From Lytechinus pictus (taxonomy: Eukaryota), in NCBI RefSeq assembly GCF_037042905.1, contig NC_087247.1, forward strand, positions 53,506,001 to 53,570,000: a stretch of DNA of 64,000 nt, written 5' to 3'. Positions within the stretch are counted from its first letter, which is position 1. The number at the start of each line of letters is the position of its first letter. Below, in pieces: positions 1 to 64,000 of the stretch. A program made the position numbers and the translations under genes. The notes under the pieces are model-generated. The model had not been told where the DNA came from. It ran no database searches and saw nothing but the letters and a program-made list of their open reading frames with translations.

Positions 1-349
1 AGTGCATTAAATTTGTAAATGAAAAAAATGCTGAAAGCTCGATGTCTGAGCTGAAATATGTTTTGTACATTGACTTCAAAACTTGATATTTTTTAAGCTC
101 CATATCAGCCTATTGAGCAAAATATGAATCATATCGAGCGCGAAGCGTGAGAGAAAATTTTATTTAGTAACATGAAAGATTTTTTTTACAAGTCTTCCCC
201 AAAAATTATTTTATTCACTCGTCTTCCTCTTATTTCTTTTTCTTTTCTTCTTTCTCCCTTTTTTTGGCCCGCCAATTTTTTTCAGGGGGGGCACACCAAA
301 TCTCAGGGGGGGGGCACGTGCCCCCCCCCCCCCCGTAGCTACGCCACTG
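1..349. mobile_element. Right end of a MITE with CAGTGGCGTAGCTAC-type TIR (hAT-like); left end outside the window
   Basis: Ends gtagctacgccactg at 349, preceded by a GGGGGCACGTGCCCCC subterminal palindrome. Confidence 0.55.
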
Positions 350-399
350 CCTGGGTGTTTTCTTGGAGGGTAGTTGTCTAACGTTAGGCCTTAGGGGGG

Positions 400-900
400 G
401 GGTACACTGGACTATCAACGAGTACGAGTACGACTGTGATCCCCCACCGTACCCGGGCTCCGGCGCGCGCTCCGGCGCGCCGGCACGCGACCCGGGTGGG
501 GGATCAGGGATCACAGTCGTGCTCGGCGCGGCGCGCGCCCAGGGGCCGATTGCACGAAAGGGTCTTTCCAAGGACCGTCTTTCGTGTCGCCCATGTTTTA
601 TGATGCGCTATAAGCGGGGTGTTTCTGAAATTTATGATAAACAAATAAAATTCGTAAGCTTGCTTTTAAATCAAATTTTATACAATTTCATGAAATATCA
701 CATCATTTTATAAACAAATATTATGTTTATTTTAACGGAAAAATAAAATATATTTGCAGATAATTTATTTGAAATGCGTTTCACATGGCGTATCATAAAA
801 GATGGGCGACACGAAAGACGGTCCTTGCAAAGACCCTTTCGTGCAATCGACCCCAGTAGTTTGCTGCAGCAGTGTTAGCTGGCGTGCACCTTGGACTGTC
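400..900 (+). promoter_or_regulatory. CpG/GC-rich putative promoter of the ZNF292/RLF-like gene
   Basis: Dense CGCG/GCGC tract at 420-540 in otherwise AT-rich DNA, upstream of ATG 905. Confidence 0.45.
543..853. mobile_element. PIF/Harbinger-type MITE
   Basis: TIRs of about 60 bp GGGCCGATTGCACGAAAGGGTCTTT... / ...AAAGACCCTTTCGTGCAATCGACCC; 3-bp TSD CAG (540-542, 854-856). Confidence 0.8.
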
Positions 901-904
901 AACA

Positions 905-1081
905 ATGTCGGATTGTTTAGAGAACACAGACGGCTCAAGTTTAAATGTCACTAAGATGAACCGTCTTCAAGCTTTCCAAAGTAATTTGGATCGCATTTGG
1001 ATCTCGTGTATAGTATATCCGAATGAGGATGAAGAGGGAGGAAGAAGTCCAAACAGCATATTTTGCGACTTGATATCCGAG
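905..1081 (+). CDS. ZNF292/RLF-like gene, probable coding exon 1
   Basis: ACAATG start, 59 open codons (MSDCLENT...FCDLISE), donor GAG|GTGAGC, directly downstream of a CpG-rich promoter-like segment; phase matches exon 2. Confidence 0.6.
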
Positions 1082-4000
1082 GTGAGCTGAGCTGAGAAGG
1101 GGCTGAGAAGCGGTCGTCGATCGTGGGTTTGAAATGCGTGCTATGTGATGTGGCCATAATGGCACATTCCGATTACCAGCGCATTCAATTCTTGTATACA
1201 TATATTCAATGGGGCTATCACATTTTTGTGATAAATGTATTTAAATTACATACAAGCTAAATCCCCGTATGTAATTATAACACTTCATAAGTCTTGTGTC
1301 ATGTGCTAGAGCCTAGGCCTAGGATTAGGAATAATTATGAATATGATTATGATTGTGAATGTGAGTAGTGATTGTGAACGTAAACTAAGTAAGAAGTGTG
1401 ACTGTGGCATTCAAACTAAGAAAGTCAAACGTGCCCACTTAATACTGACTTAGTCTTAGATCCCGGGTTGGGGGAGGGGGGCACTCAGTATATAATGATA
1501 TTGATAATGAGTGGTGGGTATGTGCCGTGGAGAGGACCCCCATTTTTACACTCAAATTTCCGTTCCAAGGCAAAGCATTTTTATCTTATTGAGAAAAAGA
1601 ACGAAACTAAAGCTGCTCCAATTCCAAGGCATAGCATTTTCTTATCGAGAAAAAAAGAAGAAAGAAATTTGTTCCGAAGCTTCGCATATTTTTCGTTACG
1701 CCGTTCTAGCTGTATTGATCCACTAAATTGAGCTGCATTTGTGGTGAAAAGCGGCCGCAGAGCGCTGTACGACCATCGCCTCTGAGCTGCGTGAGCGCAC
1801 CCGGCGCCCGTGCCGCCGGTCTAGCTGCATGCACGTATGCCTGTTCCACAATGTCAAACGACATTTAAAAACATACCTTTTTGTAAGTTTACGATCGGCG
1901 TTCTGAAACGTTTAAATGAAAGTAAGCATGGATACATCCATGTTTTGGACTAATCATGTATGAAAACACTGATTCTGGCCTGAAAAGTGTAAGCATAGAC
2001 ATGCCTTATGGGTACCAATGAGTGGGGATGATTTTTCAGAGCATTTTAAAGTTGCAATTGACTGTGGGTCATGATGAAGACAAAGAAAAATCACACTATT
2101 AAATTGAGCTCCTTTTTAGAATCTCAGGAGAGCGATTTATTGAGCTCCACAAAATTATTAATGTGAAGGACTTCTCAACTTTCCCCAGAGCACTCATCCT
2201 ACGAACGAGGTTATATAGAGGGTGGCTCAACTTAACCCATGGGTGGGGCAAGTTGAGCCATTTGCAGGGTTGGGCTCAATTACAAAGTAAATGATCAAGT
2301 ACATAATTAATTACATTTTTTTTTTTGCATAATTGTAATTGTAATTGAAAAAATGTAATTGACTTCAATTGCTGTCAATTACTTTTACTTTACAATAAAC
2401 TTGAAGGACAAGTTCACCCCAACAAAAGTTGATTTGAATAAAAAAAGAAAAATCCAAGCATAACACTGAAAATTTCATCAAAATCGGATGTGAAATAAGA
2501 AAGTTATGACATTTTAAAGTTTCACATAATTTCACAAAATAGTTATATTGACATCCGGGTCAGTATGCAAATGAGGAGACTGATGACATCATCCACTCAC
2601 TATTTCTTTTGTATTTTATTATATGAAATATTCTAATTTTCTCCTCATTGTCAAGTGAAACAACAGGTATTTCCTCCATGAACATGTGGAATTAGCATTG
2701 TTTAAAACTATATGGTTTAGTCAAGTTGGTCCTTATTGTCAAATCTGTAAAAAAGGAAATATTGTATAATTCAAACAATAGAAAACAAAAAAATAGTGAG
2801 TGAGGGACATCATTGACCGTCTCATTTGCATGTCACCGAGTTGTGTTTTGTGAAAATAAGCGAAACTTTGAAATGTCATAACTTATTTTACATACGATTT
2901 TGATGAAATTTTCAGCATTATTCTAGTTTGATTTTTCTCTATTCAAATCAACATTTTACTGGGGTGGACTTAACCTTTAACTAATTCATGATTTAATTTC
3001 ATGACCCTTTTCATGTCAACTGCTTCAGCATCAAAGAGAGTTAAGGCAGAATCTGCGTTCTTTAACCCAAACCTTCATCTCATCAGCTTCTCTGTAACTT
3101 AGAATTATGTGGAAATAGGTGGTACTATGTACATTGTACAAAATAAAAATTGGTTTCATTTATGACTTTTCTAGAAAGTAATTGAAATTGTAATTGTACA
3201 TGTACATGTAAATGACAAAAGTAATTGGTCATTATAATTGAGAAAAATGTAATTTGATTGAAAAGTAATTGTAATTGAACATTTGTTCAATTACGTAATT
3301 TTAATTGTAATCAAAGAAAGTAATTGAGCCCAACCCTGGCCATTTGACATCTTTTTTTTTTCGAAGGTGACAGTGACGTTCAGTGTGGGGATAGAATGTT
3401 ATATATAGGTAAAAATGTTTATAAAGAATTGAATTTTAAGACTAGTTAGTTATTTCTACAAGATTATGAATCATAAAAGTTTTAACATCAAAAAAGCAAA
3501 AAATGGCTCAACTTACGCTGCCTTCCCCTACAATGTGTACCATCCTGTACCTGCACTTTTGCTCATGATTTTATTCATTGCATGCCCAGCCAATGCATAA
3601 TGTATTTTTTTTGTGATATGCTACATGATTATTAATGGCATGCATAATCTTAAATTAACTTTGTGTTCAGTTGTTGAAAATCAGAGTTGCATGGCTCTAA
3701 AAACTTCATTTCAAAATGTAGCCAAATGCTATTCTCTCCATTGTGTTTTGTGCTAAAATTGTGGAAGTATACTAGGCCTGTTTTGAAAGTCCATTTTTGA
3801 TGCACGTGTACACGGCCTGTTTTGCGGTCGTGTACACGTAAACACTGAGAGCCAGTTATGTTACATAATATAACTTGCGTTAGGCCTAAGCCATATCGAT
3901 TATTTTGTAAACAGCTTTCATTCGATGCATCAACATTTGAAGGCGGGAAAATCAAATCATTTTTTTTGCTCCGTCATGACCGCGCTGAAATGCGCTGAGG

Positions 4001-7000
4001 GCCGGGTTAAGCGTTGCACAAGCGGACGGATGCAGAGCAATAAAGATCGTCTGTTTTTTCCATGATCACAAAACAACAACTGAAAAAAAAGGTATCCAAG
4101 CAGAATTCTTCCCCATATATCTAAAACAATGATATTTGCAGATGACGACACATAGGCCTTACGTTTGAAACAAAATAATATGAAAGGCAGAATCATGGAC
4201 CTATTACAAATGGACATTCAACGAATCCCCTTCTTTCGGCCGAAGACCGTCACAGCTAATTCTTTGATAAATAGAGCGCTGGCAGCTGACGCCCATCAAG
4301 CAGGTCGTAAAACACGTCACTGATGGACAGCGGAAATCAATTGTGCGCTGCTCCTACACATTGTGATGTTGCTCGTTCACTTTATCAAAAGCAACATACA
4401 GCAGCGAACGTTAGCGCTGTGAAAATGATTGCAGAAACAAGAAAACAGGCGTGCATAAACATATTTTTTACGTACATCGCGAACAACCACTCGCAAAATG
4501 CATTGACATCACCGTGCAGATCAGTATATCTACAGCAAAAAGCAGTTAAATTCAACGGAGAAATGGGCGATAAACGTTTAAAATCATCTTTTTCGGACAG
4601 TCTTGATGTCGATAGTCGCGCTCACCTTCCGTCAGAAGTTGATTTTCATTTGGGCGTAAAATTCCAGAGGATTGGCGAAATTTAATAGGATTTTTTAATG
4701 ATGATCAGACGACATTTGGACAGTATTGACAGCGTGAAATAATGTATTGAAAACCGGAAATAAATTGCGCATTTCATTATAGGTAATGCAGGGACTTTCC
4801 CTGATGGCAGCAATCGAGCTTACATGACCGCATCTGGTCGAAAGAGGGCCAGAGATCGAGCGGTGACTGTCATCGTCCGAGAAGGGATTGAGTAAACAAT
4901 CGCCCCGGGCACTCGTAAAAAAAGCGCAAAGAGAAAGTTAACTGTGTGACAGCAATTTTGACAGCTGGAAACAGGTGGTGGCCATAGAATGCTCTCGTTG
5001 AATGTCCATTTGTAATAGGTCCATGGCAGAATCAAGTCGATCCGAACAATTCTCGGTCAACTCAAAGTCACACTCCAGACTCACAGTCACACTCCAGACT
5101 CGCACACACACTACAGCCGCGCCCCTATACTACACTCACTCTCCCACCCGAAACGACAGGCGTATGTGCTTGCCGCCCAACAAGTTAGCCTAGCGGAGAC
5201 CAACTTGGCCGAGATGTATTTGGATCCAAAATGAGGTTTAAATTGATATTAATAAATATCATACGTAATTGTATTCTATGGTAATATTACGATCGTGAGA
5301 AAAGTTTCTGCAATGACGATGTTTGAAAATCAATCCTGTCATGATATAATTTTTTAGACAAGTGCACCCATCACTCGTTACGGAATTCGTGATGTCCGTC
5401 ATTAAAAATGGAAATAAAATACAAATTAAATTGAATTGAATAACGTCAAGTTCTAAATCCATATTAATGATTATCATTTGCAATGATTGTTAAAATATAA
5501 CGATTAAATAATGTTCTTTGGTCATAATAAGAAATATTGTTAATGAAAGCAAGATTTATTTTACGCTGATCGCGTCATGATTTTCCTTTCAGATCAATTT
5601 CTATCTGGTTTGATGAAATTACAATGCGCATGCGCGATCGATGACGATAAATTCCGTTCATGAATTCATCGTGCATAAATTATCTCAGCACGAACAGGCG
5701 AGTGAGACTCGAATTAGGATAAAAATAAACTTTAAATTAATGGCGAATGTGCATAATTACACATGGTTTCATTTTGGGGAAATAGAAATCAAGTAATTAG
5801 TAGTTATTACGGTGCGGCAAAAATCTCCTAGCTAGTTTTATCAATCATAACTTCACTGCATCGTATGTAAACTTCATGAACGCTGCCCGTGCCCCAGGCT
5901 GGCCCAAGACAGATTACATTCATTAAAAAATGTGAGTGAGCGCCGTGGCTTCTTGCGCAAATATGGAACTTCAAGGGTGGGTATGAAAGTGGAATTTTAG
6001 TGATTAAAACTCGTGCAGTGTCTGAGAACTTAGAATTAATGTGAGGCTGTGAGCATGGTAATAGAATTGTTTTCAATTAAATAATTGTTCACTTGTTAAA
6101 AACTCCGACGCAAGTTTTATATAGATGCTACCGTGTACACGGTCATGGAATTCAGTACACATGCACTGACTTGACCGGGCGTGTACACGTGTACCCGAAA
6201 CGGGCCTAAAGTATACCACCTAAAATACAAAATTCAAGAATACAAGTACCTGGACATTGAGTGCATTACATTCTTTATATTTTTCCTTGCTGGTTTGATC
6301 AATCGGAATATAATTAACTTGATGCTGGCCTGCTCAACCATAGTATTACCTAGTGTTTGTAACTGAAATTTATTGTCAGGACTTTATAACACCGACCGCA
6401 TGTTTATTATAAAAGAAACATCGTTGCAAGAGCATTTTACAAAGAAAAATACTGAAACGGAAAATCCTTTTTTTTTTTACCTAAATTTTTTTTTCAAGCT
6501 GAAAATTACTTTTTTTTAAAGTGACAGGTTGGCAGCTCTGCAAGAGACAAGTTTTTAGCTCTTGACTCAAGGTTAAACTACATGTAGCTCTCAAGGTTGA
6601 ATTTGCTTTCAAGGTTGATTTGACTTGTATGGTTAATTTTGTTAAAATCTCTCTAAGGCCGTGTTTATGCTTCCACTTTTCAGGCCAGAATCAGCGTTTC
6701 CAAACGTGATTAGTCCAAAACACGGTTGCGTCCATGCTTACTTTCATTTAAACGTTGTTTCAAAACGCTGATCGTAAACTCACTAAAAGGTGCGTTTGTA
6801 AACGTCGTTTGACCAGAATCAGGCTTTCTGGGGAAGTATAAACAGAACCACGATCGTAAACGTGTTTAAATGACGTCATTTGGAACATGCTTCCGGTAAG
6901 ATGAAAATCCGCGGGCAAATACAGTCGCATTGCTCCATGGTCGCATGTTACCTCCACGGAATTACCTCTCATCTCCTTTGTTTTGCATGTGTAGTACTAT

Positions 7001-10000
7001 TACTAGTATTACTCTTCCAATTTGTCATCACGATGAACGTTGAGGGATTTACACACAAAAAAACCCAGAACATGAGTTATAATGAGGAGACATTGCCAGA
7101 TGCCCCAGTAGCATAAACAAATTGATATTTTATTATTTTGTATACTTAATATTCTTTATTTTTTCTTACTATTATCACCAGAAATGCTTATTGATGATGT
7201 TCTTTTTTTGTTGATAGTTATCGATATTGGTTAGATATTTTTAGCGAGATATCAACAGAGAATTTTCTTACCGATAATACCACTAGTTTTATGTAGATGA
7301 TTGCAATGCACAAAAAGGGAAAAAAAACTTGGGGCATCCAGAGCTGCCAACCATTACGTTTTTGCCGTAATCATTACGTTTTTTCATTAAAATTACGGCA
7401 TTACGGTTTTTCTTTTCAAATTACGTTTTTTGATAATTTTGATAACGTGTGTACATAATTGTATCTATCGTAGTGCGTGTTGAGCCCATTTGAGCCCGAG
7501 ATGAGCCTGGTACTTTCGTGTGCGTAGTCGCCCGCGCCGGCCGGTTTTCCAACGCACTTTAATAATTTAATAGCGCGCGCGTTCATATACGTTAGTTGAA
7601 TATGCGGGCGGCATGCATGGCACGAATCGTGGTATATAGCGACTGGTAAATACGTCTGTAAGGATGATGACGTCATCCAAGACGGCAACTTACGATGACC
7701 CACGAAAGGATTGAGGATGATTATGTTTTGATCATCATTTGAAAGGAAATAGCAGTAACTGCGGTCTAAGGTACGATATTTCTGAATTTCATATATTTTA
7801 TCTTAAATTTGCATGTGATTTCTTTCCCATAAAGTGATGTTTTATGTACAAAAAACGATCTGAAAATCGGATTTCCGCCGAATGTTAGATCTATCGTTAC
7901 TGCTAATACGTAGTCTTTACGCTAGGGCCAACGCTCTTCAGGTGAGTGGAGCCAACGTTCGTTCTGCAGCGCAGAGCGAGGAGTACGATGAATTGGGTAG
8001 GGTAATTCCCCAAATGTAGTAAGAGAAGAGTCCATTTATAATGGAGGGGGATTTGGAGGTTTGAGGGAAATTATTATTCTATTTGCAAAATTTTACAAAA
8101 ATACTCATCATATATTATTAAAGATGGAATCTTCAAAAGATATTTTCATATACTTTAAAATTAATTGTGGTGATAAAGAAATAAAATTTGGAGGCTATTT
8201 TCTTGAATTTATATATATGAATTCCCTTCGGATAATGGTACTGTCTGGTTAATTTTCATCAACTCGTATCAAACAAATACGATGAATTCGGCTTTGAAAA
8301 GACAGGGAAAGCTCTTCCTTGTCCCCTGAAGTAATAATTCTGGGTGATATTTAACATTTATTGATAGTTTCACATGATTTATACTAGAGAGATGTCCTAC
8401 TGCTTTTGGAATTCATTAAAAAAGTTGGCACTGTAGCATTCAGTTTAGCAGGAATGGGAAGATTTGTTCCCCGGTTCTGGCGGCCTAGATGTCTGCTCTA
8501 TAGTGCTGTCACTGCTGGTGATGATTGAGTGTGCGTGCAGTGTGATTGAAGCTGAGCTGTGCACATCGTGAAGTGATCTACGATGGGACTTTTGTGGAAT
8601 GATTTCAACTTCTTATCTATAGATCTATTTGAATTTTAGATTTTATTGATTTATGAATCATTTTTTGTATATTTTTGGAATGTTACATGTACTTCCATTT
8701 TATGACACTTTAATTTTAAAGCGTACTGTTTGGCAAAAACAATGTTACTTGGGAAGAGAAGTCTGAATTGATGTGAACTTTTTTTTATTTCTCTAGTCTA
8801 CAATTTGGTAGTTTTGTCAGGAAACTCAACATAATTAAATGAATTATTTTAGAAGTGGAAAGGAAGCCCCAGAAAAATTGAGCCCTAAAAATGTTCACCA
8901 GAACTGATTTTGGTGCCTCTGAAAGAATTTTTCTCGACAGATCTTCTTTCTGATAAGGAAGTGCCGAAGTAGGTTGCACTACAAAATTAAAGGCCTACTT
9001 GTCATTTTTAGAAAAATTTGCCTTGGTGCCCTTTTGACTAGAATAAAAGTGGCCTTCATGCCCTTTAGAATGGCCTTGATACCCCTTGAAATATTTGGGC
9101 ATCCAAGGCCACTTTGCCGGTTGCCCCAAGCTGAAAGTGCCCTTTTAAAAATGGCCTTGCCCCTCTCAATTCATAATTCAAGCCCTGCTACTGACTGAAT
9201 TAAAGTTGGTAGATTAAATCAAATAGGCCCAAGACTAAGGGTCCAATTTGTAACACTCAGTTATTTAGCCCAGACTAGGCCTAGAGATTATTTTTTTTAG
9301 TTCACTGCATACATACTTTTTGCATTGGATGTTTGTCGCATGTGGTTTTAAGGTTCGTTTTAACACATTCGTTTTTTTTTGTTGGAAATTCCTTTTTTTT
9401 GCCATAATGATTCCTTTTTTTGCTTGCACAAGGTTGGCAGCTCTGGGCATCAAGTACAAGTAATATAGAGAGAGTGCTTCCAATAAATGATAGCATTAAT
9501 TGTTTTATTTTTCCTATTTCAAATGAGTGGAGAAGAGCAAAATCTTCTTTGTCTGAGGTATCCATTTTGATGGTGCCAAAAGTACCGGTATATGAAGGTA
9601 TAGAACACGTGTGCTACCTCATGTGACCCGCCATGCCCGTATAGTGAATAGCGAATACTGTATACTCCTTTGTGAACTCGGCCTTAGCCGTGTAAAATGG
9701 TGTTAGTATACAGTTTACTGTGCTTCCTGCTCAAAGCATCTCATGAAACTTCAGATATTTCTATTTGAATATGCAGCTTAAAATCAAGAAGCAAAAACTG
9801 AATTTGAAAAAAAAGGGTTAACTTTTCGAAGAATGGCCCTTTACCATCATATCTATGAAAAAGATCTGAGACATAGAGAGGTGCCTCTAAGCAACTAAGA
9901 TAGAAGAAATTGATGAGAATAAGCTACTAGTATCAATTAATTCTGTATTTTTTGTCTTCCATCAGGCAGTAGATGAATTCTTCAGCGGTCGTTTCAGCCA

Positions 10001-13000
10001 CCCTCCACATGAAGTACTAACAGGTTTGCACAGTGCCCTGAGGATTATTGCTACTTCTTCTCACAGCTTCTATGAGGAAGATGAGCAACTCACTAGTGTC
10101 TGTAAGAAGATATATATGTAAGTACTGTATGTAGGGTCAAAGCACTGAGCCACCTTGAATTTCTTTCCTTTTAACACATTGGTTTATTTTCAATTGCTCT
10201 AATGCCAGTTCGTCCAAACACCAACTCATCTACTATCAATTGCTCTCCCATCAGTTAATCCACTATCCACATGGTCTAATTGCCATTTCGTCCACTCACC
10301 ATTTCATCTAATAACCAGTTCCAATAGCCATTTAGTCCATATACCATTTGGTTTAATTGGACTAAGTGTTAATTGTGCCGAAAATGAAATGGATATTAGA
10401 CCAACTTGTTATGAGACGAAATGGTCAGCGATGAACTGGTGATTAGACAAAGTGATGATTGGACCAAATGGTTGTTAGACGAAATGTTGATGGACAGAAT
10501 GGCATTAGACTAAATGAAGGTAGACCGTGTGATGAGTGGATGAGTTGGCAGTAGATGAATTGGCATTTTACCAACACATTGAGCTCTATGCCTGAAAAAC
10601 TTTGGGACAAGGGTGTATAGAAATATTTGCATAATTCAAAGTTTATTTGATGTCAACAAATTTTGTATTTTTTTAAATTGTCATTTTAATGTTTTTTCCT
10701 CTCATTTTATTAAGAAATTGTTCATCTTACATTTAGTTTCTCTAAGTCAGCAATGCTGTATTGTATTCCGTAATATATATGCAAGACTGTAGAGGTGTTC
10801 CACTTGTCAGAGAATTTCAGTTGTAGTTTATAAACAGAGATTCATGTAAAATGTATCCATGGTTGATGGAATTTTGACTAATTAAATGTATTTTTATACA
10901 ATAATTTGAAGACACATTGTGGGAAAGTTAATGTACTTTCTTTGGAACCATTGATTTAACTGTATTCATTGTGTGATTACATTGAATATTTGCAGCTACT
11001 GTGTAGAGATACTTCTTGACAAATCTTGGATGAGTGTGCAAGATGAAAGCAGAGCATCAGCAACCAAAGACTTTTATAAATTCTTCTGCTGTCTTTGGAA
11101 CTGGTCTCAAGATCGATTCCTGGTTTTGGCCATTCTTAGCCAGAAGCCATGGGGCCATGAGATAATGAATCAGGTGCTTGCAGGAGAGGAAAATACAGAC
11201 AAGCCAGAAGGTATTTTTATTATTATTATTAAGTCCTGTTTTGAGATGATAAATACGAAAGCCAATATAGGTTTGCCTTTTTTTTAGGCAAAGCCGCAAA
11301 GGTTTTTTTTTCAGCTTTACACTTGATCAGGTACATTTATTCCCAGCTAAGAAATATTTTTGCAAATCACAGTTCCAGTTATTTTAGGTATGTCAATTTT
11401 TTTTTAAAGTTACCTTTATATTTCAAGTCAATCTACTCCCATTCATATCTTTATAGACTTGTCAAGGTAGGTTTAAATGTTGTCAAATGCATGAAACCAT
11501 TTCATGCATTATTATGCAGGGAATAATTTTCCTGGTATTGCATTGCAATTTTCTCTAGTTCACGAGAATTGGACATAAGAGTAATCAAGTATCACTAAAC
11601 ATCCTGTGCAAGTTTCAGGTCACATGACCAAGATCAAAGGTCACTTTTAGGGCCAATAAACTTTGGCTATGTTGGGGGTATTTGTTGAATTGCCATCATA
11701 ACTTTGAAAGTATAAGGATCCAGTTTATGAAACACGGACAAGGTAATCAAGTACATGTATCACTGATCATCTTGCACAAGTCTTACGCCACATGATCGAG
11801 ATCAAATGTCATTTATAGTCAATGAACATAGTATTTTATTATCATATGCATGGTGTTGATTGTGAATAATTATTCAATGATTTCAAAGTCAGCACTACTG
11901 CTGCTACATGTATATTGAATCGCGTAATGCAGGTGAGATTGCCAGAGGCGTTTCACTTGTTTATGTCCTTGCCCACTGTAGGTAGATTCCGGAGGTATAA
12001 TGATTTCACTCTTGCAACATCTAAAGAATTGCTTGACAGATTAATTTCAAACTTGGTCAAAGTATACATTTAGGAGTAACAGAGATCTGATTAAATTTGT
12101 GGTAAAAAAGACAGGGGTCAAATGCAGAGTTGCCAACCTTAAATAATATTAATGAGATGTATTCTGATGTAATTCAGTGTTTACTTCCCGATTGAATGAT
12201 TGAGTGAAAAACCATTGTTAACATATTTTTTCTCATAAGAAAAGATTTGGTTCAGCCGTTTGGTAATTCACATTGTAATTTCTCATCTGATAAATATTTA
12301 GTAAGTGTTGGCATCTCTGCAAATGTTGCAGAGGTCATCTTATTCTGACAATGATAATATAAATGTTTGAGGGATCATTTTCATTCTGTGTTCATGTATG
12401 CATATTAGAAGGATGATAATTTGATTAGATTTGGAGGTCATGAGATAAATGTGAAAAGGTCACAATCCTTGCATAGCTGAAAATGTATCTTTGAGGAGTC
12501 AAATTCAAACTTGGATCATGTATGCATATGTGAGATGAATTGATTAGATTTTGGGGTCAAAAGGTCAGAAGTCATTATTTGAAAATTTTAGAAGTTGGCT
12601 ATATACTGAATTTTTGATATGGCAATGACAGAGGCATGAATATGAACTATCTGCATTAGAGAATCTACATGTATCTAGTTTTGTTTTCATTCTACCTATT
12701 TATGGAAAAAAATGTATTGAATGTAATTATGAACCATTGTATATAAAAGTTGGTGATTGATTTGTATGGAATGTATCTGATTTAGTTGATAGATACCTGA
12801 CCTTAGAAGGAAAGTACCTCCTTGAACATCGTCTGCAAGTCTTGATCCAGGAAGGCAACCCCCTGCATGCCTTGAACTTAGCCAGAGCCTGCACTGATCA
12901 CCCTGTTCTCGGACAAGAACCTATCTTCCTAGAGACTCTCTTTCTACTCTACTTCAATCTTGGTCTGACCCAAGAACTTGAGTCACAGGTAGGGTCAATC

Positions 13001-16000
13001 TACATGTATCTCTAATCAGTTAGGAAATATTCCTAGTCATGTGATATGTGATCTAATTCATTAATTTTACATATTTATTGAAGCTTTGTAAGTAAAGCAA
13101 ATATTTAACAAGTGTGTGTATATGTTTTCACCTGAAAATAACATCAAGCTTCAGGCCTTTGAATTTCAAATTTCAAATTTTTATGGCAAGGCCTCTATGC
13201 CGTAGGGCCTATTTCTTGATTCAAGCACAAAGAGGGGATATTAAAAAGGGCACCAAAAATGTCAAAAGCCTTGACCTTGAGGGGATATGAAATATGTTCC
13301 CCAAAACAGAATTAAATAGTTTTGAGTCAGAGTGGTTAAATGAGGGCAATATGGTTCTTTTTAATTGTTACTGTGTACAAGCATACAGAATCGTGGGCTT
13401 GGATGAAATCAGTTGGGAATACAGATACGGATATTATGGAGAAATGATTTTGCACGAGCACAAAAAGAAAATAGCAAGTTTTGCAGAGGAAGGGGTCTGA
13501 ATATTATAGTCACTAGCCATACAACTGAGACGTAGCTGAGCCATTGTGACTTATTTTGTGTGGAGTAATCAACAGATTAATTACATGTTTATTTATATCT
13601 TGTCTCCAGAATACATTTTTCAGATAGTAATTATATAATATTGACTGGCCTGAGGGGAACATCAAATACATTGCCTGCACTAGAATCATATTGGCCAGAG
13701 TCTTTAGATGAGGGCAATAGGGTGCTTTTAAGGGCAGTATATTTTATGTTCCCAAAAGAAATGCCAGTCAATATTTTTATTTTTATCAAAATGAGACATC
13801 TAGAGCAAAAATTGTGAAAATTTAGATATGTTACCCTTTAAGAATGGGAATCTATTTAGTCATGTTGAGCAGACAAGGCCTCTGAACTTTACCATTGTGA
13901 CATAATTGAAATGATGCGTTCCTTGCCTGGGGACGCAGTATCCAGCGTTGTCTCATCTTGATTAACATTATGACGTATGGCACTGCGCGGTTCAATAGGA
14001 CGCGTATGCGGATGCGTAGAATACACGGATATAAGCTCTGCCTTTTGCCAGCTACATTTCCACAAATTTTCTCATAGATTTTCCTGAGTGGGCAAGTAAG
14101 CAGGCAATAATGTATTTAAGTTGCCCTGCTCAGATGTCTGATGCGGTTAATAATATAGATATATGGACTGCTTTGAGAGGCATGGTTGTTTCTAGAGGCT
14201 CAAGGGGACCGCAACGCGACTATGCACGAGGGCTTTGCCCGAGGGCATGGTCTGGCCGATGCGGTACCCGCGAGCCGAATTGAAACAACCATGTCTCGAA
14301 TATAAAAGCAGTCCATATATGTTTTATGAACCGAATTATTAAACATTTGATCTAACGTTAGGGGCTAGTCTATAAAGTCTAGATCTAAAAGCCCTGGCCC
14401 CAAGCTAACGTTAGGACTTAGGTCTAGGCCCTTACTTAGCCCTGACCCTGAAGTTAGGTCTCAAAGTCGAATATCATAAGCAGTTCCCGAGCAGTTCATA
14501 CCGATAGGCCCTAGATCTAGATATTTTTAGGAACCAAATTACTAATTAGGTTCTGATTCTGAATAGGGTCTAGGCTAGATCTAACGTTCAGAAATAAATC
14601 CCTATTAGAGTGTAATCTAACGTTAGATCTATAGTCGACTAAACCTACGTCCTAACGTTAGATCTAACGTTAGATCTAATAACTTCTAAGCTAACTAACG
14701 ACAATTAACATTAGATCTACCCGTCATAACGTTGTCGTTTGTCATACCTAAGGCTAAGTAACGAGTAACGTTATGTTAACCTTAGAAAGTACAGTGACCG
14801 TCTAACTTTAATCTTTTCACCCGACTCACCTTTTGCGACTGCGAGCATGCATTTGAGCGGTCTGCGACAAGACTTGATGATTGATACATCCGTTATGTCC
14901 TTAATAAGTTAGTTTTCTTTTTAATAAATGCCATATATTTTTAACTGGAATTAACAAGCAAAAGTCAAAGATCGGCATCGTTCCATCGATATGTCATATC
15001 CGTTGCGCGCACTTGCGCAATAAGCGCGTAAATGTGCGAATTGTCTAAAACTTTCGATCAAATCGCGCGGATATTTATGGTATCCGCAATCACCGCAGAA
15101 AGCAACATTTTGCATGCAATCAAATGAGGATCTCAGCCAAATTTTGCTATGCCCGTCGTTAAGGGGCGGGTCAGGGGGCAACGGGCAGAAATCTTGTTAA
15201 CTATGCCCGTTGCCCTTGGTTACCACCTTAGTTTGTTGTTTTGAAGGCATGGTCGTTTACATGACCTCAGTTTTGACCAATCAGAGGAACGGATTATTCG
15301 ACATTCTTAACGAGAGGTTTATAATAATAAATATTATTATTATTCATTTCAGGTTGAAGATCATCCAACACTGGAAGATGTCATGAAAGTAGCAGAAAGA
15401 ATGAGCAGTTACTGTCCAGGAAATGCATCACATATATTCAGATTAATCATAAAACAGCTTTGGGATGAAGATAATCATAGCAGTCTTCTGATAAGAGTGT
15501 CTGTAGGTTTGTGGCTTGATGCAGAGTTGAAGGTTTGCTCACCCCGATCTGATAAGTTTGCTGAAGACCTAGAAGGCCTCTCAGATCTGACAAATGATCC
15601 CCTCCATTTATACAACCTTGCTGACATAGTGTACAAGAAGGTAAGCGGTCAATATAATTTCAGTTCTTTATGGCTAAAAATGACATATTGGATAAAAGGC
15701 ATCATTTACTTAGAATTTTTAATGAGGATTACACAATCACAGTTGACTGTGTGTCATTTTGATTCTGTAAAAAATGAATAGAATACCAAATAGAATAAGG
15801 CATGAGCATAAATTAAAGTAGCCTTTAAAAAAATCAGGACCAGTTCTGTTTTCTAGGCTATATTTTCGTTTTAGCAGAGCGAGACTATAGGCGCCGCTTT
15901 TGGCGCCACTTTTCCGGCGGCGGCATCGTCAACTTGAAATCTAAACCTAAGGTTAAGTTTTGAAATGTCATCATTACTTAAGAAGTATGTGGGCCTAATT

Positions 16001-19000
16001 CATGAAACTTCTACATAAGTGTAATCAAGTATTACTGAACATCCTGCCCGAGTTTCAAGTCACATGAACAAGGTCAAAGATCATTTAGAGTCAATGAACT
16101 TAGATTGTGTGGGGGGATCAGAACAAAATCTTAACTGAGGTTATTTTTTTTTAAATGTCAACACTTTGAAGGCATAAGGATTTAGTTCATGAAATTTGGA
16201 TATAAGTGTAATTAAGTATCAGTGAATATCCTGCATGAGTTTATGTCACATGACCAAGGAAAAAGGTCTATTAAGGTCAATTAACTTTGGCCATCATAAT
16301 TTGAAAGTTTATGGATCTAGGTCATGAAACTTGGATATGAGAGTAATGAATTATCATTGCACATCATGTGCATGTTTTAGGTCACATGATCAAGGTCAGT
16401 TGTCATTTAGCATCAATGAACATAGTATTTTATTATCATATGAATGGTGTTTTTTGTGATTAATTATTCAATAGTGGCTTTTAAAGTCAGCACTGCTGCT
16501 ATATTGAATCATGTAATGCAGGCGAGACTGCCAGAGGCGCTCCACTTGTTGCTCTTATTTATGCCTACTGTGATATTGTTATATTTTTATAGTGTTGTAT
16601 TTCTAAGACAATTGAGTGAGGGGAGGTTTCTCACTAGGAATAACTGATTTTTTCTACATGGCCAATATCTGACCCCCCCATGATTAAGACATTAAAATAA
16701 AAAGGAAATTTCCATCTCTTTTTAATTTAGATAGTTTAGATACACTTTTGTTACTTGGAACATAACTTTAAGACAATACTTTTCACAATGTAACAGAATT
16801 TATCAACTGCATCAGATATGTAGCTTACAAATTGATGAAAGATGTGTTATAGGATTCTTTTTGGTGTTTGTTTTTATATGTAGTAGACAATTATAATATA
16901 TGTTTTAAATTATTTTTCTAAACCATAGAAGGGATTGATTGAGTTATACTTATTTGCATTTATTCTTTCTTTAGGTTGGTGAACCTGCTATTCCACCCCT
17001 GGTTTCCCTTTGTCTCAAGGCTTTGCTGGTACCAAGTGTCTCTGTTTCTGAGGATATCATCCAAGCAGCACAGATAGATTATGGAAATGCAGCTGTCTGT
17101 CTGCTGTTGTCTGAGATTTTGAAAAATGATGAGAGGATACAGCGGATGTGCCTCCTTGCTGCGTTTTTCATTGCTCCTTCACTCGATAGACTATCTGCTC
17201 TTCAGGACAGTTACCAAGACTCAAAGGAATCAAATTTTCCAAAGCTAACCTCCTATCAACAGCATGATCTTATCAGGTGCATGGACTTCTTCATACCTGT
17301 GCACGTATCGTTATCTGAAGATTGGTCATCAGTTTCAAGCACCTTAACAGGATATCTTCGGAAGAGCAAGGTAATGTGCATCTCATTGAGCAAACCATTT
17401 GGTGATGTAAGAATGCTGAAGTTTTATGATAAATCTTGGCATCCTGTTCATCAAGACTTCAAGCCATTGGGGGTGGTTAGGGTAAAGGAGGCATTCCATT
17501 CTTCAGTAAGATGCCATGAAAACATAGTGCTCTTGTCCTGCAAGCATGAACGCCAAATTGAACCCAAATCAAAGAAGAAGCGTCTTGTTGAAACAAGGAG
17601 TCTACAAGAATGTTCAGAACCTCCAAATGCTATTCCTGTGTTGGATGCTCAAACTGATCAGAAATGGTTACCCTGCTATGTGTTGGATCTCTCCCAAGAA
17701 ACATTAACAGAACAGGAATTCATTGATGATGCCAGTGATGAACCAGTGGAAGATGGGGCTTTTAGCAGAGAATCACCTGCCTCGCATAGTCCCCAACCAG
17801 TGCTAGAAATGCCATCAGTATTACCACCGGGAGGAACATCAGATATGTGTGCTCATACTGAAGAAAGGACAGATCTGCAAGAAAAGTCACAAGAATTGTT
17901 GGAAAATAATGACACAGTGTGTGTTTCAATTAACAAACAGTCCAGATCATCTGATCAAGAATCAACACTTCTAATGCATTCAAGTGTCAATGAAAGAGAA
18001 AGAAAATTGATGTTTATAAATGAGGAGGAACAATTCAACCCCCAACAGGGAGTAGAATATGGGAGATTGCATTTGAACAGAAATGACCTTGAAAATGTTG
18101 ATGATGGTATGACATTGCTTAATGATGAACTTCATGTAGATAGCCCCATACCTGTTGATAGAAGTGATAGCAGTGAGGCAGAGACTTTGAATTATGCAGA
18201 TGAACCAAAGTACATTTCTAATAGCAATGAGACTGTGAGTTTTGTTGATGAACAGGATTGTAGTTCTAATAATTTAGATGAGGAAGATGTATCATGCTAT
18301 GATGAGGAGGAGGATGAAGGTCCCCTTGATCTGAGGAAAGTAAAAACAGTTTGTATGTTGAATGGAAAAGTGGAAGAAATCAAAGATCCAAACATAATTT
18401 CTGATGAATTTGAGAACCAAGACTCATTGAATTTAAATGCCAATGATGTACATCCATGTTGTACACAGACAGAACCATTGGACCTTACCAAATCTGTAGT
18501 TCAAAGTGCTCTTACTGATAAAGCTAAGGTTGTTCTTGTGAAAGATAAGAAAGCTGAAGAACTGTTGTTAAGGAGACATTCACAGGATTTCAATGAAGAG
18601 CATGATGATTCTTATTACTTAAGACCACCAAAAGAAAGGGACAAGAATGATGAATTTCAAATGTGTAGTTTGTCATCAGATCAAGGGTTTGACCTCAGAC
18701 AAAGAAAATCACATATGAAGACTTCTGTGTGTAGTGTAAAGCTGACATGTTTCATGAAACAAAGAGCCAAGAATCAGAATCCACATAATCTACAGTTATG
18801 GAAATTCGTGGTTAAAGAGAGAGCCAAGGTTCAAGGAGATGAGAGCTATCCACATGAAGTAGATATTGATGTAAAGTCACCAGAAGAAAGTCTGACTGGT
18901 TTCTCAGGTGAAAGAGTGCTCCATATTGAAAAGTCCTCATCTGCAATGCAGGATGAACAAGATGATGTGGAGGACATACAGATTCTTCATTCAGAAACAA

Positions 19001-22000
19001 ATAGAGAATCAGGAGAAAACTGGACAGATGTGTTCAGTGAGAACAGCATCCCATGGATAGATGGACAGTTAGAACAAGATGAAGGAGAAAAAGAGCCAGA
19101 AAGTCCAGCCTGGACTGCAATAACAAGTGTCAATCTAGACAAATCTCCAGAGGATGTTTCATGTGAAGACATGACTAATATCAGAGAGCATGTTACAGAA
19201 GAAATACCTATGCTGGATTATGAACCTCAACCTTATCCTTTGAATAGGTTAAGAAATTCAGAGTTGCCAATCTTGACCCCAGAACATGGACTTGATTTAA
19301 CAGTGTTACCTTCAACAGAGGGCTCTTTGCAGACCTGTGAAAATGCAGGCATTCCTCTACTTCTTGATTGCTATGAGGAAAATCCCCATGTAAATGTGAC
19401 CACTTACCAGTATGTTGACAATGAGCAAGAAGAATATCAAGATATTGAATACCCTCAAGGTATAAATGATCTTCCTGGGAGTGCCTTTTGTGAGATTGAT
19501 GATCAAAGTTCTGCAGATCACATAGAAACAATAGAAGAAGCAGCATTTAGCAATGAGATAGAAACTTTGGTTTATATACCAGTTGAACCGCTCAATTTCC
19601 ATCAGGAAGGGCTGCCTGATAGGGAATCTGTTCATTGCACGTGTCTTCAAGGGAAAATGGAGAAGATGGCTTCCAAAGAAGATGAACATTTTAATGCCAA
19701 AGAATGGCATTGCATACAACAGAGAAAAAATGAAGATATTACAGGGAGTATTACCAATGGTATAGACATTGGCCTTGATATGCGGGACAAATCATTAGAT
19801 CACATAGCACACGGTGAAGTCTGTTTCAAGGATACCCTTGAAGGTCACTTAGATAGTCAGGATGACCATGTCGTCTTAGTGAGTACAGGAAACAAGATAG
19901 GAGATGATGAAAGAGAACATGTTGGTGCATTGTTAGACTATTCATTTGCTTCAGAAGAGCGGATAGAGATGAATAGACAGACAGAGAGTGAATCAAGCCC
20001 AGTTAATGAGATTAACTTGAGATCATTGGCTGCTTCATCAAATCTAGGAGAAAATTTAGTTGTAGATGCCAACTTGTCACTTCCTGATTTAAAAGGGATG
20101 TCCATGGAGAGACATCGCTATGACAGGCAAGATCCTAATTTGGTAGGGATAACTCGTCTTGAGGAAGGTAAACGTGTAGGGATTGTGACTAACAATGCAT
20201 TGTCAGAATCAACAGAGTACAAGACCATTGCTAATCCTTCACATCAAATTGCAGCACAACCGTTTCCTGTGGTTGAAGCTAAAGAAGTTAAATCGCCATT
20301 GCTGATACTTGAAACTAAAGCCAAAAATGATTCGTCGTCATCAAAGAAAAGAAAAGCTAGTCAAAGTAGAAATGTCTGGTCTGCATTTTCTGCTACACAG
20401 GAGTCTCCAAAGATAATGGATAATTCAAACGCTCTTAATACATCAGATCCTCTAGACCTCAGAGATGAAAAAACACAAAATGGTAATGACTGCATATTCA
20501 TCGCAGATGACTTTGAGCTTAAGAAGAAGTCCATCATTGCTGGAATCAAACTTAGGATTATGAGTCAGAAGGATAAACCTTCGGTGCCAGAAAGTGATTC
20601 AAGTACAAAAATGGAATATTTGGTTTCTTCCTCAAAGGAAGATGTCTCTTGTCAACACAGAAAGGCTCAATTTAAGAGGTCAGTCTGTTGTGTCAACATT
20701 CCATGTAGAATGGATAGGAAAAATGTCAAAGATAATCCATTTGCTCAATCTGAACAATGGAACTGCATATCAAAGACTTCGGAAAGCAAAGTGGATTCAG
20801 TGGATCACATGCAAAATACAGACCTTGAGCCTAATTCTCTTGATGAAACTAATACATCATTACATGAGAGATTATCAGACCCAAGTGCAACTGAAGGACT
20901 ATCAGAAAGTACGTTTCCTAATGGATGCAGTGAATTTAGAATCCCATGGGTAGATGGACAAGTTTCTCATGAAAATCAACCAGAATTAGACAGTCAAGCT
21001 TTACTTCCTTTGGAAAATGAAACAATACCAGATCATGAGAATATCATCACAGAAGCATATGATGTTTCATCAGATATTACAGGAGATCCTGATGTAAATG
21101 TAACCCAGCCATGTTTGGAAACGCAAGAGATATCTATGGATTATCCAGGCACAAAGGGTGTAGATTCAAGCATGCAAGGGATTACAAGTTTTCATCTGGA
21201 TCAATATGGGTGTGTTCCCTTTGATGACATGAGAGAAGTAGAAAATCAAACAGAACACATAATGGTACAGAATTCCTTACAACTCAATGAAGTACAATCC
21301 AACTATATGGATGAAGATGCAGTAGTCCAGGTTTTGAATGAGGAACAAGCTGCAGGAGCAGAAAATTGTTATACACCTCTGAGCATGGTGATCAGTGACA
21401 AGTCATTTAGTAACTCTTCATGCAGAGATAAAGACACCCCTCAACCAGTGGATTCTTGTGAAAAAGAGTTTTGTAGTGATGAAATAACTTGTCAGGAGGT
21501 AAGATGTGAGCATCCTAGGAGTAAAGACGTGATCTGTTACAAAGATGATATGGATTATTCAATGGAAACCACTGATTTCAGCATTGAAAATTCATGCTCT
21601 GAAGAGAGGGAAACAGTCCTAGAAGGTAAGATGGGAAATGTGGAAGACAGTCACCTATCAAGAAAGAGACACTTCAAGCAGTCTGTTTCCTGTATCAGTA
21701 TCCCATGTAACATAGATAGAAATAATGCCACAGTGAGTCCTCGAGCTGAAGCATGGTTCAGAAATATAGAAAGCAGAGATTCAAAGAAGTGTGAATACAT
21801 TGCAGAAGACATCATTCCTGTTGTAGAAGTTAATGCAGCTGATTGCGTCAATGTATCAACAAGTGATACATTTTCAACTGAAGCCAATGGAAGTGCTTCA
21901 ACCCACCAGGTGAAAGGGCTATATCTTGAAGCACCTGAGTTATCAATTCAACATCTCTGTTCCACAACAGATAGTCTTTTGTTGCCAGGAGAAGATGTAA

Positions 22001-23982
22001 CCAGCATAGCAAGAAATGTTATGAAAAATGTGACAGCTGAATCTCAGGAGGAAGATTGCGACACTGAAAGCCACTCTGTTGAAAACAAGGAGTCAAAGTT
22101 TCAAACTCAGATCAAAGAAGCTGAAGCAGAAGCCAGTACAATGTTAGAGTTAATAGCGATTGGAGAAAGTAGTGATAATGCAGGAAATATCGCTCAAGGT
22201 ATTGACAACTTCTGTTATTCCGATAAATTCTATAATGGTGTAGGGGAAAAGGAGTTGACCGTTCACAACAACAAAGCCTTTGAAATTACAGAGAAGAGAA
22301 ACAAGGAAACAAAAGTTAGCAATTCAATTACAGGAATTGTTGATCAGAATAATGAAGATCAAATTAAGAAACTTTCAGGATCAAAAGAGAACATCATCTG
22401 TGATCAGGGGTCCCAAGTTTGTTCCGAAGCAGAAGTTCTTTATCAATCTGAAGGAAATGTGTGTGCGAAAAATGACCAAGTTGTTGAGCAGTATAATGTT
22501 GCCTGTAACAAGGATGCTGTGTGCATAATGGGGAATGACCAGAATGACCAGTTGGATGTTGACTCTGAGAGTAGTGTATGTGATGGAAATGTTGATAAAC
22601 ATCTACAAAAATGCACAAATGACTTACATGTATCCACTGAGGAATGCTCTGCTCTTAAAGAGATTGCATCTGGTAGTGACATAGGGCAACTGGATGAAAT
22701 TAAGACTGAGAAACAGTGCCAAAGAGAGAAAGGTGAATATTCAGTTAGTGAAATTGCCAAGTCACATGATGATGAAGATACAGTTCCAGGTACAGGTGGA
22801 CAATCCTCTCAGTTTCAAGATGAAGTGAATCCATATAATGTGCATCCAGGTGCCAACCAGACAAGTGAGACACTTCTGAAACAAGAATTAGAAGACATTG
22901 ATTTTTGCCGAATAAATGCAGAACAGTCAGGTGTGAAGGAGCAGAATGGAGAAAATAGTGGAGCTCTTGAAGTTGTGGAAAAACCAAGTTTCAAAACATC
23001 AGTCCACAACTCTGACCATCACATAGGGAGGGATCTGAAAAGTGAATTGAATGTGTTTGAACCAGTAAGAAGAAAGACAGAGGTAATGAGCAATGAACAA
23101 GAACCTATTGGGAAGGTAGAAAAATGTAAGAGACCTTGCAAAACATTTATCTCAGGAAACCGTAAAAATGAGTTATCAAATAACTCACCATTGTTTAAGA
23201 AGAGAGATGCCATGTATGGTTTGACATATAGTAAGACAAAATCGTCTGCTGGCCAGACTAGAAGTCAGTCACCATCCATACAATATTTCAATTCCAAGAA
23301 AACAGGAAAGGAATCCTCAAAAGTGGACATTCAGGTGTGTCCTAACACCTCCAATAAATTCATCTCAAAGAAATCAATGAAACCATCTAGTAGACAACAA
23401 CCTTGTGATAAAGACAAAATAATAAACAAACTACTTCCTATCAGACGCTTTGCATCTAGGAAAGCTGGCACAGAAACTCCACCTCATAGAGAGTCATCAA
23501 GTAAATGTCCTGTACAGGTTTCCAACAAATTCATCTCAAAGAAACCATGTGAAGCTGCTTCAAAGCCGGTGATGTGTGACAGGGTTACTCGGAATACAGT
23601 TAAAACCTCAAATGCACCAGTACGTCAAACTGTGAAACAGACAAGCTCAGATTCACATGCATGCAACAAACTATCTCACCTACCTCTTCCATTAAGATCA
23701 ACAGCAAACGAGGGAAGATCCTCTTCTTTGAGAATGTCTGTAAAGTCTTCCTCCTGTAAACCCCAGAAACGTTCATGTTCTGAAACTTCTCCCCCACCGA
23801 AAGTCATGAAACTCTCTTCCACTTGTCCTTCACTTGTAACTTCAACCAAAAATCCTACACAAAAGCATTTATCCACTTCTAGGAAGTCAGTAAGGCAGGG
23901 GTCAAAAAAGGCCTGCTTAGCATCATGTGGTGTGACTACCAGAAAACGGATGAAAATGGAGGGCAACAAACGGAGGAAATGA
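905..23982 (+). CDS. ZNF292/RLF/ZNF654-family protein lacking recognisable C2H2 fingers; 6 coding exons: 905-1081, 9966-10117, 10996-11210, 12786-12988, 15353-15640, 16975-23982; about 2680 aa
   Basis: All junctions are GT-AG with consistent phases (0,2,1,0,0). Spliced peptide PWGHEIMNQVLAGE..VDRYLTLEGKYLLEHRLQVLIQEGNPLHALNLARACTDHP..IF and LCLKAL..AVCLLLSEILKNDERIQRMCLLAAFFIAPSLD resembles, from recall, the ZNF292/RLF N-terminal domain (FLAFEGPILLDMRIKHLIK..ATALAKLCSDHP; LCVRALQL..LEVRRACQLTEFLIEP). Confidence 0.8.
2265..3338. mobile_element. hAT-type MITE with GTAATT subrepeats
   Basis: TIR CAGGGTTGGGCTCAATTAC; 8-bp TSD GCCATTTG (2257-2264, 3339-3346). Confidence 0.85.
2405..2976. mobile_element. 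Kolobok-type MITE nested in the hAT MITE
   Basis: AGG..CCT termini, long imperfect inverted repeats, TTAA flank on the right (TTGA on the left). Confidence 0.75.
3773..6208. mobile_element. Non-autonomous hAT-type element
   Basis: TAGGCC.GTTT / AAACGGGCCTA termini, GTGTACACG subterminal motifs at both ends, 8-bp TSD AAGTATAC (3765-3772, 6209-6216); no transposase ORF. Confidence 0.8.
4194..5025. mobile_element. P-element-like MITE nested in the hAT element
   Basis: Perfect 31-bp TIR CATGGACCTATTACAAATGGACATTCAACGA; 7-bp TSD GCAGAAT. Confidence 0.8.
6657..6960. mobile_element. Harbinger-like element end; an inverted diverged copy lies at about 1853-2005
   Basis: GGCCGTGTTTATGCTTCCACTTTTCAGGCCAGAATCAG matches the reverse complement of 1970-2005 and the similarity extends about 150 bp. 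Confidence 0.5.
7339..9445. mobile_element. Non-autonomous DNA transposon with 6-bp TSD
   Basis: TIR CAGAGCTGCCAACC / GGTTGGCAGCTCTG; TSD GGCATC (7333-7338, 9446-9451). Confidence 0.8.
9966..10117 (+). CDS. ZNF292/RLF-like exon 2
   Basis: ttccatcag|GCA...AT|gtaagt; AVDEFFSGRFSHPPHEVL...CKKIY; phase 0 to 2. Confidence 0.7.
10181..10572. mobile_element. Foldback MITE with about 15-bp subrepeats (MuDR/Merlin-like GG..CC ends)
   Basis: 8-bp TSD AACACATT (10173-10180, 10573-10580); periodic units inverted about the centre. Confidence 0.7.
10996..11210 (+). CDS. ZNF292/RLF-like exon 3
   Basis: tttgcag|C...GAAG|gtattt; YCVEILLDKSW...KPWGHEIMNQVLAGEENTDKPE. Confidence 0.8.
11560..11961 (+). repeat. 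Helitron/Helentron-type non-autonomous repeat (3' part)
   Basis: Internal GGTCACATGACCAAGGTCAAAGGTCA-type units and 3' GCAGGTGAGA..CCAGAGGCGTTTCACTTGTT, shared with 15872-16550. Confidence 0.55.
12125..12319. mobile_element. Short MITE related to the 6-bp-TSD family
   Basis: CAGAGTTGCCAAC / GTTGGCATCTCTG ends; TSD CAAATG on both sides. Confidence 0.7.
12786..12988 (+). CDS. ZNF292/RLF-like exon 4
   Basis: tttag|TT...CAG|gtaggg; DRYLTLEGKYLLEHRLQVLIQEGNPLHALNLARACTDHP. Confidence 0.85.
14150..15325. mobile_element. Probable Crypton-like non-autonomous element
   Basis: TAAT/ATAATA ends, internal inverted repeat ATATGGACTGCTTT..CATGGTTGTTTC / GAAACAACCATG..AAAGCAGTCCATAT around GCCCGAGGGC; class assigned by recall only. 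Confidence 0.4.
15353..15640 (+). CDS. ZNF292/RLF-like exon 5
   Basis: tttcag|GTT...AAG|gtaagc; 96 codons, in frame with ORF 15383. Confidence 0.8.
15872..16550 (+). repeat. Helitron/Helentron-type non-autonomous repeat
   Basis: 5' AGCAGAGCGAGACTATAGGCGCC plus (CGG)n, tandem internal units, 3' GCAGGCGAGACTGCCAGAGGCGCTCCACTTGTT. Confidence 0.55.
16975..23982 (+). CDS. ZNF292/RLF-like giant terminal exon 6 (7008 nt)
   Basis: ttctttag|GTTGGT acceptor in frame with the 2319-aa ORF; acidic, low-complexity middle; basic Ser-rich tail ending in NLS-like RKRMKMEGNKRRK*. Confidence 0.88.
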   Translation, partial: VGEPAIPPLVSLCLKALLVPSVSVSEDIIQAAQIDYGNAAVCLLLSEILKNDERIQRMCLLAAFFIAPSLDRLSALQDSYQDSKESNFPKLTSYQQHDLIRCMDFFIPVHVSLSEDWSSVSSTLTGYLRKSKVMCISLSKPFGDVRMLKFYDKSWHPVHQDFKPLGVVRVKEAFHSSVRCHENIVLLSCKHERQIEPKSKKKRLVETRSLQECSEPPNAIPVLDAQTDQKWLPCYVLDLSQETLTEQEFIDDASDEPVEDGAFSRESPASHSPQPVLEMPSVLPPGGTSDMCAHTEERTDLQEKSQELLENNDTVCVSINKQSRSSDQESTLLMHSSVNERERKLMFINEEEQFNPQQGVEYGRLHLNRNDLENVDDGMTLLNDELHVDSPIPVDRSDSSEAETLNYADEPKYISNSNETVSFVDEQDCSSNNLDEEDVSCYDEEEDEGPLDLRKVKTVCMLNGKVEEIKDPNIISDEFENQDSLNLNANDVHPCCTQTEPLDLTKSVVQSALTDKAKVVLVKDKKAEELLLRRHSQDFNEEHDDSYYLRPPKERDKNDEFQMCSLSSDQGFDLRQRKSHMKTSVCSVKLTCFMKQRAKNQNPHNLQLWKFVVKERAKVQGDESYPHEVDIDVKSPEESLTGFSGERVLHIEKSSSAMQDEQDDVEDIQILHSETNRESGENWTDVFSENSIPWIDGQLEQDEGEKEPESPAWTAITSVNLDKSPEDVSCEDMTNIREHVTEEIPMLDYEPQPYPLNRLRNSELPILTPEHGLDLTVLPSTEGSLQTCENAGIPLLLDCYEENPHVNVTTYQYVDNEQEEYQDIEYPQGINDLPGSAFCEIDDQSSADHIETIEEAAFSNEIETLVYIPVEPLNFHQEGLPDRESVHCTCLQGKMEKMASKEDEHFNAKEWHCIQQRKNEDITGSITNGIDIGLDMRDKSLDHIAHGEVCFKDTLEGHLDSQDDHVVLVSTGNKIGDDEREHVGALLDYSFASEERIEMNRQTESESSPVNEINLRSLAASSNLGENLVVDANLSLPDLKGMSMERHRYDRQDPNLVGITRLEEGKRVGIVTNNALSESTEYKTIANPSHQIAAQPFPVVEAKEVKSPLLILETKAKNDSSSSKKRKASQSRNVWSAFSATQESPKIMDNSNALNTSDPLDLRDEKTQNGNDCIFIADDFELKKKSIIAGIKLRIMSQKDKPSVPESDSSTKMEYLVSSSKEDVSCQHRKAQFKRSVCCVNIPCRMDRKNVKDNPFAQSEQWNCISKTSESKVDSVDHMQNTDLEPNSLDETNTSLHERLSDPSATEGLSESTFPNGCSEFRIPWVDGQVSHENQPELDSQALLPLENETIPDHENIITEAYDVSSDITGDPDVNVTQPCLETQEISMDYPGTKGVDSSMQGITSFHLDQYGCVPFDDMREVENQTEHIMVQNSLQLNEVQSNYMDEDAVVQVLNEEQAAGAENCYTPLSMVISDKSFSNSSCRDKDTPQPVDSCEKEFCSDEITCQEVRCEHPRSKDVICYKDDMDYSMETTDFSIENSCSEERETVLEGKMGNVEDSHLSRKRHFKQSVSCISIPCNIDRNNATVSPRAEAWFRNIESRDSKKCEYIAEDIIPVVEVNAADCVNVSTSDTFSTEANGSASTHQVKGLYLEAPELSIQHLCSTTDSLLLPGEDVTSIARNVMKNVTAESQEEDCDTESHSVENKESKFQTQIKEAEAEASTMLELIAIGESSDNAGNIAQGIDNFCYSDKFYNGVGEKELTVHNNKAFEITEKRNKETKVSNSITGIVDQNNEDQIKKLSGSKENIICDQGSQVCSEAEVLYQSEGNVCAKNDQVVEQYNVACNKDAVCIMGNDQNDQLDVDSESSVCDGNVDKHLQKCTNDLHVSTEECSALKEIASGSDIGQLDEIKTEKQCQREKGEYSVSEIAKSHDDEDTVPGTGGQSSQFQDEVNPYNVHPGANQTSETLLKQELEDIDFCRINAEQSGVKEQNGENSGALEVVEKPSFKTSVHNSDHHIGRDLKSELNVFEPVRRKTEVMSNEQEPIGKVEKCKRPCKTFISGNRKNELSNNSPLFKKRDAMYGLTYSKTKSSAGQTRSQSPSIQYFNSKKTGKESSKVDIQVCPNTSNKFISKKSMKPSSRQQPCDKDKIINKLLPIRRFASRKAGTETPPHRESSSKCPVQVSNKFISKKPCEAASKPVMCDRVTRNTVKTSNAPVRQTVKQTSSDSHACNKLSHLPLPLRSTANEGRSSSLRMSVKSSSCKPQKRSCSETSPPPKVMKLSSTCPSLVTSTKNPTQKHLSTSRKSVRQGSKKACLASCGVTTRKRMKMEGNKRRK

Positions 23983-24185
23983 TATTGTGACAATCACTAA
24001 TCTATTTTTTTCTCTTTTCTTTTGCTAGAATTTGTACGTTTTGATATGGGTTTTTATGCAATATATTTATGTGTCAAAGTTTTCCTTACATAAGAACCAA
24101 GTAGATATGTGCATCCCTTTCAGCTTGCATTAAGAGTAAAAAGAATACTGAGAGAACATGCTAAATGCAAGTTATCACTGTTTAT

Positions 24186-24256
24186 TATCATCATCAACCA
24201 ACATCATCATCATCCAACATAATCATCATCATCCAACATCATCATCATCGTCGTCG
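24186..24256 (+). repeat. Imperfect (CAT)n microsatellite in the presumed 3' UTR
   Basis: Direct reading. Confidence 0.7.
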
Positions 24257-25585
24257 TAAGTTCTTTATGTATTTGAAGTCATGTCAGAGGTATTTTTTTC
24301 AGTACTTTTCCAATATTCATACTGAATATTCCTTATTTATTTTCTACAGGCTGACAGACAAGTCAATGAAACAAACTATTATAGTTTTTTTTTCAGAGAG
24401 GCTGAGTGATGTATTGTGAATTGTAATAACAGTAATACTAAAACTATATTTATGCCAACTCATTAATTGAAAACTCATGTTTATTTAAGGTTATGTAATG
24501 TGTTAATTTATCCTCCATAAAGAGTGCAAAAAATCCTTTTATTACCTCAAAGTTATAACCAGTTGAAAGCTCAACTCAGTCTTTTAAGATTTTGGCATGT
24601 GCAGGTATTTACTATTCCTTCAAACAGAATTCAGGAACAACTCCCAGTTATGATTCAGAAACAACTCCTTTATTGGGGTGTATCATATCTCTGATTATTC
24701 AAAGTAGCCCATTATGCATCACAAATTGTCATTTTTTTAAATTTTAAATGTGCATTGATATTTGAATAATCTTTTTACTACATTTTTCTTTCCTTTTTTG
24801 TGTTCAGATTTCATGATACTCTAACTTTGCCTGAATATTTATAATTTCAAAGACAATTGGTAATTTTGGTTTATGATTTAGTGGTATAGTAATATCACAA
24901 ACTTAAGTTTGGAGTTGACAGTTATAATCCATAATTCTATGGAGTGTTTGGTTTCTGCCATTTTTTCAATATTCATGAAAAAGTGTAATGTGATATACCA
25001 AAGAATCACATTCCTTTTTTCTAATTCATACCAGTAATTCAATAATTTGGGAAACATCGATCACTGCAGAAATAAATCTGTACTTTGTGAATTGATTGGC
25101 AACAGGCAATTTTATAAAAAGTTTGGTCAGTTTACCTAGGGTTAAATCAATGATAGCAGTTTTAGCCCAATATGCAAAAATTTGGTACCTACATGTAAGA
25201 AATATGCTTTGGTTATCCTTGTAGTTGCCTCAGCTGTGATGTTACCTTTCTCTTATTTCCTATTCATACATTGATTTTATTCATATTTTTGTACATTTGA
25301 TATTTGGCATATTCATTGTTTGTTTTTATAATGCTGACAAAAAAATTATTGATCAAATTTATATTCATTGCTGAAATTGTTTGCTCATTGATCTTAGCAA
25401 CATGAGAGGGACTATATGAAAACAAGATGTACATGTATGTAAAATGGGCTATTTGACATGTGTGTTAATGGGATACTTCTAGGAGAAAAACAGTGATGAC
25501 ATCTACAGACACAGTAGATGTGCAATTTATACATGAAGATAAATTGAAAGGCCAAAGGGGGGATCTTTATCTTTGTGTACTCTTT

Positions 25586-26121
25586 CCCGGGGGGGGGGGG
25601 GGGGGGCCACTTGCATTGACGAGTGGATACTATGCGCCACCCCAAAATAAGGATTTTTTTTTCAAGACGGCACGTTACGTATGTAACGTAATAAGGGTGT
25701 TAAAAACAAACACTAAAATAATGAAAAAAGGTATCTCTTTCGATCGGAAAGCTACGTTTTCAGGGTCAAATTTGCGAGAGTATAAAAAAGACTAACATGT
25801 TTTATAAAGGATGTACTTTTTGCCCCAACAGTCAACACTACGTGTTTAGAGTCCGATTTGCGCGAGGTGGGGCCGTACTAAACCCAATGATGTAGGTAAA
25901 GGTAAAACCGACGACCAAAGTCTGTGACATATAACAATTAAAATATCACTGTTCTTGTTTAGGGGTTCAATTCAGAGAATACTTGCCAAGGGTATCGTTT
26001 TGCTGCAATACTTGTTAAGGGTAGGGTTTCACATGCCAATACTTGTTAAGGGGTGCATTTTCAATTTGAGACCCCATGGTCGCGCATGGTATCCACTCGT
26101 CAATGGAAGTGGCCCCCCGGG
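25586..26121. mobile_element. MITE with CCCGGG termini and 7-bp TSD
   Basis: TIR CCCGG(G)nCCACTT.CATTGACGAGTGGATAC.ATGCGC; TSD ACTCTTT (25579-25585, 26122-26128). Confidence 0.8.
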
Positions 26122-26664
26122 ACTCTTTTGCATTTATAATGAGCTCATGACTGTTTAAAGTGATGTTCAAGCTCTAGATATACATAAGCATGTAAAAAAA
26201 CTTGCAATCAAATGATAAAAGTATGGAGATTATACAATGTTGAAGTATGAAAAAAAGTTCAGGATATAACCCTGCTGTTAGTTTTTGTATGGTCCTTTAT
26301 GGTTGAAATAAGTAGAAAAAATTGACAATATTTAGAGCGGTTTCAAAAGTGTTGACTCTCATTTTCATTGGGCATAGAAGCATCAGTTTTAAGTGGAGTG
26401 TAGGTTTAGAGGATTAGTTAGTATCATTGTAATTGAAAAAAGGTGTGCTCTTTGGGCTAAACAGAGTATGGACAATTTTATCTCTAGCCTCTTTTCAAGT
26501 GGGGTCTGTGTTTAGTGTTTGAATTTCCCTAATGTCAACATCAGCTTTTGACTCCGAACTTGAAGTCACCCAATGTGCTGATTTTTTTTGAAAATATAAT
26601 ATCACTTGCATTAAGACAATGGAAATCTAAAGTTTTAAGTCAGCATTTCCAAATGATAAATTAA

Positions 26665-27250
26665 AGGCGAATGAAACCTTTGGAACAAGTAGGCTTGTGT
26701 CAAAACAGAAAAATCAAAGAATAAGAACAAAGAAAGTTTGAGAAAAATCGGACAAATAATGAGAAAGTAATATGAGCATTTGAATATTGCAATCATTAAT
26801 GCCATGGAGATCCTCCCATTGGCAATGCAACAAGGATGTGTGATGTCACATGTGAACAACTTTCCCTTTGATGGACTATGAAATACCCTCAAAATGTCTC
26901 TTTTTGCTTTTTCTTATGGTGATACAAACTCTTTATCCATGATGTATTCTTTAAAATATGTATTACAAGCCTTCCTATAGAAAGAACACTTGATCTACTG
27001 TTAGATGTGATAAAAGAGGCATTTTAAGTGAAATATATACTAAAGTAATGGGGAGAGTTGTTCACAAGTTACATCACACATCTTTGTCGCATTGCCAATG
27101 TGAGGATCTCCATTGCGTTAGTGATCACAATATTCAAATGCTCATAACTTTCTCATTATTTGTCCGATTTTTCTCAAACTTTCATTGATCTGTTTCTTTG
27201 ATTTTTCTGTTTTCACACAAGCCTACTTGTTCCAAAGGTTTCATTCTCCT
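26665..27250. mobile_element. Kolobok-type MITE with about 200-bp inverted arms
   Basis: TTAA|AGGCGAATGAAACCTTTGGAACAAGTAGGC ... GCCTACTTGTTCCAAAGGTTTCATTCTCCT|TTAA. Confidence 0.85.
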
Positions 27251-27369
27251 TTAAGTTTGATTCCTGTTTATTAACAGATTTAGTGTTTGATTTATCAATT
27301 TCAATTTTGAGCAGATTCATGAAAATCGCATTTTAATTACAGTAAGAATATATATAATCACAAATAGTT

Positions 27370-27592
27370 AAGTAAATGCCATGAATAAAATCGTAGATTT
27401 TAAAAGGAGCGTACCTCTAAAAAATGAGAGGTTTATTCACACTCTTCATCAGTGCCCATGATGTGACCCCAAAAAAGAGAATTAAACAGTCGTGAAAAAC
27501 ATGTCTGTTCATGGACGAAGAGTGTGACTTAACCTTTTATTTTTGAGAGCTACCCTCTTAAAATCTATGATTTTATTTCTATGGCATTTATA
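27370..27592. repeat. Degenerate inverted repeat (old MITE)
   Basis: TAAATGCCAT.AATAAAATC.TAGATTTTAA / TTAAAATCTATGATTTTATT..ATGGCATTTA. Confidence 0.55.
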
Positions 27593-28481
27593 AACCATTT
27601 TTGATTATTTTATTCCATAATGTAGAGCATGTCCAAGAGGGATTTTTTTAATGAGGAGTTTACAGATTTCTTAGATAATTGTACCTTTTTATATGCAAGT
27701 TGCTGTAAGGTACGCCTGTACTGAAATTTCCGTTCCTCTTCAATTTTCTTGTAAGATCTTAATTTCTTTGTCTGGTAATTTGATACTTAAAACAATGCCA
27801 AAGAAGTCAAAGCATTTGGAAGATAAATTCAAATTACAATTATATTACCTTGGTATGATGAATATTTATTTGACTGTTATTTTTCCATTATTTCTTTTCT
27901 TCAAATGTTCTACCAGTTCTACCAACTGAACTCTGAAACCTGTTAAGGTGTTCCTACCTTAAGTGATAAACATTGGTGATTGTATTCATGTGACTTGATT
28001 TTGTAATTTGTATAAACTTTGAAATGTAACGTACATATAGTTCCTTGCCAGTGCATTCCAGGTTTTTGGAAAAGATTTTCTTGCAATAAATTCATGTACA
28101 AAACGCACCGTAACTGTAAATGATACCTCTCATTCATGTCTCACCTGAACAAAGTTCAGTAGAGACCTAGTGATCACATTTCCTGTAACTGATCTGTTGG
28201 TTTCATGGGAGGGGTTACTTATATAAATGTATGATACATATGTGCCACGGTCGAGACCTCCCATTTTCAGCCTAAATTTCCCTTCCACAGCATATCCAAT
28301 TTAGAAAGCCACAGAAATTCCTATCTTTTCCCCGTTCCGGAGACCCACAAATTTGTGACTTCTCATTCCAGTGACCGCTCAGACTGGATGAAGTACAATG
28401 GCAAATTGCCATTGACTGCGTGACCTAGCTCAGCACAGCGATTTGAAGACCGCTGATTGGTTCATCGCGCAGAAACGTCAT

Positions 28482-31400
28482 TAGTCCGGGTTATAATTGA
28501 GCAAGGTGCCACAAGAAAAAGGAGAAATTTTCATATAGTGCTTCTAGACCAGTTTTTTACGCTGAATATGAATATATGAGGTAACCAGGCTGTATCCTGA
28601 AAATTAACCCGTGAGGGCGCTTTTTTCAAAATGGCCGCCAAATTTTCAGAACATTTGAATTTTCGTACATAGATTTTGACATAAATATTCCATTGCCACA
28701 AAATTAGTGTCATATGAAAGACAAATAAATTTTCTACAATTTGGTACTATTTATAGAGGATAAGTAGGTCATTTGGCTGAGATTTTAAGTAGAAAACTGC
28801 ATTTTTTGTCATTTTTTCCCAAAAATTGAAAATTTAGCAAATACATGATTTTACATAATTCTGAGAAAAATGAATGAATTACCTTGAAATGTTCCAGAAA
28901 ACTTTATTGACATACTATTATCATGTGGATGAAATTCCAACTCTGTATCATTCTTCTTAGCAAATTTATAAGGTATCAAACTTGAATACTTCAATTTCAG
29001 AAATGTCGCTTTTTGTATGCATTTCCATAGACTAATACGTATAACATGTACATGTATAATATGTATAATGTATAGTTTAATAAAATTTAAAGGCAATTAT
29101 CTCCGCTTTTTAACCACTTGGAGAGTTAAGAGTAGGCTTTTCTCTATCAGCTACATAAAACAAAATGTTGGCACATCGAGGCCTAACACTCTCGTGGGGT
29201 GGGGGTGTCGAAGCCCCCCCCCCCCCCCACCCCCTTTGGCTATATCATGTTGTTGTATATTGCCTATTGGAAAATCACTATTTTTTTAAGCACCCATTGA
29301 GGCAAAAGGCATTTCTGCTATACAGTACATGCAGCCACTTTAATTACTTTGAAACCACTTGGAGAGGAAAAGAGTAAGCTTTGTCATGTTTGTTCTACCA
29401 GCTATATCAAAAGAAGTGGCACGTACATCGAAGCCAACCCCTCTCGGGGGGGAGGGCGCTGGGGAAGTCACCCCTCCCCCTTTTGCTTATTGGCAATGTA
29501 TTTGGAAATTCACCATTTTGGACCCAACATTGAGGCAAAAAAGCGTTTGTGCTTTATAATATTTTATCAATTTGAGAGAGTAGAGTTTGTTCTACCAGCT
29601 ACATAAATAAGCGCTAGCACATCGAACCCTAGCCCTCTCAGGGGCTGTCTAAGTCACCCCCTCCTCTATATCATGTATGTTGCCTATTTATTGGAAATTT
29701 CACCATTTTGGATCACCCATTGAGGCATAAGGGCGTTTCTATATCATACAGCCAATTTTATTTTCTTGCAATTACTTTGAGAGAAAAGCGTAGGCTTTGC
29801 TCTATCAGCTACAAATTATTAAGAAGCGCTGGCACATCGAAAAATATCCCTCTCAGGCGCTGTCTAAGTCAACCCCTCCCCCTCTATATCATGTATATTG
29901 CCTATTTATTGGAAATTACACCATTTTGAATCACCCGTTGAGGCAAAAGTGCGTTTCTACTATATAGCCAATTTCATTTTCTTGCAATGACTTGTAGAGG
30001 AAAGAGTAGGCTTTGCTCTATCAGCTGCATATAAACAAGTGCTGGCAAAGAAAAGCCTACTCCTTCCGGGATGCTGTTGAAATCACCCCATCCCTTTTGC
30101 ATTATAGCATATTTATTGAAAAATTCACCATTTTGGAGCCCCCATTTAGGCAAAAAGGCGTTTCTGATATAGTTCTGCCACTTTTACTGCCTTGAAACCA
30201 CTTAGGGAGGAAAGAATAGGATTTGCTTTATCAGAGCCACATATAAAGAAGTGCTGGCAAATAAAAACCTACCCCCTCCGGGAGGCTGTTGAAATCACCC
30301 CACCCCTTTTGCATTATTGCCTATTTATTGGAAAATTCACCATTTTGGAGCCCCCATTTAGGCAAAAAGGCATTTCTGATATAGTTCTGCCACTATTACT
30401 GCCTTGAAACCACTTAGGGAGTAAAGAATAGGTTTTGCTTTATCAGCTACATAAAAAGATGTGCTGGCAAATAAAAGCCTACTCCCTTTAGGGGACTGTC
30501 GAAATTACCCCCCCCCCCCTTGAAATTCACCATTTTGGAGCCTCCATTGAGGAAAAAAGGCGTTTATGATATATAGTTCTGCCACTTTTAAATCCTTGAA
30601 ACCACTTAGGGAGGAAAGAATAAGTTTTGCTTTATCAGCCACATATAAAAAAAGTGCAGGCAAACAGCAGGAGGCTGTCGAAATCACCCATCCCTTTTGC
30701 ATTATTGCCTATTTATTGAAAAAATCACCACTTTGGAGCCCCCATTGGGGCAGAAAGTCATTTCTGATTATGTTTCTGCCTTGTTTCACCCTTGAAAACT
30801 CTTGGAGAGAAAAAATAGGCTTTGCTTTAACAGCTACATATAAAGACATGCTCGCAAATAAAAGCCTATCCCCATCAGAGGGCTGTTGAAATCACCCCAC
30901 CCTTTTTCATTATTGCTTATTTATTGGAAAATTCACCATTTTGGAGCCCCCATTGAGGCAAAAAGGCGGTTCTGATATATAGTTCTACCACTATTACCGC
31001 CTTGAAACTACTTGGAGAGGAAAGAGTAGGCTTTCCTCTAACAGCTACATATAAAGAATTGGCTCTACTATATACCAGAAACACTTTTTTGCCTCAATGG
31101 GGCTCCAAAATGGCGAGTTTTCCAATGAATTGGAAAAAATCGTAAAAAAGGTGGGGTAACATCTATATAGTCCCCTGAAGTGGGTCAGGCTTCGATATGG
31201 CAGCAATTCGTTATATATAGCTGAAAGATGGGAACCTACTCTTTCCTCTCCAAGTGGTTTCAAGAAAATGAAATTGGGTGTTTTATACAGCAGAAGTGCA
31301 TATCGCCTCAATGGGGGCTCAAAAATTGTGAATTTTCAAATAATTAGGCAATAATGCAAGAGGGGTGGGGTGATTTGACAGCCGCCAAGATAGGTAAGCT

Positions 31401-33182
31401 TCAATGTGCCAGCACTTCTTTGTAGAGCAAAGCATATTCTTTCCTCCTTAATTGGTTTCAAGGCAATAAAAGTGGCAGAACTTTATATCAGAGATGTCTT
31501 TTTACCTCAATGGGGGCTCCAAAATGGTGACTTTTCAACAAATAGCCCAAAACCGAAAATTAGTGGGGTAACTTCTACAGCCGCTTGAAGGAGATACGCT
31601 TTGATTTGCCAACACTTCTTTATATGTAGCTGATAGAGCAAAGCCTACTCTTTCCTCTCCAAGTCATTGCTAGAAAAGAAATTTGCTGTACTATATAGTA
31701 GAAACGCCCTTTGCCTCAATGGGTGATGCAAATTGTGACTGTCCAATAGATAGTCAATTACCGAAAATTGGTGGGGTAAATTCTACAGCCCCCTGAACAT
31801 TCTGAAGGGGATAGGCTTTGATTTGCCAACACTTCTTGATATGTAGCTGATAGAGCAAAGCCTAATCTTTCCTCTCCAAGTCATTGCAAGAAAATAAAAT
31901 TGGCTGTACTATATAGTAGGAACGCGCTTTTGCCTGAATGGGTGATCCAAAATGGTGAAATATCCAATAAATCGGCAATATACATGATATAGAGGGGGAG
32001 GGGGTGACTTAGACAGCCCATGAGAGGGCTAGGGTTCAATGTGCCAGTGCTTATTTATATGTAGCTGGTAGAACAAACTCTACTCTTTCCTCTCTAAGTG
32101 GTTTCAAATCAATAAAATGGGGTGTACAACAAAGCACAAACGATTTTTGGCCTCAATGTTGGGTCCAAAATTGTGAATTTTCAAATAAATTGGCAATATT
32201 AAGCAACCCCCCCCCCCCCGAGAGGGGTAGGCTTCGATGTGCCACTTTGTATGTAGCTGGTAGAACAAAGCCTATATACTCTTTCCTCTCCAAGTGGTTT
32301 CAAAGCAATCAAAGTGACTGTACTGTATAGCAGAAATGCCTGTTTTTGCTTCAATGGGTGCTCCAAAAAAACAGAGATTTTTCCAACAAATAGGCAATAT
32401 ACAACAACATGATATAGCCAAGGGCAAGGGGGGGGGGGGGGGTGACTTCGACACCCCCACCCCATGAGAGGGTCAGGCCTTGATGTGCCAACATTTTGTT
32501 TTATGTAGCTGATAGAGAAAAGCCTACTCTTAACTCTCCAAGTGGTTAAAAAGCGGAGATAATTGCATTTAAATTTTATTAAACTATACATTATACATAT
32601 TATACATGTACAGTACATGTTATACGTATTAGTCTATGGAAATGCATACAAAAAGCGACATTTCTGAAATTGAAGTATTCAAGTTTGATACCTTATAAAT
32701 TTGCTAAGAAGAATGATACAGAGTTGGAATTTCATCCACATGATAATAGTATGTCAATAAAGTTTTCTGGAACATTTCAAGGTAATTCATTCATTTTTCT
32801 CAGAATTATGTAAAATCATGTATTTGCTAAATTTTCAATTTTTGGGAAAAAATGACAAAAAATGCAGTTTTCTACTTAAAATCTCAGCCAAATGACCTAC
32901 TTATCCTCTATAAATAGTACCAAATTGTAGAAAATTTATTTGTCTTTCATATGACACTAATTTTGTGGCAATGGAATATTTATGTCAAAATCTATGTACG
33001 AAAATTCAAATGTTCTGAAAATTTGGCGGCCATTTTGAAAAAAGCGCCCTCACGGGTTAATTTTCAGGATACAGCCTGGTTACCTCATATATTCATATTC
33101 AGCGTAAAAAACTGGTCTAGAAGCACTATATGAAAATTTCTCCTTTTTCTTGTGGCACCTTGCTCAATTATAACCCGGACTA
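28482..33182. mobile_element. 4.7-kb foldback non-autonomous DNA transposon with Academ-type ends
   Basis: TAGTCCGGGTTATAATTGAGC... / ...GCTCAATTATAACCCGGACTA; 3-bp TSD CAT (28479-28481, 33183-33185); about 0.6 kb near-identical outer TIR, then 200-240-bp tandem units in opposite orientation. Confidence 0.88.
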
Positions 33183-33363
33183 CATGACAAATTTCATGCA
33201 ACGCTCCGAAACATATAACTTATCCCGATGCAGCACATAGGTATCATTTTATAATTCGAGTACCCCCCCACATGCGTGTAGATGAGGATGATGTTGTTGA
33301 TCTAGGGGTCAAAAGGTCGAATGATATGAGGTCATCATAAGATGCAGCTTTGAATTTTATTGA

Positions 33364-33612
33364 AGGCTTGGTCCCACTGCACCTACTGATGCAGAGAGGA
33401 TGTTAAACGAAAAAAATCTTGCCATCCGTCGTGTACTCGTTGCATACATGTTTCATACGCTTTATATCCATCGAGCATCCGTCCACTGTGATTTCATTGT
33501 TCGTCCACTTTGTCCATTGTCTGGAGTAAATGGAGCCATCCCCAAAATTTTGCTTGTCTGCTGTATCCGTTATGAATACGCTTTGTGGCTGTTGGCCAGT
33601 GGGACCAGGCCT
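33364..33612. mobile_element. Harbinger-type MITE
   Basis: AGGCTTGGTCCCACTG / CAGTGGGACCAGGCCT ends, TGA/TAA flanks. Confidence 0.65.
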
Positions 33613-36600
33613 TAAGGTACCTTACAAAGGAGTGTAAGTGATCAAAACGATATCAACTATGCAGAAATATGTATATTCATATTTAGAGGACATGATTTGA
33701 AAGGGCATATGGATTTTCAATGACAGTGCTGTTGCTTTCTATGCTTATACAGCCTATTTCTTGTAGGCTCATGATGAAAAATCTTGGTACATTTGCCCCA
33801 GCCCCCCCAAAAAAACAAATGAGTTTTTAGAGCATATCATATGTCATTTCCAGTACAATTGCATCATAGTTTCCTTCTGCAAAATAATGGGGAAGTTTGT
33901 TTGGAGTCGAGAGATAACACTTTATCACCAGCAAATTCGGGACAAATACAAGATTCATTTATTGACTTTCAGAGGCATGATAATGATAGTATGTAATAAA
34001 TGTATAAAAAACAACCAAGAAAAATGAAGCAAACTTCAAGAATTTGACTATTTCTGAATTAAATACATGTATGTCATTTCAACATTTACATAACTTATGT
34101 GTACATAGGTTTTATAACAGCTTTATGTGGCATAATTCCACTTAAATATAATGCCTATTACTTTGCTTAAGTAAATCAGAAGTGTGCAACAATCTTTTCT
34201 TAAAGCACGATATCAGAAAGCAATTCAAAATATTCAATTCATGTGTTACATAATACATGCACCACCATAATCATAACGATGAGGCCTGTGGGTTGGCCAA
34301 ATATTTTAGGCTAAGGGCACAGATATCTGAATGGTGAGTCTCAAGCGCAGGAATAATAGTGATAATAGTAAACCTAAGTGTTAAGCACTTACAAAGAGTG
34401 ACACAAGTATTATGAAATGCACAGATTGTTTGTAAAAACAACTTTATTTCAATTACATAAATAATAGCGGATAGTTAGGCCTTTTCTACTAAAAAGTTAC
34501 GACATCTGTAGGAAAGAATACCTATTTACAGTTAAATATGCTTTCCATGAAGTTTGCCCATATTCTTTAAAGAGAAAATGCCATTAATGATTTAAGTATT
34601 GTTAAATTGAATGGATATTTATAGACTAAGATTCACAACTACTGATGTAAAATCACTACATTGACCCAATACTTGAAAGCTTTGATGATCTAAGAGAAAA
34701 AAAACAACTCTGTTGGTACAGCTAGGAAGCTTAAATGCCAATGATGTGCATCTGTTTTTCAACTTTTCAAGCAATACAGAATAAATGTGACCCAAACAAT
34801 TATACAAAAGTATTTTAATATTTCAGATATTCCTGCAAAATTTCTCAGAAACATGTACTTGCAATCCACCTTTTATGAATACCACTTGCACACCATGGAA
34901 AGAGGTGGTCAATCAAATATATTTCTACTTGAATAGTTGCTGCTGCAAAATGTTTTAAAACAATTTCATTAACATTCAGTGACATCAATTTCTTGAGAAA
35001 TTAAAACTTCGTGAAATACACCTGTATATCCATACAGACATGACAGTGTCCACTTTCATTTGTTTTATTAATTTAATCAAATGTGAATTCTAGACCTTGT
35101 CTACCTTATGGAGATTGATTGATTCCATTAAATCTCAACTATGGAATTTCACTAATGCAATTCAGCTTCTTGAAGGTGTACACATTGGCTTAAAAAAAAT
35201 AAAGACCCCCCCCCCCCAGAGAAAATGATGAAAACACAAGTATGTCATCTCTTAAAGATCATTTTGCTATTAGATTTATAGCCAAACCTGGAGAGCTGCA
35301 ATGAGTAATCATTTTTGAGAGAAAATTTTGAAATGAAGGCAACTTGTTTATTCTGGTGAAATAAAAATTATCACTGATACTGTATAACAAGTAAACAAGG
35401 GCATATTAAATATTTGAAAAATTCCTGTCTAATAACAGTGTCTTGCATCTTCTGCCATTTCTGAGTAATTGCTCATTTCTATCAGAATCATTTGGCACAT
35501 GTTTACTAACACATTCTGGTAAATTTCTTGAATTAGTCAGTTCTGTGAATACCTCAAATGGAATTTATCTTTAAAATATAAAAAATTCATGCAGACTAAT
35601 CGAGCTCACTGAAATGACGCAAAGAGCAAGAAAAATAAGTATCAAAATGCACATGTATTCTTTTAGAAAGGCAAGTCTTGGGGTGTTTTTTTTTCAATTT
35701 ACAGAATTTCTCAATTTTCTTTCAAAATGCAAGGTCTCTTTGTGAACTTGATGTGTATTGAGCCTAACAAAATGTACCTCGATAAAACAATCCTGATAAT
35801 TTTGTTGTAATTGTACAAAGATTTGCCCCCAAAACCTGCCATTTTGGCATCAAAAGTAAACTGACACTTTGAAACTTCCACAATTCCTTTTTAATTTGAT
35901 TTCGATAATCGATATTGCTCCTCTTCCCCTTCACCAAAAATTGATTTAATGTACCTTTTTTGATTTTTTTAAATGTTAATGGCATTACATAGTTGAGATT
36001 ATAAATCAAACCAACTCCTTTTAAAGGCAGGGAGGATGGTGAAATCTACAAATGCATCTGAATAACTGTGCATTGTTGTAGTGCAAAAAAACTTGTAAAA
36101 GCATGAAAGAAATACTTTTGTTGTATTGAATTCCTTGTTGCCAAAAGTGGAAGATACTTATCAGTTCTTGGTCCAAAGGAAATATATTGCAAGAAATATA
36201 AATAAAATGATACACAACATACTCCTTTCCACTGATATTTTCTTATCAATGCAGATCCGAAGTAATTAAATACATATCATACTCAATTTCATCATTAAAT
36301 AACACCTCTCAGAATATATGTAGCATTAACATTGAATTTATGAAATGGAGAAATGTGTTATTACTATAAGCAATACATAAGAGGATAGGGTATTTGACAA
36401 TCTCAGAAAAAATGCAATTGATTTAAAACCAATTTTCAACTAATTCTAATATTTCTACTTTCATGAAAGTATACCGAGAGGTGAAATGGATATATTTCAA
36501 ATTGACTATGTGATAACACTGCTGATGCACAATATTTCATAGGTTTTCTTGATAAATTAGCATCATACTCTTGATGCCATCTTAATAAAATTATAGACTG

Positions 36601-37339
36601 ATAATAAGAATGATTGGTAATGTGATGTAAAGATCTTGTATCATAGATTACAGGGAAATCACTTGTTTTATTCAAAGGCCACGCCCACCCTAACCAAAGT
36701 TTTTTTAATGATATAGAGTGAAATCAAACGATCATAGTTGGTGCTATAATTTCAATCTAAAATGGATATAAAAATGAAATCACTGTTTTTCCTATTTGCC
36801 AATCATGGGCAGTATTAAACTGATGGCATCTCTATTTCTCTTGTATACATGTGTATCTTAATTTACTGCCAATAATGTAAAACTCTGTTTCATCTCTAAA
36901 GAATTGAAAATCATTGTAATAAATTCATTACTGTGATGTGATGAGCATCCTCTGTATTATCAAACCAGTAAACATTTATAATTTTTGAGATGTCATATAA
37001 TAGAATAAAAGTAAATTCAGAGTATGTGATATCATTGTTTCCCAAGATGTTTATAACAGTTTTGTGAAAATGAATAAAACTTTAAAATGCCCTAACTGTC
37101 TTATTGTACAGTGACTTCAATCAATAATTGTTCAGTGTTGGGCTTGTTTTTCACTATTTATTCAGATCAACATTGACCTATAAAGTGATGCCCTCACCAA
37201 ATCATTTTTTTTATCTTGAAGAAGAAAAAAGGTAACAACCCAGAAGCCACTTACACAGTATTAAAGGGAAGACCTTTCTAATAAATAGTGATATGGTGGC
37301 CAAGTTTTTATTCTTTACTTTGCAGAACACTTATAGTAT

Positions 37340-37640
37340 TAAACAATGCTAATTCCACATGTTCAGGGAGGAATCAATAATTGTTTCACTTGACAATGAG
37401 AAAAATAGAATATTTCATATAGTGAAATACAATAGATATAGTGAGTGAGTGATGTCATCATCCTCCTCATTTGCATACCGAACAGGATGTACATATAACT
37501 GTTTGTAAAGTTAAGCGAAATTTTAAAATGTCATAACTTTCTTATTTTACATCCGATGTTGATGAAATTTTCAGTGTTACACTTGATGGATTTTCCTCTT
37601 TTTATTAAAATCAACTTTTGGTTGGGGTGGACTTGTCCTT
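37340..37640. mobile_element. Truncated Kolobok MITE, same family as 2405-2976
   Basis: Reverse complement of about 2405-2705; ends GGGGTGGACTTGTCCT. Confidence 0.7.
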
Positions 37641-40600
37641 TGAATAAATAAAGGTTAGGACTATATGCGACTATTTAGAAAAATACATGGTTAGAAAGAC
37701 CAAGACAATTGCTTGACATTGGTATCTTTATTTTTACACAAAAACAATAATCAGAGAAGACATCGCAAAAGAGCTGCATGCTTGTAATTTTAGTTTGAGC
37801 GGTTTAGATTTTCCCTGTCCAAAAACGTCTTAGGGGAAAAAACCAACCCTGACCACGATTTCAATGCATGTGATCAAGCAAAACGTCTCGCTCTTTCACG
37901 TGCAAAGTCGATGCAGTGCAGATACAACGGTTTGGCTGACTGCGCATTTGCATATTAAGTGCCCACAACTGTTGTTTGCTTTGCTACAGTACCTGTTAAC
38001 AATGGGATTTGTGTATTTTATCAAAAGTTAGTATGGCATTGCAGAGAAAATCCCTACATATCTCAGAAACTAAAATAAATTGCTGCCTAGAAATTTAATG
38101 TATAGGACTTGCACTTTTATTTTCTGCAAAAATCTCAAAATCAAGTTTTTGACCAAAATTGACTGATACGATATGCAAGTATAATTTAAGTGAACATTAA
38201 CAATTTTTTTTTAATTGATAACTGAGTGTTAATCATATGGATTTGAAGAAAAAAAAGAGGAATATTCTGAAATAATGTAAAAAAACCTAAAATCATATGA
38301 AATAAAAGGATTAATTAGCACTATAAGCACATTGATCCAAAGACAGCTCATTGGTCTTCTTTATCAATACTTTAAACAATATAATCTGATAAATTTTATC
38401 ATAACAAAAAAAAAGATAAAAGGTTATCACCTGTACCGAGTCAACAGAGCACCTGTTGTAATAAACACAACTAGTATACAAATATAACAAGGATACAGAA
38501 ATTTCTTCATATTGACATAATGTGGAAGAAAACTTCAAGAATTGGTCGTTAGTGGCAACAGAATTTGAAAATTGCCAAAGGCAAATTTGTTGGTCTCAAA
38601 TCAATGCAATAATTCTAATATAAAATCCTTTTTAAGTAAATATAAAGACAAGATAAGAATAAATATGACTTTGACTCCTTGAATAATTACAATTTTCTAT
38701 TCTAAATAAGATTTGGTAAACCCTTATTTTTGATGTATCAAGAACTCTATATGTATACAACAAAACAAATCAATTGTATTCTGGACATTTCTATCCAATG
38801 TGAATAAAAAAAAAAAGTTTTTAGCTTACCCAAAGCAAACAAGTAAACAGGGCAGGTATTCTGTGAATAATATATTGATTATCAATCTTGAAATTAGAAT
38901 AGCAATTCTAAATAGATGGTGTGCAAATGCTGGCATCATATTAATTTGCACATTGCATGCTGTTCCATAAGATATATTTTTTTCATTTCTATGTGAAAAT
39001 TACAGATACAACAATCAAAATCAGAATAGAATTTCCCGAATATTAGCCTTGGCTTCTGAGTGGCATTTTTTCAGACAAACATTGCAGGCAATTTCTTATA
39101 ATATGATATTCTTACCTTGGTTATTGACATTCTGCTTCCTAGTAAAGTGGTTATTAATAAATGATTTTTATATTTCAACAGTTACTTATTGAATGATTAG
39201 GTTTGACCTCAATGTCAGCAGTGCACATAAAATATGTGCCAAGTTTAGTAGTTAAAATTCAGCCAACTTTTTTTCAACATTTATAACCCTCCCAAATGTT
39301 TTTTTTTTTTTTCATTTGTAGGTTTTACCTGAACTTCAATTTGAAACACTTATTTGCATGGATGATCTTCATTCCAAAGGAATATAATCTTTTAAAACTA
39401 TTTTTGCCAGACACAAGACTTGATACCGCATACAATAGTACCCTGTGATTGTATGAACCAAAATAGACCTGACATAGCAACAAATTCAACTAGACAAACA
39501 CCACACACTAACACATGAGGCACATTGACTTTCACATTGTCATCTCAGATGAGAGCCAATAAAACACTTGAGGCAGGAAAGACATTTAGTCGCCAACAAT
39601 CTTTTTACTGGTAACTTGAATGATCAGCAAACAGTTCAGTTTACACAGGCAGTCATTGAGCACTTCTTACATGAAATTTATCAACATAAACCACTGACAA
39701 AGGTGGGTTGAATATACAATGTTTGCGATTTGTAAATTTGAATGAAAATTGCAATCATATTGCAAATATTACATTTACATTGACAAATATTTTATACTTT
39801 GAAAATTGAAATAAAATATTCTGAATATTAATGTAAACATCTGATTATTTGCTTTGAGAAAAGCTGTTTCTATAGAGATATGTGAAATCTTATTCAAAGC
39901 AAAAGAGAGATGCTATTAACTGCACACACTTGCTATTTCCTTGTGGAACATGTTAAATTCATTATAAAAGCACTAAAATGAATAAAGTGACAATGCAAAA
40001 GTTAAATATTAAGATTGCTATTCTGGTTATTTTTGCAGTGTTATATATTTCCACCAATCTATTTATGTATTCATTTTCCAAGATATTGCAAGACTACCAC
40101 ATGTAGCTCTAGTCTTAGAGGAAAAAAATAATGATTTAAATTGAAAAGAAATAATGTAAGAACTATAGAAAAGGAAATGAAAAAAGCATGGAGAGGGGAT
40201 GTAAGAAAGAATCTGTGAAAGAGAAAGGGGGAGATAAAGAAGTAAAGAGAATAAGGGGAAGGATATAAATAAACTTTTTAAATTGTCAAAAATATAATTC
40301 ATGACATCTTGGCTTCCAGACATGGCTTATATTTTGTTTTGTTTTAAATTAACCCACCTCACCCACATTGCACGGCCATCAGGTGACTTCAAGTACGGTG
40401 TTTGTTCTTGGTGTTAAGAGCATGAAAAGGCTGCTGACAAGCTCAAATACAGAGCAGGATTAAGAAGAATGATACAGATCATGTTATTGATAGCTGATGA
40501 CATCATGCTTCTGCGGTACTTGTGCTCCTGATCATCTCAACTTTGCACGAGAAATCTTGATGACGAAAGTGAAATCTGGGAGATTTTGCAGTAAAATCTC

Positions 40601-41872
40601 CTCATAGAGAAGGCAAAGTCTAAAGTCACTTCACTTCAAGAATTTCATAGAATAAATATTATTTCTCATTAAAACAAAGCTTTACTGATTTGCACTCATT
40701 TTCTGTAAAAGTTGCCTGTTGGTGAGCTTCAGATCACCAACTGAGTCAATAAAACACCAGCATCATTTCATGTACGGTGAGGTGGCTGGTGTTGTCACAT
40801 CACCAACATTGCCGTATTTCAAATCATCCATTGTATTGTTAGCAAGCTAATTGGAAAAATCCATTCACAATTTTTATAATGCCTGCTTGGTCTTATCTCA
40901 AATATCTAATCCAATTTAAACTTCTACCAGATTGTCTAAAAGACTAAATGGTCATGAATTCAAACATAGGAAATTTAGATAAAGTGCCGAAAAGACTTTA
41001 AATGAATATTAGTACACCAGGGATCAATGGACTATTAATTGGCATTAGACCAAAGTAACTGAAGATCTAATGGCCCAATTTCACATGTGGTTTTGAATTC
41101 ATAATCTAAAACATACTTTGTCATGCATTAATTACACACATTGCAGCGTGTATTAAAAAAAGCCAACAAAAGTGTGCGTTTGTTAAAACATGCTTAATTT
41201 ACGCTTGTTCCTAAGGTTACAGCATTAATAAGCCCACTGTTGATGTTAATCAACTTATGTGAATAGTTGGCTCGATAACGCACAACCTTAATAATAAACA
41301 AGACAAAAAGCACATTCATAATTGGATAGCCATATGCCGAGTAATCAATGCATGAAATCTGCATAAAATGGTTTCAGACCATGGATTCAAAGTCACATTT
41401 ATGAATTGGCTTCAAAGGGTTTAGTTACATAGACAATTAGACAAAGTGGTAGTAAGCCAGATGACATCCTTCAAACCTTGTGATAGCACAAAGTACAGAG
41501 TGTTTCTCAAGTGTCTTGTTAGTGAAAATTCACTAATATCCTTTCGGTTCAATCAGATGTAATGATTTCAGTAGCCTATAACGGTCCTAAGTAAAAATCA
41601 CTGATGAATTACTTCATAAAATGCTCTCCTTGTATCCGACAGCACTTGTAGATCAAGCTTTACATTCAATAAGGTCAGGTTATCCAAAGCTATCCCCTTA
41701 CCATCTTTTAAGACTCCCGGACAGACTTATCACAACTCCGACTTTTACATTGTCTGAAGATGTCGCTTGTTGACTCAAAAAGCTATCAGCCATGAAAACA
41801 AATATTCTGCAGTATGAATGGTGGATGGTGCTCAACAGTATCTAAATGAATTCAGTCTTTAGATGGACTGGC

Positions 41873-41992
41873 TCATGCTAGAACAATCCCTATGCTTCCT
41901 AGAACATGTTTTTCTGCGTCGTTAACATGGGCAGCAAAGTCTCGATGACACTCATGCTTGGAGAACTCTACCAAGAAGTCTGTTAAGAATGT
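41873..41992 (-). CDS. IPO9: IPO9 last coding exon
   Basis: [39 protein letters not shown]. Confidence 0.9.
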   Translation of the reverse strand, partial: TFLTDFLVEFSKHECHRDFAAHVNDAEKHVLGSIGIVLA

Positions 41993-44900
41993 CTGGAAGG
42001 GAAAAATCAAGGATAAAGATAATCCATTATTGCAATACAAATTAAGAGTTGATCAGATTGAGAAGAAATAAGAACAAAGGACTAGCTTTTTAATTCAGGT
42101 TGACATTGGTATGTGATTAAAGGTTATCACATGCAACAAGGAACTAAAATACAGGGTTTTTTTTAAATTGAAAATGATGGCCACTATTTTCTGTTTATTA
42201 TCACTCGGAAAGTTTTTAACTGCAACATAGCATATATACCCCATTTGCATCAATATACTTTCTGCTATCCACATGATGATATTCAAATCTTTCAGATCTT
42301 ACCTGTAAATCTACTTGATTAAGAGGATCTTGTAATGCATCAGGATCATCCTCATCATCTGGATCATCATCATCAAAACAATCATAACCTAACAAAGAGA
42401 AGGATAAATCATAGAATTTTCAGAGCATTAATCTATGGCCCTATTGCATAAAAGTTTGTGTTTAAATGTAACCTGGTGAAACTCAAAGACAACTTGATTT
42501 TCAGCCAAACAGAAGCACACATAAAGGACTTGAGCAGACTTTTTAATTTTTTTTTCAAATGCCAAATTTATGCAAAAGTCTCAAGAAAGGACTGCCCAAT
42601 TACTTTTGAAAACGAGGTTACCTGTTATCCTATAACTTATTTAAAGTTGGCAAAGATATTCTTGAAAATTCTCTTTGTAAAAGAGGAACAGATTGTGTTA
42701 AGCATACAAGCAATAAGATCAAAGTTGCAGGTAATATACAGTATAATGAATGGCTCTTCTATAGAGTGCATATTGAAAATGTTAATCCAGATAAAGAAAG
42801 TTTGAAGTTAAATCCTTGGCATATTAAGCAATCAATGTTAGTGAGAGTTACCTGGGTAGGCATCAGCAAACTCTGAAAGCTGTCCAGCTAGACCATGTTC
42901 ATTGATCATCACATCATCATCCTCTTCATCATCTTCTTCATCTTCCCAACCATCATCCTTGTCAAAAAGAGAAAGTAATTTGATGCTTTATTACAATCAA
43001 TGATTACATCCTAACATCTGAACTAAGTTTTAATTTCAAGGAGCTAAGAATTCCTCAACATCTGGCATGAACCAAAGATAATGATTGCATCTGGCATGAA
43101 CCAAAGATAATGATTGCACCTATACACAGATTGGCAACATTACTCTGCCCTCAAATCACATGACTTGATGAAATGTCCAGGATAAGACATGAACCATTCT
43201 TCTTTGGATCAATACAAAGTTCTTCCATGAGAGTGTATAATTAACATTTGTTGTCTGATGAGTTTTTAGATCTTGACTAATTCCTAGATTTTGATTGGCT
43301 GAGTAACCCAGGTGTCTGATTGTTACTATAGTAACTGTCATTTAAAACAGACATTGTCAGATAAAATATATCACATGTCCTTGCACAACATGGTTCCCAG
43401 ATGTCAAAATTAGTTTTTAAGCATAAAAACTTATATATTCAATTTAATATCAAGTTTAATTTACTGATAAATTAAAATAAATAAAGTAATTTATTTGCAA
43501 GATAAGTCTTATCTCTAAAGCTACATGTGATGTTACTGAAGAATGACATTTGAATGGTTGGGAGTAGAACTGTCAAAAAGACTAAATATTTGAAGATTTT
43601 ATAAAACAGAGCCCAGAAAATGTCAATTTCAAGACAATCTCATATAACAAGGGAAAAATCGTAGAAAAGTATCTGTGTTGGTCATATGATAACCAAAGTA
43701 CTAATAGTATCAGTTGACTGCTTACATTTCAGCTGGTGATAAAGCTTACAATGACATATATAAACATCTGTGCTTAAAACTGTTTACCAAGCAATTACTA
43801 GCCAAATTCTTCATCTTTATTTGCAAATCTAAGAAAATTTAATGTGGAACAGTCTCACAACCAATTATCATGTAAAACTTATTAAGTATATTGAAATACG
43901 ATAGAAAAATAAATTACCTCTAGATCCTCTCCTCCTGCCGATGCTTGTCTGGATGTTGTTGTTTCCATGGCATTAGATAACTCATTGATCAACAGCTTGT
44001 AGATTTTGACATGGATTGGTATAGAAGTCCACTGCTCAGGCACTAAAAGCAATTACCAATCAAATGTGTGATCTATATCTTAAACCTCTGGCAATATATT
44101 ATTGATATAATTTACAATATGTATTTTGTTGGTATATTGGTATTTCACAAAAGGTGCCATTTTAATCATTGAACAATTAAAAATACATCTTGGTTGACAG
44201 TGAATGGTTTCTCTTAGCATTGATTAAATTAACATTACTTGACTAAGACTGCACTTATACCAAGTGCCCAACTGCCAGTTGTCAACTCGTTCATCAAGTA
44301 ACAAAACTGTTCTAAATGCTGCTTTGATGATTTGCTCAAGATTGTGAAATCATATGAATAAACAAGATGAAACATAGAATTCCATAAAAGAATGGACTAA
44401 AATACCTGATAAGTCTGAAGAATACCTGGATTATTATTATTGAATTCATAAAGCTTTGGTAAATCAGATGAGGAAATTCTGGCATTCTCATCCAATAGAA
44501 AAAAAAAAACTTTGAAATAAACTACCTTCAAATTATGTTGAATGTCAACAGAATATTACACTTATATCTCATATCTTTTTTCAAATTATATTTTATCCTC
44601 TTTTTACGTCTAATAATTCCCTCTTAGATGTTTGTTTGTTGCCCATTCTTTTCTTTAAGCAACATTACAGGAACTGTGCCTTACTATGCCTTATACTAGT
44701 AGCTACTTCTTTTACAAAAAAGAAGAAATGATTGCTTACTCTGAGCAGCTTTTGATCTAGTCCTGATACCCTCGCCAGGTGTGAAGACTTGATCACCTCG
44801 AACCATGATACCATGTAGTCTTGAATCATTAGTATTAATTGCATGGTCTAAGAGCTTAGCTAATGCCATTATACTGAAAGAAAAGACAATTATCATTTTA

Positions 44901-47900
44901 GATCCTTTGATTCATTGCGTTATGGACCATATGGATCACAATTCGAAGATAATTTCTGTCCATGATGCAAAAGATAGTAAGCAATTGAACCTTGTCAATC
45001 TTATTAAAGAAAATAGAGTTCAAACATTGAAGAATAGGTGTATTACATATAAACATCGTAGTTTGCAGGGAATCTGGATACCATTGTCATTTCATAAGCT
45101 TGGCAGAAAAATACTACAAAATGGAGAATACAGGAACATGTAGCATCCCTGCATCAAACATAATTTAAAAATATAAAAATCTCTAAAAAAGCAAAAATCT
45201 GTTATTACATTGGTACTTCATGCCTTTTTTTAATGTAAGAGGAGATTACCTGATTTTGCTATCATAGGCCCCATAGAACATGTTCTGCCTGGCAACCCAA
45301 TCTGTTAGTACATAATGTAGTGCTGGTTTGCCCGTTGGTCCAGGAACTGTGAATAAGAATTCTAGAACATCATGTAGTCTGGTATGCATCAAGTGGGCAA
45401 AGACCATGATCAATGACTGAGGATGGAAGATGGAAAGAGATGGGAAAACAATGTGAATGTAATTAACAATTCTAGAACATCACATAGTATGGACAAAGAC
45501 CATGAATAAAGACACAGAGTCAAGTAAATAATAGGCAGAAAACAAACACAACAACAGTGGGAAGATGAGGCCTTTGGTACAAAAGGACAGAAAAAACCGA
45601 GAGAGGAAATGGAAATAAAAGAAAGATGGAAATAATGGTGGCAAACGGGAGAGCATAGAATGCTATGATTATTACAGCTAGTATATAGGCCTACTTTTGG
45701 TTAAGGTATACATCCCCAAATGTCATTGAATCTACAGTCACATTACAATTTGGCTGACTGGTACGTCAAATTTTTTATTGTCAATTATCATTTTGAAAAT
45801 TTTAATATAACAATTTGATGTACAGGTGTCCACTGCTTAAGTATTTAAGAGTCTAAATCCCTTCAAAATGAAAAGTGGACAGAATATGTGTTATGAAAGA
45901 AAGCTTGGTAGTCAATGACTAAATAATATGGTAACATGAAAAGAGTATCTAGCCATACCTGCATAACACTTAATGTCTCTGTAACCTGCATCTTGCTAAG
46001 GACAGCTCTAAGTATCAAATCTTGGTCGTTCCCTAACGTGTTCCCTGCTTTTGATATCAACATGGCTACCAGACGACCTACATACGAGGCTGTGTACTCC
46101 GACGTCTGAGGACTAAGCAATCTAGAAATGACCTCACAGACATAGTAGGTTCCGCTATTACCACCTTCATCATGCCAAGCTTGAACCTGCTCCAACGATA
46201 CAGAGATGTACCCCCTCATGCACTCACCACCACTCTGCGAATAAGGAAAAAATATTAAATAATAACATATTTACCTTATCAAGATTTCAAGTTTGATGTT
46301 GAAACTGGTAGCTCATTCTTGCTCCAACACCAAATGTCGGACCGATCACATAATAACTAGATAAAAAGAAAAAAAATTACCAGGGTAAAGCATTCATTCA
46401 CAGAACTAGTTGAATTAAATATAACATATATTTTAATACCTGCATGACAGCACTATCATCTGATCTGCGTGTACAATGAGCAACAGCTGGGAAACCTTGA
46501 TTCATCAAAAGGTCTGATAGAGGAACAGGAGAGCTCCGAACTATTGTACATAAGATATCCATAGCAGCCTACAAAGCAATAACAAATATGACAAGATATT
46601 TAGAAAATTTGGTACTACAAAATATAAAACAATGCTCAAAAGTTTTTTTTTTACTAGTAACAAAATATATATTCAATCTCATTGAACATTTCATTTTATC
46701 TTCAAATATAATATTCGTTGGAATGTTTTTTTAATGAATTAACCTTTAAATTAATGAGATTTCTTTTCGAATACTCCTTGTCTTGATATCAACATTCATC
46801 TGCTCACATGCCTAAGAAGACCTATGGTTTTATATGGAATATCTTTCTACCTCCTTCTACAAAACCAATATTTTTGCCTTGCGAGTATGGTTTCGTGTCT
46901 ATGCACCAGCAAATATAATTGTCTAGGAATTGCAAATTATAATCAAATTTTTAACATCCATCATGGATCAAAATCCACAACACACATTCTATACATTACT
47001 TAATATGTAGGTCTATTTCTACTCTAACCCCTAACATTTGATAATGTATATGCGCTGCTGAATAAAACCTGCATTTCAATGCCCAGGAGCAACTCTGCTC
47101 AAAATATGAGACCCAATTAGAATTATTAATTGAAAATTGAAACTAGTAAAATATTATCATCACATCCTACACATTGATTTTACATAGGAGAGGAAAAGAT
47201 AACCTACTGACTGAATACCCATTGGAACTTTGTCAGAGGCGGCATTGAAGATACTTATGAGCGTTGGTATTAAGCGTTCTTGAAGCTGCTGCGAACATGC
47301 TGGATTGCGACACAACTCTTTGTAGATGTCTTGCACTAAGGATATTAATAAGGGGTCTGAAATCCAAAACAAAATAAAAACACTAAATCAGCAAAGGCTC
47401 TATTCATAAAATATTGAAGTTTTGTTATATTACATGCTAGAAATGAAGGCTACAAATTAACAGCAAATTAGAACTTGCACTCGTAGAAAACATTTCAATA
47501 GCATTGAGCATATCTGCATGGTCTATTAATATATCAGTTGTTCTGTAGGAAAATTCTAATACACTTAATCTTTTATAATATATATTTTTTCTTCAGTGGT
47601 AGTTTAAAGAATTACTTACCTTGACTATATTTAAGGAAGACTGCATTTGCTAGAGGAGTGACCCGACTCTCACACTGTGCTGTGAAATTGTCATCTATCT
47701 GTAATGAAATACATCGGAATTGAATGATTGTTAGTACTGCATTTATAAATATTATCATTATCATGATCAATGTGAATATAATTTTATCATGATTTAGCTA
47801 ATAGCTCTTTGCACTGAAAGAATATCCAGTCAACAACTCCCAAATTTCCTAAATCAAATTGGTTTTGACCATTTACTTAAACTTTTAAAATATTTGAAAT

Positions 47901-50900
47901 ACAACCTAACTTGTATGAAAAAGACCCTGTTGGACTCTATTGGTGACAAATCAAACAGGATTTAATAGACAGTGATCAATATTGGCAGGGACTTAGAGGG
48001 CTAGTGGCTCATTTCTGGTGGATTCAGTATTTGTATCTCTTCTGCCATCTTCATGGGTAGTAATATTATTTAGACTCTATGATTACTTCCTATTTTCCTC
48101 TTATCTCATTAACATTTTTCCAAAATATCCTAGGACACAAGAAAGACCTTCATTCATCTTCATTTTTCAATGCTCCTAATCTCAGACTGCTCCCCATATA
48201 AGAAAGTAATATAAAAAAAAAGGAAACGGTTATAAACATAACTTCTATCAAGTACTCACGGTAAGTACAATGCTAACTGTCTCCAAGACTAGAGAGAGGA
48301 TATCTGAGCCGAACTGGGCGCATGTGGCAAGCTGAACTAAACCTTCCATGATGGGTAATAAGAATGGGGTCAGGATAGTAGTACTATTGGCACCCTTCAG
48401 GTGCTCACAGAAGCCATAGATGGCACGCACGGCAGATATCCGAACAGAAGGAGGGTGGGGTTCGTGGAGACCCGTCACAGTGAATTGTAAAAAACTAGGC
48501 GAAAAGAAACAAAACATTTATATTATAACGTTCTTGTACTTTGTTTCGCATGAACTGATTCGATGTGATCAGGCATGGCAAAACCCCAAAAAAGTCAAAC
48601 AAACCCAAAAGGCTGTTTCAACAGTTTTTAATTAGACTAATAATTTGTAATTTTGGATTATGTTGCAATTTGTTCATCTACCTGAAAACCAAAGTATTCC
48701 CCCTATTTTCAACTCCTATAAACTTGATAAACTCTCGTATTAACATTTCTCTGAAATCATGAACAGGGTGTGCCTAATTAAATGGTGTAACAACTTTAGA
48801 GTTAATAAGATGGACCCTTTTGCCAAAGTCTGAATGAATTCTAATACGGCACTTTGACAGAGAAGGGGAGATCGGGGTTAGTTGGAACGCCGGGTAAGTT
48901 GAAACATTGTAATTTTCTTTAATGCCTGTAAAATAAATTTATACAATACTGCCCTCAATTTATTGCTATTAATAATACAACAGTGTTGTCTTATTAATAG
49001 CAATAACTTGAGGGCAGTATTGCATAAATTTATTTTACAGGCGTTAAAGAAAATTATAATGTTTCAACTTACCCGTTCTCCCCTATATAAGGCCTGCTTT
49101 TACAACTTTGCTCATTCTCCTGAAAACGACAAGAACACACTTGTCTAAACATCGAGTTTGGGTGGTCCTTTTCAGGACCAACACTTGCCCAAGAGAGATA
49201 CGTGGTGTATCGTGAAACCTACTACACTATTCTTCTTTGCCATGGAAACCTCCAGAAATTACATAATTCTAATCCTCTTTTGTCATCTTTGCACAATAGT
49301 GTGAGGGTAATTGTGCTCGAAGACTTGTCAACTTTAATTCCTCTGTTTTTCTCAATGGTAAAGTTCTATGATAGTGAACATTCTTCTCTTTGCAAGGAGG
49401 GCTCAGATCATCAAATAGTAAGCTACGTATGATCTTAAAGCTGAGAATCTCCTCTTTCAGTGGGGAGGTTAAACTGAAATTATTTTCTGGCAAGTCTTGG
49501 TGGATTTTACCATGCCTGGTCACATATTTACATGATTCTATATATGTATGTAGAGATCTTTTTTTCATTGAGTTGCTTGGTCACTTTTAAAATCAGTTCA
49601 ATAAATTTTGATACCCATGTCTCGCCTTCACCTCCAGTGGGTGAGACAGAAATGGGAAATAGGAAAAGCTGGTTGTCTTCCTTCATTCTTTATCAAAATT
49701 GTTCATTGTTTACAATGTCTCCCATAAAAGGAGGGGCATTATTAAGCACCATTTGTATCGAAAATGGCGCTTTGAAATCTCAAGGTTTGAAAAAAAATAT
49801 GCATGGGCGATCACCATAGACATCACAAACATAAATGAATTTGGAATTTTTTTTTTTTTTAAATGACAAGATAATCTTCTAATATCACTAGTATAACGTT
49901 TGAATTTGTATTTCAATTAGGGCAGAGTAATGTCGAAAATGTTCCTTTTTGGATTTTGACGGTGTTGTACTGGTCTGAAACAAGTTATCCAATAGATGGA
50001 TAACAGAAATCTGAACACAGCATTTGAAATGATTAAAATTCATTTTCAATATACATGTATAGAAAAAGGTGTCCCAAAAAGCCTCAAAGGCTTGAAAAAA
50101 GGGAAACCAAGAGTAAAATATAAGAATGATTATAGAAAATGATTCACAAATTGAGCAGAGTACCGGAATGTGTCGCCGCAACAGTAACATTAACCACCAT
50201 GATTTTACGAACTATATACTAGGCCTAAGAAGGATAAGCATGCCATGCCTTCTTACTTTCCTAACAGTAACTTTCATTTCATGACAGGTATATTGTTGTT
50301 TTAAGGGGGAAAAAATGAGTTGTTGCAAGGTAGATTTACTTTACTCTTACAGAAATACCCTGATGAATTCATGCCTGAAATATCTTATTTCATCTATCAA
50401 TTTGTCCCTCAATAGTTTTGATCTGATATGTGCAACTCTTGCCATATTCCAATAAAATATACAATACATTTATATTTTTACAACTAGTAGAAACTCACCT
50501 TTCTACTAACTCTGGTGTCATTGCTTGTGAATATCTACTTGCCATCCATAATGCTCTGCCTAATAAAAATGGTGATACTACAGGAGGGGGATACAAGAAA
50601 AAGAAAGGGAAAATGCATTAAAATTATTTATACCATATATTTCAAATTCTGTTGTTTTTTGTTTTTATAACAGGCATATATTTCAAATTCTGTTTTTTAT
50701 GACAGGCATATATTTCAAATCCTGTGTTTTTTTAATGACAGTTACAAAAGATTTAACAGGAAATTGGAGTAAATGTGTTTAACTTGCCCTTATTTCATAC
50801 TCCTTTCTTCCCATATTTCGACGCTAATTAAAAACAAAATTAGTATGATATTGTTTGAGAGTATTGTCAGAGCTGGTACCCAGGTAAGTATGAAAATGGC

Positions 50901-53900
50901 AAATAAATTCAAATACTAGACTTCTTACCAGTTTGTTGAAGATCTTCTAGAACTGTTGTTGTAAGGAATCCTGATAAGTTGAATGTCAGCTTTCCTTTAC
51001 CTACTTTGTCAATAATGAGTGATTTGATAGAACCTAACCCTAATAAACAAGATTCATGCACCTTCCACCTTCAATAAAAAGAGAGAGAAATGAGAATAAA
51101 TATTAATGAAAATGAAAACAAAAACTGAAAAGTCATCTAACTAAATAAACAAGATTGGTCTTAAGATCAGGTTAAGTTTGATTATTGAGATTCAAATTTG
51201 TAACAAGTTATATGTAGCACTCACAATAGTAGAATGATGTCATGTAACAATATTTGGAGAGGGTATTTCATTAAGCTATTTTTTTTTAAATATTTGAACT
51301 TTTTGTAAGTTTAAAATATAAAACCAAAATTGGTTTCTCAATTACCTATAGCCATCTTAACAGAACATTCAATAAATAACAAATGATATTGGATTGATCA
51401 CTGCATCTTTTTTTCAATACCATTATCAATTTTCTTTCTCAAGGCCAAATTCTACAGATAACAATTTCAATGTCAAATTTATTTTTCTTTAGAGGAATTG
51501 ACTACAGATTATGCAGCTATGCCTTTAAAATTTTTGAATTATTCTAGCAAGAATGGTTTGATGATCAAACGCTTGGCTTACCAATGATTATGTCCTTGAG
51601 TTTTAGCATGTTGAGCCTCTTGTAGATGTCTGTCTAAGGCTGCCATTAAACCATGTGATGTCTCCTGGGGAAACTCACTACCTAATGACTATATTAAGAT
51701 AAACATAGAGGTAAGCCAATGGTGACAATCTCTTTTGCTTTATCTTCACATTTATTGGACTTATATTGGTTGTTGCACATAGAATTTAATAGGTGATCTT
51801 GACTTGTTGATGCAACAGTAGCATGATGCCTTATATACCACACCGATCGGGGGTTAAATGCAATTTCAGACTTTCCATTTGGTCAGATATCCACTGAAGA
51901 ACTTCATACTGATAATCATTTATAACAAGCAGTTCAGTTATACATGAACATATAATAACTATGGTTCATAAAGATATTTCCCATTGAAGTCCAGGGGCTG
52001 TTTAAAAAAGCTGTTAGTTACCTATAACTTTACTCATGACCCATGGCTGTGCACTATCCTGCACTCTGACATCACACTTAATGTACTATCCTGCACTCTG
52101 ACGTCATACCAAATGCACTCTCCTGCAATCTGACGTCGCGTACATAATGATCAGCTCGGCAGTGCGGACGATCGAAAGTCGAAGTTCACGCCAACGAATT
52201 CGCAACAGAAATTCCAGTTGCACTGCGTGTACATTGTAGACCAATACACAGGCAATAAAGCATGTCATACGCGCTTGTGATTTCAGTCAGCTACTCGTAC
52301 GTCAACGTAGCGCAATCACGACTTTTGTTGAATAGCACCTAAGAACATGTTCCGGTCATAACTGGTGACCCTTCCTTGTGCTAAATGATCCGTATGTAGC
52401 TGACTTAGCACCTAAGAGTAAGTTCTGGTCATAACTGGTAACCCTTCCTTGTGCTAAATGATCCCTATGTAGCTGAATTAGCACCTAAGAATAAGTTCCG
52501 GTCATAACTGGTAACCCTTCCTTGTGCTAAATGATCCCTATGTAGCTGACTTAGCACCTAAGAATAAGTTCCGGTCATAACTGGTAACCCTTCCTTGTGC
52601 TTAATGATCTCTATGCAGCTGACTTAGCACCTAAGAATAAGTTCCGGTCATAACTGGTAACCCTTCCTTGTGCTAAATGATCCCTATGTAGCTGACTTAG
52701 CACCTAAGAACATCTTCTGGTCATAACTGGTAACCCTTCCTTGTGCTAAATGATCCCTATGTAGCTGACTTAGCACCTAAGAATAAGTTCCGGTCATACG
52801 GGTAACCCTTCCTTGTGCTTAATGATCCCTATGTAGCTGACTTAGCACCTAAGAACATGTTCCAGTCGTATGTAGAATCATGTGTAACTTAATGTACAGC
52901 TTTATGAAACACCACCCAGGAATTGCTTGATGTTTCAAACTCACCAATAGTAGATCTTGGGCTGAGATCCGTACACTGTATGAGAAAGTATCATCATCTT
53001 CATCTTCAACAAACTGATTTGGATCAGCAGTCCACTGGTAAACCTAAATATCATTATTAAAGCAAAATGTGTTCATACAAATAACATGCAAACACACACT
53101 TTATAGAGTAGAAAGGAAAATGCTACTCTGTTTTATACAAAGGAGATAATTAAAGTGACAGGTAAAACTATTGGGAAAAATTAACTAATTACAATCCCTC
53201 CAAATTCTTGAAATACTTGAAATATCTGGGAAAATTGGTATAAAAATAGGATATCATCTACTTAAGTGTCCTTAGTGGATACAAAGACTTTAAAAAAAAA
53301 ATCATATCTTTCATGATCATATAAAAATCATGGATAAGAGTTTTTTAGCACACTTATAATTAAAAGCAGGTCAGCTATTATATCAGAATAAAAGAACAAT
53401 ATTGTATTGTCTTATTTTGTTGATAAACTATGCTTGACTAATGTTGTATTCTTTTGATGAGAACCTCAAATTGTTCATATTTAGTGAAATGGGAGTGAAT
53501 TACCTATAACCCTTATCAACTTTGACAAATTATACAAATTGCATTCAGATATTCAGATGCTTGTTGATACAAAATTTTAATCTACAAAAATTGGATTCTA
53601 ACTATAGCTGATGGGAGTTTAAGTAATTGGCACCTGTAAATTGTGCATAACTTACAAAGAGATTTATGAAACAGTGCCCCATATAACTTCTAATTATTCA
53701 ATAGTCTTATCCCATCCCCTCATACCTGCTCTTCTGTGATCTGCATGTAAAGAATCACATAGTATAGAAGATCATCACACAATTTGCGTACAGTTCCTCT
53801 GAACTTGGGTGAATCTATCATAGCTGATACAAAGTCAAATATACTGAATACAAGGTTCTCAAAGCCCAACACTTCACCTGCAAATGAATAGATAAAAAAA

Positions 53901-56900
53901 TGCATGAATAAAAAGAAACAGATGGAAAATGAATTTAAAGTGGGGCATAAGGTAAAGTAAATCCATTATAAAATGAATAAAAACAAATAAATGTTTGCAT
54001 AACTACAAAAAATGAATATTATCAAATCTCTTCATGTCGGAGGAAGAATGCCTGTAACACCACACTTTCGCATCGCATGCGCGCAAATTCGCCCTTTGCA
54101 GCATACATAAGAGCATTGCATAAGGGCCCTTCTGCACCAATGCAGTGTAAAAAAATGTTTTGCTGAGGTGTTCTTGCACCGATATGACAATCTTTTTCAA
54201 TCAAACCTGAATTTCCAACAACATACTTTTTAATAAAAAAATATAAACAACCTGACAACTTGACATAGACAACAGCCGATAGTTAGTGAGTAGATGAAAC
54301 AGAAATGGGACAACTTTCTTCTGCAACAGTTCTTAATGTTTAGGCATATACTTGCAACAGAATACAAGTGTAATGATTATGAGGTGAAATATTGTATCAT
54401 GTGTAGAAAAATTACAATTATGGGGGGAAAAAATACAAACTCTTTAAGTACAATAAGCTTGACAAATTTTTACCATCTGAATCAACTGGATCATCAGCTT
54501 CTTCAGTATCATTGATGACAGTCCTGACATAGATGTCTGCACTGTCTGTGAGAGTCTTCCATGTAGCCTGAAGTACAGCTGGCATGGACTTGGTAATTTG
54601 ACCAGGGAAACACTTCACTATCACTGTCAGTGCCTGAACAGCAAATGAATCATTTATTAAAAAAAAAAAGTGTCATATATGAGAGGTATGCATATGATTG
54701 ACGAAACCAATTTCAATGTATTCCTGAGAACTTACATAAATGACGAGATGAAAAACTGTAAAACAAAAGAAGAGGATTTGAATTGATTGAGTGGATAATT
54801 GCAGGTACCTGTATGAAGAGAAGTTCTAACCATAACAACCATTCCATTACTTGTATATTTGTCTATTTCTTGCAAAAATGAATTAGCTGAGATTTAGCTC
54901 CTATCTAGAATTACTTACAAAAAAGGGAGGTGTGGAAACAAAGTAAACAATGATAGTGTCATTGTACCTTACTTTCTCCTTTCGTATGTTATGTCACTAT
55001 CATCTTATTTTATCCTATCTTATCTTATTCTATTTCCTTCCCTTTTTTTGTTGCTAACTTGGTATTTATCCTCCACTTTAATTTCTTAAATTACTCATTT
55101 ACCAGGGGTTGTTTCATGAAGCTGTTTGGAAGTTAAACACAACTTAATAAATGACTTGAACATTTTCTTGGACAACTGTTCAGATTCTAAATCGTTTGTA
55201 CTCCTATCGGCTAAAGTTAAAATCTGATCTCTTTAGATTAACCCTTATTAAACTGGGGGGGGGGGGGGGGGGTCAATTTGGCCCCCCCTCAACAAATTTC
55301 GTCACTATGCCGTCACACAAAATTCTTTGACCAGGCCGCTCACAGACTTTTTACCTTCAAGTCTTGCGCATCTTTTGAGATCAAAATTGCGATGCCCGGG
55401 TACACGGTTCCAAAATTACGCAACATTTTGTAAGTCAGACCCAAAATTGATCAAAAACGTGATTCTGTGAACAAAGACAATGCAAATTGTGTTTTTCAAC
55501 CAAAAATCATAAATGTATGATTATTTTTACTTTTGTTGGTTTAAATAGATTCATTTTATGCTATTGATGATCGCAAAATGGTCCCCGACAAAGTTCATTG
55601 GAAAAAACAATAAAAAACCAAGGTTAAAAAAAAAAGATATATATAAGAATTTAAAAAACAATAAATACATAAGAAATTAATAATATTTTTTTTGGATGTT
55701 TGTTAGAAATGTAATAATTGATACTCCCACCAAAAATTAGCATTCTACTAGCTATATAAATTGAGTTAAAGGCAAAAACATACAAAAAAAACAAATTTAG
55801 GGCAAATTTCATACGCTTATTTGCATAATTAATTAATTAAAATATAAACACTAAATTTTTTGAAAATTTTACCCTACAGTCTTGTAGTTTACATCCGACT
55901 CTATGCGTGTGCAAATTTTCGCGGCGATCGCATGATCAGCAGCCGAGATCTTAGGGGTCAATTTGACCCCCCCCCCAGTATACACTGGTCTGAAATAGCC
56001 CAGTTAAGATAGGGTTAAAATTATTTTTGACAAGCATCTGAATGCAAAAGTTATTATTGATCAAATCTGATTAGGGTTATAGGAAATTTTGTCACATTTA
56101 CTGAAACATCAGTGAATTTCAGAAAAAACATAGTGTTTGTATCTTTAAATGTCTGTATACATTTGCATATTTTCAATGAAATCATTGAATGATAAACCTC
56201 AACCAAAATTTAAATTTTATTTCATCTTACCTTTATGATTTCTTTCTTGAGACCACTATCCGACACTGAGCTATCAGTGATAGTCAAAGCCTTGACAAAT
56301 TCCTCCATAAATCCATTCAGTACTGGATACAATAACTTCTTGGCTGCTCCCTATCAACATGAAAGAAATGCCATTATGCAATGAATTACCTGAGGAAAAG
56401 AGAGGACTCTCATTCATAAACAGCAGTGTCTTACAAACAGCTGTGATAGATTCAAATTAAATTTGATTGATATCAAATTGTGTAATTAGACATAGTAATT
56501 CAAATCAATCTCAATTTGACCAACTATCAGAAAGATTATGTACTTTCTCAAGGAATTTTGAATACATTTAAAATGGAAGAAAAAATCCCCAGATGTTAGT
56601 CTTGCTAAAATTAATCAGAAGCACAAAATTACATTCCAAGCCTCTATGAGGATTTCGAGGCATCCATCCAATAGAGACGAGTTCCTCAATCTTGTATGGT
56701 TGTACTCTCACACCAAATTGTCCTTTTTTTTGCCTTGGCTTTGTCATCTCTTCACCATTGATAATTAACTAAAGTCTTTAAGATCAGTCATATTACCTTA
56801 GCAATGGAGGCAATGTTATAGATGAGAGTTGCACAAGTATTAAAGATTTCTACAGCCCTGGCTCTGGTTCTTATCGTATATGTGCCACTTTGAACAAAGA

Positions 56901-59087
56901 TGCGATGCATTTCAGGTAATATGACAGGTGCTACATGCTCCATCTGGGTGTCAGACACTTCTCTTGTGAATTCTAGAGAGAAAAGTGTCAAAGGAATTAC
57001 AGATGTATCCCTTAATGGAAGGAAATAATGTAATTTTGGTAGAACAATTTAGATCTTTCGTTATTGAAGACCATTCTATTATCCATGAGTATATCACCAT
57101 CACTTTATCCACTAATCAATTTGGAATGGGTGAAGGGTGACTACAGAGTAAAGTAACAAGGAATCACATCAAGGTCAATTGACTATTCATAAGTCATCTG
57201 GGGGTGATTCACAAACATTTAATTGTGACTTACAGTTGCACTTAGTTGCATGCGGTGCATCACTGCATTGGTCAAATCAGGCTAAGAGGACGTGTTACAT
57301 ATCACATGCACATCGGCATTTAAGCATGACTCTATCAAGTCATAGTTAACCCTTTGTGAAACACTCCCATGGTCTCTGATAAGAGACATCATCTTTCCCA
57401 GTCCATTAATTTTCCATTTTATAATAATAACAATGCTTTATTGTTATGTGTTTTATTGCTATTCAAATTTTAAAAGTCCAAATTCAAGTTGAAATTGAAA
57501 TTTATTCATTCCAAGACATACCTGTAAGAACTCTCATGGCTCCATGGACTTCATTACTATCTCCTTTGGTAATCATCATCATTAGAAGACCGAAGAGGTC
57601 CGGCCAGGCATCAGGCCAATCCCAGTGAGCAATAGCTGAGATGGCGTAAGCAACACTGGAACGTACCTTACTGATGGACTCTCCCAGCCCTGCAGGAAGG
57701 CGGTTGCGGATGTGTGCCTTTGCCTGACAACAAATGGATGAGAATAATAATAATAATAAGAATAATAATAATAATAATAAGAATAATAATAATATGCAAC
57801 ATTACTACACATTTTTTTCTAAGCACTAGATACATGAAAAAAAATATATGGTAAAGAGTTGCTGAAGAAGACTGCTGTGGGAATGGTGAGAAATAAGGAA
57901 TGAGAATTACAAAATACAAAACAACATGAACGTAAGCCTACAGAAAGTAACTAAAACAAGATTATGTGCAAGATGGAACTCTACCAAGAAATGAATGAAA
58001 CTGTTTGGAGGAATATTCTAGCAAATTACAGAAGTAATAATCAAGCAAGGTAAAGTTGGACAACTTGACCTTCAAGAAGACAAGAGGAAGAAAACGAAGA
58101 TAGATGGAACACAAGAATGACCCTAAAATCACAATAAGCAATCCACTATTTCATTAATTTTATCCAGTCTGATTGATTTCATTTAGGATAGCGATTGTAT
58201 GAAAATAAAGGTGAAAATTATCATTTTTCACTGCTTTGATATTTGATTTGCCAAGGTAATATTTTGATTGAAAAATGGTTGGTCTCAGGATGATCGTGAT
58301 GATTATGCAACAAAGGAGAAGACAATTTCATTTGTGGTGTTTGAGACTATTTCAATACCGGTATTCGGCAAACATCTGCTCAAGTCCCTTTTCTGATATC
58401 CCCAGTAGTCTGATAACATGATGACATTATTTGGATACAAAATACCCTTTGATTGCAATTTAGATTTAAAATTTAATGACATTTGAAGTTATACGAAAAT
58501 AGGACTGAATAGCAGGCCAGATACAATCATTTTGTAACACTATAACAAACCAAGATCCCTGATCATATGAGAGATAATCAAGTTCATGAAGTCCATGAGA
58601 GAGGGGAAAAAGATCACCGATGCTGCATAGAATTAGGAAACTCACCGCATCTGTAGCCACCGGTGGTCTAAATTTCTCAGAATGCTGAGACCAGTGTGCC
58701 TCAACATATTGTTTCAGGATGAGTGAGGACAACTGCATTTTAAATACAAAAATAAATTACACAAACAGTTAGAATTATGTTCTAGGATTACATCTCTATA
58801 CACATTCAGAGACTGCTTGTATCTGCAGGTTTCTTCAGATACATGTAGGTGCTGATATGGTTGACATACAACTGCTTACATTACCCATTCTATTTTACTC
58901 AAGTAATACTTTTTTTATCTATTGGAAAAATATTTCTGTTCATAATTAGAGGGGTTTGAAAGCAAGAATAAAGAAAACATCTAATAAAAGATGTCTCCTT
59001 TGCTAATGTATCACATTTTATTTACCTGACGAATGGCAAGAGCCCCATTCTTATCCAAGGTTAGTTCAGCGAGGAATACACCAAATT
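41873..59087 (-). CDS. IPO9: Importin-9, 22 coding exons (first exon not found in window)
   Basis: Phase-consistent GT-AG exons translate to importin-9 hallmarks: [130 protein letters not shown]. Confidence 0.96.
42303..42388 (-). CDS. IPO9: IPO9 exon 22
   Basis: [28 protein letters not shown]. Confidence 0.9.
42852..42957 (-). CDS. IPO9: IPO9 exon 21 (acidic loop)
   Basis: [15 protein letters not shown]...[14 protein letters not shown]; AAG acceptor. Confidence 0.85.
43918..44042 (-). CDS. IPO9: IPO9 exon 20
   Basis: [26 protein letters not shown]...GGEDLE. Confidence 0.92.
44740..44873 (-). CDS. IPO9: IPO9 exon 19
   Basis: [44 protein letters not shown]. Confidence 0.92.
45250..45416 (-). 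CDS. IPO9: IPO9 exon 18
   Basis: [12 protein letters not shown]...[10 protein letters not shown]...FYGAYDSKI. Confidence 0.93.
45959..46234 (-). CDS. IPO9: IPO9 exon 17
   Basis: [23 protein letters not shown]...[19 protein letters not shown]. Confidence 0.93.
46440..46568 (-). CDS. IPO9: IPO9 exon 16
   Basis: [43 protein letters not shown]. Confidence 0.92.
47208..47356 (-). CDS. IPO9: IPO9 exon 15
   Basis: [15 protein letters not shown]...[23 protein letters not shown]. Confidence 0.9.
47620..47698 (-). CDS. IPO9: IPO9 exon 14
   Basis: [26 protein letters not shown]. Confidence 0.9.
48260..48494 (-). CDS. IPO9: IPO9 exon 13
   Basis: [29 protein letters not shown]...[11 protein letters not shown]. 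Confidence 0.92.
48865..49083. mobile_element. pogo/Tc1-type palindromic MITE
   Basis: GGGGAGA.CGGG / CCCGTTCTCCCC|TA ends; internal arms 48895-48975 and 48995-49075 are inverted. Confidence 0.6.
50499..50577 (-). CDS. IPO9: IPO9 exon 12
   Basis: [25 protein letters not shown]. Confidence 0.92.
50929..51068 (-). CDS. IPO9: IPO9 exon 11
   Basis: [15 protein letters not shown]...[14 protein letters not shown]; AAG acceptor. Confidence 0.9.
51582..51688 (-). CDS. IPO9: IPO9 exon 10
   Basis: [35 protein letters not shown](W). Confidence 0.9.
51995..52916. mobile_element. Harbinger-type MITE containing a tandem array
   Basis: CAG|GGGCTGTTT.A.AAAGCTGT ... ACAGCTTTATGAAACACCACC|CAG. Confidence 0.55.
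52333..52868. repeat. 73-bp minisatellite, about 7.3 copies
   Basis: TAGCACCTAAGAA recurs at 52333, 52406, 52479, 52552, 52625, 52698, 52771, 52843. Confidence 0.92.
52945..53043 (-). CDS. IPO9: IPO9 exon 9
   Basis: [33 protein letters not shown]. Confidence 0.93.
53726..53877 (-). CDS. IPO9: IPO9 exon 8
   Basis: [16 protein letters not shown]...YMQITEEQ. Confidence 0.93.
54474..54633 (-). CDS. IPO9: IPO9 exon 7
   Basis: [10 protein letters not shown]...[19 protein letters not shown]. Confidence 0.92.
55242..56014. mobile_element. piggyBac-type MITE
   Basis: TTAA|CCCT...AACTGGG ... CCCAGTT...AGGG|TTAA plus internal inverted repeat GGGGTCAATTTGACCCC. Confidence 0.8.
56231..56350 (-). CDS. 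IPO9: IPO9 exon 6
   Basis: [22 protein letters not shown]...[11 protein letters not shown]. Confidence 0.9.
56797..56972 (-). CDS. IPO9: IPO9 exon 5
   Basis: [21 protein letters not shown]...TRARAVEIF...IAK. Confidence 0.92.
57522..57723 (-). CDS. IPO9: IPO9 exon 4
   Basis: [41 protein letters not shown]...VHGAMRVLT. Confidence 0.92.
57743..57794. repeat. (AAT)n microsatellite next to an IPO9 acceptor
   Basis: Direct reading. Confidence 0.85.
58646..58732 (-). CDS. IPO9: IPO9 exon 3
   Basis: [29 protein letters not shown]. Confidence 0.92.
59026..59087 (-). CDS. IPO9: IPO9 exon 2
   Basis: [20 protein letters not shown]; AG/GT flanks. Confidence 0.9.
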
Positions 59088-59430
59088 CTGTAAAAAAAAA
59101 ACAATAAAAAATAATATAGCAAAGACCAGCTTATTTATAACTCAAATAATATATTAAGTGAAATGCATCAGATAGCATTTCCCATACTGAAGAGTCTTCA
59201 ATATTGGCTAATAAACATGCCAATGCAATGGTGGAGTGTCAACTGGCTTCCTGAGTGGAAATAAGGCGGCATACGTTGCTTATGTTCCATGTTACTTTAA
59301 GGTACAGGGTGGGACTGATCTGAGACCAGTGCCGCTTCCAGTCTATTTTTTCAGTAGGAACGCGCGAAGTAAAAGAGTATGACTTACCAATTCTTGTGTT
59401 GACCCAAACGTAGATTTTGGTTCTACTTAA

Positions 59431-60365
59431 GGACGTTCCACAGTTAAAGTGAAATCCATGTCATTTTCGCCAAACCTTACACATAGATACTTTAGAACCT
59501 TAATATTCGAAATATGCAAAAATTAACATAGGTCCATGTGCTTGATTTTTTGCTATAGAGCTTCAAAGTTCACCCAAATTGATGTTGTTAAGAATTGCGC
59601 ATTCAAAAGAATTTGGCATTTTTAGACCTCGCAAGATTACTACAATGAGTTTAAACCTCTATTACTCAGTCAAAATACATGAAAAAGTCATCAAATTTCG
59701 CAAGAGAGTTAATACTTGTATCGTTAGAATGGAGAATCTATTTATAGTGCTATTTGTTTGGAGTTTTAAGTCTAACAGCACTGTCAGTTCTTAAAATGGC
59801 GTAAAAGATAACAAAAACCCAATCTAAACAAATGTGAAATTTCAATAACATGCTACAAAAGTACAATAAATGCTGCACTTTATTCAAAATCCATGTCATT
59901 TTCACCAAAATTTGCAAAGTTGTAGAGGAAGGTATACCTAAGAGGTACAAACATTAAAAAATGGGGGTTCATGTGCTTGTTTTTAAACTATCAGCATTTT
60001 TATTAGAGCAAATGTGCTTTTTAAAACACAAAAAATGTGCCGAATGCTTTGTATCTATGTGAAGAAAAAATCAAAACCACTCTACCATTTATTCAAACTC
60101 GGGGACTTATTCGTGATTCTTGGCAGCACTGCAGAGTAAAGTATTTTGAAATTGTAGAGATGTTTTTTTAAATGGTCCATGGAATAATTCAATTTTTTAG
60201 CTTCATAAGATAATGCATCGGATCTGCAGTTAGAGTGCAGATGATGAGAAAAATCAGCTCATATCCAGAGCTAATTAATCACCCGTTCATCCATTGTGAC
60301 GTCAGCGCGCAGAGTGTAAACTATGCGCAGATCATAATGCGCACAAACATAACTGTGGAACGTCC
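59431..60365. mobile_element. Kolobok-type non-autonomous element
   Basis: TTAA|GGACGTTCCACAGTTA ... TAACTGTGGAACGTCC|TTAA; internal direct repeat (59450-59545, 59885-59985). Confidence 0.85.
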
Positions 60366-61351
60366 TTAAACAGGATTCCAATGTCCAATGAGTGAAATAT
60401 CGTCCTTGATTGTAAGATTGATTTAAAAATCATGTAAAATCATCCCAAATTTTTCATTATTCTCGTCTGGCCCATAGTCTCCTACGTAAGTACGTCAACA
60501 CGCCCTCTTGTGCTGAATAAAAGAAAGCTACCCACTGAACAGATATTAGGAAGCTCCGTAATATGATCCAGCAACACGATTGTAGTCTTCGTCTTTTTCT
60601 CACCTGACACTCAATATTTTGTTCACTATCTTTTTTTACACTAGAATCATTGTTGTCACAGGCAGCGGAGGGGCGGGGGGACACATACAATACCCCTTAA
60701 ATTTCAGGAGGAGGGGAGAGAGTTCCCCCTAAAGAAATAAATAAAAGAAATAAAGAACAAAGACTGAGAAAAAAGGAAGAAATAAAAAAATCAAAAGAAA
60801 CTCAATTATGCCAAGAAGAAAAAAGAAAGAGAAAGGGTAAGGGAAGAGGAAAGCAGACAAATGATGCATACTAGAAATATAGATAAGCAAAAAAAAATAG
60901 CCAGTTGGACTTTTTTATTCTTTAAACACGTTTATCTAGACGAAACAAAATTGCCAATCTGTCGAGGCTATCGAGACATGTAATACCAGAATGCATCACG
61001 AGTAGTGTTCCGTCCATCCGGGTGGATGAACCTCTATGGCAGCCATTCTCAATTAATTTTGTTGAAGCTCCAAATTTCTTGTTGAGAATCTGGACTGCTC
61101 CACTATCCAACACGCGAACGAGCGAAATATTGTGGTGTGTGGGGGGGATGCATGACCCCCTGAAGAGCTTAAGTAGGAAGCCTTTTAAATGGCCGAGAGG
61201 GGTTCTAAATCAACAGAAGATATAAAAATACCTACATTCTACACAATTTATTTAAAAAAAATGATAAGTGACTTGCTCAAATTAATGTTTATTATTATGT
61301 TTCTGTATCAAACTTTGTTCTTGATGAGGTTCATGTTTGAAAAGCAAACCA

Positions 61352-62540
61352 GGTATGGTGATCAGTGGTAGAGCGTCAGTCTCATGAATGGGATGCCGTG
61401 GGTTCGATCCCCAACAGAGTCATAAAATATATATACAGTGCGTATCAAAAAAAAGTTTACACTTAAAAAAAAACCTTTAAAATTATACATTTGTAATATC
61501 CTGAAGATTTTTCCACATTTTAACATCGGTACAGATCCAATTAAGCAAATGACGATATAACTGTCGAAAAATATTTCCGCTTGAGTGAGCACCTCTTACT
61601 TTTGAAAAGTTCATGAAAAATGATTTGCGCAGAACTTTGAAATAGTTATGCGAATAAAAGTAGACCTTAATCATGAAGAACACGTGGAATTTAGCTAATA
61701 AAATTGATTTGAAGATATCTTTTACCCTTTTTAAGAGTGCATTGCGCCCCACCCCACTCCCCCACACAGCGAGGCCATCTTGACAATATTTGCTTTACAC
61801 TGAGCTGTCATTTACATGAAATTGCTTAGGCTTAATTTTCATTTTGTTAATCATTGTCAAGCTTGGAAAAAGTGTGGAGAAACAAGAATTAAAGGAAAAA
61901 TGAAATGTAAACCCACTTTAAATGATAAAAACTTAGTGAAAACAATGCTGGAGATGTCTGATATAAACTTTTATTCAGATTTAGTTATGTCCTCAGATCC
62001 AGCTGGAACAAAAAGGGTAAAGGTTGTGCTTACTAAGTGTTGAAATTTCAATTTGGGTGGCAAAATTGTTGCAAAATGCTTGAATGTATCCATTTTAATT
62101 CTGTTGACTAAAAGTGCAAGGGAAATGTATGAGAAATTTTTCGCAGGGTAAGTTTGATTTCGCCCTTTCCCCTTGACACAGCGTGAAAACGAGCATCTCT
62201 GCGCAAACAGATTTCTGCGAGTTTTACAAAAATTGACAGTGCTCACTCAAGTGTAACATTCTGTTAAAACTTTTACTTTTATTGGATAGATGAGACCCAA
62301 TCCCAACATAATATGTGAAAAAATTACCCACATCTTGTATATTTTTTAATTCCCAGGGTTTTTTCAAAGTGTAAACTTTTTTTTGATACGCACTGTATAG
62401 GAATGGAACCTTCTGCCTCAGCATTTAGATTGGAGAAGGGTAGTAATAACATACATGGAAATGCAGGGCCCACTGCAGTTCCCTAACCGAAATGGCTACC
62501 CTAAATAAATAAAACGTAATTATGATTATTATTATTATTA
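61352..62540 (+). mobile_element. tRNA-derived SINE split by a Tc1/mariner MITE
   Basis: A-box-like TGGTGATCAGTGGTAGAGCG, B-box GGTTCGATCCC; the body resumes after 62397 and ends GGCTACCCT..(ATT)n. Confidence 0.65.
61436..62395. mobile_element. Tc1/mariner-type MITE
   Basis: TA|CAGTGCGTATCAAAAAAAAGTTTACACTT ... AAGTGTAAACTTTTTTTTGATACGCACTG|TA. Confidence 0.88.
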
Positions 62541-63030
62541 AAAGCACTGTTCACAAATCTATGTTCACATACAAGTCTTTTTACCAATCGTTTATGAATA
62601 CATCAAGAATAGAATAAATAGGGGTTATCGATTGCTAGATTACACAAAATCAGAGAAAATCAATAGGCATTTAGATTTAAAAAAGAGCTGAGTTTTTATT
62701 TTTCCTTTGTAATATAATGATCTAACCTCAATTTCAGATTAATAGTAGATCAAACTTTTATTTTTTGATGTTTTATTCTTTTTCCATACGGGCTCCCACG
62801 CGCCACTCCGCGCAAGGCTCAGTGCGCCACAAGTGGCACGCACGCCACCATTTGAGAATCCCTGGTCTATGTCTTCGTGATATTTTTTTTTTGATTTGTC
62901 ACGATCAAACACCATTGAATGAACCAAAGGAGTGACAGTCACCGGAGGTGGAAAAATCGATGAGTTTTTATTCATTTTTCATATGATTTTCAGCACTTAT
63001 TTTATCTTTCTAATATAAATTTATGTTAAG

Positions 63031-63782
63031 CAGTAGAGGCGCATAGCCAATATGGGAGACTGTCTCCCATGAGAGAGATTATCTCCAATATCAGAGACTT
63101 TTGTAAAGAATTTGGGTATCCAATTTCAGAGACAGTCTCCAGTTTGGGAGACCAATTTCCTTTGTTTACGTTTGCTGCAAAAGGATTACCTTGGCGGCAA
63201 ATAAAAATGTGATAAGCAGATTCCTCATGAAAAATTACCCCTTTTCACCGTCTACTTTAAAAATTCCCCGTCTACTTTTGTTTTGATAAGGATTTTTATT
63301 GTCATCAACACACAAAACAAATGGGCTTCTGACTAGCCAGGCGGCTTCTTGAGAGTAAAAATCATTTACTAACATAGGCTTACTCTAAATGAAGCCAGGG
63401 AGTCCTTCCTATTCACCTACACGAAGGACCCCAAAACCTGAAACTTTTGCCCCCGAGATTTCTATTTTCCTTCTAAAACATCTAGCCATAAATCATGTAT
63501 ATGGGATAAAACTTCATTTCCGACATTTCTACGCTCTCGTTGTTATTTTTAAACAAGAATTCATCAAAAAAATTAGAAAAATATTGTGAAAAGACGGAAG
63601 AGACTTGCCCGATGTTTACGCCGCCATCTTGTTTCTTATTGTACTTTTCTAACGTTACGGACGGACAAAATACGCTTTTGTTGGTGCTGTTTCTTTTATT
63701 CTTTTGTAAAGCAAGTATCCAATATGGGAGATTGTCTCACTTATTGGATAGAGTCTCCCATATTGGCCGTGCGCCTCTACTG
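63031..63782. mobile_element. Non-autonomous DNA transposon with 5-bp TSD
   Basis: TIR CAGTAGAGGCGCA..GCCAATATGGGAGAC; TSD TTAAG (63026-63030, 63783-63787). Confidence 0.8.
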
Positions 63783-64000
63783 TTAAGTATCACACTTGAT
63801 CTAGTTCGATAAGGTCATGATATTTGAGGGCAAGGGATGGGGACGAAAATAGACGATGTTTTTTTTTGTCCATGCTACGGTATAATGCCCAGAACGAGGT
63901 TATATTGGCTATATAACCTCGTTCGTAGGATGAGTGTGCCATATAACTGGGCATTGTGGCGTGCGCCTGTAGGGTGTAATCCAAGCTTTAGTTTAGCCTA

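Follow-up and report, generated by a model that had tools for sequence, protein, structure and literature searches.

A ZNF292/RLF-family gene of the sea urchin Lytechinus pictus encoding a TPR_Rlf solenoid and no recognisable zinc fingers

Introduction

Both ZNF292, which underlies a neurodevelopmental disorder in humans, and RLF (Zn-15 related/rearranged L-myc fusion), a modifier of epigenetic silencing in the mouse, are regarded as zinc-finger proteins that bind DNA. To our knowledge no role has been assigned to the large N-terminal domain that they share. Mouse Rlf is a nuclear protein with 16 widely spaced fingers that keeps CpG-island shores and enhancers hypomethylated, and Zfp292 is its paralog (PMC4053835, PMC4381397). 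Rlf has been described as "conserved across vertebrates" only (PMC4053835), and a literature search found no paper on invertebrate relatives of RLF, ZNF292 or ZNF654 or on the TPR_Rlf domain.

The 64-kb stretch of Lytechinus pictus DNA analysed here (the window) raises the question of whether a member of this family can do without fingers and, if so, whether its lineage lost them or never had them. An initial annotation, made from the sequence alone, had described a gene at 905-23982 as a family member that keeps the N-terminal domain and the giant last exon but appears to have no zinc fingers. Here, we follow up this reading by gene modelling, transcript comparison, homology and structure searches, and comparison with orthologs.

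Gene structure and transcription

The gene in the window corresponds to the public model LOC129257006 of Lytechinus pictus, annotated as "uncharacterized protein" and encoding 2680 amino acids in six GT-AG coding exons (905-23982). Using tblastn and an exhaustive search of exon boundaries, a single set of GT-AG exons was found to give the exact LOC129257006 translation:

905-1081, plus strand: coding exon 1, residues 1-59, with the ATG at 905 (exact-translation exon set, tblastn)
9966-10117, plus strand: coding exon 2, residues 60-109/110 (exact-translation exon set, tblastn)
10996-11210, plus strand: coding exon 3, to residue 181 (exact-translation exon set, tblastn)
12786-12988, plus strand: coding exon 4, residues 182-249 (exact-translation exon set, tblastn)
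15353-15640, plus strand: coding exon 5, residues 250-345 (transcript contigs cover 15350-15638, joined to 16973)
16975-23982, plus strand: giant last coding exon of 7008 nt, residues 346-2680 and stop (open frame, RNA joint at the 5' end)

The last exon is an open frame of 2335 codons ending with the stop at 23980-23982, and thus encodes 2335 of the 2680 residues. Such a very large terminal exon is found in the ZNF292/RLF/ZNF654 family, and the giant last exon described initially is borne out.

Transcript data agree with this model. The splice joining exon 5 to the giant exon (15640|16975, GT..AG; the joint 15638->16973 with the cut at +2) is present in two independent transcript contigs (X1, X15) and in stranded raw RNA reads (X19, X20), the orientation of which fits plus-strand RNA. 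One transcript contig of 5250 nt runs unbroken from exon 5 through 16973-21299, and no joint was found inside 16975-21299, the 4.3 kb of the giant exon compared with RNA. An exit from this exon towards finger-coding exons, a concern raised by the initial annotation, is therefore not seen in the compared part. The RNA comparison covered about 6 kb, up to 21299; transcription of 21300-23982 has indirect support from word counts, as transcript-like runs account for 0.76-0.79 of the sampled words of 15300-23982 and exons make up 0.84 of that stretch. LOC129257006 is thus transcribed and spliced as modelled.

Family identity and the helical solenoid

A Pfam search of the protein matched one family only, TPR_Rlf (PF25580), at residues 300-430 with 33.5 bits against a gathering cut-off of 27 (E 3.5e-8), and the L. 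variegatus ortholog matched the same family with 32.9 bits. When residues 1-620 were compared by phmmer with 1.84 billion representative sequences, 66 homologs were found, with alignments covering query residues ~40-450 and each beginning at the N-terminus of the homolog. Among the named matches are fish and lungfish proteins called zinc finger protein Rlf, ZNF292, ZNF292b and ZNF654. The claimed membership of the ZNF292/RLF/ZNF654 family is therefore upheld both by a score above the curated threshold and by homology over residues ~40-450. Since this homology spans the products of all six coding exons, the helical domain that had been assigned to exons 3-6 is real, but its extent had been drawn too narrowly.

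Using an alignment of 42 sequences, AlphaFold2 predicted an all-helical solenoid of ~24 helices at residues 13-483, with pLDDT mostly 85-97. Over the whole prediction the mean pLDDT was 77.5 and the pTM 0.71, and pLDDT fell below 50 beyond the solenoid (residues 500-600), indicating disorder.

905-17388, plus strand: span of the TPR_Rlf solenoid, residues ~13-483, introns included (Pfam PF25580, AlphaFold2, omega 0.13)

A specific structural relative of the solenoid was sought and not found, the fold searches returning only generic matches to TPR, HEAT or designed repeats. In a Foldseek search of the PDB nothing reached E <= 0.001, and TM-scores were at most 0.2; VIA-align wide gave generic or designed helical repeats with Z <= 12, a score that the tool itself regards as uninformative for repeats; and no PDB sequence was matched in a profile search. 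The predicted fold supports a helical repeat platform and nothing more specific, and since it matches only generic repeats, the partners of the solenoid cannot be guessed from it.

In an index of 5.8 billion proteins, the one close relative of LOC129257006 is the L. variegatus ortholog, with 91% identity. Word-indexed protein searches returned the two Lytechinus proteins only, and the more distant homologs were reached by exhaustive phmmer.

Orthologs in echinoderms and a hemichordate

The nearest homologs outside Lytechinus are "uncharacterized proteins" of the sea urchin Diadema antillarum, the sea stars Patiria miniata and Acanthaster planci, and the crinoids Antedon mediterranea and Anneissia japonica, together with a protein model of the hemichordate Saccoglossus. 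One of them, LOC119737796 of Patiria miniata, has been auto-named by UniProt as [quoted passage not shown]. Like LOC129257006, these proteins combine the TPR_Rlf domain with a long tail free of Pfam domains, a basic, Ser/Thr-rich end and no fingers. On the echinoderm orthologs Pfam finds TPR_Rlf alone, and the finger pattern has no match in the Diadema, Patiria, Acanthaster, Antedon, Anneissia or Saccoglossus proteins. The hemichordate evidence consists of the one Saccoglossus model, which lies below the Pfam threshold for TPR_Rlf and shows no finger match and two weak sub-threshold matches. Nor does a credible finger ORF occur in the genomic DNA of L. variegatus, Patiria, Antedon or Diadema, where each locus was scanned together with 10-kb flanks. 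The comparison thus extends the fingerless state to six other echinoderm species: the gene had been described as a fingerless family member, which holds for LOC129257006, yet the state is common to the sampled echinoderms rather than special to this gene.

In a maximum-likelihood tree of the solenoid, molluscs form one group, the hemichordate, crinoids, sea stars and urchins another, and amphioxus and vertebrates a third, in agreement with the species tree; the relevant branches have SH-aLRT values of 88-100, and the tool flagged long branches. This topology fits one ortholog per invertebrate genome and an expansion in vertebrates, as far as the sampled sequences go. By descent and N-terminal domain, LOC129257006 belongs to the family, while it fails the feature that gives the family its name, the fingers.

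The gene order is old as well. In Antedon mediterranea the ortholog (L010:10001-24740) is followed by a convergent IPO9 gene (L010:32586-34740), as in the window, and this shared arrangement dates the gene pair to before the split of crinoids and urchins.

Absence of zinc fingers and of paralogs

The absence of fingers from the Lytechinus protein was examined at several levels of stringency. No zf-C2H2 family of Pfam matches the protein even at E <= 10. The pattern C-x2-4-C-x12-H-x3-5-H occurs neither in the protein nor in the six frames of the N-free 64-kb window, and a loose finger pattern is likewise missing from the protein. A looser C2H2/C2HC pattern has three unconvincing matches in the six-frame window, all in short open stretches, which is chance level given the 0-9 matches in shuffled windows. 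A profile of the first finger pair of vertebrate members, built from 17 segments, gave only fragments with negative scores in the urchin and other echinoderm proteins, and past the solenoid the alignment is meaningless. Neither was any other recognisable DNA-binding domain found in the protein. The tail is thus as fingerless as initially described.

The downstream neighbour is IPO9, which lies on the minus strand and is convergent with LOC129257006 (E 1.5e-30 to Importin-9 residues 717-806).

45863-58738, minus strand: IPO9 exons, with Importin-9 residues 717-806 at 45863-46219 and an importin-beta N-terminal piece at 58466-58738

IPO9 must extend below 45863 to reach its 3' end. The earlier statement that no finger ORF lies between the stop and IPO9 agrees with the pattern count of zero in six frames, and the convergent orientation of IPO9 leaves no room for a hidden 3' finger exon.

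A finger-bearing paralog, which the initial annotation had proposed to look for, was not found in the genome assembly. When the whole genome was queried with PF25580, residues 1-620 or a 42-sequence family profile, only the exons of LOC129257006 were matched; these searches were run exon by exon, so that a very divergent paralog could escape them. LOC129257006 is the sole TPR_Rlf gene in the L. pictus genome assembly.

It could still be argued that the gene only appears fingerless through an artefact of annotation or assembly, the real fingers being encoded by sequence missing from the assembly, by an alternative 3' exon or by another paralog. A deposited amphioxus model that hides fingers (see below) provides a precedent, RNA was compared with part of the giant exon (to 21299), and the exon-by-exon design of the genome searches points the same way. 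Yet the window is free of Ns, the 22 kb from the stop to the first mapped IPO9 exon are as devoid of finger patterns as the rest, and a downstream finger exon would need to sit beyond or inside IPO9. In addition, the 5250-nt transcript contig passes unbroken through the giant exon, and four other echinoderm loci agree at the DNA level. We therefore regard an artefact as extremely improbable.

Finger loss or finger gain

Fingers are present in other members of the family. Vertebrate members carry 5-16 widely spaced C2H2 fingers, with a conserved first pair directly past the solenoid (KGFISARFRNWQAYMQYCVLC...). They resemble the urchin protein in the homologous N-terminal TPR_Rlf solenoid (phmmer E 1e-12 to 1e-4), in having one very large last coding exon and in their long low-complexity remainder, whereas the urchin protein has neither the fingers nor the basic lead-in to the first pair that follow the solenoid in vertebrates. 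Mollusc and amphioxus proteins share the N-terminal solenoid, the very long tail and the basic C-terminal end with the urchin protein. Unlike it, the mollusc members (3200-4800 aa) keep five C2HC/C2H2 fingers far downstream, which are conserved among molluscs, and the amphioxus genomic ORF contains a C2H2 pair.

The amphioxus pair emerged from a six-frame scan of the Branchiostoma belcheri locus (GCA_025402995.1), where an uninterrupted ORF of 2025 codons (L011:20324-26401) encodes two good C2H2 fingers 35 aa apart.

L011:22697-22759 and 22802-22867: amphioxus C2H2 fingers (six-frame scan of the locus)

The deposited model, KAI8499553.1, removes this finger segment as an intron. Because the segment is open and in frame, the fingerless look of KAI8499553.1 is probably a modelling artefact or an alternative isoform, and the reading of amphioxus as fingerless, taken from that model, was dropped after the scan.

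The 17-segment vertebrate profile is matched over its full length, its lead-in K-x-R-x-KG-x-I-x-x-R included, by the amphioxus pair and by one mollusc pair. Because these matches score weakly (domain E 0.006-0.02 in a search of 24 sequences), the homology of the amphioxus, mollusc and vertebrate pairs is suggestive and unproven. Should this homology be real, Ambulacraria alone would lack the fingers that molluscs, amphioxus and vertebrates possess, and one loss would suffice. As the pair in the amphioxus ORF aligns, if weakly, with the vertebrate first pair, loss in Ambulacraria, or at least in echinoderms, becomes the likelier course. By this comparison the C2H2 pair is likely to be ancestral and to have been lost on the ambulacrarian or echinoderm stem.

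Alternatively, the fingerless state may itself be ancestral, with chordates and molluscs having gained C2H2 fingers independently in their long last exons and the urchin having lost nothing. In keeping with this, the centipede Strigamia model and all ambulacrarian proteins are without fingers, BLAST detects no more than generic C2H2 similarity between mollusc and vertebrate fingers (E >= 0.012), and the fingers occupy very different positions in the proteins: those of vertebrates begin near residue 560, the amphioxus pair lies near 1260 and mollusc fingers fall within 1200-2900. However, with its 1104 aa the Strigamia model is short and perhaps incomplete, the species tree demands two or more gains against one loss, and the full-length matches of the amphioxus pair and one mollusc pair, lead-in included, come with a similar spacing of 35-38 aa. 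Independent gain thus seems unlikely. Returning to loss, the fuller scenario, in which echinoderms, perhaps all Ambulacraria, discarded ancestral fingers more than 450 million years ago while keeping a constrained single-copy solenoid gene beside IPO9, appears to us evenly balanced between right and wrong.

The tail, its motifs and the basic C-terminus

Past the solenoid, the protein divides by composition into two parts:

17389-23139, plus strand: acidic, fast-evolving and probably disordered tail, residues 484-2400 (D+E 375, K+R 185; charge-hydropathy)
23140-23979, plus strand: strongly basic, Ser/Thr-rich C-terminal segment, residues 2401-2680 (K+R 61, D+E 14; NLS-like K/R clusters)

In charge-hydropathy analysis, 18 of the 21 windows past residue 600 fall on the disordered side. 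The net charge is -188 for the tail, by far the most acidic among the echinoderm and hemichordate proteins, and +43 for the last 250 residues. NLS-like K/R clusters occur at residues 545, 1469, 2408, 2656 and 2677. No Pfam domain was found in the tail, and self-BLAST detected no internal repeats, while motif searches did find repeats. BLAST of residues 451-2680 against all homologs returned two unnamed fragments only, covering 451-546.

The C-terminal 250 residues are net-basic (+12 to +46) and Ser/Thr-rich in all invertebrate family members examined. In three vertebrate members the same segment ranges from -10 to +11; vertebrate C-termini are therefore not basic, in contrast to the strongly basic urchin end. 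Among the invertebrates, composition is conserved here without conserved sequence. ESM Atlas look-alikes of the basic C-terminus were uninformative, with a best score of 0.76.

Two kinds of short motif recur in the tail:

18322-18336, plus strand: PLDLR, CtBP-binding type, residues 795-799 (motif match)
18475-18489, plus strand: PLDLT, CtBP-binding type, residues 846-850 (motif match)
20449-20463, plus strand: PLDLR, CtBP-binding type, residues 1504-1508 (PVDLR in L. variegatus)
18703-18834, plus strand: basic/Cys/Trp motif copy 1, RK-x3-K-x-SV-x6-C-x10-P-x5-W, residues 922-965
20659-20790, plus strand: basic/Cys/Trp motif copy 2, residues 1574-1617
21661-21786, plus strand: basic/Cys/Trp motif copy 3, residues 1908-1949

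The PLDL motifs match the ELM pattern for CtBP binding, and P[LVI]DL[STRNK] is found three times in the probably disordered tail against 0.05 expected from shuffles. All three are kept in both Lytechinus species. Among the other echinoderm orthologs the PLDL motifs are absent, as is the threefold basic/Cys/Trp motif.

The basic/Cys/Trp motif was considered as a decayed finger and rejected, having one invariant Cys and no conserved His; hhalign against an alignment of vertebrate and amphioxus finger pairs likewise gave a probability of 0.3%.

Both kinds of motif also appear to belong to a larger duplicated module (18322-20100 and 20449-21010), in which PLDL is followed 75-125 residues on by the basic/Cys/Trp motif and ~90-115 residues further by (S/E)xxIPW(I/V)DGQ. 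The module occupies residues 795/846, 922 and 1037, and again 1504, 1574 and 1668, with a partial third occurrence consisting of the middle motif only (1908). It was not found in Diadema, sea stars or crinoids.

Selection on the solenoid and the tail

Comparison of L. pictus with L. variegatus gave the following values of omega:

Residues 1-483 (TPR domain): 0.13 (95% bootstrap 0.06-0.25)
Residues 484-620: 0.27 (95% bootstrap 0.11-0.80)
Residues 621-2400 (tail): 0.91 (95% bootstrap 0.66-1.20)
Residues 2401-2680 (basic end): 0.50 (95% bootstrap 0.25-1.22)

Windows with omega above 1 were not taken as positive selection, as they contain few synonymous changes each and the pooled tail interval is 0.66-1.20.

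These values bear on whether the tail has any function. It may be that only the TPR domain is functional and that the 2200-aa tail is a near-unconstrained spacer, kept open since truncation would destabilise the mRNA or the protein. The tail omega of 0.91 speaks for such a spacer. So does the tail sequence, for which BLAST detects no similarity to other echinoderm orthologs, even that of Diadema, and so does the tail length, which varies among echinoderms from about 900 to about 2200 aa; the other echinoderm and hemichordate tails are 900-1300 aa, against 2200 aa in Lytechinus, and share no detectable sequence with it. Nevertheless, both Lytechinus species have preserved the reading frame across 7 kb: the 276 observed substitutions produced no stop, against 11.7 expected, and zero was never reached in 2000 random trials. 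All 10 indels in the exon are multiples of three, whereas in intron 5 and the 3' flank taken together this is true of 6 out of 37 (P about 1e-8). Divergence of the giant exon (3.9%) is also less than half that of intron (10.5%) and flank (8.4%). Further against a mere spacer are the basic, Ser/Thr-rich C-terminus of all invertebrate members, with its omega of 0.50, and the three PLDL motifs, whose number greatly exceeds chance and which both Lytechinus species retain. A pure spacer is accordingly rather improbable. Measured by substitution and indel patterns, the solenoid is under strong constraint, and the tail is near-free in sequence yet keeps its frame with no sign of decay.

As a separate observation, dS of the tail (16975-23982 against L008:22900-29964) is about 0.047-0.05, roughly half of the 0.096 of the TPR exons and the 0.105 of intron 5. 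Constrained synonymous sites, a locally different mutation rate or misalignment of the intron could account for this low value.

Proposed function

We find it somewhat likely that LOC129257006 encodes the single L. pictus ortholog, predating the vertebrate duplications, of ZNF292, RLF and ZNF654, and that this protein, with a ~470-aa solenoid, a fingerless disordered tail and a basic end, acts as a nuclear scaffold. The NLS-like clusters and the basic C-terminus would fit a nuclear protein. The solenoid would be the conserved working part and serve as a docking platform for partner proteins. The tail may be selected for length, openness and charge rather than for sequence. The short motifs that it carries would differ from one lineage to the next; those of Lytechinus include the three PLDL motifs and the threefold basic/Cys/Trp motif. 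If the protein touches chromatin, the contact would be unspecific as to sequence and would run via the basic C-terminus or via partners, with no reading of DNA. Since fingers are absent from LOC129257006 and from every other echinoderm checked, the conserved N-terminal domain probably works without direct DNA reading. A role as chromatin adaptor or co-repressor scaffold, suggested initially, would be compatible with such a protein.

Co-repressor scaffolds that recruit CtBP through PxDLS motifs include ZEB, ZNF217, Wiz and RIP140, and these known scaffolds mostly bind DNA or DNA-bound factors via other domains. LOC129257006 resembles them in its three over-represented, putatively CtBP-binding PLDL[RT] motifs. 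Among the echinoderm orthologs, however, the CtBP motifs of TPR_Rlf proteins are confined to Lytechinus, so that CtBP recruitment is not a conserved function of the family, and the co-repression predicted from the motifs would be at best specific to Lytechinus.

The sequences are already public, some of them auto-named by databases, and the protein is not a new kind of system. If the proposed history is true, the solenoid has an autonomous, finger-free core function, to which the fingers of ZNF292 and RLF are a targeting add-on, and the urchin protein represents a natural separation-of-function allele with which the core function and its partners might be found. The solenoid is an old bilaterian module, it persists as a constrained single copy in a fingerless phylum, and amphioxus has its hidden finger pair; taken together, these observations point to the solenoid rather than the fingers as the conserved core. 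As gene knock-outs are feasible in L. pictus, the role of the solenoid could be studied in this urchin.

Repeated elements in the window

Apart from the splice into the giant exon, all remaining RNA joints fall within the repeat-rich intron 5. At 15700-16700 the depth of RNA and contigs reaches thousands to tens of thousands, and odd joints and loose ends are numerous; the segment consists of highly repeated transcribed elements outside the LOC129257006 mRNA. Further downstream, two ORFs encode near-identical peptides on opposite strands (...IICIMYSLIKFK-NYLRFLTTWRVKSRLFSISYIKQNVGTSRP...), which fits a large inverted repeat or foldback element:

29017-29289, plus strand: ORF of the near-identical pair
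32199-32618, minus strand: ORF of the near-identical pair

What the first reader, a model, noticed from the sequence alone, without database searches (positions are those of the whole stretch)
28482..33182. 4.7-kb whole-element palindrome: foldback transposon with Academ-like ends and an internal satellite
Seen: TAG...CTA termini, 3-bp TSD CAT, and about 0.6 kb of near-identical outer arms (the same 60-aa spurious ORF appears on both strands). Inside are about 9-10 forward and about 7 reverse copies of a 200-240-bp unit that meet with no spacer near 31058. There is no coding capacity. From recall, TAG ends with a 3-bp TSD fit the Academ superfamily, whereas modular foldback arms are best known for FB/MuDR and Galileo. 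An Academ-type foldback would be unusual, and near-identical outer arms imply recent mobility or gene conversion.
Basis: partly seen in the sequence, partly recalled or inferred. Interest (0 to 1): 0.7.

Follow-up and report, generated by a model that had tools for sequence, protein, structure and literature searches.

The report
Foldback passenger of an Academ-type transposon
This 4.7-kb mirror-image stretch is one of about 200 young copies of a non-coding "jumping gene"; it most likely borrows its enzyme from a rare 8.7-kb relative in the same genome that encodes a transposase fused to an XPG/Exo1-type nuclease, so it is a real but fairly ordinary member of a little-studied transposon group.

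Summary
Window 28482-33182 has perfect 570-nt inverted outer arms, TAG...CTA ends and a CAT duplication. Inside are about 10 forward and 8 reverse ~212-bp units and no coding capacity.

It is not an assembly artefact. The terminal 25-mer occurs 424 times in the genome, which means about 200 elements. 22 of 25 foldback copies have 3-bp duplications. 30 uninterrupted paralogous target sites carry a single CAT.

I found a probable autonomous partner. It is 8.7 kb, with three intact copies at 99.7-100% identity and 3-bp duplications. Its first 32 nt are identical to the foldback's, and its outer 536 nt are 87% identical. Its single 1489-aa ORF folds as a DDE transposase (Z 10.3 to P-element transposase) joined to an XPG/FEN1/Exo1-type nuclease (Z 15.7 to Exo1). 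That architecture plus 3-bp duplications is what the literature gives for AcademX. Relatives at 30-46% identity in other assemblies keep TAGNCCRG ends and 3-bp duplications.

The two arms evolve in concert.

Earlier notes of this scan describe other Academ-like foldback families in this genome, but not this one. Verdict: a new member of known kinds, of moderate interest.

The parts
28479..28481 (.). Left copy of the 3-bp target-site duplication (CAT)
   Evidence: 30 uninterrupted paralogous sites in the genome carry a single CAT between the same flanks.
28482..29051 (+). Left outer arm (flanking domain), beginning TAGTCCGGG. It is the presumed transposase-binding end.
   Evidence: 100% complementary to 32613-33182. 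It is 87% identical over 536 nt to the terminal inverted repeat of the autonomous element L034, with the first 32 nt identical and the first 100 nt 96% identical.
29047..29231 (+). Left transition zone between the arm and the array, with the first degenerate unit and a poly-C tract
   Evidence: 96% complementary to 32428-32612.
29088..31058 (+). Forward array of about 10 units of 190-218 bp
   Evidence: Repeat families D1-D9. TRF periods 212 and 218. Unit map.
30984..31066 (.). Central turn. The tail of the last forward unit lies between the innermost inverted pair, with no foreign spacer.
31067..32575 (-). Reverse array of about 8 units, roughly 490 bp shorter than the forward array
   Evidence: Repeat families D4 and D10-D15. 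Unit map.
32428..32612 (-). Right transition zone, mirror of 29047-29231
32613..33182 (-). Right outer arm, ending CCCGGACTA
33183..33185 (.). Right copy of the 3-bp target-site duplication (CAT)
28207..28481 (.). Older dispersed repeat into which the element inserted. It continues at 33186-33213.
   Evidence: Paralogues L060-L063 align across the reconstructed junction at 73-81%. Contigs of public runs X1 and X7 join 28481 or 28474 to 33182 and beyond.

Best explanation
The stretch is a young, non-autonomous foldback DNA transposon that moves by cut-and-paste using an enzyme supplied in trans.

The most likely supplier is an 8.7-kb autonomous element of the same genome (L034 type, three intact copies). 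Its single 1489-aa protein has an N-terminal Cys/His-rich region, a DDE (RNase H-fold) transposase core and a C-terminal XPG/FEN1/Exo1-family nuclease. This is the architecture I recall for the AcademX lineage of the Academ superfamily; only the accessory nuclease and the 3-4-bp duplication come from a paper I could read.

Shown here:
- the element's boundaries and its 3-bp duplication;
- its copy number and its youth;
- the shared termini with the coding element;
- the two folds of the protein;
- conservation of TAGNCCRG ends plus 3-bp duplications among relatives in other assemblies.

Inferred:
- The transposase recognises the conserved outermost tens of bases and integrates with a 3-bp stagger.
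- The fused nuclease processes the other strand or a flap.
- The foldback arose from an ancestor of the coding element by loss of the gene and growth of inverted unit arrays.

The two outer arms are kept alike by exchange between them (concerted evolution). The unequal inner arrays are inherited as such by all copies.
For: Mobility:
- The terminal 25-mer has 424 matches (210 forward, 214 reverse; control 0). Arms of other copies are 99-100% identical.
- 3-bp duplications occur in 22 of 25 foldback copies and 2 of 2 autonomous copies, with varied sequences.
- 30 paralogous empty sites carry a single CAT and align across the junction.
- 20 full copies are 90-99.5% identical to the window copy over the whole length, each with one clearly better orientation. 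The asymmetric interior is therefore inherited.

Partner element:
- L034 and L033 are 99.7% alike and have different flanks and duplications (ATA, TTA).
- The genome holds three open copies at 100% protein identity and one broken copy at 98%. All other relatives are at 29% or less apart from broken fragments at C3:2.18 Mb (38-69% over short stretches, many stops).
- Termini are shared with the foldback.

Protein:
- The middle domain model has pLDDT 80.6. Its best matches are all DDE transposases: P element Z 10.3 (377 aligned), ISCth4 8.3, Hermes 6.9, RAG1 6.6.
- D443 and E856 (on beta-1 and the helix after the insertion domain) are nearly invariant and invariant respectively, and D613 (end of beta-4) is invariant.
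- The C-terminal model has pLDDT 86.8. It matches Exo1 at Z 15.7 (258 aligned, rmsd 3.5), FEN1 at 13.8, GEN1 at 12.3 and XPG at 12.2. The profile's best PDB sequence hit is Exo1, at the GxD(Y) motif.

Family signature: homologues at 46, 45 and 30% identity sit in elements with ends TAGACCAGG or TAGGCCGG and duplications TAT, TTG and TAG.

Literature: AcademX has a nuclease and 3-4-bp duplications (PMC10045372). Repbase files a non-autonomous element with an autonomous one when the duplication length matches and termini 1-11 align (PMC4455052).

Concerted arms: within-copy arm divergence has a median of 1.3%, against 3.5-3.7% between copies, with no side-specific signal. Among 96 shared variants there are 144 copy-cases in both arms and 125 in one arm, including variants seen only in one sampled copy but on both of its arms.
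Against: - Beyond the first 100 nt, the foldback arms are only 87% identical to the partner's ends. No coding copy with 99% matching arms was found, so cross-mobilisation is inferred, not shown.
- No Pfam family matches the protein itself. The link to DUF6589 is only through more distant homologues.
- No reference Academ sequence was available, and the papers defining the superfamily (Kapitonov & Jurka 2010, Yuan & Wessler 2011, Kojima 2020) are not held.
- Three of 25 foldback copies lack matching duplications.
- No allelic empty site was demonstrated. The joined contigs in runs X1 and X7 differ from the flanks and may be paralogues.
Confidence: 0.8

Rival explanations
1. The element is a foldback transposon but is mobilised by a different enzyme. 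That enzyme could be an extinct or unassembled closer master, or another superfamily that makes 3-bp duplications, such as PIF/Harbinger or CACTA. On this reading the similarity to L034 ends reflects only common descent.
For: The arms are only 87% identical to the L034 ends beyond the first 100 nt. There are about 200 foldback copies against only 3-4 coding copies.
Against: The first 32 nt are identical and the first 100 nt are 96% identical. Both families are young and both make 3-bp duplications. The only intact transposase above 29% identity in the genome is the L034 type; the other close matches are broken fragments. The ends are not CACTA. Only a minority of duplications are TAA or TTA. 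Relatives in other assemblies keep the same end motif.
Confidence: 0.12
2. The palindrome is an assembly artefact or a local inverted duplication of a satellite array, not a mobile element.
For: Long perfect inverted repeats can be produced by chimeric long reads. No read spans the whole stretch, because only contigs and short reads were available.
Against: The same structure, with the same asymmetric interior, occurs at about 200 loci on many contigs. Each copy has its own flanks and 3-bp duplication. Empty paralogous sites exist.
Confidence: 0.01
3. Besides being a passenger, the foldback acts on its own family. Read-through transcripts would fold into a long hairpin and feed small-RNA silencing of elements that share the 536-nt ends, which would keep the coding master at a few copies.
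For: There is hairpin potential of about 2.1 kb per side. Low RNA-seq coverage is seen on both strands across the element in run X23. Coding copies are few and foldback copies many.
Against: No small-RNA data were examined. Most RNA reads are only 90-95% alike and cannot be assigned to a copy. Coverage may be read-through or DNA carry-over. This reading is not exclusive of the best explanation.
Confidence: 0.1

Closest known systems
AcademX lineage of the Academ superfamily (Kapitonov & Jurka 2010; Kojima 2020, as summarised in PMC10045372)
   Same: The partner encodes a DDE transposase together with an XPG-family nuclease in one protein. It makes 3-bp target duplications and has terminal inverted repeats. 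The foldback shares its termini.
   Different: Homology to reference Academ proteins was not tested here. I did not find a satellite-armed foldback derivative described for this superfamily in the papers I could search.
Tetris foldback element of Drosophila virilis (PMC4079207)
   Same: The modular layout is nearly the same: a unique flanking domain of several hundred bp, then a variable number of ~220-bp tandem repeats inside each inverted arm. It has no ORF, and its copy structure varies by unit number.
   Different: Tetris makes 8-10-bp duplications and is assigned to Mutator, and no autonomous partner was found for it. Here the duplication is 3 bp and a coding partner exists. I found no stand-alone satellite arrays of the unit among the best genome matches.
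FB elements of Drosophila melanogaster and Galileo of the D. buzzatii group
   Same: Very long inverted arms with internal tandem repeats, and arms of one copy more alike than arms of different copies. This is from my knowledge of the Galileo literature and was not checked here.
   Different: FB belongs with MuDR and makes 9-bp duplications (from my own knowledge). Galileo belongs with P and makes 7-bp duplications. Both mismatch this element.
TU foldback elements of the sea urchin Strongylocentrotus purpuratus (Liebermann et al. 1983, cited in PMC4079207)
   Same: Foldback transposons of an echinoderm genome with a modular build. Earlier notes of this scan call this genome a sea urchin.
   Different: From memory only, TU arms have outer domains of 15-bp repeats and a longer duplication. 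The papers are not held and I did not test this.

Membership tests
Academ superfamily, AcademX lineage | DDE (RNase H-fold) transposase encoded by the autonomous element | tested here: met
   Model of residues 330-1060 has pLDDT 80.6. All 35 best structural matches are DDE transposases or recombinases: P element Z 10.3, ISCth4 8.3, Hermes 6.9, RAG1 6.6. Conserved D443, D613 and E856 lie at the canonical positions.
Academ superfamily, AcademX lineage | XPG-family nuclease encoded with the transposase in a single protein | tested here: met
   Model of residues 1050-1489 has pLDDT 86.8. Matches: Exo1 Z 15.7 (258 aligned, rmsd 3.5), FEN1 13.8, GEN1 12.3, XPG 12.2. Foldseek probability is about 1. 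The acidic motifs EADT, DTD and TGxD are conserved.
Academ superfamily, AcademX lineage | Target-site duplication of 3 or 4 bp (PMC10045372) | tested here: met
   24 of 27 insertions have 3-bp duplications. A single CAT is present at 30 empty paralogous sites. Three relatives in other assemblies also make 3-bp duplications.
Academ superfamily, AcademX lineage | Significant sequence similarity of the transposase to reference Academ transposases (Repbase; Yuan & Wessler profile) | not testable with these tools
   No Repbase or Dfam library was available, and the defining papers are not held. The only link is indirect: distant homologues carry Pfam DUF6589. DUF6589 is reported as enriched in rust fungi, where Academ is most abundant (PMC5751038).
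Academ superfamily (filing of the non-autonomous element, Repbase rule in PMC4455052) | Same duplication length as an autonomous member, and termini that align from position 1 to 11 with at most one mismatch | tested here: met
   Both make 3-bp duplications, and the first 32 nt are identical to L034 and L033.
Foldback elements (structural class) | Inverted arms that make up most of the element, contain tandem sub-repeats, leave little or no middle domain and carry no ORF | tested here: met
FB / Mutator-type foldback | Duplication of 8-10 bp | tested here: not met
   The duplication is 3 bp.
PIF/Harbinger | 3-bp duplication of TWA and a DDE_Tnp_4-type transposase | tested here: not met
   Duplications are varied (CAT, CTT, ACG, CCA, GAG, AAA and others); only a minority are TAA or TTA. 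The partner protein has no such Pfam match.
CACTA/EnSpm | CACTA termini with a 3-bp duplication | tested here: not met
   The termini are TAGTCCGGG.

The most novel reading that the evidence does not exclude
This would be the first described satellite-armed foldback lineage in the Academ superfamily. It has arms kept identical by ongoing exchange, and it coexists with intact, apparently still active AcademX master copies. Together they would form a natural donor and helper pair in which the role of the fused XPG-type nuclease in cut-and-paste transposition, and in setting the 3-bp stagger, could be tested directly.
Probability: 0.35. Interest if true: 0.5.

Novelty: new member of a known kind. 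Interest (0 to 1): 0.4.

Why it matters
Academ is one of the least studied cut-and-paste superfamilies. To my knowledge, no member has been shown to move experimentally, and the job of its fused XPG-type nuclease is unknown.

This genome offers three intact, near-identical coding copies and about 200 young non-coding passengers with defined ends and a 3-bp duplication. That is a ready-made pair for a transposition assay.

The finding also shows that the foldback build (a unique outer domain plus ~200-bp repeats) can arise outside the Mutator and P superfamilies. This supports the view that it is a convergent architecture.

For annotation, the 4.7-kb palindrome is not a misassembly. With copies this alike, it is a likely hot spot for ectopic recombination and for hairpin formation.

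Tried and rejected
- Rfam scan of 20000-42000: no match.
- Pfam on the 1489-aa protein, whole and in three pieces: nothing significant.
- Foldseek on the middle domain gave no hit at E 0.001 or better. Only the VIA re-alignment gave clear Z-scores.
- Papers defining Academ (Kojima 2020; Yuan & Wessler 2011) are not held. Searching 'Academ' with 'XPG' as whole words found nothing.
- The protein Atlas was busy on four tries.
The third intact master copy (C10) and the broken one (C2) were therefore not read.
- I tested the lead that Academ target sites have dyad symmetry. In 24 sites there is no general symmetry. There is only an A/T middle base in 22 of 24 and a weak C...G bias at positions -3/-2 and +2/+3.
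- I looked for stand-alone arrays of the 212-bp unit. The best 40 scored loci all lie inside copies of the element. This is not proof of absence.
- Longer copies are not closer masters. L035-L039 carry nested insertions, and L031+L032 carries a 7-kb insert with no long ORF in the 5.4 kb of it that I scanned (L031; the last 1.7 kb, in L032, was not scanned).
- The large profile search of 1.84 billion proteins was not run.
Full report
**1. The observation**

Window 28482-33182 contains two outer arms of 570 nt that are 100% complementary (28482-29051 and 32613-33182). They are followed inward by 185 nt at 96%.

The ends read TAGTCCGGG...CCCGGACTA. CAT stands on both sides, at 28479-28481 and 33183-33185.

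Between the arms lie about 10 forward units (29112-31044) and about 8 reverse units (31071-32547), with a period of 190-218 bp. The arrays meet without foreign DNA. The last forward unit ends near 31058 and the reverse array starts at 31067. This leaves an 83-nt turn between the innermost inverted pair.

The palindrome is imperfect. The in-register mirror alignment covers about 2.1 kb per side at 83%, and the left array is about 490 bp longer.

There is no coding capacity. The longest ORF is 139 aa, and the three longest ORFs have no Pfam match. Rfam finds nothing.

**2. It is a mobile family, not an artefact**

- The 570-nt arm finds 915 candidate places in the window's own 811-Mb assembly. 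The 40 that were scored are 99-100% identical.
- The terminal 25-mer, with up to 2 mismatches, occurs 210 times forward and 214 times reverse, against 0 for the control. That is about 200 elements.
- Among the pairs listed, most lie 4.2-5.5 kb apart.
- 18 of 21 full copies have identical 3-bp flanks. So do four further pairs and both coding copies, which makes 24 of 27 in all. The duplicated triplets vary (CAT, CTT, TTA, ACG, TAT, AAA, CCA, GAG and others).
- A 28-nt pattern made of the left flank, one CAT and the right flank finds 30 places in the genome with 1-3 mismatches, against 0 for the control.
- Four of those places align across the reconstructed junction. The window copy therefore landed in an older dispersed repeat, and its boundaries and 3-bp duplication are exact.
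- Contigs of public runs X1 and X7 also join 28481 or 28474 to 33182 and beyond. They may be paralogues, so I do not claim an allelic empty site.
- Twenty full copies are 90-99.5% identical to the window copy over the whole length, and one orientation always scores far better than the other. The unequal interior is therefore inherited from a master and not formed anew at each locus.
- A 424-bp unit dimer is 97-99% conserved at the corresponding position of other copies.

**3. The coding partner**

A few pairs of termini are much further apart. L034 (C3:12092102-12101037) and L033 (C3:81966872-81976411) are 99.7% identical over 8 kb. They have about 1.06-kb inverted ends (89% between the two ends over the full length, 99.4% over the outer 536 nt). 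They lie in different flanks, with duplications ATA and TTA.

Each holds one long ORF of 1489-1540 aa. The genome has three open copies at 100% protein identity and one broken copy at 98%. Every other intact relative is at 29% identity or less; the only closer matches are broken fragments at C3:2.18 Mb (38-69% over short stretches, many stops).

The foldback shares its outer 536 nt with these elements at 87%, the first 100 nt at 96%, and the first 32 nt exactly.

**4. What the protein is**

Pfam gives nothing for the protein. A word-based search found 14 homologues at 22-48% identity. Three of the distant ones carry DUF6589. DUF6589 also hits loci of this genome that are 26% homologues of the protein.

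*Middle domain.* With these homologues as the alignment, residues 330-1060 fold with pLDDT 80.6. After re-alignment, the best matches are all DDE enzymes with an inserted helical domain:
- P-element transposase, Z 10.3 (377 aligned)
- ISCth4, Z 8.3
- Hermes, Z 6.9
- RAG1, Z 6.6
- Transib, Z 5.0

The conserved D443, D613 and E856 sit on strand 1, at the end of strand 4, and on the helix after the insertion. These are the canonical places.

*C-terminal domain.* Residues 1050-1489 fold with pLDDT 86.8. They match the whole catalytic domain of human Exo1 (Z 15.7, 258 aligned, rmsd 3.5), FEN1 (13.8), GEN1 (12.3), XPG (12.2) and Rad2 (11.9). The family profile's best PDB sequence hit is Exo1, at the H3TH-side GxD motif. 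The acidic motifs EADT, DTD and TGxD are conserved.

The protein is thus a DDE transposase fused to an XPG-family nuclease.

**5. Family signature in other genomes**

Three homologues could be read in their contigs.
- The 46% relative (L064) lies in a 6.2-kb element with 336-nt inverted ends, termini TAGACCAGG and duplication TAT.
- The 45% relative (L067) has termini TAGACCAGG and duplication TTG.
- The 30% relative (L066) has termini TAGGCCGG and duplication TAG.

TAGNCCRG ends and a 3-bp duplication therefore go with this transposase across deep divergence.

**6. Comparison with what is known**

- Kojima 2023 (PMC10045372) states that in Academ, AcademX makes 3-4-bp duplications and AcademH 9-10-bp ones, and links this to the accessory nuclease or helicase.
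- My recollection of Kojima 2020 is that AcademX encodes the transposase and an XPG nuclease in one protein. That paper is not held.
- Repbase files non-autonomous elements with an autonomous one when the duplication length matches and termini 1-11 align (PMC4455052). Both conditions are met.
- The one feature I could not test is sequence similarity to reference Academ proteins.
- Structurally, the closest described thing is Tetris of Drosophila virilis: an outer unique domain plus ~220-bp repeats in each arm. Tetris makes 8-10-bp duplications, is assigned to Mutator and has no known master (PMC4079207). That paper also notes that most foldback elements are Mutator-like, with a few exceptions.

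**7. Concerted evolution of the arms**

In 21 copies, the two arms of a copy differ by a median of 1.3%. Arms of different copies differ by 3.5-3.7%, whether from the same or the opposite side.

Of 96 variants seen at least twice among the 42 arms, there are 144 copy-cases on both arms of a copy and 125 on one arm. Subfamily-defining changes (alignment columns 32, 34, 205, 252, 267, 355) are on both arms of every carrier. Several changes seen in a single sampled copy are on both of its arms.

A change must arise on one arm, so it has been copied to the other. The inner arrays do not share this homogeneity. Whether the mechanism is gene conversion, hairpin-templated repair or something else is not shown.

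**8. Mechanism, with status**

Shown:
- exact ends and the 3-bp duplication;
- dependence on an outside enzyme (no ORF);
- a co-resident young coding element with the same ends;
- the two folds of its protein.

Inferred:
- That protein binds the outermost conserved bases of the foldback, cuts it out and integrates it with a 3-bp stagger.
- The nuclease domain handles the second strand or a flap.
- The foldback descends from an ancestor of the coding element.

Weak target preference: the middle base of the duplication is A or T in 22 of 24 sites, with some C at positions -3/-2 and G at +2/+3, and there is no general dyad symmetry.

**9. Earlier notes of this scan**

Other agents described Academ-like foldback or non-autonomous families, and an AcademX-type element with a 'giant transposase-nuclease', elsewhere in this genome. 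They call the genome a sea urchin. I did not verify the species. Those notes concern other families. One foldback noted 5.8 Mb upstream does not carry this family's terminal 25-mer in the list.

**10. Verdict**

It is a young non-autonomous foldback member of an AcademX-type family, with a plausible active master. Interest is moderate, and novelty is that of a new member of known kinds.

Noticed in passing
L035:1354-4658, L037:1350-2579, L038:1323-2699, L039:3461-4834: Four genomic copies of the foldback family carry the same 1.2-1.4-kb nested element at the same site of a unit. Its ends read CAGTGCGTATAG..., it has a TA or TATA duplication, and the copies are 88-98% alike. The composite therefore went on transposing with its passenger. 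L035 has in addition a reverse-transcriptase-coding insert.
   Followed up: partly
L036:2244-4003: A 1.76-kb insert with ends CAGTGCGTCCC...GGGACGCACTG and a TATA flank, related in its termini to the nested element above but at a different site.
   Followed up: no
window 28207-28481 and 33186-33612: The flanks belong to older dispersed repeats. The run depth there is in the thousands, and RNA-seq run X23 covers 33219-33612 at 50-80 reads per bin with a strand bias.
   Followed up: partly
L034:77-100 and 8837-8859: The autonomous copy L034 lies in a target whose flanks are themselves inverted complements of each other for about 24 nt. Other sites show no such symmetry.
   Followed up: partly
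L034:108-272 and 697-860 (mirrored at 8083-8241 and 8665-8829): Each end of the coding element contains a second, 82% identical copy of its own terminal 165 nt about 590 bp further in. This may provide extra transposase-binding sites.
   Followed up: no
L031+L032 (G000:C5:15431524-15444516): A 12.8-kb pair of family termini encloses a 7-kb insert. No ORF of 120 aa was found in the L031 part (5.4 kb of it); the last 1.7 kb, in L032, was not scanned. A further 1-kb insert is also present. Their nature is unknown.
   Followed up: no
own genome, e.g. G000:C2:69719084-69721849, C5:35374493-35377600, C16:17763739-17766858: There are at least a dozen further families of the same transposase-nuclease type at 24-29% identity. 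Many have open frames of 1100-1700 aa, and some match Pfam DUF6589.
   Followed up: no
L067:3329-3763, 9866-12032: In another assembly, the 45% relative of the element is surrounded by PIF/Harbinger-type transposase genes (DDE_Tnp_4, Plant_tran).
   Followed up: no
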